Positions 1 through 64,000 of a stretch of DNA of 64,000 nucleotides are shown here, piece by piece. The stretch lies in sequence record PZ445511.1; one strand, given 5' to 3'. The position numbers were made by a program, and so were the translations under genes. Numbering within the stretch: the first letter of the stretch is position 1; every line of letters begins with the position of its first letter. This stretch comes from a phage. The notes below the pieces were generated by a model that did no database searches, was not told where the DNA came from, and worked only from the letters and a program-made list of their open reading frames with translations.

Positions 1-62
1 CACATATTTATTATATCTTGTTGTAATTACGGAATAATCACCTTCCTGCTCAATTGATACAA

Positions 63-86
63 ATGCCCGTAAAGCATATACGGGCA
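63..86 (-). terminator. Possible hairpin terminator downstream of DNA polymerase gene
   Basis: Inverted repeat tgcccgta...tacgggca just past the polymerase stop; weak U-tract. Confidence 0.3.
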
Positions 87-94
87 ATTTGAAA

Positions 95-2662
95 TCAAGC
101 ACCTAAAATCCTTTTCACATTATCCAGATCTTTACATACAGCAATAAACTTATCATCCTTGTACTTGCTGTGGTCTGGATGCTCTTTATCCATTGCAGCT
201 AACTTCTTATACTCGAAATCTGCATCGAGTAATACACCCTTAACATAACGAGTATATTCATCATCATCAATACAAGCGATTGATGGGTGTTGCTTCTTCA
301 TTTTACCACAAGAGTAGTCACGAGAACCACCTTTTTCAGAGTCAGAATCAATACCGATTGGGCAGCCAGGGATACTAATACCACGATCCTTCTGGATGTT
401 ACGAATCAGAATCTCGTTATACTGATCGATCAGATCTTCACGTACAATGGCAACCACGGAGTCGTGAACCAACATGACGATCTTCATCTCTTTTCCTAGA
501 CCCAAGGACAGGATTTCTTCATCAGCATCAATAGCCCCTAACAGGAGACTATCAGAAGATGCAGACTGAATGATTGCGTTAAATCCAGAACGGATTTCTT
601 CACCCTGAACACCACGATCTTCGGAATGGATGTTATGCAGACGACGCTTACGACCAAAGTGACTATAGATGAATCCAAAGTTCTTGATCTGATCGTGGCA
701 CTTATCAATCCAACGCTTAAGCTGAGGGAACTGACCGAAGTAAGTTTCGATATAGTCCTTCGCATCTGCAACGGTACATTCAACAAACGGTTCGCCTGTC
801 TTAGCGGCCTGTTCCAGAAGAGCTTCGTTAACAGAGTGAGCTACTTTCGCTGGGCCAGAACCATACAGAATACCGAAGGTAATTGCCTTAGCAGCCTGAC
901 GCAGAGCTGGGAACAGCTTCTTAACATCACGTGGTTCACAAGTCAGTTTAAATACCATGTGCGCGATGTTTGAGTGGAAGTCAGGATATTTATCAGGCTC
1001 ATTCTTCATGTTGATAAATACTTGTTGCATATTTCTGTCACCAGACAGAACAGCAGCATAGTAAACTTCCGCAGTTGTTAAGTCCCATGCGATTACACGG
1101 TATCCAGGAGGAGCTACTACACAACCCTTGATAATAGACTCATCACGTGGTAACTGTTGCAGGTTCAGCTTACCAGAAGAACTCAGACGACCAGAAGTAG
1201 TCATGTGTTCGTGGAAGCCGGTACGAATGCAACCATCTGCATCGATGCTCAGAAGAATCTTCTCAACATAAGTAGAGATCAGCTTAGTCAGCTTACGAAT
1301 CTCTAGCAGAGTTTTAGCAATCGGGTGCTGAGTTGCTAGTTCGTTCAGAGCTTCTGCGTTTGTAGAATCTGCACCTGTATCCGTCAGTTTACCAGTTGGA
1401 GTCAAACCAACATAATCAAACAGAAGAACACGGAGTTGCTTAACAGAGTTCGGGTTAAACGCTTCGTTCTGATCCTTCTCCAGCTGAACGACTTCTGGAT
1501 AAGTATACAGCTTCTCACGAGCCATATTTAATCGATGTGTCAACTGATACTGAGCTTCTTTCAAGCGATCAACGGAAATCGGTACACCACGATCTTCAAC
1601 ACGTTGCAGGAATACACAACCAGGCATCAGAACTTCGTAGTATAGACTGCAAAGCTTTTCGTTCTTCTCAATTTTTGGTAAGAAGAAGTTATGCAGACGC
1701 AGAGTAGCATCGGTATCTTTTGCAGCATATGGCCACATAATATCAAAAGGAATCAGATCATAGCTGAAATCCTCTTTTTTGATCTTATGTGCCTTGCAAT
1801 AATCATCCTTGAACTTATCCAGTTCAAAGTCATAGTCACCCATGTCAGTGTACTTCATAGCCAGAGATTTCAAGCCGTGAGTACCACGACGTTCATCGAG
1901 AACATAGTGTTGTAACATGGTATCGTGAAGTCTACGCTCTTTATGCGCTTTCTCAAAGGAAAGTCCTAGATGATAGGAATAAAAGTGCATATCGAACTTC
2001 AAGTTATGAAAAACGATCTGATGATTCTTGCTATCCAGAATTTTCTGGAGATAATGTACAGCTACTTCGGTGATGCTGTCAGAGTCAATATAGACACCCT
2101 GATACTCTTGGTGAGACATAGAAACACCAAGAAGATAACCATCACGAGCATACAGAGCTGAGGTTTCGGAGTCGAATGCGATAGGTCCGATAACCATGTT
2201 ATACACCATCTTGATGTATTCTTCAGCTTCGTCTGGATCAGTAATAGGACGATAATCACCAGCTTTTGCAATCTTCTCACGACCATTAATAATGTCGTGA
2301 ATACTTTCAACAGTAGCATCGAAAACTGGTTTCATTTCAGGTTTAAAGTGTAGCTGAGCTGGACTAATACTTGCAATCCAGTTGGCATAGCCACCATGCT
2401 CTACACGTTTACCAGTATAATCACCGATACCTTTCTTACCTGCGAAATACAGGAAAGGTTCAGCACCGACTAGCACAACAAAATCGTAATCGTTCGGATC
2501 GAACGGGTTATCTGGAGTTCCGATTGTAATATGCTTTTTCAGCAAACGACCAGATAACTTCTCGTTACACATATGGAATACATCAACTTCCTCACCATAA
2601 AGCTGGAAGTGTTTATCATAACGAGTGTTATTTAGAGCTTTATCAACTACTGCAATTTTCAA
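95..2662 (-). CDS. Family A DNA polymerase with 3'-5' exonuclease domain (T5-type replicative polymerase)
   Basis: 855 aa; Exo I motif FDSETSAL, motif B KAITFGILYGSG, motif C LVHDSVV; strong SD aaggag before ATG. Confidence 0.95.
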   Translation of the reverse strand: MKIAVVDKALNNTRYDKHFQLYGEEVDVFHMCNEKLSGRLLKKHITIGTPDNPFDPNDYDFVVLVGAEPFLYFAGKKGIGDYTGKRVEHGGYANWIASISPAQLHFKPEMKPVFDATVESIHDIINGREKIAKAGDYRPITDPDEAEEYIKMVYNMVIGPIAFDSETSALYARDGYLLGVSMSHQEYQGVYIDSDSITEVAVHYLQKILDSKNHQIVFHNLKFDMHFYSYHLGLSFEKAHKERRLHDTMLQHYVLDERRGTHGLKSLAMKYTDMGDYDFELDKFKDDYCKAHKIKKEDFSYDLIPFDIMWPYAAKDTDATLRLHNFFLPKIEKNEKLCSLYYEVLMPGCVFLQRVEDRGVPISVDRLKEAQYQLTHRLNMAREKLYTYPEVVQLEKDQNEAFNPNSVKQLRVLLFDYVGLTPTGKLTDTGADSTNAEALNELATQHPIAKTLLEIRKLTKLISTYVEKILLSIDADGCIRTGFHEHMTTSGRLSSSGKLNLQQLPRDESIIKGCVVAPPGYRVIAWDLTTAEVYYAAVLSGDRNMQQVFINMKNEPDKYPDFHSNIAHMVFKLTCEPRDVKKLFPALRQAAKAITFGILYGSGPAKVAHSVNEALLEQAAKTGEPFVECTVADAKDYIETYFGQFPQLKRWIDKCHDQIKNFGFIYSHFGRKRRLHNIHSEDRGVQGEEIRSGFNAIIQSASSDSLLLGAIDADEEILSLGLGKEMKIVMLVHDSVVAIVREDLIDQYNEILIRNIQKDRGISIPGCPIGIDSDSEKGGSRDYSCGKMKKQHPSIACIDDDEYTRYVKGVLLDADFEYKKLAAMDKEHPDHSKYKDDKFIAVCKDLDNVKRILGA

Positions 2663-2724
2663 ATTTAGTCTCCTTTTGGTAAGTAAGTATAACTTCAGTG
2701 TTTCTTCTCTAACTTACCAATATA

Positions 2725-3615
2725 TTATACCAAATCTTTGAGCGATTCGGCAACTAAAATTTCAATACGTTGAGCCAACATATCGATCTCTTCTTTATTT
2801 AAATCACCTGGGTCTTTGCCTTCTGGAAGAAGGAAGTTACCAACTATAGGTGTTAAACGTGTTTTTGTACGAATTAGCTTCGCTAGTGCTTGGGCAGCTT
2901 TATTACCAGAGGCATCATTATCTAGCAAGATAACAACTACTCTTACTCCAGCAATAATGTAAGGACTAAACTTATCCGCAATGTTATCAGATGTAAACTG
3001 ATGTGTACCAAAGCAGCAAGAAGCATAATCTACACCATTGTCTTCTAGATTTAACATATCAAAGATACCTTCAACTAGAACAAGAACTGGTGTATTATAT
3101 CGTACAGGGAAAATCGGTGGTGAAACTTGTTTTGGTTTTACTAAGTATTTAGGAGGGGCAGAACTGTTTATAGAACGTCCCAGGAATAGGATATTGCGTC
3201 CAACAGCATCTGTTATTGGGAATACAATTCTGCCTTCCCAGTCTGCTTGATGTTGGAAAGCAAAATATTTCTTCAAGGTCTTAGAACTGATACCTCGGAA
3301 ATCACCTTCGAAAAGGTAAGCAGATTCAGGAATTGCAAGATTCGTAGATCCATTCCTAATCTCTGAAATCTTTTTACGTACTTGTGACAATCTTGGGGAC
3401 TGTCTGTACTGAGTCTCATTAAAATAATGGTAAATGCTCGGTATTCCTCTACCGAAGCCACAGCTCAAGCAATGCATAATACCTGATTCAGGATCAATAC
3501 GCAAGCTTGGGTGTTTATCATCATGATCTGGATTGAGACAACAGATGAGGATGTCCCCACCTGTGTCTTTGTATTCAATGCCTTTCAGATCAAGTAGTTC
3601 TGTTATTCTACTCAT
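2725..3615 (-). CDS. DnaG-like DNA primase
   Basis: 296 aa; N-terminal zinc-binding CxxH...CxxC region, TOPRIM-like EGxxD and DxD motifs (VLVEGIFDML, LLDNDASG). Confidence 0.8.
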   Translation of the reverse strand: MSRITELLDLKGIEYKDTGGDILICCLNPDHDDKHPSLRIDPESGIMHCLSCGFGRGIPSIYHYFNETQYRQSPRLSQVRKKISEIRNGSTNLAIPESAYLFEGDFRGISSKTLKKYFAFQHQADWEGRIVFPITDAVGRNILFLGRSINSSAPPKYLVKPKQVSPPIFPVRYNTPVLVLVEGIFDMLNLEDNGVDYASCCFGTHQFTSDNIADKFSPYIIAGVRVVVILLDNDASGNKAAQALAKLIRTKTRLTPIVGNFLLPEGKDPGDLNKEEIDMLAQRIEILVAESLKDLV

Positions 3616-5135
3616 ATATCGCTGGCCTGTTCACCTGTTGAATTTTCAGCTTTGTCTTTCTTAGCACGTTTAGGTTGAGCTGGTTTATCCTTTTCAATAG
3701 GAATAACGAACTCAGCTTCCATTTGCGCAATATCTTCCATTGCTAGGTTGGTAGTGTTATCCATTCGCAGAGTTTCCCAGTTCATCTTAGGCATAAACTT
3801 CACACTATCAGAGGAACGAGTCTTAACGAAGTCAAACATAATAGCACCTTGACCATTATCAGCTTTTGCAGCATTAAGATTAGCAGCCATATCTGCGGAA
3901 TCAAGAATCCCTTTAGACATACGCGTTCTACCATCTTGGTCAATCTGATAAGGAGCAACACCAGCCACGTTATGTTTCTGGCAGATAGATTTGAAAGACG
4001 AACTAACAACCATCTGTTCTTTCCAGTCATACATGTCAATGGTCTTTGAATCTGGAAGTCTTGTTTGGTTAATATAGTCTAGAAGAGCTACAGTAACCTT
4101 ATCACCATACTTAGCAACTAGTTTATTTAATTCTACGTCAACCGTCGTAATAGACAGTTCAGGATCGTAAACGATGATCATAGGAGTGTGAAGTTCATAG
4201 CTTTCAAGGAGTTTACTTTCCATATCATAGAAGTCACTCATTTTAGCCATAGTGTACTGCTTAACGAAACTATCGAAAAGCTCTTCACCACCATTAAACA
4301 TTCTAGCCCTAGTTCTGGCTAATCTCAACAGAGCAGCACCTTCAAGAGTGTTATTACGCATTGCTAATGCAGATACTCCAGCTAACATAGCCAGATTACG
4401 TCTAAACACTTCGTGCTCTTTCATCTCAATTGAGAAATATGGAGCAATGTCTCCATTCAAATATTGCTGAACCTGTATGTTTGAACAGATAATGGATTTA
4501 CCAGTACCACGCCAACCACCAAGCAGTAACGTTTCTGTGCGAGCTAAACCAATTTGAGCGTCGAACTCATTACAAATACCAAGAGCGATCAAGTTCAGTT
4601 TGGTATCTTCTTCTCTCTGGAAAATACGCATTGTGTCCGCGTTGAATACCTTTCCAGTATTCGTTACTTTCTCTTCTAATTTTAAGTGAAGGGAGGCAAC
4701 TCGATTGAGAATTTCTCCCTGATCCAGCATTGTTAAATCTTGAAGCACGTCTGTTTCTAGAAGTTTCAGGAATAGATCCTGTGTATATTCAGCTTCTAGG
4801 ACTTCAAGTGCCTGTTCCATGCTCACTTCTGGAATTTGAGTGTTAGCTAAGACGACAAGAGCTTGAGAAAGGCGGGCGTTCCTATTGGCCTCAAGCATCA
4901 GTGCGTCAATGGACGGCATTGCGTTATATTTCTTATAATAATTCTGGACGGCTTGGTAAATTGAGGAGAAAGCGTCATTAAAATGATCTTTATGCAGTTT
5001 TGAGAATGTTTCCAATGCTATTTGCTTCTGTTCAGAAGCGAGAAGCATCTTCAACACTACAGCTTGCACGTTAAACAAGGTCATTCTCCTTTGCACGCTT
5101 TCGTGCCTTCTAAATGCAAAAAGGGGAAGGAGCAT
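3612..5135 (-). CDS. DnaB-like replicative DNA helicase
   Basis: 507 aa; Walker A-like GGWRGTGKS; 4-nt overlap (ATGA) with primase gene; start could instead be the internal Met at 5084. Confidence 0.8.
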   Translation of the reverse strand: MLLPLFAFRRHESVQRRMTLFNVQAVVLKMLLASEQKQIALETFSKLHKDHFNDAFSSIYQAVQNYYKKYNAMPSIDALMLEANRNARLSQALVVLANTQIPEVSMEQALEVLEAEYTQDLFLKLLETDVLQDLTMLDQGEILNRVASLHLKLEEKVTNTGKVFNADTMRIFQREEDTKLNLIALGICNEFDAQIGLARTETLLLGGWRGTGKSIICSNIQVQQYLNGDIAPYFSIEMKEHEVFRRNLAMLAGVSALAMRNNTLEGAALLRLARTRARMFNGGEELFDSFVKQYTMAKMSDFYDMESKLLESYELHTPMIIVYDPELSITTVDVELNKLVAKYGDKVTVALLDYINQTRLPDSKTIDMYDWKEQMVVSSSFKSICQKHNVAGVAPYQIDQDGRTRMSKGILDSADMAANLNAAKADNGQGAIMFDFVKTRSSDSVKFMPKMNWETLRMDNTTNLAMEDIAQMEAEFVIPIEKDKPAQPKRAKKDKAENSTGEQASDI

Positions 5136-5148
5136 AGCCCCCTCCCCT
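5118..5148 (-). terminator. Rho-independent terminator after the 255-aa gene; helicase ATG sits in its loop
   Basis: On minus transcript a 9-bp GC-rich stem (aggggaggg/ccttcccct) followed by UUUU. Confidence 0.5.
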
Positions 5149-5166
5149 TAGGTTTAATTTACCAGA

Positions 5167-5934
5167 TTATTCAGCAGCCGCAGCTTTTGCATCCAGTTTA
5201 GCACGCTTAGCGGCACCATCATAGTCCTTAGCAACCAGACCACGACGAGACAGCATAGATTTAACACCGCGCTCAGACTTACCAGTTTTCTCAGCGATCT
5301 CAGCAACAGTCATGTTAGCCAGATCCAGACCTTCTAACAGATCTTCACGAGTTTTAGCACTTGAAGTTTCCTGTACCGGCATAGCAGCGATACGACCTTC
5401 ACGAAGCAGGCTCAGAGCTTTACCACGGATCTGCTTAATATTGCGACCGAAGTGAGCAGCGATAGCTTCAATAGTAGCACCAGCAACAACCTGATTAACG
5501 AAATCAGTTTCTTCGTCAGGAGTGAAGGAACGAACAGCAGCAGTTTTTTCAGTTGGCTTAACAGAAGCAGTCATTTCCAGACTCAGGATCTTACCCTGTA
5601 CCTGCTTAGCACCGAACTGACCACCAGCTACAGCAGCAGCGATTTCAGCGTAAGTATACTGACCAGCATGAGCGTTCAGGAAATCAACCAGTTCAGCTTC
5701 CTGTTCAGGAGTCCACGGGGATTTCTGTACTTCGTTAGCTTTCTGTACTTCGAAACCTTCTTTACGCAGCTTAGAGCCAACAGAGCGAGCGGTAACGTCT
5801 TTACCAGTCTCGGTAGCCAGTTCAGCAGCGATAGCAGCTACTTGTTCTTGAGAGATTACAGCAACACCCAGAGCAGTGGCTTTTGCTTTCAGAGACTCGG
5901 TTACACCTTCTACGTTCCAGTTCAGTTTAGACAT
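5167..5934 (-). CDS. Putative DNA-binding replication protein (possible T5 D5-like)
   Basis: 255 aa, Ala/Lys/Glu-rich with internal repeats; sits between ligase and helicase genes; identity inferred from position only. Confidence 0.4.
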   Translation of the reverse strand: MSKLNWNVEGVTESLKAKATALGVAVISQEQVAAIAAELATETGKDVTARSVGSKLRKEGFEVQKANEVQKSPWTPEQEAELVDFLNAHAGQYTYAEIAAAVAGGQFGAKQVQGKILSLEMTASVKPTEKTAAVRSFTPDEETDFVNQVVAGATIEAIAAHFGRNIKQIRGKALSLLREGRIAAMPVQETSSAKTREDLLEGLDLANMTVAEIAEKTGKSERGVKSMLSRRGLVAKDYDGAAKRAKLDAKAAAAE

Positions 5935-6709
5935 TATTATTTTTCTCCAATAGTTCTTTAATCGACAGGATTTCTATCCCATTCGTTTCGGCTTTCTTAT
6001 AAGATGAGGAAGAACGTTTTGATTCATCCTCACAGATTAGGTATTTGACGTCTTTGGTAACGGACTTCTTGACCGTATATCCTAGACTTTCTAAATAGTT
6101 TGTTGCATCCGTTCGATTTGCAAAATCTTGCAAAGATCCGGTAATACAGATCGTGATTCCATTTGGCTGGGCAACTAAATCATCTGTAATGATGATGTCA
6201 GCTTTAGCACCTCGGATACCAGTTGAGAATTTCCACGGTAATTCAATAACATCCTTGCCTTGTGGGGAATTTAGCCAGGTTTTGTAATTTTCTCCAGCCT
6301 TGCCGTCAGCCTTCACATCGTGGAAGCTAGTGCAATTTTGGGACAGTTTCTTTGCTGCAACCTCTCCAATAAGAGGAATTCCTAAAGAACCGAGAACTGA
6401 ACCAAAGTCAATGTCTCCGCGAACCTTAGTATTTAACTCGCTAATCAATTTAGCGGCAACCTTGCTACCCACAGCTCCGACCAAATCTTCTTCGGTCAGG
6501 TAAAACAGTTCTGAGATCTTAGTCAGCTCCAGCTTCTCAATAGTTTTCGGGCCAAAGCCCTTTAACTTCATTTTTGTGCAGAAGTTCTCGATTAACTTAC
6601 TTGATTGCGCTGGACAGTTGGACTTATTCCTACAGAATAATTGCCCGTTGACAAGATCTAGCTTAGAACCACAAGAGGGACATTGTGTTGGAATTTCGAT
6701 TTTCATCAA
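5927..6709 (-). CDS. ligB: NAD-dependent DNA ligase, C-terminal subunit (Zn finger, HhH, BRCT)
   Basis: 260 aa; zinc-finger CPSCGSKL...CRNKSNC at N-terminus, HhH-like and BRCT-like C-terminus; separate ORF from adenylation domain. Confidence 0.8.
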   Translation of the reverse strand: MMKIEIPTQCPSCGSKLDLVNGQLFCRNKSNCPAQSSKLIENFCTKMKLKGFGPKTIEKLELTKISELFYLTEEDLVGAVGSKVAAKLISELNTKVRGDIDFGSVLGSLGIPLIGEVAAKKLSQNCTSFHDVKADGKAGENYKTWLNSPQGKDVIELPWKFSTGIRGAKADIIITDDLVAQPNGITICITGSLQDFANRTDATNYLESLGYTVKKSVTKDVKYLICEDESKRSSSSYKKAETNGIEILSIKELLEKNNNV

Positions 6710-6736
6710 ATTTCTTCCTTATCAATTTATATAAAT

Positions 6737-6765
6737 ATTATAGCAAGTATTTAAGCATTTAGCAA
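6737..6765 (-). promoter_or_regulatory. Sigma70 promoter for ligB (minus strand)
   Basis: Reverse complement reads ttgcta-17bp-tataat followed by conserved atttatataaattga leader. Confidence 0.6.
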
Positions 6766-6908
6766 CTACAATTTTAACTAACTTTGCTTACCCTCGCCAT
6801 AACTTTCTATCCCTCAACTGAATGATAATAGTATATACCTAAGCGGCGAAAATGTCAATAACCACTTTATAATTCCGACATGGTAAATGGGTAGCAAAGG
6901 GTTACGAA

Positions 6909-7880
6909 TTAGTCGTATACTCGCTCTACTATACAAGGGATTACACCACCAGCACGAATCACTCGAATCTGGCAACCGATCTCTAAATCGAGAGCGTTAA
7001 TATAATCAACGTTATTAAGAGTTGCTTTAACGATTGTGGCATCATCAATAATCACCGGTTCGAAATAACCAACTGGAGTTACTTTACCAGAAGCCCCTAC
7101 TTGCCATTCAACTTTAACAAGTGTGGTAATTTCGCCTTCTTCATCCTCTTTAATAGCAAATGCACCACGAGGAAATTTATTAGTCCAACCTTCACGGAAG
7201 AATTTATTGTTGTCGTTAATGCGAACAACTTTACCATCTGTCGGAATCCATTTAAAGAAGGAACGAACATTAACAACTGTCAAGAAGTTCTCATTCTCTA
7301 GCCAAAGCATATCTTTTAAATAGGCTTCTGTAATACCGACTGTTTCCGCTGAACACTGGATACCATATGCAACGAAGATTAAACCACCTTCACCAATACG
7401 TTGGATGAAATCATCGCTGTCTTTCAGGTTAATAGCACCCGAAGCGTAGTTACGTTTGTTCTCTACTTCTTTAGTAATTAGAACTTCACCAGTGATTTGA
7501 GTTGGTACTTTTTGGGAAATAGTTTTGGGGATGTTCAGCATTTTAACATTATGCGTTACATCATTCCCTAGAATACCGTTACCACGAGTTAACGCTTGAA
7601 CAAACTCACCATTAATATATAATAGAGAAATCGCACAACCATCTAACTTATCAGTTTCAACCTGACCAAGTGGGTTGAATGGAGCTTTATCACCACGATC
7701 GTAATAGACTTTCTGCAAAGAATACATACGATACAAATGAGGGATATCACCTTTCGGTCCGATTTCTTCCTCTAGTGGGAATCTTTTAATCAGACGATCA
7801 TATTCTTCGTCAGAGATTAAAGACATACCTTGATAATATGCTTCTTGACAGCGTTTAATAAATTCTTTTACATTAGTCAT
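6909..7880 (-). CDS. ligA: NAD-dependent DNA ligase, adenylation-domain subunit
   Basis: 323 aa; KxDG adenylation motif (ETDKLDGCAISL); N-terminal Ia-like region. Confidence 0.85.
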   Translation of the reverse strand: MTNVKEFIKRCQEAYYQGMSLISDEEYDRLIKRFPLEEEIGPKGDIPHLYRMYSLQKVYYDRGDKAPFNPLGQVETDKLDGCAISLLYINGEFVQALTRGNGILGNDVTHNVKMLNIPKTISQKVPTQITGEVLITKEVENKRNYASGAINLKDSDDFIQRIGEGGLIFVAYGIQCSAETVGITEAYLKDMLWLENENFLTVVNVRSFFKWIPTDGKVVRINDNNKFFREGWTNKFPRGAFAIKEDEEGEITTLVKVEWQVGASGKVTPVGYFEPVIIDDATIVKATLNNVDYINALDLEIGCQIRVIRAGGVIPCIVERVYD

Positions 7881-7911
7881 TTATTTATATCTCTCATCAA
7901 TTTATATAAAT

Positions 7912-7940
7912 ATTATATAACAAAACTGAGTCGAAAGCAA
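7912..7940 (-). promoter_or_regulatory. Sigma70 promoter for ligA (minus strand)
   Basis: Reverse complement ttgctt-17bp-tataat plus atttatataaattgatgagag leader. Confidence 0.6.
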
Positions 7941-7950
7941 GTACATTTAT

Positions 7951-7985
7951 AAAGAAAAAGCCAAGAATGCCTAGTTCTTGGCTTT
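7951..7985 (-). terminator. Rho-independent terminator (minus strand)
   Basis: Minus transcript hairpin gccaagaa...ttcttggc followed by UUUUU. Confidence 0.6.
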
Positions 7986-8276
7986 GAGTTCTTCAGCTCG
8001 TTTCTGTACTTCATGCAATACCTCGGATTCACTGAGGATTTGCGTAAAAGCGTAAAATAGCTGTGATGTAGTTTCTAGGGTATAAGGAAAAGAGAAGCCG
8101 GATTTCGTTGGAAACCACTCTCCAGTAATATCTTGGAGCCAGTAACGAATTCCCATGTATAGATTCCCACGAAATTCAGATACGGTTAGTCTTACTTGTT
8201 CCCCCTCCTTCTCCCAAAGCATGATGGACTGGTCGTCAACGTGTCCTTCATAGTTTTGATTTACCTGATCGCTCAT
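7971..8276 (-). CDS. Hypothetical protein
   Basis: 101-aa ORF in operon context; no recognisable motif. Confidence 0.5.
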   Translation of the reverse strand: MSDQVNQNYEGHVDDQSIMLWEKEGEQVRLTVSEFRGNLYMGIRYWLQDITGEWFPTKSGFSFPYTLETTSQLFYAFTQILSESEVLHEVQKRAEELKAKN

Positions 8277-8292
8277 TTACATATCCCAAATA

Positions 8293-8318
8293 CACAAAAA
8301 GCCCCATATAGGGGCTAA
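8293..8318 (-). terminator. Rho-independent terminator (minus strand)
   Basis: agcccc-tata-ggggct hairpin followed by U-run on minus transcript. Confidence 0.55.
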
Positions 8319-8326
8319 TTGGTTTC

Positions 8327-8623
8327 TTATCGGCCTACTGGAGAAGCACGATCTAACTCTGACTGGAGGCTCGTCACACGGCGAACTTTCGCAACAGGAA
8401 TAAAACGGAAGCTATCATTAGTACGAGAGAAAACGAGGATTTCATCTTCTTTCGGCTTACGGATGCGCTCACGTTTAATACGCTCAGCCAGGTATTTATC
8501 CTGAGCTGGATCAAATTCCATCGTACCCTGAAGGTACGTGGTTCCTTTCTGACGAAGTTTTTCGTAATGAAGATAAAACTCACCAAATTTTTCGCATTGA
8601 GCAATAATTTCAGCTTTGTTCAT
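8327..8623 (-). CDS. Hypothetical protein
   Basis: 98-aa ORF with SD aggaa upstream. Confidence 0.5.
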   Translation of the reverse strand: MNKAEIIAQCEKFGEFYLHYEKLRQKGTTYLQGTMEFDPAQDKYLAERIKRERIRKPKEDEILVFSRTNDSFRFIPVAKVRRVTSLQSELDRASPVGR

Positions 8624-8659
8624 AACTGTATTCCTTGTATTGGTGGATTTATCTAAGAT

Positions 8660-9070
8660 TTACTTAGTGATAGCTCGGATAGCTTCTGCCAGATGAGCAG
8701 CTGCTTTACCGGTCAGCTTGTCGATGATTGCGTCGTCCAGGAAGTCCGGTGCTAAGCCAGCATCAGAGAATGCAGAGCGAAGATCGGAGTGAGCCTGAGC
8801 TTTGGAAGTACGAGAACCACCAGAAGCTTTTTCTCCAGTAGATGCGCTTGATTTAGAAGTAGAGCCAGCAGCTTTCTTGATATACAGACCTGCTTTGGTC
8901 AGCTTCATACGAAAACCGTTCGGAGTTACACCATTTTCCTGAGCAATTTCGCTAACAATTTCCATGCTAACGCCCGGACGTTCATCTTCTGGGAATTGCT
9001 CCATACGAGCGACGTAGTCGGAAGACATTTTTTCGAACAGTTCATCAGTCCACTGAGTTGGAGTAGTCAT
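8660..9070 (-). CDS. Hypothetical protein
   Basis: 136-aa ORF directly downstream of a minus-strand promoter. Confidence 0.55.
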   Translation of the reverse strand: MTTPTQWTDELFEKMSSDYVARMEQFPEDERPGVSMEIVSEIAQENGVTPNGFRMKLTKAGLYIKKAAGSTSKSSASTGEKASGGSRTSKAQAHSDLRSAFSDAGLAPDFLDDAIIDKLTGKAAAHLAEAIRAITK

Positions 9071-9128
9071 ATTTTTCGATTTCCTTAATTAAGAATTAAA
9101 CAGAATAGTTCTTTCAAACTATGAGAAT

Positions 9129-9157
9129 ATTATATCAAGAATTACAGGATTAAGCAA
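9129..9157 (-). promoter_or_regulatory. Sigma70 promoter (minus strand)
   Basis: Reverse complement ttgctt-17bp-tataat. Confidence 0.55.
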
Positions 9158-9177
9158 CTGAAATTTTTCAGTAACTG

Positions 9178-9411
9178 CTACACATCTAGTTCAACGATCT
9201 CCCAATCGTCGGCCAGAGCTTCTTCTAGACTAAGATTAACTACTGTTACTATCGGGCGTACGCAGTGTATACTAGGCCACTCATATAGCTTAACAGTGTC
9301 ACTATCTACATCAAATTTTAACAAGAATGTAAAGTCTCGGGTGTTCTTCCAGCTATCTCGCTGGAGATATTTTACGTCTCCAGCTTTTAACAGATCAGTT
9401 AGTTTACTCAC
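9178..9411 (-). CDS. Hypothetical protein
   Basis: 77-aa ORF, 8-nt overlap with upstream gene. Confidence 0.45.
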   Translation of the reverse strand: MSKLTDLLKAGDVKYLQRDSWKNTRDFTFLLKFDVDSDTVKLYEWPSIHCVRPIVTVVNLSLEEALADDWEIVELDV

Positions 9412-10108
9412 GGCGTTTTCCTTTCTCTTTATCGAGTTTCAGTGCAGCTTTAACAGCTTCATTAACCAACGTGATAACTTCTTCACGGCCCCATTTAAAG
9501 CCAAGAGCTTTAACATCAACTCCCAGCTTTTCCAGATGTTTAACAGAAGCTAATTCGTAGTGCATATAGTGAACGTTCTGTTGTTTACCTTCTGATAACA
9601 ACCAAACACGATAGCAACCAACTGGGTTAGTCATTGCTTTCTTGATTTCACCAATACACTGATAGCCAGGAACCCAAACAAGTTCACCAACTTCAAATTC
9701 CTCTGCCATTGCATCATCAGGAATCAACGGAGGATTCAATGGATCAACAATATCATTTAAACGAAGCAGAGCACCATAACGTTCCAGAACAGATTTAATC
9801 ATCGCTACAGAACGATAGTTACGATCTGCGATTTCTTCAAAAGAATCACCAGAAAGATACTGTTCAATTACGTTTGCAAGCTCAACACCTTCAATCAGTG
9901 TTCCGCGCTTCTTCTTTTTCATTTCCGCAACCTGAACCTGACGATCCCTCCATTCCTCGATCATTCGTTCCATAGTTGGGTTAGAAGAAACACCGAGCAT
10001 TTCACATGCTGCTTTCTTAGTACCACCGTTCTCCAGATGTTCAATGACCTTTTTAAAGGTTTCATCAGGGATTTCATGGATAAGTTTCTTTCTACGAGAA
10101 CCAGCCAT
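9404..10108 (-). CDS. Putative DNA-binding protein with helix-turn-helix
   Basis: 234 aa; HTH-like segment KKAACEMLGVSSNPTMERMI near N-terminus. Confidence 0.5.
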   Translation of the reverse strand: MAGSRRKKLIHEIPDETFKKVIEHLENGGTKKAACEMLGVSSNPTMERMIEEWRDRQVQVAEMKKKKRGTLIEGVELANVIEQYLSGDSFEEIADRNYRSVAMIKSVLERYGALLRLNDIVDPLNPPLIPDDAMAEEFEVGELVWVPGYQCIGEIKKAMTNPVGCYRVWLLSEGKQQNVHYMHYELASVKHLEKLGVDVKALGFKWGREEVITLVNEAVKAALKLDKEKGKRRE

Positions 10109-10139
10109 ATTTAAACTCCTCTCTCAAATTTATGAATCT

Positions 10140-10168
10140 ATTATACAGAAAATTTTTCCTGAAAGCAA
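10140..10168 (-). promoter_or_regulatory. Sigma70 promoter (minus strand)
   Basis: Reverse complement ttgctt-17bp-tataat plus agattcataaatttgagag leader. Confidence 0.55.
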
Positions 10169-10176
10169 ATAAATTT

Positions 10177-10431
10177 TTACGATTCTTTGAGCAAAGAAGC
10201 AAGTTCAGCATAGACTTTATCTAACTCAAAGCCAATGCGAAGAGACACACGAGTCTTCCGTTGTTTAAGTAACCATATGGAGACGTTAGGGATGCCAGCG
10301 AGACGAGGTGGTACAACCCTACATAGTTTCTCCGCAGTATCGTAAACAGAAGTTTTACGTTCTTTTACGGGAAACTTCCTTGTTTCCCACTTTTTATTCT
10401 TCACTATCATTTCTAGCTCCCAATTCAGCAA
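10177..10431 (-). CDS. Hypothetical protein
   Basis: 84-aa ORF. Confidence 0.4.
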   Translation of the reverse strand: MLNWELEMIVKNKKWETRKFPVKERKTSVYDTAEKLCRVVPPRLAGIPNVSIWLLKQRKTRVSLRIGFELDKVYAELASLLKES

Positions 10432-13306
10432 GAGCTTCCTCGTGCATCTGACGTTCTTCGTCTGTCATAAACTTAACTGGAATCGGCATACATTCGATCT
10501 TACAGTAAGTTCTGTACCAGTCCACAATCTTTTCCGTATCCAGATCTTTACCGATACCCATCATGCCAAGATACATACGAGCATATTTTGGGTTAGCACT
10601 CTGACCTGTCTTAAGGAAGAAATCCTTCTTCTTATTCTTAAGAGCTTCAATAAACGGTTTGATTGTTACGTTTGAACACTTCTTGATATCTTCCCAGAAC
10701 ATATCGTGCATCTTATGGAAAAATGCAGCTCGATCATTCGGTTTATCCTTGATATACTGTTCAACATGTTCCACTGTTACATCTTTAATAGAATCCAGAT
10801 GATAATAGCGAACCAGAAGTAACTTGGCTTCATATGCATCTGCATGACGTGGTGCGCAGTATTCAGGAGTTGAGTGCAAAATAGCTTTGATTCGCTCTTC
10901 TGTATACTCTTTGCCTGCACCTTCGATAGTTCCCCAGCTTTCACTGAAAATATCAATAGTTGCACCTTGATCGAGAAGATAATAACGCAAAGTACTGGTA
11001 TAGTTTCTAGATTCCAGCTCACGACGACGTGCGTACAGTTGCTGAGCTAACTCAATCCAACCCTCGTCAATATTATATTGCTCGGAACCCGCAGAGAATC
11101 CACTCGTAGATTTATCAATAAAATAATAAATGTTCTGAGCACCACGGTCGCGCCTGATTGCTTGGAAACGCATGTTTGGCGCTTGGTTTGAGGTTCTAGT
11201 GATTACGAATACGTTATCAAAATAGTTAAAGTCAACACCACTCGTTACAGATGGACTACATAACAAACAATCAATCTGTTGATCAATTAGCTCATTAGTT
11301 GTATAATCCAGAATACGTCGAATATCTACGTCTGATGTAGAGTTTGAGTGAATTTCTTTAACTAACGCACCAGTATTACGACGTAATGCCATTCCCTTTT
11401 CATTCAGTTCATCCGGTCCACAGTCAGATACTAGGATTGATTTCTCACCCATCTCTAGAGATGTTTGAAGTGCGACCCAAATACTGGATTCATCAGGGAA
11501 TTCATAAGCATGAGCTTTCGCCAGCATTTTACGGTGATGATTATAGAATGCAACTGGTTTATCAAAATCAATCAAAGAACCATAGGCTTCAATCGTTTCT
11601 GCACTGATATCACCATCAGATAAGATCACCGTTTTAGCAGTAATAAGAATATCGCGAAGGACCTGTATACATTCACGACGGTTTTTAACAACCGGAGCGA
11701 ATAACAGATCATTCATTACTGCGTCACATTCATCAATAAAGATCGTATCAATCTGACCCACAAAGCTCTTGAACTTATGGATAGAGTGAATAGTTGAAGA
11801 CATACGATCAATGGCACCACGTTTGAAGTTCAGCATATCAACTGACTTATCATACTGACCAGCACCGAATTTCTTCGCGTTTGAAGATACAAGTGCCCTA
11901 GTATTCGTGATTGCAATAAAGTTTCCTGGAAGAACACCTGCATCTAGCCACTTAGTTACTGCTGTGGTTTTACCTGTACCAAGACTTGCCTTAACAAATG
12001 TTAAATGTCCTTTTGGTGGTACAATGTTAATTTTCAGGTATGGAACTTCTGGCGGTGAATCTGTGTCCAGACGCTTTAGTGGTACACCTTTTAAGTTGGG
12101 TGGAATCTCACGTTTGGAGTTATTCACAAAGGCTTTTAGAGCCTGCTTACGACCGTTATTAAAGTAATCTTGAATATTACGACTATTATCTTTAGTTGCA
12201 ATATATTCAGATAAAGCTGGTTTAATCTCACGTTCTAACCACGTAAAGTCAACACCATCTTCTAACGCTCTGTGATAAAGTTTTGGGATAATACGCAGGT
12301 ACACCCCATCCTCAGCTTCTTCTAGTTCGCTGATGGTTTCTTCCACTTTATCAGATGCAGCTTTCTTGCCTTTAATTTGGTCAAGTAAGGAGTAGAATTC
12401 TTCTTTAAACTCACCTCTAGTTGTTTCAAAGTCAACTAGGTTATTGGGTAGATTCACTTTCGAACCCTTAACATACACAAGACGTGGTTTATTCTCCGCT
12501 TTAAACGGATCGACTATACCATCATCAAACAAGGGATCTGCGAAATAGTGAAGCTGAACAGAAGAATAATAAGCTAAGTCAGCAATATCAAAGCCATACT
12601 TTTGCTTACTACTGTCATTGATAGATGTAAATAAGAACTTTAACTGTCCCTGCGTTACCTTGACATTAGATTCTAGCATTAAGTGCATTCGGATACCTGG
12701 TTTTAATCCAGCCGAAGACGATGCATGGGCAATAAACCCTGCATCAAGAGGAAACATATCCTCACTAATACTATTCAACATCTTAATAATATGACGTGCC
12801 ATGCCAACAAGATTAAACTTGTCATAGCCACCAGTATCTACAATACCATCCACGTCCATAGCGATAATATGACTAGGATTGGATACGTTAAAGTTTCCTC
12901 TGGTACGACGCACATTATCTTTTGGAGCTAGACATTTACCACGAATAGCTACAATATGCGGGTCTTTGGTAAGACGACGCATGATAGGTAACATTTCAGC
13001 AAGGTTTTGCGGGTCAAGTTCTTCAAGTACATCAAATTTGAAGGGCATGGAAGCTGGTTTACCTTCTGGATGCTCTTTAGAGAATCGCTTTGCAAAGGTA
13101 TAATCTTCCACTTTGATCTCTTTCCAGATGCCAGTGGCTTTATCTCTGGAAAATCCTGCGTGACCTTGTAGGATTGAGAACACAACAATACTCCTATGTT
13201 GGTTATTCGAATATCTTTCTTTAGGACTATTCAAAAGAATAGAACAACTATTACTACCATTTACACAAACATTAATCATCATCAAGCAGTATGAATAAGT
13301 TATCAT
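10394..13306 (-). CDS. Large SF2 helicase-domain protein (possible replication-origin-binding / initiator helicase)
   Basis: 970 aa; Walker A ASLGTGKTT and DExD-like FIDECDAV; N-terminal approx 90 aa low complexity, so true start may be the internal Met at 13048. Confidence 0.6.
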   Translation of the reverse strand: MITYSYCLMMINVCVNGSNSCSILLNSPKERYSNNQHRSIVVFSILQGHAGFSRDKATGIWKEIKVEDYTFAKRFSKEHPEGKPASMPFKFDVLEELDPQNLAEMLPIMRRLTKDPHIVAIRGKCLAPKDNVRRTRGNFNVSNPSHIIAMDVDGIVDTGGYDKFNLVGMARHIIKMLNSISEDMFPLDAGFIAHASSSAGLKPGIRMHLMLESNVKVTQGQLKFLFTSINDSSKQKYGFDIADLAYYSSVQLHYFADPLFDDGIVDPFKAENKPRLVYVKGSKVNLPNNLVDFETTRGEFKEEFYSLLDQIKGKKAASDKVEETISELEEAEDGVYLRIIPKLYHRALEDGVDFTWLEREIKPALSEYIATKDNSRNIQDYFNNGRKQALKAFVNNSKREIPPNLKGVPLKRLDTDSPPEVPYLKINIVPPKGHLTFVKASLGTGKTTAVTKWLDAGVLPGNFIAITNTRALVSSNAKKFGAGQYDKSVDMLNFKRGAIDRMSSTIHSIHKFKSFVGQIDTIFIDECDAVMNDLLFAPVVKNRRECIQVLRDILITAKTVILSDGDISAETIEAYGSLIDFDKPVAFYNHHRKMLAKAHAYEFPDESSIWVALQTSLEMGEKSILVSDCGPDELNEKGMALRRNTGALVKEIHSNSTSDVDIRRILDYTTNELIDQQIDCLLCSPSVTSGVDFNYFDNVFVITRTSNQAPNMRFQAIRRDRGAQNIYYFIDKSTSGFSAGSEQYNIDEGWIELAQQLYARRRELESRNYTSTLRYYLLDQGATIDIFSESWGTIEGAGKEYTEERIKAILHSTPEYCAPRHADAYEAKLLLVRYYHLDSIKDVTVEHVEQYIKDKPNDRAAFFHKMHDMFWEDIKKCSNVTIKPFIEALKNKKKDFFLKTGQSANPKYARMYLGMMGIGKDLDTEKIVDWYRTYCKIECMPIPVKFMTDEERQMHEEALAELGARNDSEE

Positions 13307-13678
13307 ACCTCAGTGCTGCGCTCTCTTAACTCTTATCCAGATCAGAACCTAGGTCATTGGCCGCTAAGCCAATTCTGATTGCCCTCACTATCCTATTGGT
13401 AGGTGGCTACTGGACGTGTCACCATTCGCTGCTCTTTTCGTTCGCACCCCCATATAAAGCTCTGCCTATATAACGAGCTAAATATGCACGGTTTGGATTT
13501 ACCTTTCCGAATTCAGGGTACGCAGATCACTTAATTGATAATTAACTAATGCAGTATAAACACTAGTAATAGTTAAAACAACCCTTAATGGGGCAGCCTA
13601 ACTGTTCCGTATTGCGGACTGTAAACAAGAAAAATTAGCAAAATCAATTTTTACTAATGTCTCTCAATTCAATATAAA

Positions 13679-13707
13679 TATTATATCAAGATTTTGAGCA
13701 TCCTGCA
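13679..13707 (-). promoter_or_regulatory. Sigma70 promoter (minus strand) giving approx 365-nt leader before the 970-aa ORF
   Basis: Reverse complement ttgcag-17bp-tataat. Confidence 0.5.
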
Positions 13708-13799
13708 AGTAAAATTTTTCCGAAGGTGCTATCAGTGTCTTTGAGCACAGAGAAAACCGAGCCAAAATGACTCGGTAATCAGGATTGGGCTAACGAAAA

Positions 13800-14195
13800 T
13801 CAATCATCATTTAGACCTGGGACATAGATCCCAATGCGATTTAATTGACCTTTAGCTTCTTCGAGAATATCTTCGGTGTACTCCCAAATATCATCTTCTA
13901 CTTGCAAAAGATAAGGGGATTCACCAGTTTCGGGGTCACGTGTAATGGCTAAGCCACGTGGATGGAATATAGAGAAGTTGAGGGCAACAATCAAGCCCAT
14001 GCTGGACAATTCATTCCAGTCAGCTTCCCAACCATCATCTTCATCTTCGTCCACAAAGACACCTACACTAGGGTCTGTTACAGAAGTAAACGGAAATGTT
14101 ACACTAACCTTGTCAACCCCCAACCAACGTGCAAGGAGCCCCTCAGCACGCTCTACCAAACTAGGATCTATCTGACGCCAAAATACTTGTTCCAT
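13800..14195 (-). CDS. Hypothetical protein, paralog of adjacent 142-aa gene
   Basis: 131 aa; shares GLxxALN, acidic WExxWxEL and C-terminal G(Y/I)xxPGL blocks with neighbour. Confidence 0.55.
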   Translation of the reverse strand: MEQVFWRQIDPSLVERAEGLLARWLGVDKVSVTFPFTSVTDPSVGVFVDEDEDDGWEADWNELSSMGLIVALNFSIFHPRGLAITRDPETGESPYLLQVEDDIWEYTEDILEEAKGQLNRIGIYVPGLNDD

Positions 14196-14204
14196 TCTGC
14201 CTCC

Positions 14205-14633
14205 TTAAGCAGTTAAACCTGGGATCATATACCCGAAACGACGAAGTTTCTGAATCCCCTCATTTACTTCCTCGGGCGAATATGACCAGCCCTCACTTTC
14301 ATTTACCTGGAAAGCAGGAGCTTCACCAGTGCGATAATTTACAATAAGACGGTGATTTGCAGGCATAAACAGCTTATGGTTCAAGGCAAAAACCAGACCC
14401 ATTTCATCGAGTTCTTTCCAGTCTACAATCTCTTCTACTCCCTCCCCTAAATCCACGCTAACTCCAATACACGGAGCTTCCTCTAGTGGGCCTTTAAAAG
14501 ACAGGAAGATATCGTTATTCTCACACCAAATCTTAAGCAGATTGATGGTTTCATTGTACATACCATTAGGGAGAGAACGCCAGAAGTTGAGGAGCATAGG
14601 ATTTACCTCTTTCATGAAAATATTATTGAACAT
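14205..14633 (-). CDS. Hypothetical protein, paralog of adjacent 131-aa gene
   Basis: 142 aa; tandem duplicate pair. Confidence 0.55.
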   Translation of the reverse strand: MFNNIFMKEVNPMLLNFWRSLPNGMYNETINLLKIWCENNDIFLSFKGPLEEAPCIGVSVDLGEGVEEIVDWKELDEMGLVFALNHKLFMPANHRLIVNYRTGEAPAFQVNESEGWSYSPEEVNEGIQKLRRFGYMIPGLTA

Positions 14634-14635
14634 GC

Positions 14636-15176
14636 TTATACCTTAAGTTTCTGAAGAGCCTTACACATTTCAAGATCTGGACTAAATTCCAGCATATAGC
14701 TTATAGCATTTAAATCTTGAAGGTTTATTCCAGTCCTGCCATTTACAATAACAGTAGGAAATTGGTACATCATAGCACCAGCATCATCTAGGACACACCA
14801 ATGCTTGAGCTTATATTTTTTCGACGAAACGTAAAACAGAATTACCCCGAGATAAACCACCTCCAGTAAAATCTGTTGTACCAAGGAAACGATCGATCAA
14901 ACCGAGCCCGGTCATAATCTGAACGTTCTCCATCTCATTTCGTACAGAAAACCATGAAGATACCCCAACAATCATTATTGGGGATGGCTTAAGAAAGTTC
15001 TGAAAAGCCTGGAGTAATGGCTTGTAAACCCAATCACCACCAAAGAATAGCTTCTCACTATCTGGAGCATGATGGTGAGAGATGCTCGAATTGAGCACCC
15101 CATCAATATCCAGGAAAATCACAGGAGTATTACTTATTTCCACCAGTAGCATCCCACGTCCAGACTTTAACTTCAT
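14636..15176 (-). pseudogene. HAD-superfamily hydrolase-like gene split across two frames (frameshift near 14811-14896)
   Basis: N-terminal ORF carries HAD motif I FLDIDGVLN; downstream overlapping ORF in another frame carries K...VLDD (motifs III/IV). Confidence 0.45.
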
Positions 15177-15296
15177 CAGTAAAAGGAACTGGAACCTTCA
15201 ATTCACCCTTACCCCCACATAACAGATAGGAACAGAGAATAAATGGTAATCATACCGATTAGGTTGACAAACCGTACTAGACCTTTCCAGATACCC

Positions 15297-15479
15297 TTAA
15301 AAATCTTCTTCACCATATTCTCCCTCCTTAATAAGGAACTCTTTCCATTCTGCTGTATCCTCATAGATAACGCAGAAATCATCACTCTTCCATGAGAAGT
15401 CATCAGTAGCAAATTCAAAACGGTAGCACCAACTACCGTCTGGCCATACTAAAAGATCACACATGCTTTTCTGGGACAT
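15297..15479 (-). CDS. Hypothetical small protein
   Basis: 60-aa ORF from internal Met (MSQKS...), overlaps end of Sir2-like gene. Confidence 0.3.
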   Translation of the reverse strand: MSQKSMCDLLVWPDGSWCYRFEFATDDFSWKSDDFCVIYEDTAEWKEFLIKEGEYGEEDF

Positions 15480-16308
15480 AAATATTTCCCTCCATAAAAG
15501 CTTCAACTTGATCAATAAAGTGTTTATTACCAAAAACTTCGGCAGCTCCAGCACGCCATACAGTAACACCACGTTTCTCATATTCAAGCTGTTCATCATA
15601 GCGAACTTGAGGGTTAACAACCATCATCTTAGTTCCACGACATACAGCAGGGAATAGTTCCCAGTTGAAGTCAATCACTTGGTTGCTACAACCTACTACA
15701 ATAACCATATCATTGCTAGTAAGTGTATCAAACAGGTTAATCTGACCCATATACCACGGAGCCGTCTCACCAAAGAATGTTACGTTTGGTTTTACCCATT
15801 CGTAATCTTCAGGAACAATTGCAGTGTATCCAACATCTTCGATGATTTGATTGCGACCCCGACGATAGATCACCTCTTTCAAGTACCCGTGAGCGTGAAT
15901 GATTTCATCACGAGGGATACCAGCACGTTCCAGAAGGTCATCAACGTTAGTAGTGAAGTTCTTCACGCTATCCGCACCATAACGCTGGAACCATTCTGCA
16001 ATTCGCAGATGGGCAATGTTAGGCTCAACAGTCTGTAATTCCTGACGACGCATGTTGTAGAACTCATGAGTCTTGAGATACAGATCGTTACCCTCTTCAT
16101 CAATGCCAGGGAAACGAGCACTGAAGTAGTTAGGATCATCTTCACCACAGAAGCGACGGAAGCCAGCTTCAAAGTTAGGCAAGCTACATACTTCCTCTAG
16201 ATCGTACTCATCCCACAAAGATTTTCCACTAGCAGTATCAGTACGGAAAGCACGAACACCACTATCAACACTTAAACCAGCACCACTAACAATGATTAGT
16301 CTACGCAT
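15457..16308 (-). CDS. Sir2-family (sirtuin-like) NAD-dependent protein
   Basis: 283 aa; N-terminal GAGLSxxSGxxxFR sirtuin NAD-binding motif and HG catalytic motif; no CxxC zinc module. Confidence 0.6.
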   Translation of the reverse strand: MRRLIIVSGAGLSVDSGVRAFRTDTASGKSLWDEYDLEEVCSLPNFEAGFRRFCGEDDPNYFSARFPGIDEEGNDLYLKTHEFYNMRRQELQTVEPNIAHLRIAEWFQRYGADSVKNFTTNVDDLLERAGIPRDEIIHAHGYLKEVIYRRGRNQIIEDVGYTAIVPEDYEWVKPNVTFFGETAPWYMGQINLFDTLTSNDMVIVVGCSNQVIDFNWELFPAVCRGTKMMVVNPQVRYDEQLEYEKRGVTVWRAGAAEVFGNKHFIDQVEAFMEGNIYVPEKHV

Positions 16309-16502
16309 TATACGATTCCTTGCTTGAATCCTTCGATGATATTTTGGAGCAGAATTGCTTCTTCTGGGCGAACCTTCTCTTGCTTAATAAGCATATCCAA
16401 ACCAGCAATACAGGTAGCTACTCCAGCATTATACCCAGCATTCCACTGCTCCATGAGCATATTTTCTAAATTACTTTTTAGATTCTGATTCAAGAAGTCC
16501 AT
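16308..16502 (-). CDS. Hypothetical protein
   Basis: 65-aa ORF from Met with SD ggagg; stop overlaps Sir2-like start (TAATG). Confidence 0.4.
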   Translation of the reverse strand: MDFLNQNLKSNLENMLMEQWNAGYNAGVATCIAGLDMLIKQEKVRPEEAILLQNIIEGFKQGIV

Positions 16503-16674
16503 AAAGTTTTTCCTCCAATTCCATAATACGATTTTCGTAAGAAGCACGCAGCTTCTCGATGGACAAAGCACGAACTGTAACTTCATCTGAATTGATCGCT
16601 AGCTGAGCTAGATCTTCTGTTTCCATACGTCCGTTGTAAATTAAGCGATATTTAAGATGTTTTACGTTTTTCAT
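16471..16674 (-). CDS. Hypothetical protein
   Basis: 67-aa ORF. Confidence 0.4.
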   Translation of the reverse strand: MKNVKHLKYRLIYNGRMETEDLAQLAINSDEVTVRALSIEKLRASYENRIMELEEKLYGLLESESKK

Positions 16675-16683
16675 TCTTGTTCC

Positions 16684-16965
16684 TTAGTTCTGTACTGTAA
16701 ATTCATTCTTATCACAGTGAGCATAATAATACCCATACATACGATAAATTTTCACAGCCTTAGTAGACCCCTTCGATTCTTCATAATCAATCCAGAGCCA
16801 CTTGTCTTTACCTACATAATGTACCCGAAACTTCTTAACTTTCTTATCATTCCATGTTGCAACAACACGACGATAATCAAATCCGCCCAACCAATCTAGA
16901 GCCTTACGTTCTTCACTAGGCTCTCCAAGATGGGAAACATCTACTTTCGGAAGCAATTCGCTCAT
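16684..16965 (-). CDS. Hypothetical protein
   Basis: 93-aa ORF directly downstream of minus-strand promoter. Confidence 0.5.
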   Translation of the reverse strand: MSELLPKVDVSHLGEPSEERKALDWLGGFDYRRVVATWNDKKVKKFRVHYVGKDKWLWIDYEESKGSTKAVKIYRMYGYYYAHCDKNEFTVQN

Positions 16966-16993
16966 AGCTTTCTCCTCTCAAATTTATAAATCA

Positions 16994-17022
16994 ATTATAC
17001 ATAAGTTTTAGCTCGAAAGCAA
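16994..17022 (-). promoter_or_regulatory. Sigma70 promoter (minus strand)
   Basis: Reverse complement ttgctt-17bp-tataat plus tgatttataaatttgagag leader. Confidence 0.55.
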
Positions 17023-17025
17023 ATA

Positions 17026-17058
17026 AAATAAAAGCCAGGTCGACTAGCAACCTGGCTG
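17026..17058 (-). terminator. Rho-independent terminator after nrdD
   Basis: Minus transcript hairpin agccaggt...acctggct followed by UUUUAUUUU. Confidence 0.6.
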
Positions 17059-17063
17059 ATTCA

Positions 17064-18938
17064 TTATTTAGCGCGAATGTCTTGATGTTTCACTCGACCC
17101 ATAACCTCATGTTGTTTACCTGGGTTAAACGGACGAGCACCTGGATTTCCAAGATATCCACAAACTCGACGAGTTACCTCAAGAGTCTCAGGATCATGAT
17201 TGCCACAAATTGGGCATTTGAAACCATCCTCAGAAGCTATAGTTTCACCCAAGAACCCACATTCCCCACAAGAGTCTACTGGAGTATTAATACCGAAGTA
17301 ATGAACTTTACTTGCAGCATAGTTAATAACCCATTCCAGTGCATCAGGGAATCGTTTCATATCAGGCAATTCCACATAGGAAATGCACCCACCAGAAGCA
17401 ATTGGGGTAAAGTTAGACTCATAATCGAACTTCACGTTCGGAGCAACCTTACGCTCCACATCAAGGTGATGAGAGTTAGTGTAATATCCTTTAACCAGAA
17501 TATCTTCATGCTCTGGGAAATACTCACGATCTAGACGACAGAAGCGATCACATAGAGATTCAGATGGTGTAGCATACAGACTATACCCTAATTGAGTCTC
17601 TTCCTTCTTCTGATCAGCACGATCACGCATGTATTGTAGCACACGTTGAACGAACTTGATACAGGATTCAGACATTGTATCTACATCTTTACCAAACATG
17701 AACTGTAACATTTCGTGGCAGCCAATATATCCTAGAGATACAGAAGCACGCTTGTAGAAATGATCAAATACATATTCATCTGGCCCCAGACGTAATCCAA
17801 AGGCTCCTGACATATAGAGGATGGGCGCAGCTTTAGCTTGAATGTACTTTAAGCGATCAACCCTCCACTCCAATGCTTTTAACGCGGTATCCACACGCAG
17901 CTCAAGCAGATCGAAGAATAGATCAATATTACCTTCCGCTTCGATAGCAATTCGAGGTAGGTTTACAGAAACAACGCCTAAGTTGTTACGACCAGAAGTT
18001 TCACCATCTTCCGCAGCAGCCAGGAATGAACGACAGCCCATAGAGACTTTGTAGTCTCCCGTAACTTCTACAACCTTATCATAACTGATGTAGTCAGGAT
18101 ACATACGTTCAGCAGTACATTTCATAGCTAACTTCTTGATATCATAGTTAACATCACCAGGTTTCATGTTTACGCCATCACGCAAAACAAATACCAGTTT
18201 AGGGAAGATAGCTGTACGTTTATTGATACCCAAACCATCCATACGCACTTCTAGGATTGCTTTCTGTACAAGACGTGCTTCCCAAGAAGTTCCTAGACCA
18301 AACCCAAAGGTAATAAACGGACTTTGACCATTAGAGTTGAACATCGTATTGATTTCATACTCCAGGCCCTGACAGGCATCGTAAACTTCTTTCTCAGTCA
18401 TTTCCGTAGCCATTACAGATGCTTTAGCTTCATCCTTAGTCCAACGCTTTGCAAACGCATGATTCTTATCATAAGACTTACGAACATAAGGAGCCAATAC
18501 TTCATCTAATCGGTCTACAGAAGTACCCCCATATTGATGTGAACTAACCTGAGTGATAATCTGAGCTGTGATAGCAGCCGCAGTAGTAATAGAGTTTGGT
18601 GTACTGATTTCAGCATTACCAACCTTCATACCATTCTTCAACATATCTTCCAAAGCAACCAGGCAACAGTTAGTCATACCTAACGCAGCGTAATCAGCAT
18701 CATGGAAGTGAATATCACCAATCATGTGAGCATTTCGAATCTGGATTGGCATTTCTTCCAGAATCAGATGTTTACTCAATTCCCCTGCAAGCATGTCCCT
18801 TTGTGTAGGGAAACGTTCGCTTGGTTTGTTCGCATTATTAAAGAGTAGCTCTTCATCTGCTGATCCTTCGATAATTTCTTTGCAGTTTCGAATTAAGGAC
18901 TGCACTCCTTTATACTTTAGTTCTTCATTGAGATTCAT
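17064..18938 (-). CDS. nrdD: Anaerobic ribonucleoside-triphosphate reductase (class III RNR)
   Basis: 624 aa; C-terminal glycyl-radical motif RVCGYLG and Cys-rich zinc ribbon CGECG...CPICG; strong SD AAGGAGG. Confidence 0.9.
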   Translation of the reverse strand: MNLNEELKYKGVQSLIRNCKEIIEGSADEELLFNNANKPSERFPTQRDMLAGELSKHLILEEMPIQIRNAHMIGDIHFHDADYAALGMTNCCLVALEDMLKNGMKVGNAEISTPNSITTAAAITAQIITQVSSHQYGGTSVDRLDEVLAPYVRKSYDKNHAFAKRWTKDEAKASVMATEMTEKEVYDACQGLEYEINTMFNSNGQSPFITFGFGLGTSWEARLVQKAILEVRMDGLGINKRTAIFPKLVFVLRDGVNMKPGDVNYDIKKLAMKCTAERMYPDYISYDKVVEVTGDYKVSMGCRSFLAAAEDGETSGRNNLGVVSVNLPRIAIEAEGNIDLFFDLLELRVDTALKALEWRVDRLKYIQAKAAPILYMSGAFGLRLGPDEYVFDHFYKRASVSLGYIGCHEMLQFMFGKDVDTMSESCIKFVQRVLQYMRDRADQKKEETQLGYSLYATPSESLCDRFCRLDREYFPEHEDILVKGYYTNSHHLDVERKVAPNVKFDYESNFTPIASGGCISYVELPDMKRFPDALEWVINYAASKVHYFGINTPVDSCGECGFLGETIASEDGFKCPICGNHDPETLEVTRRVCGYLGNPGARPFNPGKQHEVMGRVKHQDIRAK

Positions 18939-18967
18939 TACACCCTCCTTCTCTAATTAAGACTACT

Positions 18968-18996
18968 ATTATAACTCATTCGAAGGCGGATGTCAA
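18968..18996 (-). promoter_or_regulatory. Consensus sigma70 promoter for nrdD
   Basis: Reverse complement is exact ttgaca-17bp-tataat. Confidence 0.65.
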
Positions 18997-19188
18997 CAAT
19001 ATTTTACCATAAAGTTCTGTAACATGATCTGAGTCAAAAAATTTTATTTGCCAACCTCTATTAAAAATAGTATAATCACACGCCCGTGTACGCGATATAA
19101 AATGATTATCTAGTACCATACATCTCCCAATAAAAGCAAGTAAATTTTTTATTTAAAAGCAATATCATGGGTTTATTTAAAATTATAC

Positions 19189-19217
19189 TTGCTTTTTGCT
19201 GTAAACCTTGTTATAAT
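19189..19217 (+). promoter_or_regulatory. Sigma70 promoter for phoH operon
   Basis: ttgctt-17bp-tataat with A/T-rich upstream region. Confidence 0.6.
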
Positions 19218-19293
19218 ATATTTGTAAGTTGATAAACAAGATCTCTTTGTTGATCCTCTGTTAGAAGCGAAGTACACTATAGGAGTGTTATTT

Positions 19294-20046
19294 ATGGGAA
19301 AAGCACGTCAAAAAAGAGAGAACCGCAATGGTTCAAGAAAGCGTGGCAACAAGTATGAGAGTAACGTAATTCAAGCAGATTTCTCTGGTGATTACGCCAA
19401 TCCAGTTGCTAAATCCCTAGTTGGTAAAAACCGTGAGCAAAAATCATATATCAATATGATCAAGAACAACACAGTGACTGTGGGTATTGGTGAACCAGGT
19501 ACTGGTAAAACCTTTATTCCGTCCGTTCTTGCAGCTCAGGAACTCGTAGACATTCACTCAGATATTGAGCAAGTGATCCTCGTGCGTCCGAACGAACCTC
19601 TAGGTAAATCTCTTGGTATGCTCCCAGGTGATCTGGCAGAAAAGCTAGAGCCTTGGTTGGAACCAATAGCCGATGGCATGAAATGGGCAATCGGTGATCA
19701 CGCCTACAAAGGATATGTCGAACGTCAGAAAATTAAATTCCTGGCTATCGAACATGCCCGTGGCCGAACTTTCAACAACTCCTATGTAATTGTCGATGAA
19801 GCTCAGAATATCTCCGTTGAAGCAATGATCTGTCTCCTGACTCGTGTAGGACAAGATTGTCGTTTAATTATCTGTGGGGATATAGCGCAGAAAGACATCA
19901 AGGGTGATTCAGGTCTAGCACTTCTTATGGAAGTCTATGAGAAGTATGAAAACTCTCCTTTCTCTATGATCGAACTGATCGACAACGTTCGCTCACCAGA
20001 GTCTAAAGCATTCTACGATATCTTTAAGGATATGGGGAAGGTGTAA
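19294..20046 (+). CDS. phoH: PhoH-like ATPase
   Basis: P-loop GEPGTGKTF and DEAQN motif; start set to ATG 8 nt after aggag (track GTG start overlaps the RBS). Confidence 0.85.
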   Translation: MGKARQKRENRNGSRKRGNKYESNVIQADFSGDYANPVAKSLVGKNREQKSYINMIKNNTVTVGIGEPGTGKTFIPSVLAAQELVDIHSDIEQVILVRPNEPLGKSLGMLPGDLAEKLEPWLEPIADGMKWAIGDHAYKGYVERQKIKFLAIEHARGRTFNNSYVIVDEAQNISVEAMICLLTRVGQDCRLIICGDIAQKDIKGDSGLALLMEVYEKYENSPFSMIELIDNVRSPESKAFYDIFKDMGKV

Positions 20047-20047
20047 T

Positions 20048-20290
20048 ATGGGAAACGTCGTACATCTGCACCGCAAAACTAAGATTCACCGTACTTCACT
20101 GAGTGCTGCTAATATGATTACACGTAAGGAAGGGGAAGAAAGTCCTAAGACTACCCTAGCGTGGAAAATTGTAGCCTCTAATCCAAATCGGCCTTTTAAT
20201 TATAACGAATTGAGTACTTCTATAGACATTCTTATGGCTAAGGAAATACGACAGAAACTAACTGATATGACCGATAAACTTAAATGGTAA
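20048..20290 (+). CDS. Hypothetical protein
   Basis: 80-aa ORF translationally coupled to phoH. Confidence 0.5.
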   Translation: MGNVVHLHRKTKIHRTSLSAANMITRKEGEESPKTTLAWKIVASNPNRPFNYNELSTSIDILMAKEIRQKLTDMTDKLKW

Positions 20291-20297
20291 GACAGAC

Positions 20298-20330
20298 GAG
20301 CCTGGGTATGAAAATATCCGGGCTCTTTTT
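20298..20330 (+). terminator. Rho-independent terminator
   Basis: gagcc...ggctc hairpin followed by TTTTT. Confidence 0.6.
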
Positions 20331-20346
20331 ATCTGTAAAATTGTAC

Positions 20347-20375
20347 TTGCAAAATGACCCAAAACAAAGTAGAAT
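20347..20375 (+). promoter_or_regulatory. Sigma70 promoter for nrdA
   Basis: ttgcaa-17bp-tagaat. Confidence 0.5.
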
Positions 20376-20413
20376 ATTTCCTAAATCCTGATAACTACAA
20401 AAAGGAAAGCCAA

Positions 20414-22744
20414 ATGAGCCATCGCATCGAAAAAGTAATTAAACGTGACGGTACTGTTCAGGACTTTGCTCCTGAAAAACTCAATGATTGGGCTGCATGG
20501 GCATGTAAAGATACTGACGTAAGTTGGTCTGCCGTAGTTATGGCTGCCCTGAAAAATCTACCCAAAGGTGTTGTAGACTCCGATACACTCCAAGATGTGT
20601 TAATTAAAGCCGCTGAAGGTCTTATCAAAGACAACCCAGCATATGATACTGTAGCAAAGGAATTACGTCTTGCGCAGATGCGTAAACGCCTATATGATTC
20701 CTTTGAACCTCCTTCTCTGCGTTTCTTCCACGATCATATGATTCGTGTTGGCGCCTGGGAAGACATGAGTGCATGGATTAGCGATGATCAGTTTGATGCT
20801 CTGAATCAAGTTATTGATCATGATCGCGATCGTTTATTCACCAGTGGTGGACTGAAACAGTTCTTCGACAAGTATTCCCGTCGTAATATTGCAACTGGTG
20901 AAATTTATGAAACCCCGCAGTTTGCCTACATGGGTATGGCAATGGCGATGTTATCTCAACCTAACTGGACAATTCTCGATGCAATCGACCTCTACAACGC
21001 AATGTCACTCCATAAAATCAACGTGCCGACTCCACCTCTCGTGGGTCTTAGGAGCAGCGACCGCGGTTTTGCTTCTTGTTGTCTTGTTGATAGTACTGAT
21101 ACCCTCGATTCAATCGACACAGCCGAGCACATCGTCTTCAAAATGGTCGCAGCCAGAGCGGGAATCGGGTATCATCTTGAAAGCCGATCAATTGCTGATC
21201 CGGTGCGAAATGGGGCATTCCCGCATTCCGGAAAACTGCCATATTATCGACACATTGACCGATCAGTAAAAGCTAACACTCAGCAAACCCGTGGTGGTTC
21301 TGCTACTGTGTCTTACCCATACTTCGATCCTGAAATCATTCAGTTGATGCAGGTTAAGCAGCAACGTGCTACAGACGAGAATAAAATCGATAAGATGGAT
21401 TACTCTCTGAGCTTTAACAACCTTCTGTTAAAACGTTACCTGAAAAATGAAGATATTACGCTAATGTCCTACTTCTACGCACCAGAAGTTCATGAAGCGT
21501 TTTATGGCGAAGATGAGGCTAAGTTTGAAGAAATCTACGTGGCAGCGGAGAAACGTGTGGCATCTCTTACAAAGATCGACCACGAAGGAAAAACAATTCC
21601 AGCAGCTCCTAGAATCTCTGCAAAAGAAATCCTAGATACTTGGTTACGTATCCGTATGGAAACAGGGCGTATGTATGCTCATCACATTGGTGAATCTAAC
21701 CGTCATGGTAACTTCCTTGACCCGATTCGTATGACCAACCTTTGTGTTGAAATTACTCAGCCAACCCGTCCATTCCATCACATTACGGAGCTGTATAAGA
21801 CCCAAGATCAGTTAGACGATATGCGTCCAGAAGATATTGGTGAAGTATCTCTGTGTAACTTAGGTGGTGTTGTACTAGGTCGTATGGAATCTCTGGCTGA
21901 ATGGGAGAAAACTTGCTACATTCTTCTGAAATTCGTTGATACAATCATCGAGATTCAGGATTACCCATTCCCAACTATGGAGTACACGGCTAAGAAACGT
22001 CGTAACGTTGGTATTGGTCTGATGAACGCAGCAGGTGCAATGGCAGCCGAAGGTTTGGCTTACGAAGGTGTTGAAGCCCGTAACTGGATTCACCGTGAAG
22101 CTGAAAAGCTGTCCTACTTCCTACATAAAGCCTCTGTACGTCTGGCTAAAGAACAAGGTGCATGTGACTGGTTTAATCGTACTAAACCATCCAAAGGAAC
22201 TCTGGTAATCGACACGTACAAGAAAACTGTTGATGAACTGGTAACTGTAGGTCTAGAAATGGATTGGGAATCTCTGCGTGCAGATATTCTGAAATATGGT
22301 ATGCGCAACTCTGTTCTGACTGCTCAGATGCCGGGTGAAAGTTCCTCTGTACTGCTAGGTGTTACTAACTCTATCGAGCCGCCTCGTAAGATTGTATCTA
22401 TCAAGGGTAGTGCAGTTAATAAAGTAATTGCAATTGCTCCAGGTGCAACCGATTGGGATACATTAATGAGTTATAAACTGGCTTATGATGTAGATCGTAT
22501 CGAGTGGATCAAATGGGTAGCAACCATGCAGAAATTCTTCAGTCAGTCTATCAGTACGAATATGTACTATGACTACACCAAGTTTGAGAATGAAATCATT
22601 CCTGGTCCAGTAGTAGTTCGTGATTTCATGACTGCTGTTAAGTACGGCTGGAAAACTTGGTACTACGCTAACTTCAACACTGAAAATGGTGGTGGAGCTG
22701 GTGAAGAAGCAGCAGGTTGTGCATCAGGTGGTTGTAACCTATAA
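20414..22744 (+). CDS. nrdA: Ribonucleoside-diphosphate reductase large subunit (class Ia)
   Basis: ATP-cone at N-terminus, catalytic NLCVEI motif, C-terminal Cys pair; start moved to ATG after aaaggaaag RBS (track start lies inside the promoter). Confidence 0.9.
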   Translation: MSHRIEKVIKRDGTVQDFAPEKLNDWAAWACKDTDVSWSAVVMAALKNLPKGVVDSDTLQDVLIKAAEGLIKDNPAYDTVAKELRLAQMRKRLYDSFEPPSLRFFHDHMIRVGAWEDMSAWISDDQFDALNQVIDHDRDRLFTSGGLKQFFDKYSRRNIATGEIYETPQFAYMGMAMAMLSQPNWTILDAIDLYNAMSLHKINVPTPPLVGLRSSDRGFASCCLVDSTDTLDSIDTAEHIVFKMVAARAGIGYHLESRSIADPVRNGAFPHSGKLPYYRHIDRSVKANTQQTRGGSATVSYPYFDPEIIQLMQVKQQRATDENKIDKMDYSLSFNNLLLKRYLKNEDITLMSYFYAPEVHEAFYGEDEAKFEEIYVAAEKRVASLTKIDHEGKTIPAAPRISAKEILDTWLRIRMETGRMYAHHIGESNRHGNFLDPIRMTNLCVEITQPTRPFHHITELYKTQDQLDDMRPEDIGEVSLCNLGGVVLGRMESLAEWEKTCYILLKFVDTIIEIQDYPFPTMEYTAKKRRNVGIGLMNAAGAMAAEGLAYEGVEARNWIHREAEKLSYFLHKASVRLAKEQGACDWFNRTKPSKGTLVIDTYKKTVDELVTVGLEMDWESLRADILKYGMRNSVLTAQMPGESSSVLLGVTNSIEPPRKIVSIKGSAVNKVIAIAPGATDWDTLMSYKLAYDVDRIEWIKWVATMQKFFSQSISTNMYYDYTKFENEIIPGPVVVRDFMTAVKYGWKTWYYANFNTENGGGAGEEAAGCASGGCNL

Positions 22745-22751
22745 TAAAAAC

Positions 22752-22777
22752 AAGGAGATCTTCGGGTCTCCTTTTTT
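22752..22777 (+). terminator. Rho-independent terminator after nrdA
   Basis: ggagatc-UUCG-ggtctcc hairpin followed by TTTTTT. Confidence 0.65.
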
Positions 22778-22791
22778 CTTTGAAATTTTAC

Positions 22792-22820
22792 TTGCTAATC
22801 GCTACCAGATTTGCTATAAT
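22792..22820 (+). promoter_or_regulatory. Sigma70 promoter for nrdB
   Basis: ttgcta-17bp-tataat. Confidence 0.6.
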
Positions 22821-22851
22821 ATTCCTGAAATAGTGAGAAAGAGGAAAATCA

Positions 22852-23997
22852 ATGACTACTTTACTAAACCTGAATTGGGATCATACTAACGCTGACCTTT
22901 TCCTGGGCGATTCTCTTGGTATCGCAGATTACGTTCGTGTAGCACATCCTGAACTTGAGCGTCTAGCACTTCTGCAACGTTCTCAATTTTGGACTGAAAC
23001 TGAAATCAGTCTGGAAGCTGATAAGAAACAATGGCCAAACCTCCCGCGTGATATCCAGGAAATTACTCTCCTGAACTTAGCATGGCAAACTCAAACAGAT
23101 TCTTTCATTAGTCGTGCTCCTGAGGCAGCTATTATGCCACTTGTAAGCCGTCCTGAATTGGAAGGTATGCTCAAGCAGTGGAGCTACTTCGAAGATCTAC
23201 ATAGCCGTGCGTATAGTAACATTATTCGTAACGTTCTGACTGACCCAGCAGAATTTATTGATTCTGTAACTAAAAACCAAGAAGCATTTGCACGTATCGC
23301 AGATTCTGTTGAACTGTTTGATGAATTGTATCTGTTAGGTCAGTATTTCCTTGCAGTACGTGATCATCAGGGTGATAATACTTATCCAGAAACTGAGTTC
23401 CCTGAAGTTAAACGTGAAACTCAGGCTAAACTGTTAGACGCTTACTTTGCAATCTACGGTCTGGAAGCAATGCAGTTCTACGCATCCTTTGCATGTACCT
23501 TTGCTCTAGCAGAGAACGATATTCTGCAAGGTATTGCTAAGAACCTGCAATTAATCGCTAAAGATGAAGCTCTACATACTCAAATGTCTAAAGCTATCAT
23601 CCAGATTATGTTCCAGCAGTTTGATAAAGATCTGGTAGATGAAGCATTAGCTAAAGCACCAGCACAACTCCTAAAAACTCTGAAAACTGAGATTGAATGG
23701 GGCCACTTTATCTTTAAAGGCCGCAGTCTGATTGGTTTGAACGCAGAATTGCTTGAAGAATACCTTTACTTTGTAGGACGTAACGCATTTATGCACATTG
23801 GTGTAGAATGGCCAAGCCACTTACCTGTAATTACTAAGAACCCTATTCCGTGGATTATGAACTGGTTGGATACTACATCTTTACAACCTGCTCCACAAGA
23901 GATTCAGATTGGTGCAGCGTACCGTGTAGGTCAAGTAACTGAAACCTCTGCTGATACTCTGAAAGATCTTGGCAACGAATTTGAGGATATGTTCTAA
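22852..23997 (+). CDS. nrdB: Ribonucleoside-diphosphate reductase small subunit
   Basis: 381 aa; ferritin-like di-iron ligands (E..H pairs) and radical-site Tyr region. Confidence 0.85.
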   Translation: MTTLLNLNWDHTNADLFLGDSLGIADYVRVAHPELERLALLQRSQFWTETEISLEADKKQWPNLPRDIQEITLLNLAWQTQTDSFISRAPEAAIMPLVSRPELEGMLKQWSYFEDLHSRAYSNIIRNVLTDPAEFIDSVTKNQEAFARIADSVELFDELYLLGQYFLAVRDHQGDNTYPETEFPEVKRETQAKLLDAYFAIYGLEAMQFYASFACTFALAENDILQGIAKNLQLIAKDEALHTQMSKAIIQIMFQQFDKDLVDEALAKAPAQLLKTLKTEIEWGHFIFKGRSLIGLNAELLEEYLYFVGRNAFMHIGVEWPSHLPVITKNPIPWIMNWLDTTSLQPAPQEIQIGAAYRVGQVTETSADTLKDLGNEFEDMF

Positions 23998-24527
23998 TGA
24001 TAGCAGCAATCTATGCAACTGGGCCGAATGGGGAGTTCGGCCTCAATGGTAAGCTCCCCTGGGGTTCTTTCAAAGAAGAACTAGATATCTTCTATGCTAC
24101 ATTGGATTCTCTGGCACCTGACAATATTATTGTAGGAGCAGGAACTTGGTTAGCATTCCCTGAGACTCTGCAAAAAAGAATACTAGGAGATTCTGACCTA
24201 TTTATTTATGCAAATAGACCACTACCGAACTCTATAAGATCAGCTACACGCATAAGCAACATTGGATACCGTCTGCCTGATTTTCTCAAGGAAGAGGTAA
24301 CTGTAGTATTAGGGGGAGCAACTCTGCTTCTTGAAATGTATGTCAAAAATCATCTAGATATGGCGTATATCTCTACTGTTACTTCAGCCACACCATTATC
24401 TGCTGATGTACATCTGCATCATCATATTACTTTAACTAATTCAATGGCAACTAGAATGGACTATGTGGCAGGACAGAATGCAGATAAAACGCTTTCATTC
24501 TTACAAGAATTGGTGATATTTAAATGA
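23997..24527 (+). CDS. Dihydrofolate reductase
   Basis: 176 aa; N-terminal [14 protein letters not shown]...LPW motif typical of DHFR; overlaps nrdB stop. Confidence 0.75.
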
Positions 24528-25378
24528 AGCAATATATTGAAACTGGAAAACGTATTCTTGAAGAGGGTGTATGGGTAACGAATCCTAGAACAGGGGTTCG
24601 TTGCCTAACCATTATTGATGCAGACTTTACCTTTAACGTAGGAGCAGGAGAACTGCCGCTAGTAACTACTCGTAAAGCATTTGCTAAACAAGCAATAATG
24701 GAAATGATCGGATATCTACGTGGGTACGACTCAGCAGCACAATTCCGCACTATTGGTGTTAATACATGGAATGCTAATGCAAATGAAAATATTGCCTGGC
24801 TAGGTAATCCATTCCGTAAAGGCGAGGATGATATGGGACGAGTCTATGGTGTTCAAGGACGTCATTGGACTAATTCTGATGGTATGGTATTTGATCAGTT
24901 AGCCAAAGTCTACCATAATTTGAAAAGAGGGATTGACGATCGTGGAGAAATTTTAACTTTTTGGAACCCTGGGGAATTTCGTAAAGGATGCCTACGTCCG
25001 TGTATGCATACCCATCAATTCTCTATTTTAGGTGATACACTATACCTAAACTCTTTCCAGAGGTCTAATGATTTCTTGCTGGGCCAAGTATTTAATATGG
25101 TGCAATGCTATGCACTTCTAGCTATTATGGCACAGATTACAGGTCTTAAGCCAGGTATTGCTCGTCAAAAGATTATTAATCTTCATATCTATGAAGATCA
25201 GTATAATGTTCTGATGGAGCACAAGCAATTCGATCGTGAACCTTTTGCACCTCCTACTTTAGAAATCAATCCAAATATTAGAACTTTGGATGATGTATTA
25301 ACGTGGGTAAGTAAGGATGATTTTACTGTTCGTGGCTATGAACACCATCCTGCTATTGCATATCCATTTACGGTGTAA
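24524..25378 (+). CDS. thyA: Thymidylate synthase
   Basis: 284 aa; catalytic Cys region [10 protein letters not shown] and conserved C-terminal blocks; ATGA overlap with DHFR gene. Confidence 0.85.
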
Positions 25379-25381
25379 CAT

Positions 25382-25735
25382 ATGTTAATTATACTATTAT
25401 TTGTCATATTCTTTCTAAAACATTTTATGGCCGATTATCCACTCCAAACACCATATATGCTAAGAAAGACGCATAAAATAGGGTGGAAACTTCCATTATT
25501 AACCCATTCGCTAGTACATGCTGGATTAACATTTGCAATTCTAATCCTATTCACATCACCAGGAATGTCTATAGCTTTAGCTATTATGGAATTAATTCTA
25601 CACTTTATTATAGATTATTGGAAAGCACAACGCTGTAAATACGCTATAAGCGATGCTAAGTTTTGGATAGCTTTAGGATTTGATCAGTTACTGCATTATC
25701 TGACATACGCCCTAATAATCTTGATTATAATCTAA
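25382..25735 (+). CDS. Hypothetical integral membrane protein
   Basis: 117 aa with multiple hydrophobic helices. Confidence 0.5.
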   Translation: MLIILLFVIFFLKHFMADYPLQTPYMLRKTHKIGWKLPLLTHSLVHAGLTFAILILFTSPGMSIALAIMELILHFIIDYWKAQRCKYAISDAKFWIALGFDQLLHYLTYALIILIII

Positions 25736-25740
25736 TTCAA

Positions 25741-25767
25741 ATAGCCCTTCGGGGCTATTATATTTAA
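25741..25767 (+). terminator. Rho-independent terminator
   Basis: tagccc-TTCG-gggcta hairpin then T-rich run. Confidence 0.55.
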
Positions 25768-25774
25768 ATTTCAT

Positions 25775-25803
25775 TTGCTTACTGAGTGAAATTCAAATAT
25801 AAT
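25775..25803 (+). promoter_or_regulatory. Sigma70 promoter
   Basis: ttgctt-17bp-tataat. Confidence 0.55.
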
Positions 25804-25827
25804 ATATTTTATAAATTGGAGACACTT

Positions 25828-26082
25828 ATGGGACTCTTTAAAAAGAAAGTTTATTTAACACAAAGTCAAGAACGCAGGTTCTTAGCTCTGTCTCAGTATT
25901 ACCATTTACCTTTCGATCATTTCATAGAACGGGCGTTAGAACAATTCCTAGAAAAGGAATTAAGGGCAATTAGACCTGAACCGCCAAGAGCACCAAATGA
26001 TGCACAGAGAGGTCATCCACATATCCCACCTATGCCGCCAGTTCCACCAGCGACTAGGGTCATTATAGAAGGTGAAAAATAA
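25828..26082 (+). CDS. Hypothetical protein
   Basis: 85 aa from ATG after ggagac; Pro-rich C-terminus. Confidence 0.5.
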   Translation: MGLFKKKVYLTQSQERRFLALSQYYHLPFDHFIERALEQFLEKELRAIRPEPPRAPNDAQRGHPHIPPMPPVPPATRVIIEGEK

Positions 26083-26351
26083 TGTCTATTCTTTTATCTG
26101 CTTTAGAAGCAAAACAAAATACTATTGCTAGTATTAAAAAGGAAGTAATTGACTTAGAGTCACTTATTGCCGTAGAGATTGACAAAGCCATCAAAGATAA
26201 AGAATTTAACTGTCACATCCAGGGATTGACTGAATATTCAGAAAATGCTAGAAATAGCGTCATGCAAAAACTTAGCAAACTAGGTTATGTTGTGGAAGCT
26301 AAGTATGAGCAACGTGAAGGTTTTTGGCTTGAAATTGATTGGAGCAAATAA
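26082..26351 (+). CDS. Hypothetical protein
   Basis: 89-aa ORF translationally coupled. Confidence 0.5.
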   Translation: MSILLSALEAKQNTIASIKKEVIDLESLIAVEIDKAIKDKEFNCHIQGLTEYSENARNSVMQKLSKLGYVVEAKYEQREGFWLEIDWSK

Positions 26352-26827
26352 TGTCGGTTTTCCACATATATACAGATGGTGCATGTAAGGGCAATCCTGG
26401 TTTAGGTGCGTGGGGATTCGTTGTCTATAATGATAATGATGATCGTATTGGCTCTAAATCTGGCTTCAGCCATAAAACTACTAATAACGAAATGGAACTT
26501 ACTGCAATTGTTGAAGTTCTTCGTTGGTCTACTAAGAAAGATAATCGTCCAGTAATTATCTACACTGATTCTGCTTACTGCAAAAATGGTATGGAGAGTT
26601 GGGTATTTGCCTGGCAAAAGAAAGGATGGAAAAAAGCAGATGGTGAGGCCCCTCTTAATCTAGAACTATGGAAAGAGGCATTTTCTTTACTACAGAAATA
26701 TATAAACTTCCATGACACTACGCCTACTTTTATAAAAGTCAAAGGTCACTCAGGGGACCCTAGAAATGATGAAGTAGATGCTCTATGTAACACAGTTATA
26801 ACAGAGCAAGAATTAGCTGATATATAA
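26339..26827 (+). CDS. Ribonuclease H
   Basis: 162 aa; RNase H1 motifs YTDGAC...GxGxAxWG and TDSxY. Confidence 0.8.
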   Translation: MEQIMSVFHIYTDGACKGNPGLGAWGFVVYNDNDDRIGSKSGFSHKTTNNEMELTAIVEVLRWSTKKDNRPVIIYTDSAYCKNGMESWVFAWQKKGWKKADGEAPLNLELWKEAFSLLQKYINFHDTTPTFIKVKGHSGDPRNDEVDALCNTVITEQELADI

Positions 26828-26829
26828 TT

Positions 26830-27342
26830 ATGCTAACACAAGAAATTCTCAAGCAATTGCTAGATTATGATCCACTATCCGGTATTTTTACATGGAAAAC
26901 TAGAGATCCCGATAAGGGAGGATTTAATAAGCAATTTGCAGGTAAAGTAGCTGGAACCAAAAAATCTGGATATATCAGAATACAGATTAACGGAAAACCA
27001 TACGATGCCCATAGACTAGCCTTCTTATTTATGGAGGGCTATATACCAGAGCTGATAGACCATAAAGACAGAGTGGGAACAAACAACGCTTGGGACAATC
27101 TTAGAAAAGCTACTGATAGTCAAAATGCTGCAAACCAATCCGTCCGATCTACTAATATTTCTGGATATAAAAATGTATCCTGGGATAAGGCTAGAAATAA
27201 ATGGTTAGTTAATATCATGAAGGATGGTAAAACTATATATGGTGGTAGATTCTCTGAATTAGAGGATGCAGTAAATGCTGCCAATACTCTACGTTTGTCT
27301 TTATTTGGTAGCTTTGCTCTTTACGAAGAATTTATAAAATAA
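26830..27342 (+). CDS. HNH homing endonuclease (HNH_3 plus AP2-like DNA-binding domain)
   Basis: 170 aa; AHRLAFLF...DHKDR...NN..NLR motif followed by SGYKNVSW AP2-like region. Confidence 0.75.
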   Translation: MLTQEILKQLLDYDPLSGIFTWKTRDPDKGGFNKQFAGKVAGTKKSGYIRIQINGKPYDAHRLAFLFMEGYIPELIDHKDRVGTNNAWDNLRKATDSQNAANQSVRSTNISGYKNVSWDKARNKWLVNIMKDGKTIYGGRFSELEDAVNAANTLRLSLFGSFALYEEFIK

Positions 27343-27355
27343 ATTAAAAATTCAC

Positions 27356-27384
27356 TTGCTTAAAGCCCTCGAATTTAGTATAAT
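27356..27384 (+). promoter_or_regulatory. Sigma70 promoter
   Basis: ttgctt-17bp-tataat. Confidence 0.55.
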
Positions 27385-27411
27385 ATTCGTATTGAAAGTG
27401 AGGAGGGCTTT

Positions 27412-27690
27412 ATGCGAATTTACAACTCAAATTCATTAGGATTTAAACCTTTGAGAAAACGCGCACAATCTCCGCGTCAGATCAGAAAGGCAAATATTGG
27501 TGAGCCAGAAACTAGGCTTCCACCACCTCCGGAGCAACGTCTAGTTTACTTAGACGAAGAATTAGCCGAAAGGGAACGTAAAGCTCAAGAAGAAATTGAG
27601 CGCAAGAAACTGTGTACTGCTCCTGCATATAACAAGGGTGGTTATCAGTACGTTTCCAGTGAGGAACAAGCTAAGATGATCGGCAGATAA
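27412..27690 (+). CDS. Hypothetical protein
   Basis: 92-aa ORF after SD gaggagg. Confidence 0.55.
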   Translation: MRIYNSNSLGFKPLRKRAQSPRQIRKANIGEPETRLPPPPEQRLVYLDEELAERERKAQEEIERKKLCTAPAYNKGGYQYVSSEEQAKMIGR

Positions 27691-27706
27691 TTTTTAAAAA
27701 ATTCAT

Positions 27707-27735
27707 TTGCTAAACGCTTCAAAATTTCGTATAAT
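27707..27735 (+). promoter_or_regulatory. Sigma70 promoter
   Basis: ttgcta-17bp-tataat with A-rich UP-like region. Confidence 0.6.
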
Positions 27736-27773
27736 ATATCTCATAAATTGATCAACAAAAAGGAAAACAAATA

Positions 27774-28289
27774 ATGGCTAAGCAGAAAAACGCAAAAACT
27801 CAGGCAGCTCCGGCAGTTAAAACTTTCGCTCAGACCGAAGCCAATCGTAAGGCTCGTCTGGAACGTCATCTGCGTGAGCATCCTACTGATGCTCAGGCTC
27901 AGACTGCCCTGAAGTCTGCGGCTCCGGTTCGCCAGAAGCCGAAGGCCAAGAACTCTACTCGCGCAACTGCTAAGCAGGTTGTGTTCATCAAGGGTGAAGG
28001 TCATAAGTCTGTACCTGTAACTCTGAGCTTTAATGGCGGTGCTGAGATGTTCGCCCGCAACGGTATGGCTCTGAAAGACTACGAAAAAGCAGTCAATCAG
28101 AAGCGTAAGCCAATGGCTGACGTAATGCGTGAATCCCGTGGACAGTTTGGCTCCGTTAAACCGAATATTTTCGGTGTAGAGTATAGCCGTGACAACGTTC
28201 GCGCTCTGTGCTACGGTATAGGTATTAAGTTTACTGGTGCTTCTGATCGTAAATCCGCTAAACCTACTCGTAAGCGTAAAGCGAAGTAA
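27774..28289 (+). CDS. Basic Lys/Ala-rich protein of unknown function
   Basis: 171 aa; codon usage enriched in gct/cgt/ctg unlike neighbours; antisense 190-aa ORF judged spurious. Confidence 0.6.
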   Translation: MAKQKNAKTQAAPAVKTFAQTEANRKARLERHLREHPTDAQAQTALKSAAPVRQKPKAKNSTRATAKQVVFIKGEGHKSVPVTLSFNGGAEMFARNGMALKDYEKAVNQKRKPMADVMRESRGQFGSVKPNIFGVEYSRDNVRALCYGIGIKFTGASDRKSAKPTRKRKAK

Positions 28290-28350
28290 TGATTGATGGG
28301 GCGAAAGCCCCATATACTAACTCTTTCTCTGACTAATCAAGGATATTTTT

Positions 28351-28566
28351 ATGTTCTCTAAGAAACCACGTTCCGTTACTGAAATCGTTGCTTCCTTTAC
28401 CACTATTACTGATGAACTTCAAGCTCGTATTGAAGCTGACCAGAAAACTGCTGCTGATATTCAGAAACAGCAGGAAGAACTCGCTCTGAAACTGGCTGAA
28501 ACCAATAAGAGTGAAAAATCTGCTCAAACTATTAAGGAAAATATCCTTAAACTGCTGGGCAAGTAA
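28351..28566 (+). CDS. Hypothetical coiled-coil protein
   Basis: 71-aa ORF. Confidence 0.5.
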   Translation: MFSKKPRSVTEIVASFTTITDELQARIEADQKTAADIQKQQEELALKLAETNKSEKSAQTIKENILKLLGK

Positions 28567-28607
28567 TTTAAATCAGGGGGCGAAAGCCCCTCTTATTTGG
28601 AGAAACT

Positions 28608-28820
28608 ATGCGTAACTTCGTTGCAAAGAATGATTTTAACCGTGCTAGCACTCACAAGTCTGCTAGAGACTACACTCGTCTTTCTAAACATGAGCTTCTA
28701 GAAGAAATCATGGAAGAAAACTGGGATGTTAGTGAAAATGGAACAGACCTGTTTGAAGAAGAGGAACTTCCTCTGAAAGACCCCAAACAGTGGGAGTCTA
28801 TTAAAGAGACAGCTCTTTAA
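28608..28820 (+). CDS. Hypothetical protein
   Basis: 70-aa ORF with SD ggag. Confidence 0.5.
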   Translation: MRNFVAKNDFNRASTHKSARDYTRLSKHELLEEIMEENWDVSENGTDLFEEEELPLKDPKQWESIKETAL

Positions 28821-28850
28821 TAGTTTTCTACAACAATAAAGGACATAATT

Positions 28851-29552
28851 ATGAAATTCAAGCCCTTTGGTATGCTGGACATTGAATCTCTAGGTACTCC
28901 AGGAAATTGCGGTACTACTCATATTGCAATGCCTTCTTTCGCTTTTGTAGCGATGCACGGAATTGATAAAGATCCTGATCTGGTATTCGTTACTCTAGAC
29001 GTTCAAGATCAGCTTAATGCGGGTGCTAAGGTAACTGCCTCTACTATTGCATTCTGGATGGATCAAGCTAAAAACAGTCCATCTGCGCTCCATATTATGG
29101 AGGCTCTAAATGGTCGTAATCCTAAACTGATTGCCTTCCGTGATGGTAAGCATCACTGCACTAATGACGTAGGCTCTAATTATGCTGCCTTCTCTATGGC
29201 TCAGAACATTATGGAATTGTCTCTAGGAGATAATGCTCTGTATTATGGCAATGGCCCAGAGTTTGATATGACAATCTACTCTGCAAATACGTTCCATGCC
29301 GGAACCCATGAAGAAATAGTTCCGTGGAAATTCTGGAACTTAGGTAACGTTCGATCTTTCCGTAATCAGTGGATGCAAGCTGGTTATAGCTATAAAGATC
29401 TAGAAGCCGAAGGTGCTAGCTGGGCAAAAGCTAAAATGGAAAAGATGGACACCATTCGTTATGGAATCTATCCTGTGAAGCATGATCCAGCATTCGATGC
29501 TTTAGTTGAAAGTTATTGTGTAGCCGTCATGATCGAAAAAATCAAAATTTGA
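28851..29552 (+). CDS. DEDDh-family 3'-5' exonuclease (DnaQ-like)
   Basis: 233 aa; Exo I-like LDIESLG near N-terminus and Exo III-like H..D (VKHDPAFDA) near C-terminus. Confidence 0.55.
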   Translation: MKFKPFGMLDIESLGTPGNCGTTHIAMPSFAFVAMHGIDKDPDLVFVTLDVQDQLNAGAKVTASTIAFWMDQAKNSPSALHIMEALNGRNPKLIAFRDGKHHCTNDVGSNYAAFSMAQNIMELSLGDNALYYGNGPEFDMTIYSANTFHAGTHEEIVPWKFWNLGNVRSFRNQWMQAGYSYKDLEAEGASWAKAKMEKMDTIRYGIYPVKHDPAFDALVESYCVAVMIEKIKI

Positions 29553-29553
29553 T

Positions 29554-29582
29554 TTGCTTTCAGCTCCAAAATTCTGTATAAT
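29554..29582 (+). promoter_or_regulatory. Sigma70 promoter
   Basis: ttgctt-17bp-tataat. Confidence 0.55.
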
Positions 29583-29622
29583 ATATTCATAAATTTGAGA
29601 GAACAACAAAAGGAAAATAATT

Positions 29623-29805
29623 ATGCCAGTATCTAAAAACGTCCGTAAAAATGGTAAAGTAGCAAAACGTAACCTGGGTCTGCGTCGTATGGCTGAGCGT
29701 CAGTCCGGCATCCAGAAAATCTTTAATGTGCTGAATCGCGCCAACCCGAATATTGATAACAGTTCTGATACTGTTCTGCGCACTCTGCTAGCAATCGGTC
29801 TGTAA
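29623..29805 (+). CDS. Hypothetical small basic protein
   Basis: 60-aa ORF with SD aaggaaa. Confidence 0.5.
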   Translation: MPVSKNVRKNGKVAKRNLGLRRMAERQSGIQKIFNVLNRANPNIDNSSDTVLRTLLAIGL

Positions 29806-29858
29806 TAGACCATTTTTAAAACAAATTCAAATCTCAAACTTCATATAAGGAAGAAATA

Positions 29859-30497
29859 ATGACTACTCGTATCTCTAAAACTCGTGCTCTGGCAACTATC
29901 AAGTCTCTAGAAGCTAAAATCCGTAAAGCTACTGAACAACAGCTTTTGATTGCTGTTGGTGAAGGTAAGGATAAGAACCAAGTTGTAGTTGGCGCTGCAA
30001 TCGAAGTAGATGCTCTGTCTACTCGTATTAAGACTGATTTCCAGTCTCTGTTGGATATGATGTCCCAGCGTGATCATCTGAAAGCAGCGCTGATCAAGAG
30101 CAATGCTGAAACTGTTGTAGAGATCGGTTCCCGATCTATGACTGTTGCGGAAGCAATCGAAGCTAAGCGTTCTATGGAACTCAAAGCTCAGTTGCTGGCT
30201 AACATGCGTAAGCAGTTCCATGCTGCTACTGTTAAGTTTAACACTCAGAAGGCTCAGTTTGATAACAAGTATGAGCGTTTGCAGGATACCATGGCTACCC
30301 GCGACAAGAAGACTTCTGAGGATGAAGTTAAGATGCAGCTTAACCTGCTGGAACTCAAGAACACTCCGTTCCTGATCGATCCGCTGGAGCTGGAAAAGCT
30401 GATCAAGCAACACGACGAAGAATACCAGGATTTTGCAACCAACGTTGACTTTGTTCTGTCTGAGTCCAACGCCTCTACTTTTATCGAAGTAGAGTAA
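29859..30497 (+). CDS. Hypothetical protein
   Basis: 212-aa ORF with SD aaggaag; high-expression-like codon usage. Confidence 0.6.
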   Translation: MTTRISKTRALATIKSLEAKIRKATEQQLLIAVGEGKDKNQVVVGAAIEVDALSTRIKTDFQSLLDMMSQRDHLKAALIKSNAETVVEIGSRSMTVAEAIEAKRSMELKAQLLANMRKQFHAATVKFNTQKAQFDNKYERLQDTMATRDKKTSEDEVKMQLNLLELKNTPFLIDPLELEKLIKQHDEEYQDFATNVDFVLSESNASTFIEVE

Positions 30498-30887
30498 TGA
30501 TTTAAAAGACTAGTAAATCGGTAGACGAAAGCCCAAGCATCTTACCTCGCAGCAGCGGTTGAAATACGAGGTTAAATAAGACCGCTGACCATACTATAAA
30601 GTATAATCTATTGGAGATTATCTTAATTTATTTTTCGGCAGATGTTGCATCTGTCAAAATAAAACAAGACGTCGTTGGTAGTACCAACACAACTTCAAAG
30701 ATCAACGCTCAAGTATGAAAGCTGAAAAGTTAAAAGCACTCAAACTTCTAACCTTCTAAAGCTAAAAGATGCAAAGTATTCGTTGATGATTCAAACCCTA
30801 GATCAAAGGTACATGGCTCATAAGATATGGCCTGTGGCGCCTCTAGGCTGTTTATCGGTTTACTAGTTTCACAATTTAAAAATGTAT

Positions 30888-30916
30888 TTGCTAATTAGTT
30901 TAGTTTTCTGTATAAT
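30888..30916 (+). promoter_or_regulatory. Sigma70 promoter
   Basis: ttgcta-17bp-tataat. Confidence 0.55.
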
Positions 30917-30946
30917 ATATTTTTAAATTGATGAGACGAGGCTATT

Positions 30947-31210
30947 ATGATTTTTCATATTCTTATTGATGATGTGCGTAACCTTCATGGAATGGACATT
31001 ATAATTCGAACCCCCGAAGCCGCTGTTGAGTTTCTGAATAAAACCGATACCACAGGTCATTTCGTTTATATGGATAACGATCTGGCTGTAGATGATATGG
31101 AAGGTTATCAAATTCTTCGTTTACTCCTAGAATTTGGTCAGAGACCCAAGAAAGTGGTACTAGTAACCTCGAACCCTTCGTCTAAGAGACCATGCGTAAT
31201 GATCTCTTAG
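30947..31210 (+). CDS. Hypothetical protein
   Basis: 87-aa ORF after promoter and gagacgagg RBS. Confidence 0.5.
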   Translation: MIFHILIDDVRNLHGMDIIIRTPEAAVEFLNKTDTTGHFVYMDNDLAVDDMEGYQILRLLLEFGQRPKKVVLVTSNPSSKRPCVMIS

Positions 31211-31268
31211 ACGAAGGGTATCAAGAAAGCCCTAATCGTATTGAGTACGATTGGCCGGAGTAAATAAA

Positions 31269-31718
31269 ATGAAGGCAGCTTTGCTTTTAATAGCTGCCCT
31301 AACCTATAGCTTCAATAGTCATGCTACCTACGACGCTAAACAGATTGATTGCATTGCAAAAAATGTCTATTTTGAGAGCCGAGGTGAGGGCACGAAGGGA
31401 ATGGTTGCAGTTGCACAGGTCACCAAAAACCGTGTTAACTCTGGTACATTCCCGGATTCTTACTGTAAAGTAGTATATCAGTCTAACCAGTTCTCTTGGG
31501 TATCTAAGAGACCAAAAGTTGATAAAACCGATGCGGCTTGGCAAACTGCTAAGAATGTAGCTAGAGTGATATACTACGTTGATTTACCCCATGATCCAAC
31601 ATATGGAGCGTTATACTTCCATAGTGGTAAAGAAAAGCCGTACTGGACGAAAACGTTCAAGAAAACAACTAAAATTCAAGGCCACACGTTCTATAAGCCT
31701 GTGACTAAGAAAATTTAA
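31269..31718 (+). CDS. Secreted SleB-like cell-wall hydrolase
   Basis: Signal peptide MKAALLLIAALTYSFNSHA; conserved SleB/Hydrolase_2-like block NVYFESRGEG...VTKNRV...FP...C...QFSW. Confidence 0.6.
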   Translation: MKAALLLIAALTYSFNSHATYDAKQIDCIAKNVYFESRGEGTKGMVAVAQVTKNRVNSGTFPDSYCKVVYQSNQFSWVSKRPKVDKTDAAWQTAKNVARVIYYVDLPHDPTYGALYFHSGKEKPYWTKTFKKTTKIQGHTFYKPVTKKI

Positions 31719-31726
31719 AAATTCAA

Positions 31727-31755
31727 TTGCTTTAAGCCTTAAAATTCTGTATAAT
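31727..31755 (+). promoter_or_regulatory. Sigma70 promoter
   Basis: ttgctt-17bp-tataat. Confidence 0.55.
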
Positions 31756-31787
31756 AACTGTATAAATTGATGAGAGGAAAGCGAACA

Positions 31788-31958
31788 ATGAAAACCTTAG
31801 TAATTATTGGTGTTAATACTCATGGTATTCGTACTACGAAAACAGTTAAAACTACTAACATTGCTGAAATTACTACAAATCCTAAGAAGTTTGATTTCGC
31901 CAAAGTCTCAGCAGTTATGACAGAACAATCTTTTAACCAAGCACTGGGAATTAAATAA
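31788..31958 (+). CDS. Hypothetical protein
   Basis: 56 aa from ATG after gagagg RBS. Confidence 0.45.
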   Translation: MKTLVIIGVNTHGIRTTKTVKTTNIAEITTNPKKFDFAKVSAVMTEQSFNQALGIK

Positions 31959-32401
31959 TGGAAGAGAATATTCTAGATGTTTTGCGTAGGGCTTTGCAGG
32001 AATCCAAGTTTGATGGTTCTGATAAAGAAGTAGCTAAAAGCTACCAGACCATAATCGGAGATCTTCAGCGTGTTGATAAAGACTTCATTACTTCTGAACA
32101 GTTTATATCTTATCTAAAAGCTCAACTGAAAAGCATTAATCAGACGAAAGCTAAACTTCACAGTCAAGATCTTGATAATTATAGCTTGCAGTCTGCTCAG
32201 TATGAATATATACTGAACAAATGGTTACAGCAGTATTTGCCTCCTCAGCTATCTGATTCTGAGATTCGCAAATACTTCGCAGAATTAGTTAAGCTGAATC
32301 CTGGGATTACAAAGGGTATGCTGATGAAAGCGATTAAGGAAGAGTTTCCTGGTCGTTACGACGGTGGCATTGCTGCTCAGGTTGCTGGCGAATTTAATTA
32401 A
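31958..32401 (+). CDS. GatB/YqeY-domain protein
   Basis: 147 aa; C-terminal YqeY-like block NPGITKGMLMKAIKEEFPGRYDG. Confidence 0.55.
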   Translation: MEENILDVLRRALQESKFDGSDKEVAKSYQTIIGDLQRVDKDFITSEQFISYLKAQLKSINQTKAKLHSQDLDNYSLQSAQYEYILNKWLQQYLPPQLSDSEIRKYFAELVKLNPGITKGMLMKAIKEEFPGRYDGGIAAQVAGEFN

Positions 32402-32409
32402 AAATTAAT

Positions 32410-32438
32410 TTGCTAAACGCTTCAAAATTCTGTATAAT
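32410..32438 (+). promoter_or_regulatory. Sigma70 promoter; downstream HNH ATG sits 7 nt after the -10
   Basis: ttgcta-17bp-tataat; ATG at 32445 with no Shine-Dalgarno. Confidence 0.5.
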
Positions 32439-32444
32439 ATATTC

Positions 32445-32927
32445 ATGAAAAGGAAAGAATACCCTACTAAAGAAATACTTGAAAAATATTTTGTAGCTGA
32501 TCCTGATAATGGGATACTATATAGGAAAACAAAGAAAGGTTTGAAAGAGTGTTGTGCCAATAATAAGAAATCACATCCAGATGTGGGATTTCAGGGCGAC
32601 ACCTATCAACTGCATGTCTTATTATTTATTATGTACTATGGATATAGGCCTGAAGAAGTAGATCATAAGGATACTAATCCTAGAAATAATAGGAAAAATA
32701 ATCTAAGGGACGCCTCTAGATCGCAAAATAATGCGAATAGAAACCAACAATGCAATAATACTTCTGGGTACAAAGGAGTAAGTTGGGAAGGCTCTTCCTG
32801 GAGATACCAAGTAAGACATGAAGGAAAAAATTACAGTAAAAGAGGGTTTAAAACTGCGGAAGAGGCTTTCGAGGCCTCTAAGATATTAAGAGAATCCTTA
32901 CATAAAGAATTTACTAACTTTGGTTAG
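32445..32927 (+). CDS. HNH homing endonuclease (HNH_3 plus AP2-like domain)
   Basis: 160 aa; VDHKDTNPRNN...NLR and SGYKGVSW motifs; paralog of 26830 and 37805 genes. Confidence 0.7.
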   Translation: MKRKEYPTKEILEKYFVADPDNGILYRKTKKGLKECCANNKKSHPDVGFQGDTYQLHVLLFIMYYGYRPEEVDHKDTNPRNNRKNNLRDASRSQNNANRNQQCNNTSGYKGVSWEGSSWRYQVRHEGKNYSKRGFKTAEEAFEASKILRESLHKEFTNFG

Positions 32928-32965
32928 TAATAGTGGGGTGCCGAAACCACTTATGTAACAACACT

Positions 32966-33037
32966 GCCGTCCTAGTATAATAGGTATTATTAGGGCTTCA
33001 CCGCCTGAAGATGTGGGTTCGAGTCCCACGGTCGGAA
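32966..33037 (+). other. tRNA-like element (canonical T-arm, non-canonical anticodon arm, no CCA)
   Basis: gtgggTTCGAGTcccac T-arm plus 6-of-7 acceptor pairing; 5-nt loop where anticodon loop should be. Confidence 0.3.
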
Positions 33038-33499
33038 AGAGTTGGATAACTGGTGCTTCTAATGGCGAAGCAATCGCAGGCAGTTGCGCACTGCCAAAAC
33101 CACGCGGTAGTTGGTTCCAGGCTAACCAACCACTCTTGAAAAGTATATACTACGGTTTTGCTTGTTCAGGAAGCTTCGCATCGAAAATCGGAGGTGCGAT
33201 TTTATCAGACCGCGTGGAGGACGTCTCTCCGTTAAGTGACGAAAAGTGGGACGATTCAGGTAGAGCTGGATATGGAACACCTATACATATGCGGAGTGCG
33301 CACAAAGCATATTGCGGTGGTACTAAACGAAATTAGGAGTCATGACCTGCACAAGTTTAGTATGTCATAACCGATGTACATTCAGTACAAAAACCACTGA
33401 AGCTAAGATAGATAGTCACCTTGACTTAAACTGGAAGATATTGTCTGACGGAAGGGCTGCAGAGCTTAATCTGAGGGGGCTGACCCTACCTACCGTCGG

Positions 33500-33539
33500 G
33501 TATCTTTAAGAGTTCTTACGAGAACTCTTAAAGATACCT
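33500..33539 (+). other. Perfect 18-bp inverted repeat hairpin with TACG loop
   Basis: ggtatctttaagagttct / agaactcttaaagatacc, exact complement, 18 nt upstream of the next ORF. Confidence 0.8.
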
Positions 33540-33557
33540 AAACATTAAGGAATACTG

Positions 33558-34067
33558 ATGAATCTAGGAACTACTTGTATATTTGATCACAGAGAAATGT
33601 GTTGCCCACATATTCTGTATGTAGTTCACTTTGCAGAACGTCTTACTCTGGATGAAGCTCGTGAGAAAATGGGTGGAATTACTGGATATGATTTCCGTGA
33701 AGGTGAATACTTTAGCATTGCTCTTGATTACATTGACAATACCCGTCTCTATCATCTAGTGCAGCTAGGGGAAGAAACTGATGAAGTGAAAATGGCGAAA
33801 GATACTCTACGTCGTTATCGTCCTCAGATTCTAGAACGTACACTTCGTGGAGAACGTAGTGACCCATTGTTCTTGAAGTGCTATGACGCAGATGTTAATG
33901 AGTATCTAGGACAGCAACGGTTTTACACTGAAATCAAAGAGTTTGTTCGTGAAAAATACGACGCTCTACTAATTGATTCCAGAGCACGACGTGCAGCTAA
34001 AAATGCTGAGAAATCTGCTAAAGCAGCACTAGAAAGCCAAACCAAACTGAACGAAATCGTTAAGTGA
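33558..34067 (+). CDS. Hypothetical protein
   Basis: 169-aa ORF after aaggaa RBS. Confidence 0.55.
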   Translation: MNLGTTCIFDHREMCCPHILYVVHFAERLTLDEAREKMGGITGYDFREGEYFSIALDYIDNTRLYHLVQLGEETDEVKMAKDTLRRYRPQILERTLRGERSDPLFLKCYDADVNEYLGQQRFYTEIKEFVREKYDALLIDSRARRAAKNAEKSAKAALESQTKLNEIVK

Positions 34068-34075
34068 TCTAATTT

Positions 34076-34150
34076 CGGGGTGTAGTCTAAGGGATAGGCA
34101 GGAGTCTTCTAAATTCCTTTATGCAGGTTCGAATCCTGTCACCTCGGCCA
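34076..34150 (+). tRNA. tRNA-Arg (anticodon TCT)
   Basis: Acceptor cggggtg/cacctcg, anticodon loop cttctaa, T-arm gcaggTTCGAATcctgt, CCA encoded. Confidence 0.8.
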
Positions 34151-34176
34151 ATCTTATTACCTGTTAGGAAAATAAA

Positions 34177-34377
34177 ATGAAAACACGATATATAGTAAAA
34201 GTAGTAGGTGAACATTCGCAAGTAAATACCACGGATGTTACAGCACTAGCATTTGAGGTAGTCTCCGGTATAGTCATATTTCATAATGGGGATATCAAAG
34301 CTCCTGAATTTGCTGTGGATGCTGGCCTGTTTATTTCTGCAACTAAAGTAACTGTAGTAGCTAACTCTTCTAAATAA
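34177..34377 (+). CDS. Hypothetical protein
   Basis: 66-aa ORF just upstream of SPFH gene. Confidence 0.45.
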   Translation: MKTRYIVKVVGEHSQVNTTDVTALAFEVVSGIVIFHNGDIKAPEFAVDAGLFISATKVTVVANSSK

Positions 34378-34388
34378 TAAGGAAATAT

Positions 34389-35333
34389 ATGTTTACTAAA
34401 AACACTAAAGAACTGACTTCTGAGCAAAAAGTAATTCGTACTATTAAACGTTGGGGTGTTGGTGCTGCTATTAGTCTTGGTGCTCTTATTCTGGCTCTCA
34501 ATTCCTATACAGTTGTTCAGGATGGTACTGTTAAGACCCAAACCTTCCTGGGTAAAGTTAGCCCTAATCCTGTATTGCCAGGCTTCCATATTGTTAACCC
34601 ATTTGCTTCTTTTGATACTTTTAGTACGAAAGATATTTCCATGAAACTGGATAAACTTCAGGTTCCTAGCCAGGATAAGTTTAAGTCCACTGTTGACATT
34701 ACCGTTATGTTGCAGTTTGATGGTGCTAAAGCTCCTATGAACCGTGTTAACGCAGGTACTCAGGATCAAGCTCTGAACAAGTACGTTGAAGAGAAGATGC
34801 TGTCTACGATTCGTGAGTTTGGTAAGTCTGTACCAAAAGCACAAGATCTGTTCGACGCTAAGATTCAGGCTCAACTGCAAACCGCTATTCAGCAAGAAGT
34901 AGAAGAGTATGCGCGTCCTTATGGTTACACCGTTAAGCAAGTATTCCTTCAGGATATTACTCTGCCACCGGTAATCATGGAACAGGTACAGAACACCAAA
35001 GTTCGTGAAGAACAAGTTAACGCTGCAAAAGCTGAACTGGCTCGTGTTGAACAAGAAGCACAGCAGAAAGTTAAGCAAGCTGAGGCGGATCGTTCCGCTC
35101 GTGAAAACATGGCAGTAGCTAACGAACGTGACGCAGATGCTAAACTGTACGCAGCTAAGAAAGAAGCTGAAGCTAACGCCGCTCTGCAACGTACCATTAC
35201 TCCTGAAATGATTCGTTGGAAGCAGCTGGAAGTTGAAATGCTTCGTGCTGAAAAATACCAAGGTGGTGTACCACAGACTGTTGTCGGTACTGGCTACGAT
35301 GGTCAAATGATCATGGATATGCGTAACAAGTAA
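34389..35333 (+). CDS. SPFH/band-7 (stomatin/prohibitin-like) membrane protein
   Basis: 314 aa; N-terminal TM helix, SPFH core, long Ala/Gln/Glu coiled-coil C-terminus. Confidence 0.7.
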   Translation: MFTKNTKELTSEQKVIRTIKRWGVGAAISLGALILALNSYTVVQDGTVKTQTFLGKVSPNPVLPGFHIVNPFASFDTFSTKDISMKLDKLQVPSQDKFKSTVDITVMLQFDGAKAPMNRVNAGTQDQALNKYVEEKMLSTIREFGKSVPKAQDLFDAKIQAQLQTAIQQEVEEYARPYGYTVKQVFLQDITLPPVIMEQVQNTKVREEQVNAAKAELARVEQEAQQKVKQAEADRSARENMAVANERDADAKLYAAKKEAEANAALQRTITPEMIRWKQLEVEMLRAEKYQGGVPQTVVGTGYDGQMIMDMRNK

Positions 35334-35346
35334 TAGTTACACGTAA

Positions 35347-35383
35347 TCTTCGAACCAAGCCCGCGTTTCCTTCGAGAGCGCGG
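35347..35383 (+). terminator. Rho-independent terminator
   Basis: aagcccgcg...cgcgggctt hairpin then TTTCTATATTT. Confidence 0.6.
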
Positions 35384-35537
35384 GCTTTTCTATATTTAAG
35401 GCAAAAGAAAAAGCCCATAAGTTATTCAACTAAGGTCTTTAGTATTTAATTCTTTAGAATCATATACTATTATTGCAGCAACAACGTGCTAACCTTAAGT
35501 GCCCTGCGATTTTCCTCTAAAAAGTTAAAAAATTCGA

Positions 35538-35566
35538 TTGCTTGAATGCTAAATTCTCTGTATAAT
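35538..35566 (+). promoter_or_regulatory. Sigma70 promoter for nadR-pnuC
   Basis: ttgctt-17bp-tataat; leader identical to the one at 37402-37437. Confidence 0.6.
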
Positions 35567-35596
35567 ATATTTATAAATTTGAGAGAGGAATCAAAT

Positions 35597-36652
35597 ATGA
35601 TTAAGACTGGTCTAGTAATTGGTAAGTTCGCACCATTAACGCGTGGTCATATTAACCTAATAAACACAGCAGCAACTATGTGTGAACGAGTTATTGTTGT
35701 AGTTAGTCATGATAATCGTTGGCTGGATAAGCAGAACACACGTGATAAGGAAGTATTACAGTTAAAGAATCGACTTCGTTGGTTAGAACAAACTTACGCG
35801 GATATTGAGCACATTTCGGTAGAGTACATTATTGAAGATGATATTCCTGAATATCCGAATGGTTGGCCGGAATATGCTAGAATCCTTAATGAAAATTACG
35901 GACATTTGCCTGAGATCACCGTTTTCTCTAGCGAACTAGACTATGATGCAGAATATAAGAAATATCTGCCGAAGTTTGGTCATTATATTGTAGATTCTGA
36001 TCGGACTCGTGTTCCAATCTCAGCTACAATGATTCGTAATGATCTTATGAAGTATTGGGAGTTTCTTCCTAGCGTAGTTCGTAAAGATTACGTGCGTAAG
36101 GTTGTAATCATTGGGACTGAAAGCTCGGGAAAGACTACTTTAACAAAATACCTTGCGAAGCTATACAACACTTCGTGGGTAGAAGAATATGGTCGAACGT
36201 ATTGTGAAGTTGATCTAGTTGGTAACGAAAATCTGCTTACCAGCGAAGATTATAGTAAAATTGCGTTCAGACACAAAGAGCTAGAGTTTGAAGCAGAACG
36301 TACTGCAAATAAGATCATGTTTGTGGATACAAATGCTTTTATTACTGAGTTCTACCACAGACTTTATGAACATAGTAAGAATCCTGTGGTTACAGCAATT
36401 GCAAAAGAAGAACATTATGATTTAGTAATTGTTCTAGCGCCTACTGTCAAGTGGGTAGATGATGGTTTACGTATTAACTCCGATCGTTCAATTACTTCTG
36501 AACTATTCGAGCAGATGAAGAAAGAATTTCCAAATCAGTTCCCTGAAGGGCGTACTGTTTACATCGACTCTCCGGACTACAAAGTTCGTATGGACGAAGC
36601 AGTAAACGCAGTAGACTGGCTGATTCATCACTTTAACGTTGGAGAGTTTTAA
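35597..36652 (+). CDS. nadR: NadR-type bifunctional NMN adenylyltransferase / ribosylnicotinamide kinase
   Basis: N-terminal nucleotidyltransferase GKFAPLTRGH (HxGH-class), C-terminal P-loop GTESSGKTTL kinase; start set after gagagagg RBS. Confidence 0.75.
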   Translation: MIKTGLVIGKFAPLTRGHINLINTAATMCERVIVVVSHDNRWLDKQNTRDKEVLQLKNRLRWLEQTYADIEHISVEYIIEDDIPEYPNGWPEYARILNENYGHLPEITVFSSELDYDAEYKKYLPKFGHYIVDSDRTRVPISATMIRNDLMKYWEFLPSVVRKDYVRKVVIIGTESSGKTTLTKYLAKLYNTSWVEEYGRTYCEVDLVGNENLLTSEDYSKIAFRHKELEFEAERTANKIMFVDTNAFITEFYHRLYEHSKNPVVTAIAKEEHYDLVIVLAPTVKWVDDGLRINSDRSITSELFEQMKKEFPNQFPEGRTVYIDSPDYKVRMDEAVNAVDWLIHHFNVGEF

Positions 36653-36653
36653 T

Positions 36654-37331
36654 ATGACTAACTATCTCGTAAATGACTTTAAAAACTGGAAACCTCTGGA
36701 ATATCTGTGGCTGTTCATAGCGGTTGTCTTCATTAGTTTAGCAAACTATAATGGTACAGCTCTAGATTGGGCTACTGCAATAACCAATGTGGTTTGTGTT
36801 ATTCTGGTTGCAAAAGGACGTATTTCCAACTATATTTGGGGCTTAGTGGGTGTTCTTACATATGGTATTACAGCTTTAAACGCAGATCTTTATGGTAACG
36901 CTGCACTAAACCTGCTATACTACGTTCCTATGCAGTTTTATGGAATGTACTTATGGCATAAAAATAAGCCAAGTAATCTGCCAGATGTTCCAACTAAGGT
37001 TCTGACTAAAGCCCAAGCTCTGCTGACTCTAGGGATTCTAGCAGTAGCCACGTTAGGGTATGGTAGTTTCTTAGCTACTACGGCTGATCCATTTCCAATG
37101 TTGGATGCATTTACTGCTGTAGGTAGTGTGATCGCTATGTGGCTTATGGTTAAGCAATATGCCGAGCAGTGGCTGATCTGGATTGCTATTAACATTGGTA
37201 CTGTGTACATTTGGCTTGTAACTGCTCAATCTACAGGTGCATCTTATGCAATCCTAGCAATGTGGCTAGTATTCTTAGGTAACTCTATTATAGGAGCCTA
37301 TAAAGGATACTTTGTACGCGTTAACAAATAA
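36654..37331 (+). CDS. pnuC: PnuC-like nicotinamide riboside transporter
   Basis: Multi-helix membrane protein with conserved W/Y-rich PnuC-like blocks; coupled to nadR. Confidence 0.65.
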   Translation: MTNYLVNDFKNWKPLEYLWLFIAVVFISLANYNGTALDWATAITNVVCVILVAKGRISNYIWGLVGVLTYGITALNADLYGNAALNLLYYVPMQFYGMYLWHKNKPSNLPDVPTKVLTKAQALLTLGILAVATLGYGSFLATTADPFPMLDAFTAVGSVIAMWLMVKQYAEQWLIWIAINIGTVYIWLVTAQSTGASYAILAMWLVFLGNSIIGAYKGYFVRVNK

Positions 37332-37338
37332 AGTAGTT

Positions 37339-37364
37339 ATAGCCCTCGCTTAGAGGGCTATTAT
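37339..37364 (+). terminator. Hairpin terminator after pnuC
   Basis: atagccctc-gctta-gagggctat, weak U-tract. Confidence 0.45.
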
Positions 37365-37378
37365 ACAGAAATTTTCAC

Positions 37379-37407
37379 TTGCTTAATATAGAAAATTTCT
37401 GTATAAT
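37379..37407 (+). promoter_or_regulatory. Sigma70 promoter
   Basis: ttgctt-17bp-tataat; -10 plus leader plus RBS duplicated from nadR promoter. Confidence 0.6.
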
Positions 37408-37437
37408 ATATTTATAAATTTGAGAGAGGAATCAAAT

Positions 37438-37734
37438 ATGAAACGCATTGTACTTGCATTGACTCTAGTATCTACTTCTGTATTTGCTGCTCCACAACAG
37501 GAACTTTGTCAAGTTCAAGTTTGTAATAAGCTAGAACGATTTACTCTAGACATTTGGTCCCACATTAAAGATAATATGGGTGAACAGTGTTTTGATATTG
37601 TTCTGCCAAAAGAACAAGCTGTTCCTGGGGCTGTTCTCAGCTCAGAATCACGTTGGTGGCAAGGTTCTTCTATCAACCCAACTAAGAAGTCAGTGACACG
37701 TATCAAACAAGTATATCAGTGCAACGTTCAGTAA
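37438..37734 (+). CDS. Secreted Cys-containing protein
   Basis: Signal peptide MKRIVLALTLVSTSVFA then mature domain with 4 Cys. Confidence 0.55.
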   Translation: MKRIVLALTLVSTSVFAAPQQELCQVQVCNKLERFTLDIWSHIKDNMGEQCFDIVLPKEQAVPGAVLSSESRWWQGSSINPTKKSVTRIKQVYQCNVQ

Positions 37735-37742
37735 AATTTCAC

Positions 37743-37771
37743 TTGCTTAATGCCGAAATTTTCTGTATAAT
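37743..37771 (+). promoter_or_regulatory. Sigma70 promoter
   Basis: ttgctt-17bp-tataat. Confidence 0.55.
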
Positions 37772-37804
37772 ATATTCATAAATTTGGAAGATTAGGAACT
37801 ATTT

Positions 37805-38314
37805 ATGTTAGACTATGAGTCTATACTTTATAGATTCCGTTTAGAAGATGGTGTACTGGTGTGGAATCCGCTCTCCGGAAACTCCAGAGAGGAGAAGATA
37901 TTTAATACTAAGTTTGCCAATAAACCTGCGGGATCTTTGCACAAAAGCTCTGGGTATATCAGAGTTAACGTTGATCACCAAGATTACTTAGCTCATATCA
38001 TAGTATTTATACTATGATATGGGTATAGGCCGGAAATGGTTGATCATAAAGACTGCAATAAGTTAAATATACATCCTTTAAATTTAAGAGCAGCGGATAG
38101 TACCACTAATACTCATAATGCTAGTAAATCTTCTAGGAATACTAGCGGATTTAAGGGAGTATCCTACCACAAAGCATCTGGTCAGTGGCAGGGTAGAATA
38201 ATGTTTAAAGGTAAGTCATACTCCGCAGGGCTGCACAGTACTCCTGAAGCAGCAAATGAAGCTCTAATTCAACTGAGAGAGAAACTTCATGGGGAATATG
38301 CCCGAAATAATTAA
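37805..38314 (+). pseudogene. HNH homing endonuclease interrupted by in-frame TGA at 38015-38017
   Basis: Reading continues in the same frame across TGA: ...AHIIVFIL-stop-YGYRPEMVDHKDC..., matching the paralog sequence FIMYYGYRPEEVDHKD. Confidence 0.55.
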
Positions 38315-38403
38315 GGAAGAATAGCATAACGGTATTGCAGCAGATTGCTAATCTGTCGGTTTGAAACATAGCCTTGTGGGTTCGATTCCCACTTCTTCCG
38401 CCA
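38315..38403 (+). tRNA. tRNA-Ser (anticodon GCT), class II
   Basis: Acceptor ggaagaa/ttcttcc, anticodon loop ttgctaa, long variable arm, T-arm gtgggTTCGATTcccac, CCA. Confidence 0.75.
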
Positions 38404-38408
38404 AATTT

Positions 38409-38486
38409 GGTTCTCAAGCTCATTTGGTATGAGCCGTCGCCTCATAAGCGAAAGGTAGGTAGGTTCGAATCCTCCGGGAGCCACCA
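38409..38486 (+). tRNA. tRNA with CAT anticodon (Met or Ile2)
   Basis: Acceptor ggttctc/gggagcc (two G-U), D-arm gctc...gagc, anticodon loop ctcataa, T-loop TTCGAAT, CCA; A at position 8. Confidence 0.65.
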
Positions 38487-38635
38487 GATAACTAGGAGAC
38501 TTTATGTCACGCTTTCACGAAATTAAGCAAGAACTAGAAGAATGTATGTGTACTGAATGTTGGGGTTCTGGCACTTAATGTTCCAGTGACTGGATTCCCT
38601 GATTGGCTGCAAGGTTACGAACTCTAACAAAATTT

Positions 38636-38721
38636 GGATCTGTGGTGGAATTGGCAATACACACCATGCTTAAAACGTGGCGCTTAAATGATTGAGGGTT
38701 CGAGCCCCTCCAGATCCACCA
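38636..38721 (+). tRNA. tRNA-Leu (anticodon TAA), class II
   Basis: Acceptor ggatctg/cagatcc, anticodon loop cttaaaa, 13-nt variable arm, T-arm gagggTTCGAGCccctc, CCA. Confidence 0.75.
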
Positions 38722-38737
38722 AATTAAGGAAGTAAAA

Positions 38738-38860
38738 ATGAAATCTATTAAGAAAGCTATTCGTGAACTTATCCGTTGTCGCTTCCATAACATCAAGGCT
38801 TCAACTAATGGTACTACTTACGATCGCTATGATCCTAAGTTTGGCTTACATTCTAAATAA
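38738..38860 (+). CDS. Hypothetical small protein
   Basis: 40-aa ORF with aaggaag RBS. Confidence 0.35.
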   Translation: MKSIKKAIRELIRCRFHNIKASTNGTTYDRYDPKFGLHSK

Positions 38861-38873
38861 CTGGAGAAAACAA

Positions 38874-39080
38874 ATGGCTAATCCTGAAATTACGGCACAA
38901 CGTTTTATGCTGAAAGGAATTATTGCTGAAGCAGGCGTGACACAAGAAGTGGAAGATTTCCATAAGCAGTTCCTAAATATTCTCACTCAAGCCAAAGAGC
39001 TAGGAGAGAAAGAACATGGCGCGGCTATTATGGCAATCACATTGGTTGGGCTTGATCTGGCAGAAGAATCAGGAGTTTAA
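38874..39080 (+). CDS. Hypothetical protein
   Basis: 68 aa from ATG after ggagaaa RBS. Confidence 0.45.
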   Translation: MANPEITAQRFMLKGIIAEAGVTQEVEDFHKQFLNILTQAKELGEKEHGAAIMAITLVGLDLAEESGV

Positions 39081-39110
39081 CTTCTCCAAGCAGAAATTTT
39101 AAAAATGTAC

Positions 39111-39140
39111 TTGCTTTTTACTTAAGATTTCTGCTATAAT
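39111..39140 (+). promoter_or_regulatory. Sigma70 promoter
   Basis: ttgctt-18bp-tataat. Confidence 0.5.
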
Positions 39141-39169
39141 AGTTATATAAGTTGATGAGAGGAATCAGA

Positions 39170-39445
39170 ATGTTAAAACGTTTTGCAGCAACTGGTATTG
39201 AAAGCTCAGTATGTAAATCCTGGGGTGGTTGGGAAGGTGAGATCGAGTGGCTTTATTTCTACAATGTAGAACTTCTTCCAGAGATCAAAGCTCAATGTAT
39301 TGAGGCTGGTATGGCTCCTGATGCTACGGCTGATGTTGAAATCAGCATGAATAAGCTAGAGGGTCGAGTAGTCACTGTTACTGATGAAGGTGAAGAGGTA
39401 TTCGAACTTCCATTCACTTTGAAAGTCACTCCTTCATTTGATTAA
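39170..39445 (+). CDS. Hypothetical protein
   Basis: 91 aa from ATG after gagagg RBS. Confidence 0.5.
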   Translation: MLKRFAATGIESSVCKSWGGWEGEIEWLYFYNVELLPEIKAQCIEAGMAPDATADVEISMNKLEGRVVTVTDEGEEVFELPFTLKVTPSFD

Positions 39446-39483
39446 CTGATACAGCACTTGAGCAAGTTCTTTAAAATTTGACT

Positions 39484-39512
39484 TGCTCAAGTGCCTTAAA
39501 ACTTGATATAAT
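39484..39512 (+). promoter_or_regulatory. Sigma70 promoter for tRNA transcription unit; -35 lies inside a 13-bp inverted repeat
   Basis: ttgctc-17bp-tataat; approx 124-nt leader before tRNA-Tyr. Confidence 0.55.
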
Positions 39513-39636
39513 AGTTACCTAATTTGGAAACATATCTGAATGAGAAGTAATTAAGCGAGTTGCTTTGAGGGATAAAGTCAGGATAGCCGGAAATATTCCA
39601 CCTTGAGTTTAACCGACTTACTTTTCATTCAAATAT

Positions 39637-39717
39637 GGGGGATTGGCTCAGTGGCGACGGCGCCTGGCTGTAGACCGGGTATATCACGCGGAGGTTCGAG
39701 TCCTCCATCCCCCACCA
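39637..39717 (+). tRNA. tRNA-Tyr (anticodon GTA)
   Basis: Acceptor gggggat/atccccc, anticodon stem cctgg/ccggg with loop ctgtaga, extended variable region, T-arm ggaggTTCGAGTcctcc, CCA. Confidence 0.7.
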
Positions 39718-39725
39718 AAATTAAT

Positions 39726-39800
39726 GCACCTATCGTCTAATGGTTAGGACATCAGGATTTCAATCTGAGAATTGAACTCCGATTCTCCGTGGGTGTGCCA
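39726..39800 (+). tRNA. tRNA-Glu-like (anticodon TTC) with degenerate T-arm
   Basis: Good acceptor, D- and anticodon arms (loop atttcaa); T-arm tgaac/tccgatt/ctccg pairs poorly; CCA encoded. Confidence 0.45.
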
Positions 39801-39809
39801 ATTAATAAT

Positions 39810-39880
39810 TGGGGTACACATAGGTTGCTAGTGGGCCTCCAAAACCCATGAAAAGGTTTCGAATACCTTTACCCCTGCCA
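39810..39880 (+). tRNA. tRNA-Trp-like (anticodon CCA) with truncated D-arm
   Basis: Canonical T-arm aaggtTTCGAATacctt and CCA; anticodon loop ctccaaa with C31-A39 mismatch; U1-U72 mismatch; only 15 nt for the D region. Confidence 0.35.
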
Positions 39881-39886
39881 ATATTT

Positions 39887-39961
39887 GCACCTTTAGCTGA
39901 GATGGATTAGCGCTTGCCTGAAGAGCTTGAGAGGTTCGTTCAATTCGAACAGGGTGCACCA
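39887..39961 (+). tRNA. tRNA-Phe (anticodon GAA), weak anticodon stem
   Basis: Acceptor gcacctt/agggtgc, D-arm gctg...tagc, anticodon loop ctgaaga, T-arm gttcgTTCAATTcgaac, CCA. Confidence 0.55.
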
Positions 39962-39978
39962 ATTTGAAGGAGATGCTG

Positions 39979-40251
39979 ATGCATCCTGAAAACTTCTTTA
40001 TATACTGTACTAGTCCTTTGCTTAAACGCCGGATTAATAAAGTATATCACTACAGAGCTAGTCAACAGCCTTATGTTTATGATTCTAGTGGAGATCATAT
40101 TCCACTTGAGCAACTAGGGACTGATTATATGGTTTTGAAGCACTTTAATGAGGCGAAGATCTCTAGCGTTCATAACCGACAAAACTCTAAAACGTGGTGG
40201 CATAAGAAGCGTAAGAAAGGCATCAAATTTCTTAAAAATGTAGTTGCTTAA
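39979..40251 (+). CDS. Hypothetical protein
   Basis: Track ORF begins at TTG 39964 abutting the tRNA; ATG at 39979 has aggag at proper spacing. Confidence 0.45.
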   Translation: MHPENFFIYCTSPLLKRRINKVYHYRASQQPYVYDSSGDHIPLEQLGTDYMVLKHFNEAKISSVHNRQNSKTWWHKKRKKGIKFLKNVVA

Positions 40252-40272
40252 ATCCTTAAAGTTCTGTATAAT
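40244..40272 (+). promoter_or_regulatory. Sigma70 promoter
   Basis: ttgctt-17bp-tataat overlapping upstream stop codon. Confidence 0.55.
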
Positions 40273-40300
40273 TATTACATAAATTGAACTGGAGAACTAG

Positions 40301-40489
40301 ATGAAAGCACCTAAACCGAAATTAGTTAAGTTCGACTGCTGTGATACTGAAATCTTATTTACTAAGTTTGGTGAATTTAAGATGTGTGAATGTGGAACAT
40401 GTGGTTACGATCATGGTGATGGATATTATTGCAGAACCCTAGGGCCTTCTGAACTAATCCACTTCTCATGGCCGGAAAGTAAAGAATAA
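40301..40489 (+). CDS. Hypothetical Cys-rich small protein
   Basis: 62 aa with CC...CxC...CxxC pattern; ggagaa RBS. Confidence 0.5.
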   Translation: MKAPKPKLVKFDCCDTEILFTKFGEFKMCECGTCGYDHGDGYYCRTLGPSELIHFSWPESKE

Positions 40490-40491
40490 TA

Positions 40492-40567
40492 CGACCGTTG
40501 GCTGAATGGCTTAGGCGGAGGCCTGCAAAACCTCCTTATGTGAGTTCGAATCTCATGCGGTCGTCCA
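40492..40567 (+). tRNA. tRNA-Cys (anticodon GCA)
   Basis: Acceptor cgaccgt/gcggtcg, anticodon loop ctgcaaa (C31-A39), T-arm gtgagTTCGAATctcat, CCA. Confidence 0.65.
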
Positions 40568-40719
40568 ATTTGCTGAAAGAATTGTTAAATCAATTCAGGC
40601 ACGCGTAGGAACACTGCCTCAGTAATTGAAAGATGAGGCACGGTTTGGAGAGGTATGCCGCTACACGCTACGGTGCTAACTCCGTCTAGGTGAAAATCCT
40701 AGTCAGCAATATAAATTTA

Positions 40720-40802
40720 GGGTCGTTAGCCAAGCGGTTTGGCGGTGGACTGTTAATCCATGTCGAAAGACAACGTAGGTTCGAATCCTACACGGCCCGC
40801 CA
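40720..40802 (+). tRNA. tRNA with GTT anticodon (Asn) and unusual 13-nt variable arm
   Basis: Acceptor gggtcgt/acggccc, D-arm gcca...tggc, anticodon loop ctgttaa, variable gtcgaaagacaac, T-arm gtaggTTCGAATcctac, CCA. Confidence 0.65.
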
Positions 40803-40905
40803 TATTCTATGTAGGATTAAGTAAACCGGTAGCCAACCAGCTATCATTACTGATATCGAATTCAGTCACAGATACCATTTTTCACTAACAACTGAGGAAA
40901 TAGAT

Positions 40906-41091
40906 ATGACAACTCGTGCAATTGCTCGACTAGAAGCTGATCGTGATAATCTGATTAATAATATTAAGGTTCGTGGTAATATTATTAAGGCTCTGAAAGC
41001 TGAACTTCTTGAAGAACTTCAAGGTCAAGTAGAGCGTCGTGAAGCTCTAAAAGAGGTTGAGGAAGCTATCGAAAAACTCAAGGCTGAATAA
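40906..41091 (+). CDS. Hypothetical coiled-coil protein
   Basis: 61-aa ORF with gaggaaa RBS. Confidence 0.5.
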   Translation: MTTRAIARLEADRDNLINNIKVRGNIIKALKAELLEELQGQVERREALKEVEEAIEKLKAE

Positions 41092-41094
41092 ATT

Positions 41095-41676
41095 ATGCAC
41101 GGAATATCCTTACCCATTCCAGGGTTTGAGGAGTACTTAGTAAGTTTGGATGGGTTAGTATTTAGTATCAAATCAAACAAAATACTAACCCCAATAACCA
41201 GTAATTATGGATACTTATCTATACGTCTCCATAAAAATGGTCAACAGAGAAATACCGGTGTACATAGGATTTTAGCATGTGCATTTAAGAAATTACCAAG
41301 TCTAGACTCTGAACTAGAAGTTGACCATATTAACACAGACATTACTTATTGGGGTCTTAATAACTTACAAGTGCTCACAAAAGAGCAGCATCTAGAAAAG
41401 ACTTTAAAAGATAAAGGATTTAGTAAACTAAATCATGATAATTGTTGTAAGGATTGTGGTAAAGCTATTTCTTTAAAAGCTGAAAAATGTCAGGAGTGCT
41501 CTTCACATAAACCAAAAGATATCTCTATAACTAAAGAAATAATCGAGGTTACAGTAAGAGAGCTAGGCTGGTCAGGTGCAGGGAGAAAGTTAAATTATTC
41601 AGATAATGGGTTGCGTAAAAGATACACTTCTTTAGGAGGCAATCCTAAAGAACTTAAAAAGTTAAAGGTACTATAG
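41095..41676 (+). CDS. HNH homing endonuclease (NUMOD4-like N-terminus, HNH core, C-terminal zinc ribbon)
   Basis: 193 aa; GFEEYLVSLDG, VHRILA...VDHINTD...NL, CCKDCGK...CQEC. Confidence 0.7.
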   Translation: MHGISLPIPGFEEYLVSLDGLVFSIKSNKILTPITSNYGYLSIRLHKNGQQRNTGVHRILACAFKKLPSLDSELEVDHINTDITYWGLNNLQVLTKEQHLEKTLKDKGFSKLNHDNCCKDCGKAISLKAEKCQECSSHKPKDISITKEIIEVTVRELGWSGAGRKLNYSDNGLRKRYTSLGGNPKELKKLKVL

Positions 41677-41741
41677 TCTAACGGTTAGGATACTCCCCTG
41701 TCACGGGAGAGGTAGGGTTTCGATTACCCTTAGTACCGCCA
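41667..41741 (+). tRNA. tRNA-Asp (anticodon GTC)
   Basis: Acceptor ggtacta/tagtacc, anticodon stem ctccc/gggag loop ctgtcac, T-arm agggtTTCGATTaccct, CCA; 5' end overlaps HNH gene stop. Confidence 0.8.
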
Positions 41742-41747
41742 AATTAT

Positions 41748-41824
41748 ACATCCATAGCTCAACTGGTCAGAGCTACCGCCTCTTAAGCGGAGGGTTGAAG
41801 GTTCAAGTCCTTCTGGGAGTACCA
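41748..41824 (+). tRNA. tRNA-Lys (anticodon CTT)
   Basis: D-arm gctc...gagc, anticodon loop ctcttaa, T-arm gaaggTTCAAGTccttc, CCA; one acceptor mismatch. Confidence 0.65.
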
Positions 41825-42027
41825 AACAAATAGAGTAAAGGCTACAGTAGGTGCACCCTTACGGACTGCTACACCGGACTCTATTCATTAACAAACATTC
41901 TAGCGTGGTGGAGAGGGGACACCAGCTGTGCGAGGGTAGAAGCTTGTTCGATTCAAGTGAAAGAATGGTTCTCGTAAATCCGCAGCAGTGATAGTAGGTT
42001 CAAGTCCTACCTAGATTGACTTATTAT

Positions 42028-42101
42028 GCGTTCGTAGTTAAAAGGTATAATTTTTGGTTGCCAACCAGAAGTTGAGGGTTCGATTCCCTCCGACCGCACC
42101 A
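42028..42101 (+). tRNA. tRNA-Gly (anticodon GCC)
   Basis: Acceptor gcgttcg/cgaccgc (one mismatch), anticodon loop ttgccaa, T-arm gagggTTCGATTccctc, CCA. Confidence 0.7.
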
Positions 42102-42351
42102 AATTTAGGGTTCTGCTTCCTAGAGAACGGACTCCTAGATAAACAAGGCGATGAGTTTCCGGCCGGTTCTAGTCGCTGAAAATCCTCCCGACCAGGTAGG
42201 TGTAGGTAAACGAAAGTTTACTTATTGAGTAGGTTCCGATAGATCGGCGGATCTATTCTGGCATTTAAGAGAAGTCTCGCAAACTTCTTTGTCAGCAGAG
42301 CGTTTGAAGCGTGAGGTGGCCTACACAATAAGTAAATTTATTAAAAACTCA

Positions 42352-42381
42352 TTTGCTATTTCACTTAATTCTCTTTATAAT
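42352..42381 (+). promoter_or_regulatory. Sigma70 promoter for tRNA transcription unit
   Basis: ttgcta-18bp-tataat directly upstream of tRNA-Pro. Confidence 0.55.
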
Positions 42382-42413
42382 ATATCTTATAAAGTGAGTT
42401 AACAAAGAATATT

Positions 42414-42491
42414 CTCCGTGTAGCTCAGTTTGGCCAGAGCGTTCCGTTTGGGGCGGTAGGGTCGGGGGTTCAAATCCTCCCACGGAGACCA
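42414..42491 (+). tRNA. tRNA-Pro (anticodon TGG)
   Basis: Acceptor ctccgtg/cacggag, D-arm gctc...gagc, anticodon loop tttgggg (G37), T-arm gggggTTCAAATcctcc, CCA. Confidence 0.75.
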
Positions 42492-42497
42492 AACAAT

Positions 42498-42575
42498 TGC
42501 GGGTTAGATCTCTGGTAGAGATCGCTAGTCTCATAAGCTAGAAAGAGGTAGGTTCGATTCCTACACCCGCTTCCA
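42498..42575 (+). tRNA. tRNA with CAT anticodon (Met-type; unpaired 1-72, possibly initiator-like)
   Basis: Anticodon stem ctagt/gctag loop ctcataa, T-arm gtaggTTCGATTcctac, CCA; position 1 U opposite U72. Confidence 0.6.
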
Positions 42576-42594
42576 ATTTAATAGAGGATACGAA

Positions 42595-42759
42595 ATGAAA
42601 TTATTTCGATTGGTAGTAAGTGATAGACGGTCTAGCAAAGATCGTTCGAAGTATACCTTAGCCCATTATGGGAAAGATGAAAATGAAGTAATGGCTGAAT
42701 TTGGTATTAATCATCGCTACTTAGAAGTTTACTCTATTAAGGAAGTTTATCCGTATTAA
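42595..42759 (+). CDS. Hypothetical small protein
   Basis: 54-aa ORF with agagga RBS between two tRNAs. Confidence 0.4.
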   Translation: MKLFRLVVSDRRSSKDRSKYTLAHYGKDENEVMAEFGINHRYLEVYSIKEVYPY

Positions 42760-42837
42760 GGGTCGTTAGCTCAATTGGTTAGTAGCACTTGCCTTTTAAG
42801 CAATAGGTTGAAGGTTCGAGTCCTTCACGACCCACCA
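42760..42837 (+). tRNA. tRNA-Lys (anticodon TTT)
   Basis: Acceptor gggtcgt/acgaccc, anticodon loop cttttaa, T-arm gaaggTTCGAGTccttc, CCA. Confidence 0.75.
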
Positions 42838-42846
42838 AATTACTTT

Positions 42847-42920
42847 GCTCGGTTAGTTTAATGGGAGAACCCCGTCTTTACACGGCGGTTGCGATAGTTC
42901 GATTCTATCACCGAGTACCA
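42847..42920 (+). tRNA. tRNA-Val (anticodon TAC)
   Basis: Acceptor gctcggt/accgagt, anticodon stem ccgtc/ggcgg loop tttacac, T-arm gatagTTCGATTctatc, CCA. Confidence 0.75.
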
Positions 42921-42939
42921 ATTAACTCAAAATAAGGAA

Positions 42940-43299
42940 TTGCAAATGCAATTATCAAGCAAGATTCAAGGCTATTTTGGTCATGTAACAATGGAGTTCG
43001 CTATCTCTAAAGGTTGGGATTTCGAGCAAGATCTAGCTGAGTTCTACAAAGATATTGATCTGAACGTACCATACATGGGACTCTCCACTGGTCAAGAGAT
43101 CACAGAAGGCGATGTGTTCAAGGCAAGTCAAGGTGAGGTAACACCTAATTTTGCCAAGTTCTGGTTAGGACTTACTTTGAAGGAAGATGCACCAGAGGAT
43201 GGTGTGGTTATGCAGAGTATGCACTCTGGAAGCTCTGATTACCTTTTCGTTAGCGACGTTAAGGAACTACAAGAAATCGCTAAAAATGTACTTGCTTGA
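42940..43299 (+). CDS. Hypothetical protein
   Basis: 119-aa ORF (TTG start per track; internal ATG 6 nt later) after aaggaa RBS. Confidence 0.5.
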   Translation: MQMQLSSKIQGYFGHVTMEFAISKGWDFEQDLAEFYKDIDLNVPYMGLSTGQEITEGDVFKASQGEVTPNFAKFWLGLTLKEDAPEDGVVMQSMHSGSSDYLFVSDVKELQEIAKNVLA

Positions 43300-43320
43300 T
43301 GCTTAATTTCTTGTTATAAT
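43292..43320 (+). promoter_or_regulatory. Sigma70 promoter overlapping upstream stop codon
   Basis: ttgctt-17bp-tataat then gatgagga-GAAA-tcctcatc hairpin in leader. Confidence 0.55.
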
Positions 43321-43582
43321 ATTTATATAAATTGATGAGGAGAAATCCTCATCAAAGTTCACTAAGGTATTAGCTCGACCTAGGGCTGGCTGCCAAAAAG
43401 CACAATTGCAATTAGACCCCTAATGGCGGGGGATACTTTGCAATAAGTTCTAGATTAGTCCACTAGATTCAGTGGCAACTGAATAGTGTATCGGGTTTGT
43501 GAAGAGCGGTTATCCTCTACTGGCTAATGTCTGAGGGTAATACGCACACCGAGCTAATAGCCTTAGTAAACTTAAAGATTTT

Positions 43583-43661
43583 GGGGAATGGGTCTGCTTG
43601 GAGTGGACACCTCGCTTGCACCGAGGATATCAGAAGAGTTCGAATCTCTTATTCTCCACCA
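43583..43661 (+). tRNA. tRNA-Ala-like (anticodon TGC), G3-U70 present, 7-nt variable loop
   Basis: Acceptor ggggaat/attctcc with G3-U70, anticodon stem cctcg/cgagg loop cttgcac, T-arm aagagTTCGAATctctt, CCA. Confidence 0.55.
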
Positions 43662-43666
43662 AATTC

Positions 43667-43742
43667 GGGGTCATAGGTTATTTGGTTAAACTTACTGCCT
43701 TGCAAGCAGTGGAACTCAGTTCAATTCTGAGTGACTCCACCA
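43667..43742 (+). tRNA. tRNA-Ala (anticodon TGC)
   Basis: Acceptor ggggtca/tgactcc with G3-U70, anticodon stem actgc/gcagt loop cttgcaa, T-arm ctcagTTCAATTctgag, CCA. Confidence 0.7.
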
Positions 43743-43761
43743 AACAAATTAAGGAAATAAT

Positions 43762-43980
43762 ATGGTATTCTTAGCAGCCTCTGTAGTTCTTGCAGCTTTA
43801 GCACTAGCTATCTATTTTAGAACTATTAAAGATTTAGCTAAAGAAAAGAAAACTTTCTTTACTGATTATTCTTGGGGCGCTCCATATAACGTCCGCTTTA
43901 TCAGCTTAGAAGCTATGCTGATAATGGTATTCAGTGGCATAGGTTCCATTGTTGCAGGGTTACTATTTATTTCTAACTAA
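43762..43980 (+). CDS. Hypothetical small membrane protein
   Basis: 72 aa with two hydrophobic helices; aaggaaa RBS. Confidence 0.5.
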   Translation: MVFLAASVVLAALALAIYFRTIKDLAKEKKTFFTDYSWGAPYNVRFISLEAMLIMVFSGIGSIVAGLLFISN

Positions 43981-43987
43981 ATAAAAT

Positions 43988-44068
43988 GGGGATGTGGCGA
44001 AATTGGCAGACGCGCTAGATTTAGGTTCTAGTCTTCGGGTGTGGGTTCGAGTCCCTCCATCCCTACCA
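43988..44068 (+). tRNA. tRNA-Leu (anticodon TAG), class II
   Basis: Acceptor ggggatg/catccct, anticodon stem ctaga/tctag loop tttaggt, long variable arm, T-loop TTCGAGT, CCA. Confidence 0.7.
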
Positions 44069-44084
44069 AACATTGGATTAACTC

Positions 44085-44261
44085 ATGATGAAAACTCCTA
44101 TAACTGATATCTGGTTAGCTGTTAATACATCAACTAAAGAGTATGTGTTTATAGAGTATGGTCAGAGGTATGACCAAAAGATGTATAATCTCATACTTCC
44201 AGTATCTGCTAATGAAGTTTATGATTTAATCCTGAGATCTACGGAAGAGCAAATCGATTAG
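44085..44261 (+). CDS. Hypothetical small protein
   Basis: 58-aa ORF; 3' end overlaps tRNA-Ser(GGA). Confidence 0.35.
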   Translation: MMKTPITDIWLAVNTSTKEYVFIEYGQRYDQKMYNLILPVSANEVYDLILRSTEEQID

Positions 44262-44335
44262 GTGACGAAAACCGCTTGGAAAGTGGCTGACTTGTTAAAG
44301 CAGGCTTGAGAGTTCGAATCTCTCTTCTTCCGCCA
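44243..44335 (+). tRNA. tRNA-Ser (anticodon GGA), class II
   Basis: Acceptor ggaagag/ttcttcc, anticodon loop ttggaaa, approx 20-nt variable arm, T-arm gagagTTCGAATctctc, CCA. Confidence 0.55.
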
Positions 44336-44356
44336 AACAACTAATAGGGAATATAA

Positions 44357-44599
44357 ATGAAAGTCAAGATTATGATGTTGGATTTAGCTAATGATAAGTT
44401 TTTCTTGCGTCATACATTCCCTAGTAAGCAAGCTTTAGAGTTTCATATCAAGTACGCAATGGGCATGAAACTTCCTGAGCGAGAAATATTTGATAAAGCA
44501 TGTGATACTGGAGTTATTTATGTATGGCAAACAACCTATCATGATAATCCAGAAGATCTTCGAAAAGAAGTAGAACAAATACTAGAAGATAGTACGTAG
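44357..44599 (+). CDS. Hypothetical protein
   Basis: 80-aa ORF; 3' end overlaps tRNA-Ser(TGA). Confidence 0.45.
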   Translation: MKVKIMMLDLANDKFFLRHTFPSKQALEFHIKYAMGMKLPEREIFDKACDTGVIYVWQTTYHDNPEDLRKEVEQILEDST

Positions 44600-44673
44600 T
44601 GGTATGTAACCGGTCTTGAAAACCGGCCCGCTGTAGTGATACGGTGATGGTTCGACTCCATTATCTTCTGCCA
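44584..44673 (+). tRNA. tRNA-Ser (anticodon TGA), class II
   Basis: Acceptor agaagat/atcttct, anticodon stem ccggt/accgg loop cttgaaa, long variable arm, T-arm gatggTTCGACTccatt, CCA. Confidence 0.7.
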
Positions 44674-44998
44674 AATCTTGAAGTATGCCGGAATCGGTAG
44701 ACGGGGCTTCCTAAAGGGCGTAAGGGGAACATCCACTCCTCATAAGATACCCGAAAACGAGGCTGAGATAACTGGTCTATCTCGTGAAGGTTCGAGTCCT
44801 TCTGCTTCTTGATATTCATCAATGGCTCAAAGTGTAACGGTGCTATTTGATGCTCTTAGTAAGACTTTCCCGACATGCGTTCGGGAGTAAGCTGCTAAGG
44901 CTAGAGTAGAAGAGTTTCGGAGAGCCGCCACAATTGAAGTCTTTAGAATGGGTATCGCCCTTTAGCCCCTCCGAAAGGGATAACTAGAGATTTCAATT

Positions 44999-45075
44999 GT
45001 GGCTATATCATAATTGGTTAATGATCCTGATTGTGAATCAGGCCTATGTGGATTCGAATTCCACTAGCCACCCCA
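44999..45075 (+). tRNA. tRNA-His (anticodon GTG)
   Basis: Acceptor gtggcta/tagccac, discriminator C, anticodon stem cctga/tcagg loop ttgtgaa, T-arm gtggaTTCGAATtccac, CCA. Confidence 0.75.
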
Positions 45076-45081
45076 AATATT

Positions 45082-45156
45082 GCGTCCTTATTTCAACGGA
45101 AAGAATGTAAAGCTACGAACTTTACGATCGGGGTTCGATTCCCTGAGGATGCACCA
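45082..45156 (+). tRNA. tRNA-Arg (anticodon ACG)
   Basis: Acceptor gcgtcct/aggatgc, anticodon stem taaag/cttta loop ctacgaa, T-arm cggggTTCGATTccctg, CCA. Confidence 0.75.
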
Positions 45157-45180
45157 ATTAACTTAAACAGGAAATAAAAT

Positions 45181-45381
45181 ATGGCTGATTTCTGCAAAGA
45201 ATGCTCTATTGATATGTGGGGCAGAGATACTGGTGATCTTTCTGGTCTGATTACAGAAGCCGAAGTTAAAGAAGGCTATGGTGCTGTTGTAATCTGTGAA
45301 GGTTGTGGCATTATCCGTGTTGATCATAATGGTAAACGTCTAGAAGAACCTGATCCAATCGCCACGGTTCCTGTAGAATAA
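45181..45381 (+). CDS. Hypothetical zinc-ribbon-like small protein
   Basis: 66 aa with CxxC...CxxC; ggaaataaaat upstream. Confidence 0.5.
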   Translation: MADFCKECSIDMWGRDTGDLSGLITEAEVKEGYGAVVICEGCGIIRVDHNGKRLEEPDPIATVPVE

Positions 45382-45388
45382 AAATTAT

Positions 45389-45464
45389 TGGGATGTAGAT
45401 CAATTGGTAGATCGTCGGCCTCTGACTCCGAAGGTTCCACGTTCGATCCGTGGCATCCCAGCCA
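45389..45464 (+). tRNA. tRNA-Gln (anticodon CTG)
   Basis: U1-A72 acceptor tgggatg/catccca, D-arm gatc...gatc, anticodon loop ctctgac, T-arm ccacgTTCGATCcgtgg, CCA. Confidence 0.7.
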
Positions 45465-45470
45465 AACAAT

Positions 45471-45546
45471 TGGAGAGTAGTGTAACGGTTAGCACAACGG
45501 CCTTTGACTCCGTTAATGGTAGGTTCGATTCCTCCTTCTCCAGCCA
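45471..45546 (+). tRNA. tRNA-Gln (anticodon TTG)
   Basis: U1-A72 acceptor tggagag/ttctcca, anticodon loop ctttgac, T-loop TTCGATT, CCA. Confidence 0.7.
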
Positions 45547-45552
45547 ATTTAT

Positions 45553-45627
45553 GCGTGATTAGTTCAGTGGCTAGAATAACTGGCTTCCAACCAGTAGACA
45601 CGAGTTCGACTCTCGTATCCCGCACCA
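45553..45627 (+). tRNA. tRNA-Gly (anticodon TCC)
   Basis: Anticodon stem actgg/ccagt loop cttccaa, T-arm acgagTTCGACTctcgt, CCA; one acceptor mismatch. Confidence 0.7.
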
Positions 45628-45643
45628 AATATAAGGAAACGTT

Positions 45644-45865
45644 ATGGACGTTTTTGAGTTTCGTAATAAAAATCCTAATAGACGAGTTTTAATTATTGGT
45701 GAAACATACCGAGCTTATGAACAGGAAGACGGTTCGGTTTTATTAAATGATGAAAAGCAAGGCTATAGCTTTCATCCAGAAGAAACATATGAAGAATTTC
45801 GTACTAAGTTTCTTTTACCAGACTGGCTAGCAATAGCTGAGCAAAGAGAACCCGAAGAGGGCTGA
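45644..45865 (+). CDS. Hypothetical protein
   Basis: 73-aa ORF with aaggaaa RBS. Confidence 0.5.
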   Translation: MDVFEFRNKNPNRRVLIIGETYRAYEQEDGSVLLNDEKQGYSFHPEETYEEFRTKFLLPDWLAIAEQREPEEG

Positions 45866-46032
45866 TAATCTAAAGCTAAAGGTTGATAAGCAAATGAAGT
45901 GTGTTGAGGTTGAGTTGGGTGAAGAACGTTTAAAACTCTCATTCGAATTTCTACAGCAGTTGGCTATGACAGTAATGTCTGATAAGTCCCTTATATTTGA
46001 AAAAGAAATCCCGTTGAAATAATGGGTTTATT

Positions 46033-46107
46033 GCTCCTAAAGCATTGCTGGCGATGCAGTTGCCTTGTAAGCATCTGAACCGGGTTCGATTCCAGGTGGG
46101 AGCACCA
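46033..46107 (+). tRNA. tRNA-Thr (anticodon TGT)
   Basis: Acceptor gctccta/tgggagc, D-arm gcat...atgc, anticodon loop cttgtaa, T-loop TTCGATT, CCA. Confidence 0.65.
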
Positions 46108-46123
46108 AATTTAAAAAATTCAT

Positions 46124-46152
46124 TTGCCTTCTCTCTTATTTCTTGTTATAAT
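46124..46152 (+). promoter_or_regulatory. Sigma70 promoter
   Basis: ttgcct-17bp-tataat. Confidence 0.5.
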
Positions 46153-46182
46153 ATTTATATAAATTAATTAGAGGGAAACCAA

Positions 46183-46476
46183 ATGAAACGTTATCTTTCT
46201 GTCGTGTTCCAAACTGGTGGTCAACGCTACACTTATGAATTTCCTGAGTCCTGGAAAATTAAAGAAGGTGATCAAGTTGTTGTATTAACACCTCGTGAAG
46301 GCTTCAAAGTAGTAACGGTTAAACAAGTATTTCCAAAAGATCACGAACCATCTAAGTCTATTCAGTACAAGATGATTCACGGTCTGGTACGAAAAGTACC
46401 TAGAACAGAAGTCGAAGTAGATAAAACTGGGGGAGTTAAGTATCAATATACATCCTACTTAGACGAGATGATGTAA
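46183..46476 (+). CDS. Hypothetical protein
   Basis: 97-aa ORF with gagggaaa RBS. Confidence 0.55.
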   Translation: MKRYLSVVFQTGGQRYTYEFPESWKIKEGDQVVVLTPREGFKVVTVKQVFPKDHEPSKSIQYKMIHGLVRKVPRTEVEVDKTGGVKYQYTSYLDEMM

Positions 46477-46676
46477 TGAGAATTACTTTCACAGAAAAGA
46501 TTATGTGTAATGGTGTTATGATCATTACAGCGTGGGACGGTAAATTGTGGTGTAACGTATCTGGTCTAAAGCCAGAAGATCAAACACCTGAAAACATCCG
46601 CAAAGTAAAGCGAAAAATGGCGGAACGTGCCCAACTTCCAGGTGCTCCAAGAAATGGAGGCTATTTTTCAACCTAA
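46476..46676 (+). CDS. Hypothetical protein
   Basis: 66-aa ORF, ATGA-coupled. Confidence 0.45.
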   Translation: MRITFTEKIMCNGVMIITAWDGKLWCNVSGLKPEDQTPENIRKVKRKMAERAQLPGAPRNGGYFST

Positions 46677-46677
46677 T

Positions 46678-46753
46678 GCTCCGATAGTTCAACAGGTTAG
46701 AACAGGCGACCGATAATCGTCAAATCTTGGTTCGATCCCAAGTCGGAGTACCA
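46678..46753 (+). tRNA. tRNA-Ile (anticodon GAT)
   Basis: Acceptor gctccga/tcggagt, D-arm gttc...gaac, anticodon stem ggcga/tcgtc loop ccgataa (C33), T-arm cttggTTCGATCccaag, CCA. Confidence 0.65.
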
Positions 46754-46759
46754 AATTAT

Positions 46760-46835
46760 AGTTAGTTGGCAGAACGGTTATGCACCTCCTTCATACGGAG
46801 CGACTACAGTGGTTCAACTCCACTACTAACTACCA
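46760..46835 (+). tRNA. tRNA with CAT anticodon (Met or Ile2)
   Basis: Acceptor agttagt/actaact, anticodon loop ttcatac, T-arm agtggTTCAACTccact, CCA. Confidence 0.6.
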
Positions 46836-47018
46836 AAGATAAGATCAGGCCTTTGTGCCAGATCTCTGTGTTTATTAAACTGAATGGGACTATCAATCCA
46901 CAAGCCGGACTACGAGCGATTATCGGGTATTCACTTAATAAACAGCCTGCCTCCCAGTTTTTATCTTGCTTCTGGGTTAACAAAAAGCTGAGCCAAATTC
47001 TAACATCAGGGAGATCTA

Positions 47019-47387
47019 ATGAAAGCATATCAAAGTCTTAAGTCTGGCGTAATTAACATTGTTCATAACAATCAGATCATTCAACTATATTCTAAAGATG
47101 GTAAACTTAAACAGAAAGTTCTAGTCGAAGATCTAGAAGGTATCACACCTCACTTTGACCCTGAGGCCTTTCGCATTGTAGATGTGGAAGTGGTTCCTCA
47201 AGTCGAGGGTGGTCAGCACCTAAATGTCAATGTGTTAAGCCGTGATCAGCTTTTGGATGCACAGAAACATCCTGAAAAATATCCTCAGTTGACCATCCGT
47301 GTCTCTGGCTATGCTGTTCGATTTAACGCATTGACGCGTGAACAACAGAACGACGTTATTAGTCGTACATTTACTCAGGCGATATAA
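47019..47387 (+). CDS. grcA: Autonomous glycyl-radical cofactor (GrcA/YfiD-like)
   Basis: 122 aa; C-terminus [12 protein letters not shown]...[28 protein letters not shown] closely resembles the glycyl-radical domain (RVSGY). Confidence 0.75.
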
Positions 47388-47468
47388 TGGGGTTTGGATA
47401 CGATTTCTCCCAGCTACGCAAGGTAGTCGAGCAAACTCCATTTATCTCCCAAGTTTTAGGAGAAATGT

Positions 47469-47768
47469 GTGGATCGAGCATTAAGACGCCATCACCGGCA
47501 ACGTGTGAAAAACAATCGCAAAAAGTATTGGACAGTCTTCCCACATGAAGAAAGTCCTAAGCGGTTAGGCATTATCACTACCACTCCTTGCATCTGTTCT
47601 TGTTGGATGTGTGGGAATCCTCGCAAATACTATAAGAATAGTAAAGCAGGTATGAAAATCTCGGAGATTAAAAAGATGGGTGCAATGATTATGGGCATCA
47701 CCTTTACAGGCGGTATCTCTGATGAATTCGACGGTTTTGTAACTCAGGATATTGTCGAAATTATCTAA
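47469..47768 (+). CDS. Hypothetical Cys-rich basic protein
   Basis: 99 aa (GTG start after aggag); CICSCWMCGNP cluster. Confidence 0.45.
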   Translation: MDRALRRHHRQRVKNNRKKYWTVFPHEESPKRLGIITTTPCICSCWMCGNPRKYYKNSKAGMKISEIKKMGAMIMGITFTGGISDEFDGFVTQDIVEII

Positions 47769-47778
47769 TTAATAATAA

Positions 47779-47815
47779 ACCCCAGCTATTGAATAGGTAG
47801 TCTGGGGTTTTCTTG
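47779..47815 (+). terminator. Rho-independent terminator
   Basis: accccag...ctggggt hairpin followed by TTTCTTGT. Confidence 0.6.
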
Positions 47816-47832
47816 TATGTAGGATTTTCGAA

Positions 47833-48018
47833 ATGAAAATTTTTAAAGTGAACTATAGCGGCCTGTGGTTAGGTGGTAAAGCTATTGTCGTTGCAGAAAC
47901 TGCAGAAGAAGCAATCGAACTGGCTAGAAACCATAGAAGTTCTATAGAATTCGAGGATGTGACAGTAGAAGAACTCCCGAGCAGTGGGGTAGTATACAAC
48001 GACAACGGAGATTACTGA
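47833..48018 (+). CDS. Hypothetical protein
   Basis: 61-aa ORF. Confidence 0.45.
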   Translation: MKIFKVNYSGLWLGGKAIVVAETAEEAIELARNHRSSIEFEDVTVEELPSSGVVYNDNGDY

Positions 48019-48076
48019 TGTTATATTTTGAAGTTCGCCCACATTAAGTTAATTTAAAAGACTTAATGGAGGTAAT

Positions 48077-48472
48077 ATGAGCCGTACATATCGTAAACAA
48101 TCTGGTGATCGTCACTGGCGTGATGCACATCGTTCTACTTATAATTTTCATAGCACTAATATCCGTATTCCGTATATCTACACGGATAGGGATGGTAAGC
48201 AGTGGAAGTATTATCAAGTTCGATCCAATGAAGCATGGGCTAAAACTTGGGATGAAATTGAGAAGGAGATTCAGGAAAATATCATCCGTAACGAGAAGAA
48301 AGATGGGCACTGGTGGGATTCTGTTAGTAGGAATGTTAAGTGGCATTCTAACAAAATGGTTCGTCATGGAAACCGTCGTGAACTTCACCGTGTGATGAAA
48401 GATCCAGAAAATTACGACTATAATCGTGATCATGACCTGCGTAAGCGTGGGTTATGGTGGGTTTACGACTAA
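48077..48472 (+). CDS. Hypothetical Trp/Arg-rich protein
   Basis: 131-aa ORF with ggaggtaat RBS. Confidence 0.55.
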   Translation: MSRTYRKQSGDRHWRDAHRSTYNFHSTNIRIPYIYTDRDGKQWKYYQVRSNEAWAKTWDEIEKEIQENIIRNEKKDGHWWDSVSRNVKWHSNKMVRHGNRRELHRVMKDPENYDYNRDHDLRKRGLWWVYD

Positions 48473-48489
48473 TTTCATAAATAATTCAT

Positions 48490-48518
48490 TTGCTAAAACC
48501 CTCTCCTTTTGATATAAT
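48490..48518 (+). promoter_or_regulatory. Sigma70 promoter
   Basis: ttgcta-17bp-tataat. Confidence 0.55.
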
Positions 48519-48548
48519 ATTTATATAAATTGATGAGAGGGCTTTGAA

Positions 48549-48821
48549 ATGAAAGAAGCAGAAATTAATGAAATGGCTAGAATATTCATCGTTTCCTATA
48601 TGCAAGGCAGTTGCAATAGTTTATTCGAGTCTGCTATAGTATTTCAGGAAATGTTAGCCGAGAAAGGCGTACATATGGAAGATACTGAAATTGAAGATCT
48701 TCTAATGGAAACTTGTAGTAGTGCTGAAGTCTTCCAGTGTGGTAACTGTAATTGGTGGTGTCCAGAGCATGATCGTTCTGAAGAAGGTTCCTACTGTTCC
48801 GATTGTGAAGGAGAAGAATAA
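48549..48821 (+). CDS. Hypothetical Cys-rich acidic protein
   Basis: 90 aa; CGNCNWWCPEH and CSDC motifs. Confidence 0.55.
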   Translation: MKEAEINEMARIFIVSYMQGSCNSLFESAIVFQEMLAEKGVHMEDTEIEDLLMETCSSAEVFQCGNCNWWCPEHDRSEEGSYCSDCEGEE

Positions 48822-49120
48822 TGAATAAGTTTATTATTGCTCTAGTAATTTCAGCAGTTAGTTTCGGTTCTCTGGCATCTACCAAAGTTTCTATGAAAAA
48901 TGGTAATGTTAAAGTTCAGCAGAATGGCATTACCACCGAATATGGTAAAGTACGTGATGTAAAAGAACGTAATGGCAAAGTAGAAATATATACTAATAAA
49001 AACTTCTCTACTCCGGCTGTTACTGTTAGTAAACGTGGTGAAATCACTACTCAACGTACTAATAGTTCTGATTCTTTTACTTGCCGTTATGACTGCGGCT
49101 TTGAAGGTGAAGATGAGTAA
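48821..49120 (+). CDS. Hypothetical secreted protein
   Basis: 99 aa with N-terminal signal peptide MNKFIIALVISAVSFGSLA. Confidence 0.5.
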   Translation: MNKFIIALVISAVSFGSLASTKVSMKNGNVKVQQNGITTEYGKVRDVKERNGKVEIYTNKNFSTPAVTVSKRGEITTQRTNSSDSFTCRYDCGFEGEDE

Positions 49121-49532
49121 TTTAGACCCTAGAATTAAACATGCAGTTGAAGAAATCCAAGATCAAATCGATGAGGATTTCACTGTTTGGTCAAGATTTG
49201 GTAATGGTGAAGGTTGTCAGCTTTATAACATGAAAATGGGTATCTCGATTGAACTTAGTATCAATCCCGAGGGTAACGTAGAAGCCCAACCCATGTTCAG
49301 TGTTCCAGGCTTCTCTGGATTTGTTATGGGCATGAAACTATGTCTACCAAATAAACATCTTTACCGTGTTATCTGTCAGCTAGAAACAATTAAACATTTC
49401 TTGCCAGAAGATAACATTAATGACTACTATCATGAAGTTGTAGCAGCTTACATGATGAAAGAACGCAAACGTCGGAGAGCAGAACGTGAAAGAGCTAAAT
49501 CTCAACAGTCTAGTACAGATTCCAGCAACTGA
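49113..49532 (+). CDS. Hypothetical protein
   Basis: 139 aa from ATG overlapping upstream stop. Confidence 0.45.
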   Translation: MSNLDPRIKHAVEEIQDQIDEDFTVWSRFGNGEGCQLYNMKMGISIELSINPEGNVEAQPMFSVPGFSGFVMGMKLCLPNKHLYRVICQLETIKHFLPEDNINDYYHEVVAAYMMKERKRRRAERERAKSQQSSTDSSN

Positions 49533-49782
49533 TGCTGTACTAGACTTCCCCAAGCAGGAACATATTAAGTTCTGGACTAACTATGCAGAACAGTACGAAG
49601 AAACTTCTAGTGCAATAACATTCGCGGATAAACGAATAGCTGAGTATACAGATCCTAGAGTTAAAAATGGTATGATTACCTTACCACTTTGGGATGTAAT
49701 GGAAAAGTTTGGTAAAGATTTGTGCCCAGGTTGTATACCATTGTTTGTTACTATTCTAATTGACGAAAAGGATCTTAAATGA
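49486..49782 (+). CDS. Hypothetical protein
   Basis: 98-aa ORF, GTG start, overlaps upstream gene; start uncertain. Confidence 0.35.
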   Translation: MKELNLNSLVQIPATDAVLDFPKQEHIKFWTNYAEQYEETSSAITFADKRIAEYTDPRVKNGMITLPLWDVMEKFGKDLCPGCIPLFVTILIDEKDLK

Positions 49783-50063
49783 TTATCTCTCCATTTGCTT
49801 TGTGGTTTGTTATTGGTGCAGTTGTCGCGATTTACAGTCTGATTGATGATCTGTATATCTCTAAAAATAAAGATGTTATTCTTTATGTTATAAACAAATA
49901 TCGTCCGCCAGAATTAACAGAATTTGACGATGAAAAGATGTTCAAATTCATTATGTCAGGTATGCTTATTATGGACACCTTGTTCGGGCCAGTAGCTACT
50001 TATTTCTTCTTACGTAAAACTCGTAAGATGAAAAAGTTCCGTGCTGAAATGCAGAGCAAGTAA
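49779..50063 (+). CDS. Hypothetical membrane protein
   Basis: 94 aa with two hydrophobic segments. Confidence 0.5.
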   Translation: MIISPFALWFVIGAVVAIYSLIDDLYISKNKDVILYVINKYRPPELTEFDDEKMFKFIMSGMLIMDTLFGPVATYFFLRKTRKMKKFRAEMQSK

Positions 50064-50179
50064 AGAACTCGCGTAGGACCGAGTTGCGTCACCTGCAACT
50101 GTTACGGATAAGGGAGTCGTGCCCCTTAGTGCGGTAAGTGGTGAGTTGGTCGCTGACCTCAACTTTAACTGGAGATATC

Positions 50180-50527
50180 ATGAGCTTTATTTTATTCATT
50201 GTAGCAGCATGGTTTATTATTGGTTTAGGCTATGCTATTGCAGTTATTCGTCATCTGGATGAATATTCTGCTGAATGGTTTATTAAGTACCTACGTTTAG
50301 ACGATCAAGAACACGAGTTCGACAGTGCTGAGGAAAGACAGGCTGTCCAGTCAATGACTCCCAAAGAATGCTTGCTTTACATGCGTGTAATTGGTTTCTT
50401 TGGACTGTTGGTAGCGGGGCCGTTAGGTCTTACTATTGCTCCCTACAAAGAAGTTGTTGACGACATTAAACTATGGAGAACCGCTGGATCGCTACGTCGT
50501 GCTAGAGAATTAAGTAAACAAGAGTGA
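50180..50527 (+). CDS. Hypothetical membrane protein
   Basis: Start moved to ATG after ggagat RBS; two TM helices. Confidence 0.5.
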   Translation: MSFILFIVAAWFIIGLGYAIAVIRHLDEYSAEWFIKYLRLDDQEHEFDSAEERQAVQSMTPKECLLYMRVIGFFGLLVAGPLGLTIAPYKEVVDDIKLWRTAGSLRRARELSKQE

Positions 50528-50561
50528 TGATAATCACCTCCTAGCAAGAATAATAATGACA

Positions 50562-50597
50562 AAGCCCAGCCTGCAATTTTGCGACTGGGCTATTTTT
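50562..50597 (+). terminator. Rho-independent terminator
   Basis: gcccag...ctgggc hairpin followed by TATTTTT. Confidence 0.6.
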
Positions 50598-50612
50598 GTA
50601 ATAAAATTTCAG

Positions 50613-50641
50613 TTGCTCAGATGCCACAAGTATTGTATAAT
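50613..50641 (+). promoter_or_regulatory. Sigma70 promoter
   Basis: ttgctc-17bp-tataat. Confidence 0.55.
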
Positions 50642-50672
50642 ATGTTTATAGATTGAGGCAAAAGGATAATTT

Positions 50673-51371
50673 ATGAGAATCATTTCAAAGTTCAATGATG
50701 TATACGATTTGCAGAATAGTTTATTTGATCCAGATCGTGTCTGGGAGCGTAAAACTGAAGAGCTGCTAGTAAAAGTAACTGACGATGTAGAAAAGAATAT
50801 CGTTCATAATCGTCAGGTGTTTCGTGAGGGTTCCTTATCCTTCCGTGGTGACTTCGAATACTCAGTAAATCCACTGTTTATTGCAGGTGAAGTTTACTGG
50901 TTACATGAACTGTCCTGCTGGCATCCAGCATTCAGTTTCAAAACGTTCAACATCGATGCTGTGTTCGATAAAATGGAAGAAATGGGATTACATGCCCGTT
51001 CTTACTTACTAGATAAGAATCGTGGTGATGTTCGTGAAACCATGCGAGATATGTTGGTTGAAGCAAAACCTAAAGCAGAACGTATCTTATCTGAACTGCG
51101 CGTACCAATTGCATATGTGAAAGGTATTAAGAAGAACGATAACGATGATGTTCGTAACTTCGTAATTCAGACAAACATTCGTTTCCATCAGTCAGGTATT
51201 CCGTGGCAGGAAATTGAAAGTAACTTATACCGTTTACACCAAGTTCTCGAACAGTATATTTTCGGTGTACTAGGAACTGGTGAGCCTGATATGATTACCG
51301 TATCAGATAAAGACAGGTTAGCAGCACATGGATTTGATACAAAAACTTCTTTCAGGAATATGGCAAGGTAA
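50673..51371 (+). CDS. Hypothetical protein
   Basis: 232-aa ORF with aaaagga RBS. Confidence 0.6.
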   Translation: MRIISKFNDVYDLQNSLFDPDRVWERKTEELLVKVTDDVEKNIVHNRQVFREGSLSFRGDFEYSVNPLFIAGEVYWLHELSCWHPAFSFKTFNIDAVFDKMEEMGLHARSYLLDKNRGDVRETMRDMLVEAKPKAERILSELRVPIAYVKGIKKNDNDDVRNFVIQTNIRFHQSGIPWQEIESNLYRLHQVLEQYIFGVLGTGEPDMITVSDKDRLAAHGFDTKTSFRNMAR

Positions 51372-51777
51372 GTGGTATATCCTGGGAGCTGGTCTTGCGA
51401 TAGGTATCGGATTCGGTGCTTATCACTTAGTAAATAAGGTTGAAACTCTAGCTGGGGATCTTGCAGTTGCGGCTAAAAAGATCTCCACTCTAGAGACTTC
51501 CCTTAATAAGGTGAAAACTGAAAGTGAACTTCGGGAGACTCGAATGAACCAGTATTTCACAATGAATAATATTTCGCAAGCAGATCTAGACAAAAAGATT
51601 AAGCAGTTAGATAAAGCTCTTAATCGTCAAGATGTTATCGCTGCAAAGCCTGGATTGGTAACATTAATTGCTAAAAAGCAGAATAAAGAGTTCGAGGAAA
51701 GATTAGCGTGTTTAACTGGAAACTTGGAGTACTGCTCGCAGCCGCAATCACAATCACAGGCTGTGCAGAAGAAATAA
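51328..51777 (+). CDS. Putative i-spanin-like type II membrane protein
   Basis: 149 aa; N-terminal TM helix then coiled-coil periplasmic region; next gene starts inside its 3' end. Confidence 0.4.
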   Translation: MDLIQKLLSGIWQGKWYILGAGLAIGIGFGAYHLVNKVETLAGDLAVAAKKISTLETSLNKVKTESELRETRMNQYFTMNNISQADLDKKIKQLDKALNRQDVIAAKPGLVTLIAKKQNKEFEERLACLTGNLEYCSQPQSQSQAVQKK

Positions 51778-52061
51778 AACCAGAGCCATCCCATGAGTTA
51801 AAGCAAGCTCATATCGATTGGCCTAAAGGACTTCAGCCTTGTAGTTTTGATTTCAAATTCGAAAAGAAATTAGCTACAAATGGTGAAGATGGCGTAGTAG
51901 TTGTTGTACCTTACAAAGATTGGAATGCAAAAGCAAAATGCGAGGAAGCAGTTTACTCTTACATTTCACGACTGACCGGTATGGTTTGCTTCTATCGTCA
52001 GGATTTACAAGAAAAACGTTGCTTAGTTTATTATCCACCCATTACAAATAGGAAAGATTAA
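51708..52061 (+). CDS. Putative outer-membrane lipoprotein (o-spanin-like)
   Basis: GTG start after gagga; lipoprotein signal with lipobox ITGC; embedded in another frame in upstream gene. Confidence 0.4.
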   Translation: MFNWKLGVLLAAAITITGCAEEIKPEPSHELKQAHIDWPKGLQPCSFDFKFEKKLATNGEDGVVVVVPYKDWNAKAKCEEAVYSYISRLTGMVCFYRQDLQEKRCLVYYPPITNRKD

Positions 52062-52813
52062 TGTCAGTATTAGTCGGTTTACATGGTGAGGCTGGTGCGG
52101 GAAAAGATACTGTTGCAAAATTAATGATTGACTGGTGTAATGACACGTTCCCAACGTGTTTATCCCGTCGTTATAGTTTTGCTAAACCCGTTTACGAACT
52201 TGCATCCGTAATCCTCGGGGTAACTCCAGAGTTTCTGGGAGAGCGCAGGGGAAAAGAGATTGACCAATGGTTTACGATCACACAATCTCAATTGGAGCGA
52301 GCTAGAGACGTATGGTTTAAGTATGGTATCGATAAGTTTGAGGACTTCTCGTACGTTTGGCCGATTTTTGAAGGAAAATACCTTGATCCTCAGCAGTTAA
52401 TTGGGCAAGCTGATGATGCGCTGTATAGCGTGTTTATCTCCCCAAGAAAAATGCTACAGCTTGTAGGTACTGAGTTAGGAAGGCAGCTGGTGCATGAACG
52501 CATTTGGCTCATAATTCTGGAGCAATCCATCGATAAAGACGACCCAGACGTCGCAATCGTTACCGATGTGCGTTTCCCCAATGAGGGAGAGCTAATCATG
52601 GAAACCAATACTCTAGATATGGATTCCATGCTTATTAAGGTTGAATCTGGTATTACTAATAAGTATCGCATCGAGACAGATCATCCGTCTGAAAGCGGTA
52701 TTCCTGAAAAATACATTTCTCATAAATTTGAGAATACCTTCAACGGACTTGATGCACTTCGTACCGATGTGTACCACTTCTGTGACTTAGAGCTAGAACC
52801 ACTAGTTGGATAA
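52061..52813 (+). CDS. Deoxynucleoside monophosphate kinase
   Basis: 250 aa; P-loop GEAGAGKDT and DVRFPNE block similar to phage dNMP kinases. Confidence 0.6.
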   Translation: MSVLVGLHGEAGAGKDTVAKLMIDWCNDTFPTCLSRRYSFAKPVYELASVILGVTPEFLGERRGKEIDQWFTITQSQLERARDVWFKYGIDKFEDFSYVWPIFEGKYLDPQQLIGQADDALYSVFISPRKMLQLVGTELGRQLVHERIWLIILEQSIDKDDPDVAIVTDVRFPNEGELIMETNTLDMDSMLIKVESGITNKYRIETDHPSESGIPEKYISHKFENTFNGLDALRTDVYHFCDLELEPLVG

Positions 52814-52825
52814 TTAAGGATCACT

Positions 52826-53425
52826 ATGACTAATAAGAAAGAAGAAAAGACTAACTTGTTTCACACTGTTCGCCAATCTAACGAATATACCTTTTTCTTT
52901 GATGAAGAATTAGGCTCACCGGATGAGTATCGTGACCTATCCATGATACTTATGCAGGCTGGTGAAGAAGATGAAATTAATCTGATGATTAATGGGCCTG
53001 GTGGTTACGTTGATACTGCTGCACAACTATCTAACCTAATCGCTAACTGTCGTGGAACGGTTATTGGACACCTGCTCGGTCCTAGTGCTTCTGCTTACTG
53101 TACAATCTTCCTGTCTTGCCACGGTTGGGTTGTACATCCACATGCTACGCTTATGGGACATACGTTCTCTGGCGGATTCTGCGAGAAAGGTCAAGAAATC
53201 AAGAAAGCCTATGAATCCTACAACCAGTTTGTAGAAGATATGATGCTAGATATTTACTTTCCGTTCTTCTCTGTCGACGAAATCGAGGATATGGTAAAAG
53301 AGAATAAGAATATCTATCTCAACAGCAAAGAAATCAATAAGCGTATTGAAATTTTGGCGAATTATCGTAAAGAGCAGTGTAGTAAAGCTCAAGCCCCGCA
53401 TCCAGAAGAACATGGAGAAGTGTAA
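52826..53425 (+). CDS. ClpP-like serine protease
   Basis: 199 aa; INGPGGYV motif resembling ClpP INSPGG. Confidence 0.5.
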   Translation: MTNKKEEKTNLFHTVRQSNEYTFFFDEELGSPDEYRDLSMILMQAGEEDEINLMINGPGGYVDTAAQLSNLIANCRGTVIGHLLGPSASAYCTIFLSCHGWVVHPHATLMGHTFSGGFCEKGQEIKKAYESYNQFVEDMMLDIYFPFFSVDEIEDMVKENKNIYLNSKEINKRIEILANYRKEQCSKAQAPHPEEHGEV

Positions 53426-53434
53426 GTAGTTTTA

Positions 53435-53468
53435 AGCCAGAGTTTAACGACTCTGGCTTTTCTTTTGC
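53435..53468 (+). terminator. Rho-independent terminator
   Basis: agccagag...ctctggct hairpin followed by TTTCTTTT. Confidence 0.6.
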
Positions 53469-53528
53469 CTAAAATTCTTCTTGACAACGACAAAAAATTG
53501 TGCTCCAGAAGTGATCTTAAAAAACACA

Positions 53529-53557
53529 TTGTAATTTTACTCTAGAATTAGTATAAT
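53529..53557 (+). promoter_or_regulatory. Putative sigma70 promoter for lysis genes
   Basis: ttgtaa-17bp-tataat; a ttgaca without matching -10 lies 40 nt upstream. Confidence 0.4.
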
Positions 53558-53581
53558 GGTAGTGGTTAGAGGAGGTTACAA

Positions 53582-54238
53582 GTGGAAAAGTTTATACAAC
53601 TATTAACGATACTGCTACAAGAAGCGAAAGATCCAGCTTCGCTACTAAAACGTCTGCTAACTATCTTAGTTGCTGTCATTATTTTCTTGTTTATAAGTAA
53701 CACTAGCGAGGTGATGTCATTTTTAAAGACTTTCTCCACGTCTTCGGTTTTACAGGATGTTCAAACCCAAAGGATAGATAACTTTCCTAATGTAGCACGA
53801 GAAAAGAGTATGGTTCTTTTCTCCCAGACTGGTGCGGATGCCGTTTTTGTAGTAAAGTATAAACCAGATGCTATAAATGATTATTCAAACATTATTGCAT
53901 GGGAAAGCAATGCGCAATTGGATAGGGCTGACTTGGCCGATAAAGCAGTAAACAAGACGTCTGAACTTTATAGACGTCACCTGGAAGGCTTTAACTATGC
54001 TGCGGATTTAAGTGTAAAAGTAAATAAATATACGGGGTCAAATATACCAGCGTTTAAGAACATTACTTTTAATTACGTCTACACTTGTCCATATTTCAAC
54101 CTAAATAATATCTATGCTGGATACATAGGTATTGCATGGAAGGATAAACCCGTAGATACAGCTGATTCGGAACAATTTAATGAGTACTTAGCAAAGCTCT
54201 GTTCCCCACAACGGAGATCATTAGGTAGATCTATATGA
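53582..54238 (+). CDS. Holin
   Basis: 218 aa; N-terminal TM segment, GTG start with aggagg SD, immediately upstream of and overlapping endolysin gene. Confidence 0.6.
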   Translation: MEKFIQLLTILLQEAKDPASLLKRLLTILVAVIIFLFISNTSEVMSFLKTFSTSSVLQDVQTQRIDNFPNVAREKSMVLFSQTGADAVFVVKYKPDAINDYSNIIAWESNAQLDRADLADKAVNKTSELYRRHLEGFNYAADLSVKVNKYTGSNIPAFKNITFNYVYTCPYFNLNNIYAGYIGIAWKDKPVDTADSEQFNEYLAKLCSPQRRSLGRSI

Positions 54239-54648
54239 GTTTTAAATTTGGTAAAAATAGCGAAAAACAATTAGCAACTGTTAAGCCCGAGCTACAGAAG
54301 GTAGCTCGTAGGGCTTTAGAATTATCTCCATATGATTTCACAATCGTACAGGGTATTCGTACAGTAGCACAAAGTGCCCAAAACATTGCTAATGGTACTT
54401 CATTTTTGAAAGACCCTAGCAAAAGTAAGCATGTAACTGGAGACGCTATCGATTTTGCACCATATATTAATGGTAAGATTGATTGGAAAGATCTGGAAGC
54501 ATTTTGGGCTGTTAAGAAGGCTTTTGAACAAGCTGGTAAGGAACTTGGTGTCAAACTTCGTTTTGGTGCCGACTGGAATAGTTCTGGTGATTATCATGAT
54601 GAGATCGATCGTGGTACTTACGACGGTGGTCACGTAGAATTAGTCTGA
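54235..54648 (+). CDS. Endolysin, zinc-dependent L-alanyl-D-glutamate peptidase (M15-like)
   Basis: 137 aa; H...D...H metal-ligand pattern (SKHVTGDAIDF ... DGGHVE). Confidence 0.75.
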   Translation: MSFKFGKNSEKQLATVKPELQKVARRALELSPYDFTIVQGIRTVAQSAQNIANGTSFLKDPSKSKHVTGDAIDFAPYINGKIDWKDLEAFWAVKKAFEQAGKELGVKLRFGADWNSSGDYHDEIDRGTYDGGHVELV

Positions 54649-54658
54649 TAATAAATCA

Positions 54659-54682
54659 AGGCGGGGTAATTCCCGCCTTTTA
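54659..54682 (+). terminator. Rho-independent terminator after endolysin
   Basis: aggcggg...cccgcct hairpin followed by TTT. Confidence 0.55.
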
Positions 54683-54723
54683 AAGCAAAGGGGGCTTTAA
54701 AAACTTAATGATAGGAGAAAGCC

Positions 54724-55140
54724 ATGTTTGCAGAACTATTCACCATGATATTACTAGGAATATGGAAAATAAGCCTAGTAGTTTTCATCTTAATGATAAT
54801 TCTCACTGTTGTCGCACTAGTTACCCAAAATGATACATTAAAGAAAGTCGTTCATGGGCTAGAGTATATAATTATGGGCACATTCGGCGTTTGCAAATGC
54901 AACTGCCAGAGGAATACGAAATATTGTTGGCTTTGGATGGAGTTAGAGAACTGCATCACAGTAGCCTTGGCTGTCTCATTCGGTATGATTCTTATGGCCC
55001 TTACTCTAGCATTGATACCACTAATGTTAGCTGGGGGAGTCACGGCTTATTTCACCCTTTTCTCCCCTATACTTATGTATTCAATATACCCAATAACTAT
55101 GTACTTAGTTAGGAAGAGATTCCCACATCAAGCACACTAA
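54724..55140 (+). CDS. Hypothetical membrane protein
   Basis: 138 aa with several hydrophobic helices. Confidence 0.5.
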   Translation: MFAELFTMILLGIWKISLVVFILMIILTVVALVTQNDTLKKVVHGLEYIIMGTFGVCKCNCQRNTKYCWLWMELENCITVALAVSFGMILMALTLALIPLMLAGGVTAYFTLFSPILMYSIYPITMYLVRKRFPHQAH

Positions 55141-55153
55141 TATAAAAAAGTAG

Positions 55154-55182
55154 TTGACTTTCCGCTGAAATTTTTATATAAT
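55154..55182 (+). promoter_or_regulatory. Sigma70 promoter
   Basis: ttgact-17bp-tataat. Confidence 0.55.
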
Positions 55183-55215
55183 ATTTGTATAAATTGAATC
55201 AGAGGAGTTTCACAA

Positions 55216-55626
55216 ATGTCAGATCGTTACTATACTCAGATGGCTAACCATTACAATATGGCTCCGTATGAATTGAACATCGCATTACGTGACCTCGATT
55301 CACCAGAGCGTGCAAAACTTGAGAAAAAGGCGGGAATTCGTATGTCTAGCAAGGGCAAGAAACTTACTCGTATTGACTTAAATACCATGCTAATGGAAGA
55401 GCTTGGCGTGAATATTGAAGGTCAGAAGTTGCCTCTCAATGTTCTTGAAACGATGCTGGATAAAGTCAAGAAGAAAACCTATAAGAAAGTACAAGTACCG
55501 GAAGGCAGGCTAAAAGCCCCTTATCAAGCTGCTGTATCCGAGTGCTTAGGTGCTACCTTAGATCTTAGCACTGCAACTGTCAAGGTAATGAAAGGCTTTT
55601 TGGAGGCCATTAATAAACATGAGTAA
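55216..55626 (+). CDS. Hypothetical protein
   Basis: 136-aa ORF with gaggag RBS. Confidence 0.6.
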   Translation: MSDRYYTQMANHYNMAPYELNIALRDLDSPERAKLEKKAGIRMSSKGKKLTRIDLNTMLMEELGVNIEGQKLPLNVLETMLDKVKKKTYKKVQVPEGRLKAPYQAAVSECLGATLDLSTATVKVMKGFLEAINKHE

Positions 55627-55909
55627 ATTAATATATCTATTAAAAGGTTCCACTTGCAACCCATGTAAACTTTTCGAGCCTGTATTCGATAAAGTAGTAC
55701 AGGGCTACAGTCTAGAAGTTCATAAAGAGACTGATAATACAGAACTTATGCAGAAGTTCGGTGTTAGACAAGTTCCTGTAGTAGTTCTAGCAGATCGTCT
55801 ACCGAATGGTCGTGTGGAAGCCAACCACATTCTGATTGGTCGTCAGCTTCGTAAGGAAACTATGCACGATGCAATCAAAAACTTCCTGGAAGATAATCCA
55901 GAAGATTAA
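55619..55909 (+). CDS. Thioredoxin/glutaredoxin-like protein
   Basis: 96 aa; CxxC active site STCNPCK near N-terminus. Confidence 0.55.
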   Translation: MSKLIYLLKGSTCNPCKLFEPVFDKVVQGYSLEVHKETDNTELMQKFGVRQVPVVVLADRLPNGRVEANHILIGRQLRKETMHDAIKNFLEDNPED

Positions 55910-55918
55910 TAAATCCAA

Positions 55919-55946
55919 CCCAGATCTTAGCTGATCTGGGTTTTTC
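55919..55946 (+). terminator. Rho-independent terminator
   Basis: cccagatc-ttagct-gatctggg followed by TTTTT. Confidence 0.65.
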
Positions 55947-55951
55947 TTTAT

Positions 55952-55980
55952 TTGCTAAACGCTTAAAATTTTGATATAAT
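55952..55980 (+). promoter_or_regulatory. Sigma70 promoter
   Basis: ttgcta-17bp-tataat. Confidence 0.6.
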
Positions 55981-56011
55981 ATACCTATAAACTTGAGAAA
56001 GGAACCAGATA

Positions 56012-56875
56012 ATGAAAAAAGAATTTAACCTGCATGAAATGTTAGTAGTACCAGACGATGTTAACCTGTTCTTCGTAGGAGATATTCACGGCTGTAATGA
56101 TATGCTGGAAGATGCTCTTAAACTAGCAGGATATAAAGAGAAGCGTGACTATGTTGTCTGTGTTGGCGACTTAATTGACCGTGGCCCGCAGAACTTACAG
56201 GTTCTAGCCAAATTCTTATATAACCCACGCTTCCGCAGCGTTCGTGGCAACCATGATCAGTTTATGATTGCTGGTGACTACGCCAACTGGATGTATAATG
56301 GTGGAATGTGGGCAATGAATGATCTGGATACCGATACAATTAAAGGTATCGCAGAAGATATGGCAGTTAAAATGCCAGTATTCATGACTGTACTCCATCG
56401 TGGCAAGAAATACGGTGTTGTTCATGGTGGAATACCATTCCAATATAAAGATGCGGGATTCGATGTACATACACCTAATTGGGACGATATTATTGATCAT
56501 ATCGCTGCAAGTGAAAATGATCCTAATGACCATCCTAGTTATTATATTGAACCATATTTGTGGGATCGTGATGTAATTCAGGAAATTGGTTTTCATCTAT
56601 CTAAGCAAGGTGCAGAACATCCTTATTTCCAGCGTTATACAGGCTTTAAAGATGAATTGACGGTGGAAGTACCAGAAGTTGAAAGTGTGGATTTCGTATT
56701 CCACGGCCACACTGGTGTTCCTTACCCGATTCTATATAAGAACCGTGTTTATCTTGATACTGGCGGTGTTTTCAACGGGCAGTTGACGGTTGCGCAAGTT
56801 AATGATGAAGCCGGTAAAATCATGACATTTACCACAGATAAAAATGATAGCTGTGGTGTACAGAGGATTCTATAA
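56012..56875 (+). CDS. Ser/Thr protein phosphatase (calcineurin-like, PPP family)
   Basis: 287 aa; GDIHG, GDLIDRG and RGNHD motifs. Confidence 0.8.
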   Translation: MKKEFNLHEMLVVPDDVNLFFVGDIHGCNDMLEDALKLAGYKEKRDYVVCVGDLIDRGPQNLQVLAKFLYNPRFRSVRGNHDQFMIAGDYANWMYNGGMWAMNDLDTDTIKGIAEDMAVKMPVFMTVLHRGKKYGVVHGGIPFQYKDAGFDVHTPNWDDIIDHIAASENDPNDHPSYYIEPYLWDRDVIQEIGFHLSKQGAEHPYFQRYTGFKDELTVEVPEVESVDFVFHGHTGVPYPILYKNRVYLDTGGVFNGQLTVAQVNDEAGKIMTFTTDKNDSCGVQRIL

Positions 56876-57243
56876 TGGAACGTGAAGAACGTTATGTAGT
56901 AATAAAGTTGTCTGATATTGAGAAAGCCCTAGAATTAGGGCATATCACTCAAAGCAACTTTACCACTTTGGAACATATCTTATCCAAACTGTGGTATAGT
57001 CGAGCACAACGTGGAAAAGAGGATCTCAAAACCGTTGTGGTAGAGCATGACTGGCCAGAGTATGAAGAAGTCTGGAAAATGCTAGAGAATCGTGTTGATT
57101 TTGAGCAAGCACGACAAGAAGAACTTGACAAAGGATATCAAGAAGCAAAAGAACATCATGAGATTCATGATGAAATATTCAAACTTCGTGGTATTAGTAG
57201 TTATTGTCAGGGTTGGAATAAATATGCGGAGGAAGTTCTGTAA
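56875..57243 (+). CDS. Hypothetical protein
   Basis: 122-aa ORF, ATGA-coupled. Confidence 0.5.
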   Translation: MEREERYVVIKLSDIEKALELGHITQSNFTTLEHILSKLWYSRAQRGKEDLKTVVVEHDWPEYEEVWKMLENRVDFEQARQEELDKGYQEAKEHHEIHDEIFKLRGISSYCQGWNKYAEEVL

Positions 57244-57761
57244 TGAAAGTTTATTTTTGGAGCGACCTACACTTAGGGCATGTTAATATCCCTAAGTTTC
57301 GAACTATGTTCTCTAGTATGGAAGAGCACGACGAATTTATCATGGATACTATTACGTCTATGAAGGATAAACGTACTGTATTTTTCATTTTAGGGGACGC
57401 ATTTGTATCTAGAAAGGGTCTGGAGAAGTTTGAAAAACTATTTAGCAATGTTAGGACTACTTTAGTTCTGGGGAACCACGATTTGGAACGAGAAGGCTTA
57501 TCTTTTACAGACTTAGTAGGTGTAGTAGATAATGTGCAGTCTTTAGTTAAATATAAGAACTTCTGGCTTTCTCATGCCCCCGTGCACCCAGGAGAGTTAA
57601 GGGGTAAAAAGAATTTACATGGGCATACTCACTTTGAATTAATGGGAGATCCACGTTACATTAACGTTTGTGTTGAGTATGCAAAGTCGCCTGTACGATT
57701 AGAAGATATTATGAGTGGTAAGTATACTTCTCATGATAAAACTAGCTGGATGTTGGAATGA
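57243..57761 (+). CDS. Calcineurin-like metallophosphoesterase
   Basis: 172 aa; DLHLGH, GDAF and GNHD motifs. Confidence 0.65.
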   Translation: MKVYFWSDLHLGHVNIPKFRTMFSSMEEHDEFIMDTITSMKDKRTVFFILGDAFVSRKGLEKFEKLFSNVRTTLVLGNHDLEREGLSFTDLVGVVDNVQSLVKYKNFWLSHAPVHPGELRGKKNLHGHTHFELMGDPRYINVCVEYAKSPVRLEDIMSGKYTSHDKTSWMLE

Positions 57762-58225
57762 TATGGATACAAATTACAGAATATCCTAACTATGCTGTAT
57801 CAGAAGATGGTGAAGTTAAGAATATATCACGAGGTAGACTTTTAACTCCCCATATAGATAGAGATGGATATGTTATTTATACACTATATAACAAGGGTAA
57901 ACCTAAAAAGTTAAAAGCCCATAGATTAGTCGCGCAATACCATCTAGATTTACCAGATAACTGGGAAAACCTACCTGTTAATCACAAGGATGGGGATAAG
58001 CAGAATAACCATAAATCTAATGTAGAATGGTCTACTATACTGGAAAATAATAGACATGCTAGAATTAATGGGTTAACTACAGATGCGCTTACAGTAGAAC
58101 AAGTATGGGAAATTAGAAGTCTGCTTATACAAGGCAGATCTAATACCGAAATTGCCAAAATCTATAAAGTAGATCAGTCTACTATCAGTAATATAAAGAC
58201 AGGAAGAACGTGGAATTATGTTTGA
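57758..58225 (+). CDS. HNH homing endonuclease with C-terminal HTH
   Basis: 155 aa; NUMOD4-like YPNYAVSEDGEV, HNH AHRLVA...NHKDGDKQNN, C-terminal sigma-r4-like HTH. Confidence 0.7.
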   Translation: MIWIQITEYPNYAVSEDGEVKNISRGRLLTPHIDRDGYVIYTLYNKGKPKKLKAHRLVAQYHLDLPDNWENLPVNHKDGDKQNNHKSNVEWSTILENNRHARINGLTTDALTVEQVWEIRSLLIQGRSNTEIAKIYKVDQSTISNIKTGRTWNYV

Positions 58226-58327
58226 TTTTGATGGCATGGCTCGTGAGATATTTATAGCAATAGGGATAGTAGTTCTTATCTCTTTCTTTACGGGCCTAGG
58301 CTTAGGCCTTTTATTTTAAAACTTCAT

Positions 58328-58356
58328 TTGCTAAAATGCTTAGTTTTCTGTATAAT
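58328..58356 (+). promoter_or_regulatory. Sigma70 promoter
   Basis: ttgcta-17bp-tataat. Confidence 0.55.
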
Positions 58357-58387
58357 TACTTTATAAATTGATGAGAAGGAATCAAAA

Positions 58388-58819
58388 ATGCAAAAGATTG
58401 ATAAAGCACTTTTAATCGCAACAGCAGATAAGTTTGAGCAAGTTAAAACTACTTTTAAGGCAGTCTTTCAGTCCTATGTTCAAGACAAATCGAACCCGAT
58501 TTCTGAGCGTTTGATGATGTGGGAATGTTTTACTTGCAATGCTCTGCTAATTTCCGATTATAGGGGAGAAGTATCTGAGGAATTGCAGGAGATCTTTATT
58601 AATGAAGATACTCCACGCTATCAGTTAGTGAACTTCCAGGATCTAGCCGAGCAAGTTATTCCAGATGATCTTTGGGACAAGTATTACGGTGATCCTGAAG
58701 AAGATGGTATGGAACCTGAGAAGTGCATCGAACTGATCTGTAAGGATTATCCTGAAATTGCTGAGAAATTTGAGTTAGTATTTGCTTCGGAGTTCTCAGG
58801 TTTCGTTAACGATTGGTAA
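58388..58819 (+). CDS. Hypothetical protein
   Basis: 143-aa ORF with gaagga RBS. Confidence 0.55.
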   Translation: MQKIDKALLIATADKFEQVKTTFKAVFQSYVQDKSNPISERLMMWECFTCNALLISDYRGEVSEELQEIFINEDTPRYQLVNFQDLAEQVIPDDLWDKYYGDPEEDGMEPEKCIELICKDYPEIAEKFELVFASEFSGFVNDW

Positions 58820-58832
58820 ATAAATAATTTAC

Positions 58833-58861
58833 TTGCTAAATGTCCAGAAATCTTATATAAT
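58833..58861 (+). promoter_or_regulatory. Sigma70 promoter
   Basis: ttgcta-17bp-tataat. Confidence 0.55.
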
Positions 58862-58893
58862 ATATTTATAAATTAATGAGAGAGGAAGTTCAA

Positions 58894-59154
58894 ATGGAAA
58901 ACATGACTAAAACTGAAATGGCAAACGTATTGGCTATCCTGCTGGACATGCAAGGGTTTGAAGGTCAGCTCATGAAGATGTCTATTCCGGCAATGAAAAA
59001 GATGTATGATTCTCTGAACAAGAATGCTATGGCATTCAACCTAGCAAAACAGGAAGCACGTTTTGCGAAAGAGCATCAGGCAACTGCCGAACGTCGTGCA
59101 GCATCTTTTGAGCGTGAAGTTAAGCAACTGAAAGGTAAGAAAAATGGAAGCTAA
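58894..59154 (+). CDS. Hypothetical protein
   Basis: Start moved to ATG after agaggaag RBS (track start lies in promoter). Confidence 0.5.
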   Translation: MENMTKTEMANVLAILLDMQGFEGQLMKMSIPAMKKMYDSLNKNAMAFNLAKQEARFAKEHQATAERRAASFEREVKQLKGKKNGS

Positions 59155-59286
59155 ACTAGCTATATTAGTAGTATTAGCTTTCCAAGCAATGGTATTAGGA
59201 TTTATTCATGGTAAAGTGTCCCATTTAGAGAATTCAGTGAAGGAATTAAAAGTAGAAATGTGCAAAAATATCCCAGATAATGAAAA

Positions 59287-59583
59287 ATGCAGGAGCACTT
59301 AATGATTACAGAAATTTTAATTGGATTGCTGGTTCTTACTACTTTAGCAGCAATTGGAGGAATCATTGGCATTCTTAATGCTAGTAAAAATATGGAAGCA
59401 ATGAAGGCTACCAACAATGCGCTTTGGGAAAAATATATAGCTGCGGAAAAAGATATCGAGGACACACAAAGACGTTCAGATCTTCTTAAAGAAAAGCTAA
59501 AGAATGTTGAAACTCTTGTTGGTAACACTAAACTTCCTATTAAAGTCCTGCGCGCTCAGGTAATCACGGAGATTAAGAAATGA
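59287..59583 (+). CDS. Hypothetical membrane-anchored coiled-coil protein
   Basis: 98 aa with N-terminal hydrophobic helix. Confidence 0.45.
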   Translation: MQEHLMITEILIGLLVLTTLAAIGGIIGILNASKNMEAMKATNNALWEKYIAAEKDIEDTQRRSDLLKEKLKNVETLVGNTKLPIKVLRAQVITEIKK

Positions 59584-59825
59584 TGTTAATTATCTTAGCT
59601 TTTTATCTGGTTATTGTTGGTGTTCTGGTTACTAAGTATCACACCTGGACTCCGAAGAACGTTGGTAAAGTAGCACTGTTTGTTCTGCCAGTTCCTATCA
59701 TCATCGTTGCAATGCTGTTCACGATGTTGGCCGGTAAAGTGACAAAAACTGACGTTAAACGCATTGTAGACGAACTACAGCAATCTTCTGACATGATCGA
59801 GGATATTCTGAAAGATGAAGCTTAA
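59580..59825 (+). CDS. Hypothetical membrane protein
   Basis: 81 aa, ATGA-coupled. Confidence 0.45.
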   Translation: MMLIILAFYLVIVGVLVTKYHTWTPKNVGKVALFVLPVPIIIVAMLFTMLAGKVTKTDVKRIVDELQQSSDMIEDILKDEA

Positions 59826-60147
59826 TTTTAGTGAATTAACCCTGCTGGACGAGTTTCTAGGTTTTGTTACTGAACGTGGGTTTATTAACGTAGACCACCA
59901 GACACTAGAAGTCCTTCAATCTATCCAGAATAAAACTAAAACAGATCTGGAAGACTTATGGCGACCGCTTTCTGAGTTAACTCCTCTTAATATGAAAGTG
60001 ATTGTTAAAAATATTGAAACTGGTGAAGAACGTGAGATGGTTCGTAAAGAACTGGCTAATAGTTATTCTCCAGAGTCCCTAGTGATGCATCATGACGATG
60101 AACCAGAAACACTTTGGACAGCCCATTATATTTGGCGTCTGCCTTGA
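59815..60147 (+). CDS. Hypothetical protein
   Basis: 110-aa ORF. Confidence 0.45.
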   Translation: MKLNFSELTLLDEFLGFVTERGFINVDHQTLEVLQSIQNKTKTDLEDLWRPLSELTPLNMKVIVKNIETGEEREMVRKELANSYSPESLVMHHDDEPETLWTAHYIWRLP

Positions 60148-60246
60148 TTGATTTAACAACTGTTACGGCAATCTTAATCTTCGGTTTAGTGGTTGCAGTT
60201 TTCATAATCGTTGAGCAGGCCAAAGTAATACGGAGACTTAAAAACA

Positions 60247-60447
60247 ATGCTAAGACTTCTTAGTTCCAAGCTCTCCCAATCCATTTGGGAGTATTTTATA
60301 ATTCTACCAGCTTTTATGTTAAGTTGTGCAATCATTAACATTATGTATCAAGAAGCTGGTTGGACAGTCCAAGATTTCCACATTTCACAAGTTCTTCCCT
60401 TCATGTATGAAGGCGTTATCGCAGCAATAAATGGAGTTCGTAAATGA
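60247..60447 (+). CDS. Hypothetical small membrane protein
   Basis: 66-aa ORF. Confidence 0.4.
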   Translation: MLRLLSSKLSQSIWEYFIILPAFMLSCAIINIMYQEAGWTVQDFHISQVLPFMYEGVIAAINGVRK

Positions 60448-60911
60448 CAGCACTGCAAAGATTACAAAATTACTGGTTTGATGGCCAATTTAATGATTTA
60501 TTCATCCAGTTGTTTGTCGAAACGAATGGACGCTTTAACTACCGCTTCTTTAATACCTTCCATGAAACGAAGTTCTCACATACAGAGATTAATGCGGCGA
60601 TTCAAGATCTCACCGGTTCTAAGGTAGTTCCTTATCGTGATGTAGATTTTGCACCTGACTGTTTTGGTTTTGAACTGTTCAAGAAAGCATATAAGTTCGG
60701 TAAGTTTGAAAATGCACGACATTGGGTTCATGACTTCTGGTATAATACCGATATCGTTCCTAGCCGTGTACTGATCCTCAACTGGATTGCTAAACAACAT
60801 CCGCCGAAAGCACAATCGGCATTCCTTCCAACTGATACAGGAAACCTTTACCATGACACAAAAGAAAAATCCAGTGCTAGAGCAGATGAAGCAGTTGGAG
60901 AAGCAGATTGA
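60444..60911 (+). CDS. Hypothetical protein
   Basis: 155-aa ORF, ATGA-coupled. Confidence 0.5.
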   Translation: MTALQRLQNYWFDGQFNDLFIQLFVETNGRFNYRFFNTFHETKFSHTEINAAIQDLTGSKVVPYRDVDFAPDCFGFELFKKAYKFGKFENARHWVHDFWYNTDIVPSRVLILNWIAKQHPPKAQSAFLPTDTGNLYHDTKEKSSARADEAVGEAD

Positions 60912-61236
60912 GGAAGGAAGCGTTGATGGGCAGTCAATTGTCAATCATGCTTTCGATCTTACAGTAGGATGTGCTAATCCGCTGGTGGCAGGTGAAACAA
61001 CAGATATTCTTGGGCTTTTAATGGCTGTTGGCCAGTTAATTGAGATTACCAAAGAAGAGTTAGACAAGGATGAAGAAGTAACTGTTCATGATGTTCTTGG
61101 TGCTCTAGATCTGATTGTTAATGCTTATGCCTATAAACGCCGCCACTCAATTGATGAATATCTAGTTTCTCGAGAGATTACCGAATCTCTTCTGGAAACT
61201 GCTGATATGGCCTTAAACGGCAAGCAACTTCACTAA
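60853..61236 (+). CDS. Hypothetical protein
   Basis: Overlaps upstream gene; start uncertain (track 60787, internal Met 60853). Confidence 0.35.
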   Translation: MTQKKNPVLEQMKQLEKQIEEGSVDGQSIVNHAFDLTVGCANPLVAGETTDILGLLMAVGQLIEITKEELDKDEEVTVHDVLGALDLIVNAYAYKRRHSIDEYLVSREITESLLETADMALNGKQLH

Positions 61237-61242
61237 TCCTAG

Positions 61243-61272
61243 AGGCCAGGACTTAATTGTTCTGGCCTTTCG
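61243..61272 (+). terminator. Rho-independent terminator
   Basis: ggccag...ctggcc hairpin followed by TTTCGTG. Confidence 0.5.
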
Positions 61273-61290
61273 TGTATACAGGAATATAAC

Positions 61291-61488
61291 ATGAAATCAC
61301 TAGATAATTACTTAAAGGCTAAATACAGTCCTATAGAAGATCAATCTGCTGTAACTTGTGAAATAAGTCGAAATAATACATTACGATTAGCTCAAAAAGG
61401 TGGAGGAGCATCCGCCAGCATTATTTGGCTATCCGAAGAACAAGCAAAAGACTTGTACCATAAGCTAGACAAGTTATTTAATAAGTAA
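61291..61488 (+). CDS. Hypothetical protein
   Basis: 65-aa ORF. Confidence 0.45.
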   Translation: MKSLDNYLKAKYSPIEDQSAVTCEISRNNTLRLAQKGGGASASIIWLSEEQAKDLYHKLDKLFNK

Positions 61489-61489
61489 T

Positions 61490-62008
61490 ATGAGAGATAA
61501 AATAAACGAATTACTTTATGAGGAAGCACTACAATTCCCCATAAATAGATTCACTAAATCAGATGGATCTATTAATAGAACTAAACTCAAACAACTTCAT
61601 CCAGACTTCCAGCAAGATGCACTTAATCTAATCTTTATTAGAAGATCTGTAGAAGCACATGGCAAGTTCTTTGGGTATGAAAGAGTTAAGTATAGAACTA
61701 TGCAACAGCAGGTTGAGATCTATTGTCCAGATCATGACGGTTACTTCCTGCAAACTGCACGATCTCACTTAGAAGGACATGGTTGCCGATTATGTGCTCA
61801 TAAAGTTGTGACACGCTTAACAGAATATGGAGTGTACACCGTACCAGCACCTTTCCACAAATTTGTAGTTGACGGTGAGCATATAATTTGGTATAATAAA
61901 GATCAAAAGTTAAAACAGGAGTTAAAGAAAGATGGAGTACGTAGTCTGGTCAAACCCATTAGCTCTACTCTCCCACAAACTGTTCAAGACGACGTGGGGA
62001 AGGCATGA
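61490..62008 (+). CDS. Hypothetical protein
   Basis: 172 aa; CxxH...CxxC cluster. Confidence 0.5.
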   Translation: MRDKINELLYEEALQFPINRFTKSDGSINRTKLKQLHPDFQQDALNLIFIRRSVEAHGKFFGYERVKYRTMQQQVEIYCPDHDGYFLQTARSHLEGHGCRLCAHKVVTRLTEYGVYTVPAPFHKFVVDGEHIIWYNKDQKLKQELKKDGVRSLVKPISSTLPQTVQDDVGKA

Positions 62009-62217
62009 AGTCTTTATAGATACAAATCCTTATCCAAATAGCCCTCCATTAGTTCCTACATTATTTAAGGTAAAAATTGATGGTAAAGAATATTTACTAG
62101 ATTCTTTTGGGCATGAGTTTGTAATAGAAGCTGTAGAAAATAATAGTATCTCTATGCGTGAAGTAATTAATAGAGCAGCCACCTTTGATAAGAGTTGGAT
62201 GTTAATCTGGGGTTAAT

Positions 62218-62451
62218 ATGGAAATTATAGTAAGTGTCTTAGTAGTTATGTTATTCATCGTAATACTCGTATCTTTCGCTATTATGCGTAGAGCTAGAGA
62301 ACTAGCAGCAGATCTAACAAAGTTACGTGGCGAAGTAGCTGGTTTTAAACTACAACGTGAAGCTCTCAAGTTATTCGTGGCTCAAGGTAGCCTAGAACAT
62401 AAAGCGGAAGACTTTATCGTATATCTTAAACATTACATGGGAATCAAATAA
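62218..62451 (+). CDS. Hypothetical membrane protein
   Basis: 77 aa with N-terminal TM helix. Confidence 0.45.
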   Translation: MEIIVSVLVVMLFIVILVSFAIMRRARELAADLTKLRGEVAGFKLQREALKLFVAQGSLEHKAEDFIVYLKHYMGIK

Positions 62452-62636
62452 TGGAAACATTACTTCTTGTATTACTAGGCGGCTCACTCTTAACCATCCT
62501 AGGCTTGATAATTGTGTGCAGTCGCCTCAATACTAAGAATCTAGAGTTAATCTGTGAGAATGAAATTCTCAATAATGAACTCTTTCAATATAACATCGCA
62601 GCTCATAAACTGTTAGACAAACTGGAGAATATATAA
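62451..62636 (+). CDS. Hypothetical membrane protein
   Basis: 61 aa, ATGA-coupled. Confidence 0.4.
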   Translation: METLLLVLLGGSLLTILGLIIVCSRLNTKNLELICENEILNNELFQYNIAAHKLLDKLENI

Positions 62637-63241
62637 TGTTTACACAACAACCTATTCAAGTAGTACCGGATCATGAACTGAACACATGGGATTATAGCTT
62701 TAAAGATTTAACTGCTACTGTACAATTCAAATCTATGAAGCTAACATTTGCACACAATGACCTTAGAGCATGTAAAGATCTTGAGGGTAAGCTCGAAGAT
62801 GCTCGCAAGATTTTTGGTAAGGCTCGCATCCCGGCGGATAATCTGATTAATGCACTGATCGATGCAGGATACAAACTCGTGAAGACTGAGGTGAACCGCC
62901 CGAGTACTACAACTATTCCTCGTAATGACCCTTGGCATATTACTGCACTGACTAATTCTGATAAAAGATTAATGTCGGATATGCACAATGTTCCTTGTGG
63001 TGGCGTGGTAAGCAATACGCAATCATATAAGTTTGGGGAGGATTGCAGTCCTTCTGTACAATTGAAACATACTCAAGAAGCTCTTGAATCTGATATGCGA
63101 AGCGTAGCACCAGCGGATACTGGAGTTTCTAGGAACTCATACACCATTCATCTGAGTACACCATCTAGTAGAAATGAGAGCTTTGCTGATGCAGTTATGG
63201 AAGCTCTTGTTGATCTGACTAATAGTAAGGGTTTTAATTAA
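62636..63241 (+). CDS. Hypothetical protein
   Basis: 201-aa ORF. Confidence 0.55.
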   Translation: MFTQQPIQVVPDHELNTWDYSFKDLTATVQFKSMKLTFAHNDLRACKDLEGKLEDARKIFGKARIPADNLINALIDAGYKLVKTEVNRPSTTTIPRNDPWHITALTNSDKRLMSDMHNVPCGGVVSNTQSYKFGEDCSPSVQLKHTQEALESDMRSVAPADTGVSRNSYTIHLSTPSSRNESFADAVMEALVDLTNSKGFN

Positions 63242-63591
63242 TGGAACTAGTTACTGAATTTACTATAGGCCACTGCAAGGTGGCTTTTCTTAATGAAAAG
63301 TCTTTTAATAACGAAGAAACTATTGGGATCTTTGAAATTAAGGAGGATGAATATGAACGTGTGGAAAGGCTAGCGTATTTATTCTTTGCTGATGGTCATT
63401 TAATGAATGATCTCAAAGAGCTAGTATTTAGGCTGCCAAAAGATATACCTTTCACAGCTAGAAACATGTCTCATATTGTTGCTCAACTAAATCTAATATG
63501 GATTAAATTAGATCCCGCTATAGATAGAGTCATAACATTAAAAGAAAGACCAGTTAAAAAATTTACAGGTGATCAAGCCTGTGATATCTAG
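63241..63591 (+). CDS. Hypothetical protein
   Basis: 116-aa ORF, ATGA-coupled. Confidence 0.5.
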   Translation: MELVTEFTIGHCKVAFLNEKSFNNEETIGIFEIKEDEYERVERLAYLFFADGHLMNDLKELVFRLPKDIPFTARNMSHIVAQLNLIWIKLDPAIDRVITLKERPVKKFTGDQACDI

Positions 63592-63667
63592 TAATAAAGC
63601 ATGAGCCTCTACGGAGGCTCTAAAATAAAAAGAAGGTCACAATGACCTTAAAAACGAGATATAACTA

Positions 63668-64000
63668 ATGTATAACTTTAAAGATAAACTAAGACAAAAT
63701 GCTGGTAAAGGAAAAGCTAAAGAGAACAATAATATTCCTAGTGCTAAAATATTATCTTTTCCTGAACTAACACAGGAAGAAAAAGATAAACTAGCATTTA
63801 TGTTCGATGCACTTATAGGATTAAGTGGACGCCTATATTCCACTCTTAGTATTAATGAGAAACGTCTAGTAGAGATGTTCTGCAAACGTTATCAAGTTAC
63901 TTCAAAAGGTAACTCTTATAAAGAAGGTGAAAAAGCATTCACAGTCTTAAAAATCAGTGCGTATGCACATCGTTTCTTAGTTTATGGATTACAGATGGAA
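63668..64000 (+). CDS. Hypothetical protein, 3' end beyond window
   Basis: Open frame from ATG 63668 to window end; antisense 82-aa ORF judged less likely. Confidence 0.4.
   Translation, partial: MYNFKDKLRQNAGKGKAKENNNIPSAKILSFPELTQEEKDKLAFMFDALIGLSGRLYSTLSINEKRLVEMFCKRYQVTSKGNSYKEGEKAFTVLKISAYAHRFLVYGLQME

What the first reader, a model, noticed from the sequence alone, without database searches (positions are those of the whole stretch)
34076..46835. tRNA array decoding all 20 amino acids, with three CAU tRNAs and non-canonical features
About 30 tRNA genes were resolved by hand. They include paired isoacceptors (Gln CTG/TTG, Gly GCC/TCC, Lys CTT/TTT, Leu TAA/TAG, Arg TCT/ACG, three Ser), two Ala(TGC)-type genes both keeping G3-U70, and three CAT-anticodon genes. 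One CAT gene (42498-42575) has an unpaired 1-72 position, which may mark an initiator-like species. Several tRNAs have A8, C33 or C31-A39, and CCA is genome-encoded in nearly all.
Basis: partly seen in the sequence, partly recalled or inferred. Interest (0 to 1): 0.5.

Follow-up and report, generated by a model that had tools for sequence, protein, structure and literature searches.

The report
T5-like phage tRNA gene cluster
This is the well-known tRNA-rich region of a T5-like Salmonella phage: about 30 tRNA genes that give the phage its own tRNA supply, real and correctly read but already annotated in near-identical published genomes, and its glutamate and tryptophan tRNAs look defective.

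Summary
Rfam adds Glu(UUC). Trp(CCA) and a third Ser(GGA) appear only at relaxed thresholds. That makes 30.

The three CAU genes, G3·U70 in both Ala genes, the U1·U72 mismatch, A8, C33, C31·A39 and encoded CCA are all present. They recur in related phages, so they are not sequencing errors.

The region is 99.1% identical to Salmonella phages vB_SenS-3, RA40 and PMBT36 (Demerecviridae, Epseptimavirus). It is syntenic with the annotated tRNA region of phage T5. By synteny the CAU genes are Ile2 (38409), initiator fMet (42498) and elongator Met (46760).

"All 20 amino acids" is only nominal:
- The Glu gene carries an exact 9-nt inversion in the core of its T arm, relative to a functional allele.
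- Trp scores 23.8 bits, below the Rfam threshold of 29.

Most likely function: early-transcribed tRNAs, processed and charged by host enzymes. They match the phage's A-ending codon preference and replace host tRNAs cut by defence nucleases, as shown experimentally for T5 tRNA-Lys, Thr, Asn and Tyr.

Novelty: already known. Interest is low.

The parts
34076..34150 (+). tRNA-Arg(UCU)
   Evidence: ARAGORN; Rfam 49.3 bits; 99-100% identical in T5 and relatives
38315..38403 (+). tRNA-Ser(GCU)
   Evidence: ARAGORN; Rfam 60.5 bits
38409..38486 (+). CAU tRNA, assigned tRNA-Ile2 (lysidine type) by synteny; has A8
   Evidence: ARAGORN; Rfam 40 bits. It sits next to Ser(GCU), as T5t23 'tRNAI2(CAU)' does in T5. 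It is 86% identical to T5t23, with acceptor and D stems identical and T arm nearly so (1 change), but a completely different, still paired anticodon stem. Its anticodon stem-loop matches E. coli ileX best (12/17).
38636..38721 (+). tRNA-Leu(UAA)
   Evidence: ARAGORN; Rfam 50.7 bits; among the 8 phages compared, this allele is shared only with RA40
39637..39717 (+). tRNA-Tyr(GUA), 81 nt, with a 9-nt unpaired variable loop (no long arm)
   Evidence: ARAGORN; Rfam 49.9 bits; allele present in 84 phage records; one of 4 Tyr allele classes in 8 phages
39726..39800 (+). tRNA-Glu(UUC)-derived gene in which the core of the T arm (39773-39781) is inverted between 6-bp inverted repeats; probably non-functional
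   Evidence: Rfam 35.2 bits; not called by ARAGORN even at -ps80. It differs from the functional SuperGirl/Bas29 allele only by the inversion CGGAGTTCA -> TGAACTCCG.
39810..39880 (+). weak tRNA-Trp(CCA): U1·U72, C31·A39, defective D arm
   Evidence: Rfam 23.8 bits, below 29; ARAGORN only at -ps90; 94% identical to T5t20 'tRNA-Trp'
39887..39961 (+). tRNA-Phe(GAA)
   Evidence: ARAGORN; Rfam 45.8 bits
40492..40567 (+). tRNA-Cys(GCA) with C31·A39
   Evidence: ARAGORN; Rfam 40.7 bits
40720..40802 (+). tRNA-Asn(GUU), 83 nt with a long variable arm; positions 36-41 as in the host
   Evidence: ARAGORN; Rfam 59 bits
41667..41741 (+). tRNA-Asp(GUC)
   Evidence: ARAGORN; Rfam 63.1 bits
41748..41824 (+). 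tRNA-Lys(CUU) with A3·A70 (not compared: only lysT-type UUU genes were fetched from E. coli K-12)
   Evidence: ARAGORN; Rfam 58.6 bits
42028..42101 (+). tRNA-Gly(GCC) with U4·C69
   Evidence: ARAGORN; Rfam 61.1 bits
42414..42491 (+). tRNA-Pro(UGG)
   Evidence: ARAGORN; Rfam 53.3 bits
42498..42575 (+). initiator-like tRNA-fMet(CAU): U1·U72, G2:C71, C3:G70, G4:C69, A11:U24, U73; only G30:C40 of the three G:C pairs
   Evidence: ARAGORN; Rfam 46.2 bits; 99% identical to T5t14 'initiator tRNA fMet'; acceptor matches E. coli metZ at 10/14
42760..42837 (+). tRNA-Lys(UUU): acceptor identical to E. coli lysT, anticodon stem CUUGC/GCAAU (G39)
   Evidence: ARAGORN; Rfam 64.3 bits; rare allele, 15 phage records
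42847..42920 (+). tRNA-Val(UAC)
   Evidence: ARAGORN; Rfam 57.8 bits
43583..43661 (+). tRNA-Ala(UGC) copy 1: G3·U70, G8, 11-nt D loop
   Evidence: ARAGORN; Rfam 38.1 bits
43667..43742 (+). tRNA-Ala(UGC) copy 2: G3·U70
   Evidence: ARAGORN; Rfam 59.6 bits
43988..44068 (+). tRNA-Leu(UAG)
   Evidence: ARAGORN; Rfam 53.5 bits
44243..44335 (+). weak tRNA-Ser(GGA)
   Evidence: ARAGORN only at -ps95; Rfam tRNA-Sec model 23.8 bits. It is 95% identical to the ARAGORN-called Ser(GGA) of vB_EcoS-26175I, from which it differs by three 1-nt insertions.
44584..44673 (+). tRNA-Ser(UGA) with A8
   Evidence: ARAGORN; Rfam 43.5 bits on the Sec model; anticodon stem-loop 17/17 identical to E. coli serT
44999..45075 (+). 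tRNA-His(GUG): acceptor identical to E. coli hisR, but T instead of G at position -1
   Evidence: ARAGORN; Rfam 59.9 bits
45082..45156 (+). tRNA-Arg(ACG)
   Evidence: ARAGORN; Rfam 53.4 bits
45389..45464 (+). tRNA-Gln(CUG) with C31·U39
   Evidence: ARAGORN; Rfam 58.9 bits
45471..45546 (+). tRNA-Gln(UUG) with C31·U39
   Evidence: ARAGORN; Rfam 50 bits
45553..45627 (+). tRNA-Gly(UCC) with U4·C69
   Evidence: ARAGORN; Rfam 65.5 bits
46033..46107 (+). tRNA-Thr(UGU) with A8 and G39
   Evidence: ARAGORN; Rfam 43.1 bits; same anticodon stem-loop as T5 tRNA-Thr
46678..46753 (+). tRNA-Ile(GAU) with C33
   Evidence: ARAGORN; Rfam 59.2 bits. The C33 allele is conserved in 6 of 8 phages, with compensatory T-stem changes; T5 and RA40 carry a different U33 allele.
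46760..46835 (+). elongator tRNA-Met(CAU)
   Evidence: ARAGORN; Rfam 47.9 bits; 96% identical to T5t01
   Evidence: ARAGORN 'SeC(tca)'; Rfam 33 bits. Acceptor, D and T arms are conserved in T5 with a compensatory T-stem change, but the anticodon arm differs. It lies at the 5' end of what the T5 record annotates as stable 'RNAX'.

Best explanation
This is the tRNA-rich region of a T5-like virulent siphovirus (Demerecviridae, Epseptimavirus) that infects Salmonella or E. coli. About 27 structurally sound tRNA genes, plus three damaged or marginal ones, lie on one strand. Small ORFs, HNH homing-endonuclease genes and NAD-salvage genes are interspersed among them.

Inferred mechanism:
- Host RNA polymerase transcribes the genes from early promoters as multi-gene precursors.
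- Host RNase P and 3' nucleases cut out the tRNAs. No CCA addition is needed because CCA is encoded.
- Host aminoacyl-tRNA synthetases charge them. The phage tRNAs keep the host's discriminator base and known identity marks, although the rest of each tRNA body is very different.

The set gives the phage a private tRNA pool with two benefits. First, it supplies U34 tRNAs for the A-ending codons that this 40% G+C genome prefers. Second, it keeps translation going when host tRNAs are cut by defence nucleases such as PARIS AriB, PrrC, retron Eco7 and Septu PtuAB, because the phage versions differ at the cleavage sites.

Shown here: the genes, their structures, the synteny and the sequence differences at known cleavage sites. 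Shown by others for T5 homologs: rescue from PARIS, retron Eco7 and PrrC. Inferred: expression, charging and resistance of this phage's particular alleles.
For: Identity of the region:
- 99.1% identical over 13 kb to Salmonella phages vB_SenS-3, RA40 and PMBT36; 668 phage records match.
- Gene order matches T5: Arg, SPFH protein, [NadR-like and PnuC: shared with the Epseptimavirus relatives RA40/Seafire, replaced in T5 by T5.076-079], Ser(GCU)-Ile2, Tyr-Glu-Trp-Phe, Cys, Asn, Asp, Pro-fMet, Lys-Val, Ala, Leu, Ser, His, Gln-Gln-Gly, Thr, Ile-Met, then a GrcA-like gene.

Structure under selection:
- The odd positions recur in relatives, with compensatory changes. Examples are the T stem of Ile(GAU), His 5:68, and the whole anticodon stem of Ile2.

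Charging by host enzymes:
- N73 equals the E. coli isoacceptor in all but Gly and fMet.
- G3·U70 is present in both Ala genes.
- The Lys(UUU) and His acceptor stems are 14/14 identical to the host.

Codon match:
- 9 of the 10 A-ending codons read by the phage U34 tRNAs are enriched in phage ORFs relative to E. coli (log2 +0.68 to +2.15).

Defence evasion:
- AriB cuts E. coli tRNA-Lys and tRNA-Thr at U36AAUC|A41, and U39->A abolishes cleavage (PMC12409363).
- Window Lys(UUU) and Thr(UGU) both read UAAGCA, with G39. T5 tRNA-Thr, which helps rescue from PARIS, has the same stem-loop.
- Retron Eco7 and Septu cut the variable arm of host tRNA-Tyr (PMC13096335). The window Tyr has no such arm.
- T5 tRNA-Lys neutralises PARIS (PMC11464382).
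- tRNA-Tyr and tRNA-Lys of T5-like phages rescue from retron Eco7 and PrrC170, and the roughly 8-kb tRNA region is deletable (PMC11555353).
- In 8 phages, the number of deep allele classes is highest for Lys(UUU) and Tyr (4 each), followed by Asn and Gln(CUG) with 3.
Against: - No expression, processing or charging data exist for this phage.
- The overall codon test is weak (Mann-Whitney p = 0.066). The host reference is E. coli K-12 ORFs picked by length, not Salmonella.
- Between closely related alleles, differences are not concentrated in the anticodon stem (4.5% against 3.3-5.0% elsewhere). A general stem-targeted arms race is therefore not visible at that scale.
- The allele-class count rests on only 8 phages.
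- The window Asn keeps the host-like AriB site.
- Glu and Trp look defective, so the set is not a complete replacement.
- tRNA-His lacks an encoded G-1, which should hurt charging by E. coli-type HisRS.
Confidence: 0.85

Rival explanations
1. The set exists purely for codon-usage compensation. It tunes the tRNA pool to the AT-rich phage genome and has no role against host defences.
For: Phage ORFs prefer A- and U-ending codons. The phage U34 tRNAs read codons enriched up to 4-fold relative to E. coli: CTA +2.15, AGA +2.07, GTA +1.24, GGA +1.07, CCA +1.04.
Against: - The set also covers two-codon families in which the phage tRNA reads the codon the phage uses less (GAC, CAC, AAC, TAC, TGC).
- The whole-set test gives p = 0.066.
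- The PARIS paper states that T5 codon usage does not directly support the hypothesis.
- T5 tRNA-Lys, Thr, Asn and Tyr demonstrably counter PARIS and retron Eco7.
- Codon compensation does not explain the four different Lys(UUU) and four different Tyr alleles, which all carry the same anticodon.
Confidence: 0.25
2. The phage needs its own tRNAs because infection shuts the host down. T5-type phages degrade host DNA, so host tRNA synthesis stops and the pool must be refilled for late protein synthesis.
For: The set nominally covers nearly all amino acids, including an initiator, which suits a general replacement pool. Depletion of host tRNAs on infection is cited as a driver in PMC10264068.
Against: - tRNAs are long-lived relative to a lytic cycle.
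- T5 deletion mutants lacking 11-17 tRNA genes still grow on defence-free hosts.
- This phage's Glu and Trp genes are defective, and 12 phages share the Glu defect.
Confidence: 0.3
3. Much of the array is selfish or decaying cargo. On this view the tRNA genes persist mainly as landing sites and passengers of the HNH homing endonucleases scattered among them, and many are on their way to becoming pseudogenes.
For: - Three HNH ORFs lie in or next to the array: 32445-32927, 37805-38314 (itself broken by an in-frame TGA) and 41095-41676.
- Syntenic tRNAs are swapped as whole cassettes between otherwise 94-99% identical phages.
- Glu, Trp and Ser(GGA) are degraded.
- T-arm-only remnants lie at 41942, 41994 and 44786.
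Against: - 27 genes keep full cloverleaves, encoded CCA and host identity elements, with compensatory substitutions.
- The T5 record notes that many homologs work as suppressors in vivo.
- Specific homologs have proven anti-defence function.
Confidence: 0.15

Closest known systems
tRNA gene region of Escherichia phage T5 (NC_005859, genes T5t01-T5t25) and the 'tRNA-rich region' (TRR) of T5-like phages described by Azam et al. 2024 (PMC11555353)
   Same: Both have the same gene order, the same strand, the same flanking genes, interspersed small ORFs and HNH endonucleases. Fourteen tRNAs are 91-100% identical to T5's by ARAGORN: Arg UCU, Ser GCU, Phe, Cys, fMet, Val, His, Thr, Met and others. 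The three CAU genes occupy the positions of T5 Ile2, fMet and Met.
   Different: - The window has 30 genes against 24-25 in T5. It adds Leu(UAA), Lys(CUU), Gly(GCC), Arg(ACG) and a second Ala(UGC).
- It carries the NadR-like/PnuC insert typical of Epseptimavirus.
- Many same-anticodon genes are different alleles that are well below 85% identical to the T5 gene (best same-anticodon matches 67-82%): Lys UUU, Tyr, Asn, Asp, Gln x2, Glu, Ile GAU, Leu UAG, Pro, Ala.
- Where T5 annotates stable RNAs of unknown function, the window has full tRNAs or T-arm remnants.
Salmonella phages RA40 (OR242313), vB_SenS-3 (MT004791, OR896822) and PMBT36 (PP926504)
   Same: 99.1% DNA identity over the whole array. 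ARAGORN gives the same 28-gene list for RA40. They share the same inverted Glu T arm.
   Different: RA40 carries the other Ile(GAU) allele (U33) and a different spacing before Met. The window has a TGA stop in the HNH ORF at 38015-38017 that RA40 lacks.
T4-type and other large-phage tRNA clusters (T4 has 8 tRNAs; KVP40, Sf14 and mycobacteriophages have more)
   Same: All are clusters of phage-encoded tRNAs, processed by host enzymes, and discussed under the same two hypotheses of codon compensation and evasion of anticodon nucleases (PMC10264068).
   Different: They are an unrelated phage lineage with a different gene order. T4 answers PrrC by repairing the host tRNA with a kinase and a ligase, rather than by a resistant tRNA-Lys. 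The array here is much larger and nominally covers every amino acid.

Membership tests
Canonical tRNA genes (Rfam RF00005 / ARAGORN cloverleaf) | Cloverleaf scoring at or above the curated threshold (29 bits) or accepted by ARAGORN at default settings | tested here: met
   28 of the 30 genes in the range pass at least one test. Trp (23.8 bits) and Ser(GGA) pass neither at default settings.
Canonical tRNA genes (Rfam RF00005 / ARAGORN cloverleaf) | 7-nt anticodon loop with U33 and a purine at position 37; T loop of the TTCRANY type | tested here: met
   Met by 26 of the 27 ARAGORN genes in the range. The exception is Ile(GAU), which has C33. Glu has no T loop.
T5-like (Demerecviridae) tRNA-rich region | Nucleotide similarity and conserved gene order with T5 and Epseptimavirus genomes, with all genes on one strand | tested here: met
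T5-like (Demerecviridae) tRNA-rich region | Interspersed HNH homing endonucleases and small ORFs; flanked by the YqeY-like ORF upstream and the GrcA-like glycyl-radical ORF downstream | tested here: met
   Pfam: HNH_3 in 32445-32927, 38036-38314 and 41095-41676; YqeY (weak) in 31958-32401; Gly_radical in 47019-47387.
Bacterial initiator tRNA-fMet (for 42498-42575) | No Watson-Crick pair at 1:72 | tested here: met
   U1·U72 (E. coli has C1·A72).
Bacterial initiator tRNA-fMet (for 42498-42575) | G2:C71, C3:G70 and G4:C69 acceptor pairs (formylase determinants; from established knowledge) and A11:U24 | tested here: met
   The acceptor is UGCGGGU/ACCCGCU, matching E. coli metZ at 10 of 14 positions. 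The D stem is GAUC/GAUC, which gives A11:U24.
Bacterial initiator tRNA-fMet (for 42498-42575) | Three consecutive G:C pairs, 29:41, 30:40 and 31:39, in the anticodon stem | tested here: not met
   The stem is CUAGU/GCUAG: A29:U41, G30:C40, U31·G39. T5 and all 7 relatives have the same stem.
Bacterial initiator tRNA-fMet (for 42498-42575) | Discriminator A73 | tested here: not met
   U73.
tRNA-Ile2 read through lysidine (for 38409-38486) | CAU anticodon, A73 and A37-A38 as in E. coli ileX | tested here: met
   The loop is CUCAUAA and the discriminator is A73. The anticodon stem-loop matches ileX at 12/17, against 7/17 for elongator metT.
tRNA-Ile2 read through lysidine (for 38409-38486) | Acceptor pairs C4:G69 and C5:G68, used by E. 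coli TilS (from memory of the TilS literature) | tested here: inconclusive
   The gene has U4:A69 and C5:G68, so one of the two pairs is present. Overall identity is slightly higher to metT (74%) than to ileX (68%). The assignment rests on synteny with T5t23.
tRNA-Ile2 read through lysidine (for 38409-38486) | C34 actually converted to lysidine, and the tRNA charged with Ile | not testable with these tools
   This needs mass spectrometry or tRNA-seq of infected cells.
Bacterial tRNA-His | Genome-encoded G-1 opposite C73 | tested here: not met
   Position -1 is T in the window, T5 and three relatives, and G in E. coli hisR; C73 is present. The T5 record annotates a 78-nt tRNA-His that includes this extra 5' base.
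tRNA-Ala | G3·U70 wobble pair | tested here: met
   Present in both copies.

The most novel reading that the evidence does not exclude
The 9-nt inversion inside the tRNA-Glu T arm (window 39773-39781), bounded by perfect 6-bp inverted repeats GAGAAT/ATTCTC, may not be a one-off pseudogenising accident. It could be a recurrent and reversible flip, produced by template switching at a quasi-palindrome during replication, that turns the phage tRNA-Glu off and on within Salmonella Epseptimavirus populations.

Both orientations exist on otherwise identical Tyr-Glu-Trp blocks. The inverted state is linked to at least three different downstream Phe variants.
Probability: 0.08. Interest if true: 0.5.

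Novelty: already known. Interest (0 to 1): 0.2.

Why it matters
As a discovery it matters little. T5 tRNA genes have been sequenced and annotated gene by gene in the T5 reference record, and this exact array sits annotated in several GenBank genomes.

As biology the region is topical. T5 tRNAs are the best-proven case of viral tRNAs defeating tRNA-cleaving immune systems (PARIS, retron Eco7, PrrC).

This window adds small, testable points:
- A rare Lys(UUU) allele and the common Thr(UGU) allele both carry G39 at the AriB cleavage site.
- The Tyr allele has no long variable arm, which is where retron Eco7 and Septu cut.
- The Asn allele keeps the host-like AriB site.
- The Glu gene was silenced by a micro-inversion.
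- Eight related phages carry four unrelated alleles each of Lys(UUU) and Tyr.

Together these give a natural panel for mapping what each nuclease recognises.

Tried and rejected
1. Anticodon-stem hotspot. I asked whether differences between related alleles pile up in the anticodon stem, as the Ile2 case suggested. Over 88 allele pairs that are at least 80% identical, from 8 phages, the anticodon stem differs at 4.5% of positions against 3.3-5.0% in other regions. Rejected as a general rule.

2. Extra tRNAs. Perfect T-arm motifs outside called genes lie at 41942, 41994 and 44786. Rfam gives at most 14 bits for tRNA there. They are not tRNAs. They probably correspond to the 'stable RNAs' in the T5 record.

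3. Suppressor idea. An in-frame TGA in the HNH ORF (38015-38017) and a 'UCA' tRNA-like gene at 32965 suggested read-through. However, the tRNA-like gene lacks CCA and has C37 and a G31·G39 mismatch. It is also identical in relatives that have Tyr at that codon. No support.

4. Single or recurrent Glu inversion. Flank distances are mosaic: window to falkor (inverted) 84 differences, window to bobsandoy (canonical) 25. IMG/VR holds 0 inverted and 6 canonical copies. Recombination and recurrence cannot be separated.

5. Recent capture from the host. Rejected. tRNA bodies differ widely from E. coli (acceptor identity 1-11 of 14 for most), with only Lys(UUU) and His at 14/14.

6. Promoter and terminator scan. 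Promoter-like sites are no more frequent than in shuffled sequence (34 against 37.4 ± 5.5). Uninformative.

Full report
**What is there**

ARAGORN on the whole 64-kb window returns 28 tRNA genes, all on the + strand and all between 32965 and 46835.

Rfam's tRNA model at its curated threshold gives 27 hits in the window, with E-values down to 5e-12. A more permissive scan of 31000-49000 adds Ala 43583 (38.1 bits) and Ser 44584.

Rfam also finds one gene that ARAGORN rejects: 39726-39797, 35.2 bits. Its anticodon loop AUUUCAA gives Glu(UUC).

- Trp(CCA) at 39810-39880: 23.8 bits against a cut-off of 29, and ARAGORN only at 90% stringency.
- Ser(GGA) at 44243-44335: ARAGORN only at 95% stringency, and 23.8 bits on the tRNA-Sec model.

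The total in the interval is 30, so 'about 30' is right, and automated finders return the same anticodons.

**The detailed claims**

A position-by-position table (structures) confirms each detail:
- All five named isoacceptor pairs are present.
- Both Ala(UGC) genes have G3·U70.
- There are three CAU genes.
- 42498-42575 has U1·U72.
- A8 occurs in the CAU gene at 38409, in Ser(UGA) and in Thr(UGU).
- C33 occurs in Ile(GAU).
- C31·A39 occurs in Cys and Trp.
- CCA is encoded in all 30 genes.

- G8 and an 11-nt D loop in the first Ala copy.
- C31·U39 in both Gln genes.
- U4·C69 in both Gly genes.
- A3·A70 in Lys(CUU).
- A T where bacterial tRNA-His genes encode G-1.
- An 83-nt Asn with a long variable arm.
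- An 81-nt Tyr whose variable region is a 9-nt unpaired loop.

These oddities are not sequencing noise. They recur in relatives, sometimes with compensatory changes elsewhere in the same gene.

**Where it comes from**

The 13-kb stretch is 99.1% identical to Salmonella phages vB_SenS-3, RA40 and PMBT36. It matches 668 phage records, almost all T5-like. RA40 is classified as Demerecviridae, Markadamsvirinae, Epseptimavirus. Its record annotates the same tRNAs, and ARAGORN gives an identical 28-gene list for it.

The T5 reference record describes the homologous region gene by gene, with promoters, suppressor-test notes and eight 'stable RNAs with unknown functions'.

By position relative to T5:
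- The CAU gene after Ser(GCU) is T5t23 'tRNA-Ile2(CAU)'.
- The one after Pro is T5t14 'initiator tRNA fMet' (99% identical).
- The one after Ile(GAU) is T5t01, elongator Met (96% identical).

The ORFs between the tRNAs are the usual ones: three HNH endonucleases, an SPFH protein, a NadR-like NMN adenylyltransferase/kinase, a PnuC transporter, a weak YqeY-like ORF upstream and a GrcA-like glycyl-radical ORF downstream.

**The initiator-like gene**

- Fits an initiator: the 1:72 mismatch, the G2:C71, C3:G70 and G4:C69 pairs, and A11:U24.
- Does not fit: the anticodon stem is CUAGU/GCUAG, so only one of the three G:C pairs that mark bacterial initiators is present, and the discriminator is U, not A.

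This is the same in T5 and in all seven relatives examined. It is a stable family trait, not decay.

**'All 20 amino acids' is only nominal**

The Glu gene differs from the Glu gene of phage SuperGirl/Bas29, which ARAGORN accepts, by one event only. The nine central bases of the T arm are reverse-complemented: CGGAGTTCA becomes TGAACTCCG. The segment sits between perfect 6-bp inverted repeats GAGAAT/ATTCTC. The rest of the 329-nt Tyr-Glu-Trp-Phe block is 99% identical.

The inversion removes the T stem and the TTCAATT loop. The free-energy fold replaces them with an 8-bp hairpin.

Eighteen records, representing 12 phages that all infect Salmonella, carry this exact form, and most annotators leave it unannotated. 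More than 60 records, plus six IMG/VR contigs, carry the canonical orientation. IMG/VR holds no inverted copy.

The Trp gene is the T5 type (94% identical to T5t20). It has a crippled D arm and two mismatches. The T5 record notes that it did not become a suppressor, although this is also expected for Trp, where the anticodon is an identity element.

In summary, 18 amino acids plus initiator and Ile2 functions rest on sound genes. Glu is probably lost, and Trp is doubtful.

**How it most likely works**

All genes share one strand. Neighbours are often only 5-9 nt apart, and each ends in CCA followed by an A/T-rich spacer. This fits multi-gene transcripts cut by host RNase P and 3' nucleases, which is an inference.

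Comparison with 33 E. coli K-12 tRNA sequences fetched for this purpose gives three results:
- The phage tRNA bodies are very different from the host's.
- The discriminator base matches the host isoacceptor in every case except Gly and fMet.
- G3·U70 is kept, and the Lys(UUU) and His acceptor stems are identical to the host's.

That pattern is what one expects of tRNAs that depend on host synthetases.

Two selective benefits are supported.

First, codon match. The phage is about 40% G+C. Nine of the ten A-ending codons read by its U34 tRNAs are enriched relative to E. coli, up to 4-fold for CTA and AGA. The test over all codons is only suggestive, at p = 0.066.

Second, defence evasion, which has direct experimental backing for T5 homologs:
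- T5 tRNA-Lys is not cut by the PARIS nuclease AriB and rescues infection (PMC11464382).
- Full rescue needs T5 tRNA-Lys, Thr and Asn. AriB cuts at U36AAUC|A41, and U39->A blocks it (PMC12409363).
- tRNA-Tyr and tRNA-Lys of T5-like phages rescue from retron Eco7 and PrrC170, and the roughly 8-kb region is dispensable on defence-free hosts (PMC11555353).
- Retron Eco7 and Septu cut the variable arm of host tRNA-Tyr (PMC13096335).

In the window:
- Lys(UUU) and Thr(UGU) both read UAAGCA, with G39. This is the same stem-loop as T5's tRNA-Thr.
- Asn keeps the host-like UAAUCC.
- Tyr has no variable arm to cut.

I therefore predict resistance for Lys, Thr and Tyr, and sensitivity for Asn. This is inference from sequence only.

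**Variation among relatives**

Genes with the same anticodon at the same position can be under 80% identical between phages that are otherwise 94-99% identical.

Clustering the alleles of eight phages at 85% identity gives:
- Four classes each for Lys(UUU) and Tyr.
- Three each for Asn and Gln(CUG).
- One each for Thr, His, Val, Arg, Phe and Gly.

The most diversified are the known nuclease targets, though eight genomes is a small sample.

The window's Lys(UUU) allele is rare, at 15 phage records. Its Tyr allele is in 84.

The idea that point differences concentrate in the anticodon stem did not survive a test on 88 allele pairs. The variation looks like whole-gene cassette exchange, plausibly helped by the neighbouring homing endonucleases (inference).

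**Verdict**

The object is a known kind of thing in a known phage lineage, already annotated in public genomes.

The only features I could not find described are the micro-inversion that disables tRNA-Glu and the allele-class pattern. Both are modest. Whether the inversion arose once or recurs could not be settled, because the flanks are mosaic.

Noticed in passing
window 39767-39787 (inside tRNA-Glu 39726-39800): There is an exact 9-nt inversion of the T-arm core (TGAACTCCG here, CGGAGTTCA in phage SuperGirl/Bas29 and more than 60 other records) between perfect 6-bp inverted repeats GAGAAT/ATTCTC. It is shared by 12 Salmonella Epseptimavirus genomes and absent from IMG/VR. It destroys the T loop.
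   Followed up: partly
window 37805-38314 (+), stop at 38015-38017: The 169-aa HNH/AP2 homing-endonuclease ORF just upstream of tRNA-Ser(GCU) carries an in-frame TGA where RA40, vB_EcoS-26175I and Seafire have TAT (Tyr). Two adjacent substitutions, AT->GA, cause it. It is probably a pseudogene in this isolate.
   Followed up: partly
window 32965-33038 (+): A tRNA-like element is called 'tRNA-SeC(tca)' by ARAGORN and annotated 'tRNA-Sec' in RA40 and 26175I. It scores 33 bits in Rfam, lacks CCA, has C37 and a G31·G39 mismatch. Its acceptor, D and T arms are conserved in T5 with a compensatory T-stem change, but the anticodon arm is unrelated. It lies at the 5' end of the region that T5 annotates as stable 'RNAX'. 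It is neither a credible selenocysteine tRNA nor a credible suppressor tRNA.
   Followed up: partly
window 44998-45075: The base at position -1 of tRNA-His is T, not the G-1 that E. coli hisR encodes. The same is true in T5, RA40, 26175I and Seafire. C73 and the whole acceptor stem equal the host's. The T5 record annotates a 78-nt tRNA-His that includes this extra base. How the tRNA is charged is unclear.
   Followed up: partly
window 41825-42027, 42102-42413 and 44674-44998: These ORF-poor spacers (only a marginal 46-aa GTG ORF at 41851-41991 and a 44-aa TTG ORF at 44678-44812) contain perfect T-arm motifs (41942 GCTTGTTCGATTCAAGT, 41994 GTAGGTTCAAGTCCTAC, 44786 GAAGGTTCGAGTCCTTC) but do not score as tRNAs (at most 14 bits). 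They sit where the T5 record places stable RNAs of unknown function (RNA2, RNAIV, RNA1, RNAI, RNAIII).
   Followed up: partly
window 40720-40802, 39637-39717 and 43988-44068: Several variable arms do not fit the usual tRNA classes. Asn(GUU) is 83 nt with a 13-nt variable arm (GUC-GAAA-GAC stem); E. coli's is 76 nt. Tyr(GUA) is 81 nt with no long arm; E. coli's is 85 nt. Leu(UAG) is 81 nt with an 8-nt variable region; E. coli's is 85 nt.
   Followed up: no
window 38409-38486 against T5 gene T5t23 (L004): The Ile2-type tRNA of the window and that of T5 have identical acceptor and D stems and a nearly identical T arm (one change), but entirely different, fully paired anticodon stems (GUCGC/GCGAA against CCCAG/CUGGA). 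The stem alone has been swapped.
   Followed up: partly
L002 12021-12098, and also L019 and L020 (Lys UUU allele of vB_EcoS-26175I, Shin27 and Ace): A Lys(UUU) allele in related phages has C33 (loop CCUUUAA). This is the position next to the PrrC cut site. The window's own Lys(UUU) has U33.
   Followed up: no
window 31958-32401 and 35546-37331: A weak YqeY/GatB-like ORF (annotated 'tRNA amidotransferase' in T5 and Seafire) lies just upstream of the array. A NadR-like NMN adenylyltransferase/ribosylnicotinamide kinase plus a PnuC transporter sit inside it. The tRNA region therefore also carries NAD-salvage genes.
   Followed up: no

What the first reader, a model, noticed from the sequence alone, without database searches (positions are those of the whole stretch)
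35538..37331. Phage-encoded NAD+ salvage pair (NadR + PnuC) alongside other NAD+-dependent genes
A NadR-type NMN adenylyltransferase / ribosylnicotinamide kinase and a PnuC-like transporter form one promoter-driven operon. The same window carries an NAD-dependent DNA ligase (5927-7880) and a Sir2-like protein (15457-16308). Together this suggests the phage manages its own NAD+ supply, which would matter if the host depletes NAD+ during infection or if ligase demand is high.
Basis: partly seen in the sequence, partly recalled or inferred. Interest (0 to 1): 0.75.

Follow-up and report, generated by a model that had tools for sequence, protein, structure and literature searches.

The report
Phage NadR–PnuC NAD salvage operon
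A T5-like Salmonella phage carries a two-gene early operon predicted to import nicotinamide riboside and turn it into NAD+; the genes are real and intact, but the module is already annotated in hundreds of phages and already proposed in print as a phage NAD+ supply route, so it is an ordinary, known feature whose physiological role is still untested.

Summary
The window is the early region of a T5-like Epseptimavirus, about 100% identical to Salmonella phages RA40, vB_SenS-3 and bux. A T5-type sigma-70 promoter (35538-35566), the ortholog of T5's annotated P15a, drives nadR (35597-36652) and pnuC (36654-37331). The two genes are 1 nt apart and are closed by a hairpin.

NadR has intact NMN-adenylyltransferase and ribosylnicotinamide-kinase motifs but no DNA-binding domain. 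It is 99.4% identical to a solved structure (PDB 9x6f). PnuC passes the Pfam and NCBIfam thresholds and matches 4QTN. Both genes are under strong purifying selection (dN/dS 0.02-0.05).

The split NAD-dependent ligase and a CobB-like Sir2 are also present.

The pair is accessory. About half of close T5-likes carry it, and T5 itself does not. NadR and PnuC co-occur across roughly 750-790 phage records.

The idea is not new. Iyer et al. 2022 list phage NadR. Osterman et al. 2024 name the NadR-PnuC operon of T5-like BASEL phages as a possible, untested NAD+ reconstitution route. I found no experimental follow-up.

In passing: a conserved secreted 98-aa protein (phrog_6894) sits beside NadR in three unrelated phage clades.

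Verdict: already known, low interest.

The parts
35357..35387 (+). Terminator hairpin of the upstream SPFH/Band-7 gene (34389-35333). It isolates the nadR-pnuC unit from upstream transcription.
   Evidence: The terminator scan gives a 12-bp stem followed by a T-run. The fold is -20.7 kcal/mol, z -4.25. The hairpin is conserved in empty-slot relatives.
35538..35566 (+). T5-type sigma-70 early promoter: -35 TTGCTT at 35538-35543, 17-nt spacer, -10 TATAAT at 35561-35566, with an upstream A-tract. It is the ortholog of T5 promoter P15a.
   Evidence: Sequence. It is one of 21 matches to the promoter pattern against 0 expected. It is near-identical to the T5 feature annotated 'promoter P15a' and to the slot promoter of phage Gostya9.
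35581..35589 (+). Ribosome-binding site GAGAGAGGA of nadR. It lies within a 43-nt promoter/5'UTR block (35557-35599) that is repeated exactly at 37398-37440.
35597..36652 (+). nadR-type bifunctional enzyme, 351 aa. The N-terminal NMN adenylyltransferase domain carries T15-R-G-H18 and I141-SATMIR147. The C-terminal ribosylnicotinamide kinase domain carries Walker A G173-TESSGKT180, FVDTN 242-246 and the lid WVDDGLR 286-292. There is no HTH DNA-binding domain.
   Evidence: Pfam AAA_28 1.2e-31 and CTP_transf_like 2.3e-7. NCBIfam PRK08099 259.6 bits against a cutoff of 201, aligned from profile position 54. PDB 9x6f matches at 1e-240 with 349/351 identical residues, and 1LW7 at 2e-55. phrog_3462 matches at 1.5e-153. 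Motif positions are. dN/dS is 0.02-0.03.
36654..37331 (+). pnuC-type nicotinamide riboside transporter, 225 aa, a multi-pass membrane protein. Its start codon is 1 nt after the nadR stop, behind GGAGAG at 36641-36646.
   Evidence: PF04973 2.5e-43. TIGR01528 120.2 bits against a cutoff of 42.45. PDB 4QTN matches at 9.6e-33 over residues 9-215. phrog_1880 matches at 4e-74. The hydropathy scan flags six non-overlapping hydrophobic stretches. dN/dS is 0.04-0.05.
37339..37361 (+). Hairpin closing the operon. It has a 9-bp GC-rich stem and only a weak U-tract.
   Evidence: Fold of -18 kcal/mol, z -5.67, with 0 of 200 shuffles as stable. The simple terminator scan did not call it, because the T-run is poor.
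37379..37407 (+). Second T5-type promoter. Its -10/UTR part is an exact 43-nt repeat of the nadR promoter/UTR. It drives the next gene and is not part of the operon.
37438..37734 (+). Secreted 98-aa protein of unknown function (phrog_6894), with a signal peptide and 4 invariant Cys. Its membership in the module is uncertain. It accompanies nadR-pnuC in every Epseptimavirus examined and lies next to NadR in two other phage clades.
6909..7880 (-). NAD-dependent DNA ligase subunit A (adenylation and OB domains). It consumes NAD+ and releases NMN. This is context, not part of the operon.
   Evidence: PF01653 1.8e-23 and PF03120 9e-22. PDB 9hu3 'DNA ligase (NAD(+))' matches at 2e-106. The bux annotation agrees.
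5927..6709 (-). NAD-dependent DNA ligase subunit B (HhH and BRCT domains). Context.
   Evidence: PF00533 7.7e-9 and HHH_2. The bux annotation agrees.
15457..16308 (-). CobB-like sirtuin (Sir2 family), another NAD+ consumer. It carries the motifs GAGLSVDSG, TNVD and HAHG. Context.
   Evidence: PF02146 2e-21. PDB 1S5P (CobB) matches at 5e-16. Homologs occur in 979 phage records.

Best explanation
This is an accessory, early-expressed nicotinamide-riboside (NR) salvage module of a T5-like phage.

The strong host-RNA-polymerase promoter, the ortholog of T5 P15a, transcribes nadR and pnuC as one message. The 1-nt gap between them suggests coupled translation. PnuC inserts into the inner membrane and lets NR diffuse in. 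The kinase domain of NadR phosphorylates NR to NMN, which traps it in the cell. The adenylyltransferase domain then joins NMN and ATP to give NAD+. The same domain can re-adenylylate the NMN that the phage's own NAD-dependent ligase releases.

The phage protein lacks the HTH domain of enteric NadR, so it is an enzyme only, not a repressor. T5-like phages destroy host DNA early, so the host cannot derepress its own NadR-controlled pnuC. The phage copy therefore supplies salvage capacity during infection. This would help when NAD+ is limiting or is being destroyed.

Shown here: the gene identities, intact catalytic motifs, operon anatomy, purifying selection, accessory distribution and conserved NadR-PnuC pairing.

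Inferred: the enzyme activities, the transport substrate, the timing, and any benefit to the phage.
For: - **Identity.** A 99.4%-identical protein has a solved structure deposited as 'Nicotinamide-nucleotide adenylyltransferase' (9x6f/9x6h).
- **Motifs.** TRGH, ISATMIR, the Walker A motif and the WVDDGLR lid are all conserved against H. influenzae NadR.
- **No HTH domain.** The NCBIfam alignment starts at profile position 54 of 411, and the ORF cannot extend upstream without overlapping the -10 box.
- **Operon anatomy.**
- **Selection.** dN/dS is 0.022-0.033 for nadR and 0.041-0.046 for pnuC at dS 0.29-0.55.
- **Conserved pairing.** NadR is in 792 phage records and PnuC in 748, with matching genus counts: Salmonella 174/174, Klebsiella 47/47, Bacillus 24/24, Lactobacillus 18/18, Prevotella 15/15. 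The two genes are adjacent in the order NadR then PnuC in Vibrio phages S4-7 and D253 and in jumbo phages; in PVP-SE1 they share a strand but lie about 1.7 kb apart with five genes between.
- **Not a recent host capture.** Identity to Salmonella NadR is only 34% (H50). GC is 0.38-0.40, against 0.40 for the window.
- **NAD+ consumers in the same genome.**
- **Metabolic trapping.** Trapping by NadR kinase is the accepted PnuC mechanism. This rests on established knowledge of Salmonella and Haemophilus PnuC/NadR, not on a test here.
Against: - No activity, transport or infection data exist for this module in any paper I could find.
- T5 and about half of close relatives lack the cassette yet keep the ligase and Sir2, so it is dispensable.
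- One relative, vB_EcoS_Ace, carries a nonsense codon at nadR codon 74.
- NadR scores 270 bits against TIGR01526, below that model's cutoff of 341.
- The route needs NR or NMN. It cannot rebuild NAD+ from nicotinamide plus ADP-ribose.
- The near-identical complete genome bux has no Nampt/NadV, Adps or Namat annotated.
Confidence: 0.75

Rival explanations
1. The module is a dedicated counter-defence. It exists mainly to outrun NAD+-depleting immune systems (Thoeris, DSR1/2, SIR2-HerA, SEFIR and others) by making new NAD+ from imported NR. That would make it a third route beside NARP1 and NARP2. This overlaps with the best explanation and differs only in what is being selected for.
For: - Osterman et al. 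2024 explicitly raise this for the NadR-PnuC operon of T5-like BASEL phages, but did not test it.
- The patchy, accessory distribution and the own-promoter cassette in a variable slot are typical of anti-defence genes.
- Phage NadR is listed among NAD+-synthesis counter-measures by Iyer et al. 2022.
Against: - The products of these defences, nicotinamide and ADP-ribose, are not substrates of this route, so rescue would depend on external NR supply and on flux.
- I found no experimental evidence.
- No model in the PADLOC or anti-defence libraries was consulted for it.
Confidence: 0.4
2. The main job is a closed recycling loop for the phage's NAD-dependent DNA ligase. Ligase turns NAD+ into AMP and NMN. 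NadR re-adenylylates the NMN in one step instead of going through the host's longer deamidation route. PnuC would be secondary.
For: A split NAD-dependent ligase lies in the same early region. Its subunit A starts with a YY...ISDEEYDRL block that resembles the NAD+-binding Ia motif of bacterial LigA; this is read from the sequence, and the comparison is from memory. The NMNAT motifs are intact.
Against: - T5 and about half of the close relatives have the same ligase without NadR.
- The kinase domain and PnuC are as strongly conserved as the NMNAT domain, and always travel with it. That argues NR import matters.
Confidence: 0.2
3. The proteins have drifted to another substrate. The transporter might carry a different nucleoside or vitamin, since the Pnu family also includes thiamine and riboflavin carriers. 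The enzyme might make or destroy another nucleotide, for example an immune signal.
For: NadR falls below the TIGR01526 equivalog cutoff. The phage clade is only 34-37% identical to cellular or other-phage NadR. Substrate specificity cannot be read from these scores.
Against: - PnuC scores well above the NR-specific equivalog cutoff: 120 bits against 42.
- All NadR catalytic motifs match the NR/NMN enzyme.
- The depositors of the 99.4%-identical structure named it an NMN adenylyltransferase.
Confidence: 0.07
4. The cassette is a neutral passenger with no effect on phage fitness.
For: It is dispensable in many relatives. One nonsense allele is known.
Against: - dN/dS of 0.02-0.05 at dS up to 0.55 shows sustained purifying selection on both genes.
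- The pairing is conserved across phage groups infecting Proteobacteria, Firmicutes and Bacteroidetes.
Confidence: 0.03

Closest known systems
PDB 9x6f / 9x6h, 'Nicotinamide-nucleotide adenylyltransferase' (357-aa chain)
   Same: 349 of 351 residues are identical across the full length. It is effectively the same protein from a sister phage.
   Different: There are two conservative substitutions (K51Q, V109I) plus a 6-residue tag. I found no associated paper in the library, so I do not know what the depositors showed.
Haemophilus influenzae NadR (PDB 1LW7), a bifunctional NMN adenylyltransferase / ribosylnicotinamide kinase
   Same: Same two-domain architecture, aligned end to end (E 2e-55). 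The (H/T)xGH, ISxTxxR, Walker A and WVDDGLR motifs are conserved.
   Different: The sequences are distant. The phage uses TRGH where Haemophilus has HTGH. The phage gene is in a virus under a T5 early promoter.
Enteric (Salmonella / E. coli) trifunctional NadR, NCBIfam PRK08099
   Same: The enzyme core is homologous, scoring 259.6 bits, above the cutoff of 201.
   Different: The N-terminal HTH repressor domain is missing, because the alignment starts at profile position 54. Identity to Salmonella NadR is only about 34% (H50). It therefore cannot act as the NAD-sensing repressor.
Neisseria mucosa PnuC (PDB 4QTN), TIGR01528 / PF04973
   Same: Full-length match (E 1e-32), including the conserved block EQWxxWIxxNIxTxxxW. 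It scores above the family thresholds.
   Different: It is shorter (225 aa against 244). Its substrate has not been tested.
NARP2 (Vibrio phage KVP40 Nampt/NadV + Nmnat/NatV) and NARP1 (Adps + Namat), the proven phage NAD+ reconstitution pathways (Osterman et al. 2024)
   Same: It is a phage-encoded small operon that ends in NAD+ synthesis. The NMNAT chemistry is shared with NARP2.
   Different: It starts from imported NR rather than from nicotinamide plus PRPP or ADPR. It includes a membrane transporter. No Nampt, Adps or Namat gene is annotated in the near-identical genome. Anti-defence activity is hypothesised but not tested.

Membership tests
NadR enzyme family (NMNAT + RNK; NCBIfam PRK08099 / TIGR01526; phrog_3462) | Whole-protein profile score above the curated cutoff | tested here: met
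   PRK08099 scores 259.6 bits against a cutoff of 201. TIGR01526 scores 270.4 bits against 341.15, so that stricter model is not met. phrog_3462 matches at 1.5e-153.
NadR enzyme family (NMNAT + RNK; NCBIfam PRK08099 / TIGR01526; phrog_3462) | Nucleotidyltransferase signature motifs (H/T)xGH and ISxTxxR in the N-terminal domain | tested here: met
   T15-R-G-H18 and I141-S-A-T-M-I-R147 align to HTGH and VSATKIR of 1LW7.
NadR enzyme family (NMNAT + RNK; NCBIfam PRK08099 / TIGR01526; phrog_3462) | P-loop kinase domain with Walker A and a lid motif | tested here: met
   G173-TESSGKT180, FVDTN 242-246 and WVDDGLR 286-292. Pfam AAA_28 matches at 1.2e-31.
NadR enzyme family (NMNAT + RNK; NCBIfam PRK08099 / TIGR01526; phrog_3462) | Measured NR kinase and NMN adenylyltransferase activity | not testable with these tools
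   This needs enzymology. The only hint is the depositor's molecule name for 9x6f.
Trifunctional enteric NadR (regulator) | N-terminal helix-turn-helix DNA-binding domain | tested here: not met
   The alignment to PRK08099 begins at profile position 54 of 411. Upstream of ATG 35597 lie the RBS and the -10 box. The protein is therefore not filed as a transcriptional regulator, despite that label in several GenBank records.
PnuC nicotinamide riboside transporter (PF04973, TIGR01528) | Profile score above the curated cutoff across the full domain | tested here: met
   PF04973 scores 148.5 bits against 27.3. TIGR01528 scores 120.2 bits against 42.45. 4QTN matches at 1e-32.
PnuC nicotinamide riboside transporter (PF04973, TIGR01528) | Multi-pass membrane topology (7-8 helices in 4QTN) | tested here: inconclusive
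   The simple hydropathy scan flags six non-overlapping hydrophobic stretches. Residues 60-110 align to helices of 4QTN but fall below my threshold. No dedicated topology predictor was available.
PnuC nicotinamide riboside transporter (PF04973, TIGR01528) | Genomic linkage to an NR kinase (NadR) for metabolic trapping | tested here: met
   The gap to nadR in the window is 1 nt. The NadR-then-PnuC order recurs in unrelated phages.
PnuC nicotinamide riboside transporter (PF04973, TIGR01528) | NR as the transported substrate | not testable with these tools
   This needs an uptake assay or complementation.
Phage NAD+ reconstitution pathways NARP1 / NARP2 (Osterman et al. 2024) | NARP1 requires Adps + Namat; NARP2 requires Nampt (NadV) + Nmnat | tested here: not met
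   Only an NMNAT-type domain is present. No Nampt, Adps or Namat is annotated anywhere in the near-identical complete genome bux. This check rests on annotation, not on a profile scan of every ORF.
Phage NAD+ reconstitution pathways NARP1 / NARP2 (Osterman et al. 2024) | Demonstrated rescue from NAD+-depleting defence | not testable with these tools
   The source paper states it was 'not examined' for NadR-PnuC. I found no later test.

The most novel reading that the evidence does not exclude
The NadR-PnuC cassette may be a third, import-dependent phage route for replenishing NAD+. It would differ in principle from NARP1 and NARP2 because it draws on extracellular nicotinamide riboside, so its counter-defence value would depend on the environment. 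In several phage clades it may also work with a third partner: the conserved secreted 98-aa, four-cysteine protein (phrog_6894; 37438-37734) that sits beside NadR in T5-like, Seunavirus and jumbo phages. That protein might act in the periplasm on precursor supply.
Probability: 0.15. Interest if true: 0.6.

Novelty: already known. Interest (0 to 1): 0.25.

Why it matters
NAD+ depletion is a major bacterial anti-phage strategy, and two phage pathways that rebuild NAD+ have been proven. If the NadR-PnuC pair also protects phages, the share of phages with an NAD+ counter-measure rises. NadR homologs occur in about 1.6% of the phage records searched. It would also add a route whose efficacy depends on nutrients in the surroundings, which is relevant to gut phages and to phage therapy with T5-like Salmonella and E. 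coli phages. That question has already been posed in the literature, and natural with/without phage pairs exist for testing it. This window adds a clean example, not a new idea.

Tried and rejected
- **Riboswitch or other RNA element.** I looked for an NAD+ riboswitch or similar ahead of nadR or pnuC. Rfam at E<=1 over 34000-39000 gave only tRNAs and sub-threshold noise. The 5'UTR is about 30 nt, too short for one.
- **Longer NadR start.** The ORF from 35546 (368 aa) is rejected. The extra 17 codons overlap the -10 box and the RBS, and the same 'REESNM' peptide appears before the next gene only because the UTR is duplicated.
- **Alternative pnuC start.** The TTG start at 36639 is rejected in favour of ATG 36654, which has a GGAGAG ribosome-binding site and agrees with the annotations.
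- **Recent capture from the host.** Rejected: identity to Salmonella NadR is 34%, and GC equals that of the genome.
- **Experimental follow-up.** Searches for 'NARP3', the PDB code 9X6F, NadR + PnuC + phage, and BASEL phage names found nothing relevant. The KVP40 salvage paper is not held in the library.
- **The small secreted protein.** There is no Pfam hit and the PHROG is of unknown function. The AlphaFold model has mean pLDDT 77. Foldseek against the PDB gave no match with E<=0.001. A link to the SPFH gene was tested by tblastn and not found. Three metagenomic contigs showed no NadR nearby.
- **Not run.** I did not run a large protein-database search for NadR or PnuC themselves, because the phage-collection searches and the PDB hit already settled their identity.
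Full report
**What the window is.** Megablast of 35400-37400 finds 394 phage records. The best are 100% identical: Salmonella phages vB_SenS-3, RA40 and bux, genus Epseptimavirus, family Demerecviridae, that is T5-like. The annotation of bux shows that the window covers the T5-type early region. That region holds the replication genes, the split NAD-dependent ligase, a Sir2-like gene, nrd genes, a large tRNA cluster and the lysis genes.

**Checking the observation.** The unit starts with a promoter: TTGCTT (35538-35543), 17 nt, TATAAT (35561-35566), preceded by an A-tract. The pattern TTGCT-N18-TATAAT-N6-ATAAATT occurs 21 times in the window against 0 in shuffles, and always in the direction of the local genes. 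The nadR copy is almost identical over about 95 nt to the feature annotated 'promoter P15a' in phage T5.

The mechanical ORF list starts NadR at 35546. That extension runs through the -10 box. The real start is ATG 35597, behind GAGAGAGGA, and this agrees with the annotations. nadR ends at TAA 36650-36652. pnuC starts at ATG 36654, behind GGAGAG, and ends at 37331. No T5-type promoter or terminator separates the two genes. Stable hairpins lie at 35357-35387 and 37339-37361.

**What the proteins are.** NadR (351 aa) matches the following:
- Pfam AAA_28 (1.2e-31) and CTP_transf_like (2.3e-7).
- NCBIfam PRK08099, above its cutoff. It falls below the stricter TIGR01526 cutoff.
- phrog_3462, 'nicotinamide-nucleotide adenylyltransferase'.

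Against solved structures it aligns end to end with H. influenzae NadR (1LW7, 2e-55). It is 349/351 identical to PDB 9x6f/9x6h, deposited as 'Nicotinamide-nucleotide adenylyltransferase'. The catalytic signatures of both domains are present: TRGH 15-18, ISATMIR 141-147, Walker A 173-180 and the lid WVDDGLR 286-292. The alignment to the enteric trifunctional NadR model begins at profile position 54, so the HTH repressor domain is absent. GenBank labels such as 'NadR transcriptional regulator' are therefore misleading.

PnuC (225 aa) passes PF04973 and the NR-transporter equivalog TIGR01528, and matches 4QTN.

Both genes are under strong purifying selection. Against phages JNwz02 and 3-29, dN/dS is 0.022-0.033 for nadR and 0.041-0.046 for pnuC, at dS 0.29-0.55.

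**The other NAD+ genes.** The 'ligase 5927-7880' is two minus-strand ORFs. Subunit A (6909-7880) has the adenylation and OB domains, and matches PDB 9hu3 'DNA ligase (NAD(+))' at 2e-106. Subunit B (5927-6709) has the HhH and BRCT domains. A T5-type promoter sits in the gap between them. The Sir2-like ORF (15457-16308, minus strand) is a CobB-type sirtuin with the GAGxS, TNVD and HAHG motifs.

**Distribution.** NadR homologs occur in 792 of 50,697 phage records and PnuC homologs in 748. The genus breakdowns are nearly identical. The order NadR then PnuC recurs in Vibrio phages, Seunavirus phages and jumbo phages.

Within close T5-likes the cassette is accessory. The neighbouring SPFH gene is at least 90% identical in 420 records, but NadR in only 203. 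T5 itself has a convergent cassette, T5.077-079, in this slot. Gostya9 and the BASEL phage HildyBeyeler have an empty slot, in which the same promoter drives a T5.076-like gene. Sir2 and the ligase are present whether or not the cassette is. The host's own NadR is only 34% identical. The cassette GC equals the genome GC.

**Mechanism.** The best-supported reading has four steps:
1. The two genes are co-transcribed early from the P15a-type promoter.
2. PnuC admits nicotinamide riboside.
3. The NadR kinase domain traps it as NMN.
4. The adenylyltransferase domain makes NAD+.

NMN released by the phage ligase can enter at step 4. Identity, motifs, anatomy, selection and linkage are shown here. 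Activities, substrate, timing and benefit are inferred from the characterised Haemophilus and Salmonella NadR/PnuC systems.

I infer, but did not test, the reason a phage would need its own copy. T5-like phages degrade host DNA early, so the NadR-repressed host pnuC cannot be induced during infection.

The rivals differ mainly in what is selected for: counter-defence, ligase recycling, a changed substrate, or nothing at all. Purifying selection and the conserved pairing argue against 'nothing'. The equal conservation of the kinase domain and PnuC argues against pure ligase recycling. The counter-defence reading remains open. It has one clear weakness: nicotinamide and ADP-ribose, the products of NAD+-depleting defences, are not substrates of this route.

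**Comparison with what is known.** Iyer et al. 2022 list NadR among phage NAD+-synthesis domains (PMC9503650). Osterman et al. 2024 state that phage NadR genes usually share an operon with PnuC. They suggest this operon is 'yet another pathway', show the BASEL phages that carry it in their Supplementary Figure 3, and say it was not examined. More than 200 GenBank records already annotate the pair, and a near-identical protein has a deposited structure. I found no experimental test. The finding is therefore correct but already known.

**Noticed on the way.**
- The 43 nt from TCTG-TATAAT through the ATG are identical at 35557-35599 and 37398-37440. They flank the cassette as direct repeats.
- The gene behind the second copy (37438-37734) encodes a secreted 98-aa protein with four invariant cysteines (phrog_6894, unknown function). 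It is 50-67% identical across unrelated phages, whereas NadR is about 35% identical between the same groups.
- That small gene lies beside NadR on the same strand in T5-like, Seunavirus and jumbo phages, in two different gene orders. This was so in 12 of the 28 loci examined, but not in the Aeromonas T4-likes, phage 7-11, or three metagenomic contigs.
- An AlphaFold model of it (pLDDT 77) has no PDB fold match. Whether it belongs to the module is unresolved.

Noticed in passing
window 37438-37734 (+); loci L010, L011, L016, L019, L021, L023, L025-L028: A secreted 98-aa protein (signal peptide, 4 invariant Cys, motif SESRWYQGSSINPTKKSVTR; phrog_6894, unknown function) follows pnuC in this window. 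It lies directly beside NadR on the same strand in Seunavirus phages (PVP-SE1, 4MG) and jumbo phages (Eneladus/Mimas/CBB-like), in a different gene order. It is 50-67% identical across these groups, whereas NadR is only about 35%. The link is not universal: 12 of the 28 loci examined have NadR within 5-6 kb. The AlphaFold model (pLDDT 77) has no PDB fold match.
   Followed up: partly
window 35557-35599 and 37398-37440: An exact 43-nt direct repeat (end of the promoter spacer, the -10 box, the 5'UTR, the RBS and the ATG) flanks the nadR-pnuC cassette. The slot between the SPFH-gene terminator and tRNA-Ser has three states among T5-likes: this cassette plus the small secreted protein; empty (Gostya9, HildyBeyeler); or the convergent T5.077-079 cassette (T5). 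The conserved promoter/UTR may serve as the recombination joint for cassette exchange.
   Followed up: partly
locus L009 (Escherichia coli phage vB_EcoS_Ace, MT833283.1) 444-1499: In this relative, nadR has a premature stop at codon 74 and is annotated as two CDS, while pnuC is intact. This is either a natural knockout or a sequencing error.
   Followed up: partly
window 5927-7880 (-): The NAD-dependent DNA ligase is split into subunit A (6909-7880) and subunit B (5927-6709). The 199-bp gap between them carries its own T5-type promoter (6724-6765). A homolog of subunit A has a solved structure (PDB 9hu3/9i5i, E 2e-106).
   Followed up: partly
window, 21 sites listed (e.g. 10127-10168 on the minus strand): There are 21 copies of a T5-type promoter consensus (TTGCT-N18-TATAAT-N6-ATAAATT) against 0 expected by chance. 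Their orientation switches from minus to plus near 19 kb, in step with gene direction and with the GC-skew minimum. The copy at 10127-10168 looks (from memory) almost identical to the classic T5 PN25 promoter used in expression vectors.
   Followed up: no
window 37805-38017 and 38036-38314 (+): Two short adjacent ORFs (70 and 92 aa) lie between the small secreted protein and tRNA-Ser (38315-38400). One related record (BD13) has a 'putative HNH homing endonuclease' annotated within its match to this region. They may be a split or decayed homing endonuclease abutting the tRNA gene.
   Followed up: no
window 15457-16308 (-): The phage sirtuin is CobB-like, with intact NAD-binding and catalytic-His motifs. 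It has homologs in 979 phage records, including T5-likes without NadR-PnuC and Vequintavirinae. Its substrate and role in infection are unknown.
   Followed up: partly
loci L011 (103-1032) and L016 (784-1710): In the jumbo phages pEa_SNUABM_50 and XbC2, a putative ADP-ribosylglycohydrolase gene lies about 3.5-4 kb upstream of the small-protein/NadR/PnuC cluster on the same strand. This hints at a larger NAD/ADP-ribose neighbourhood in those genomes.
   Followed up: no
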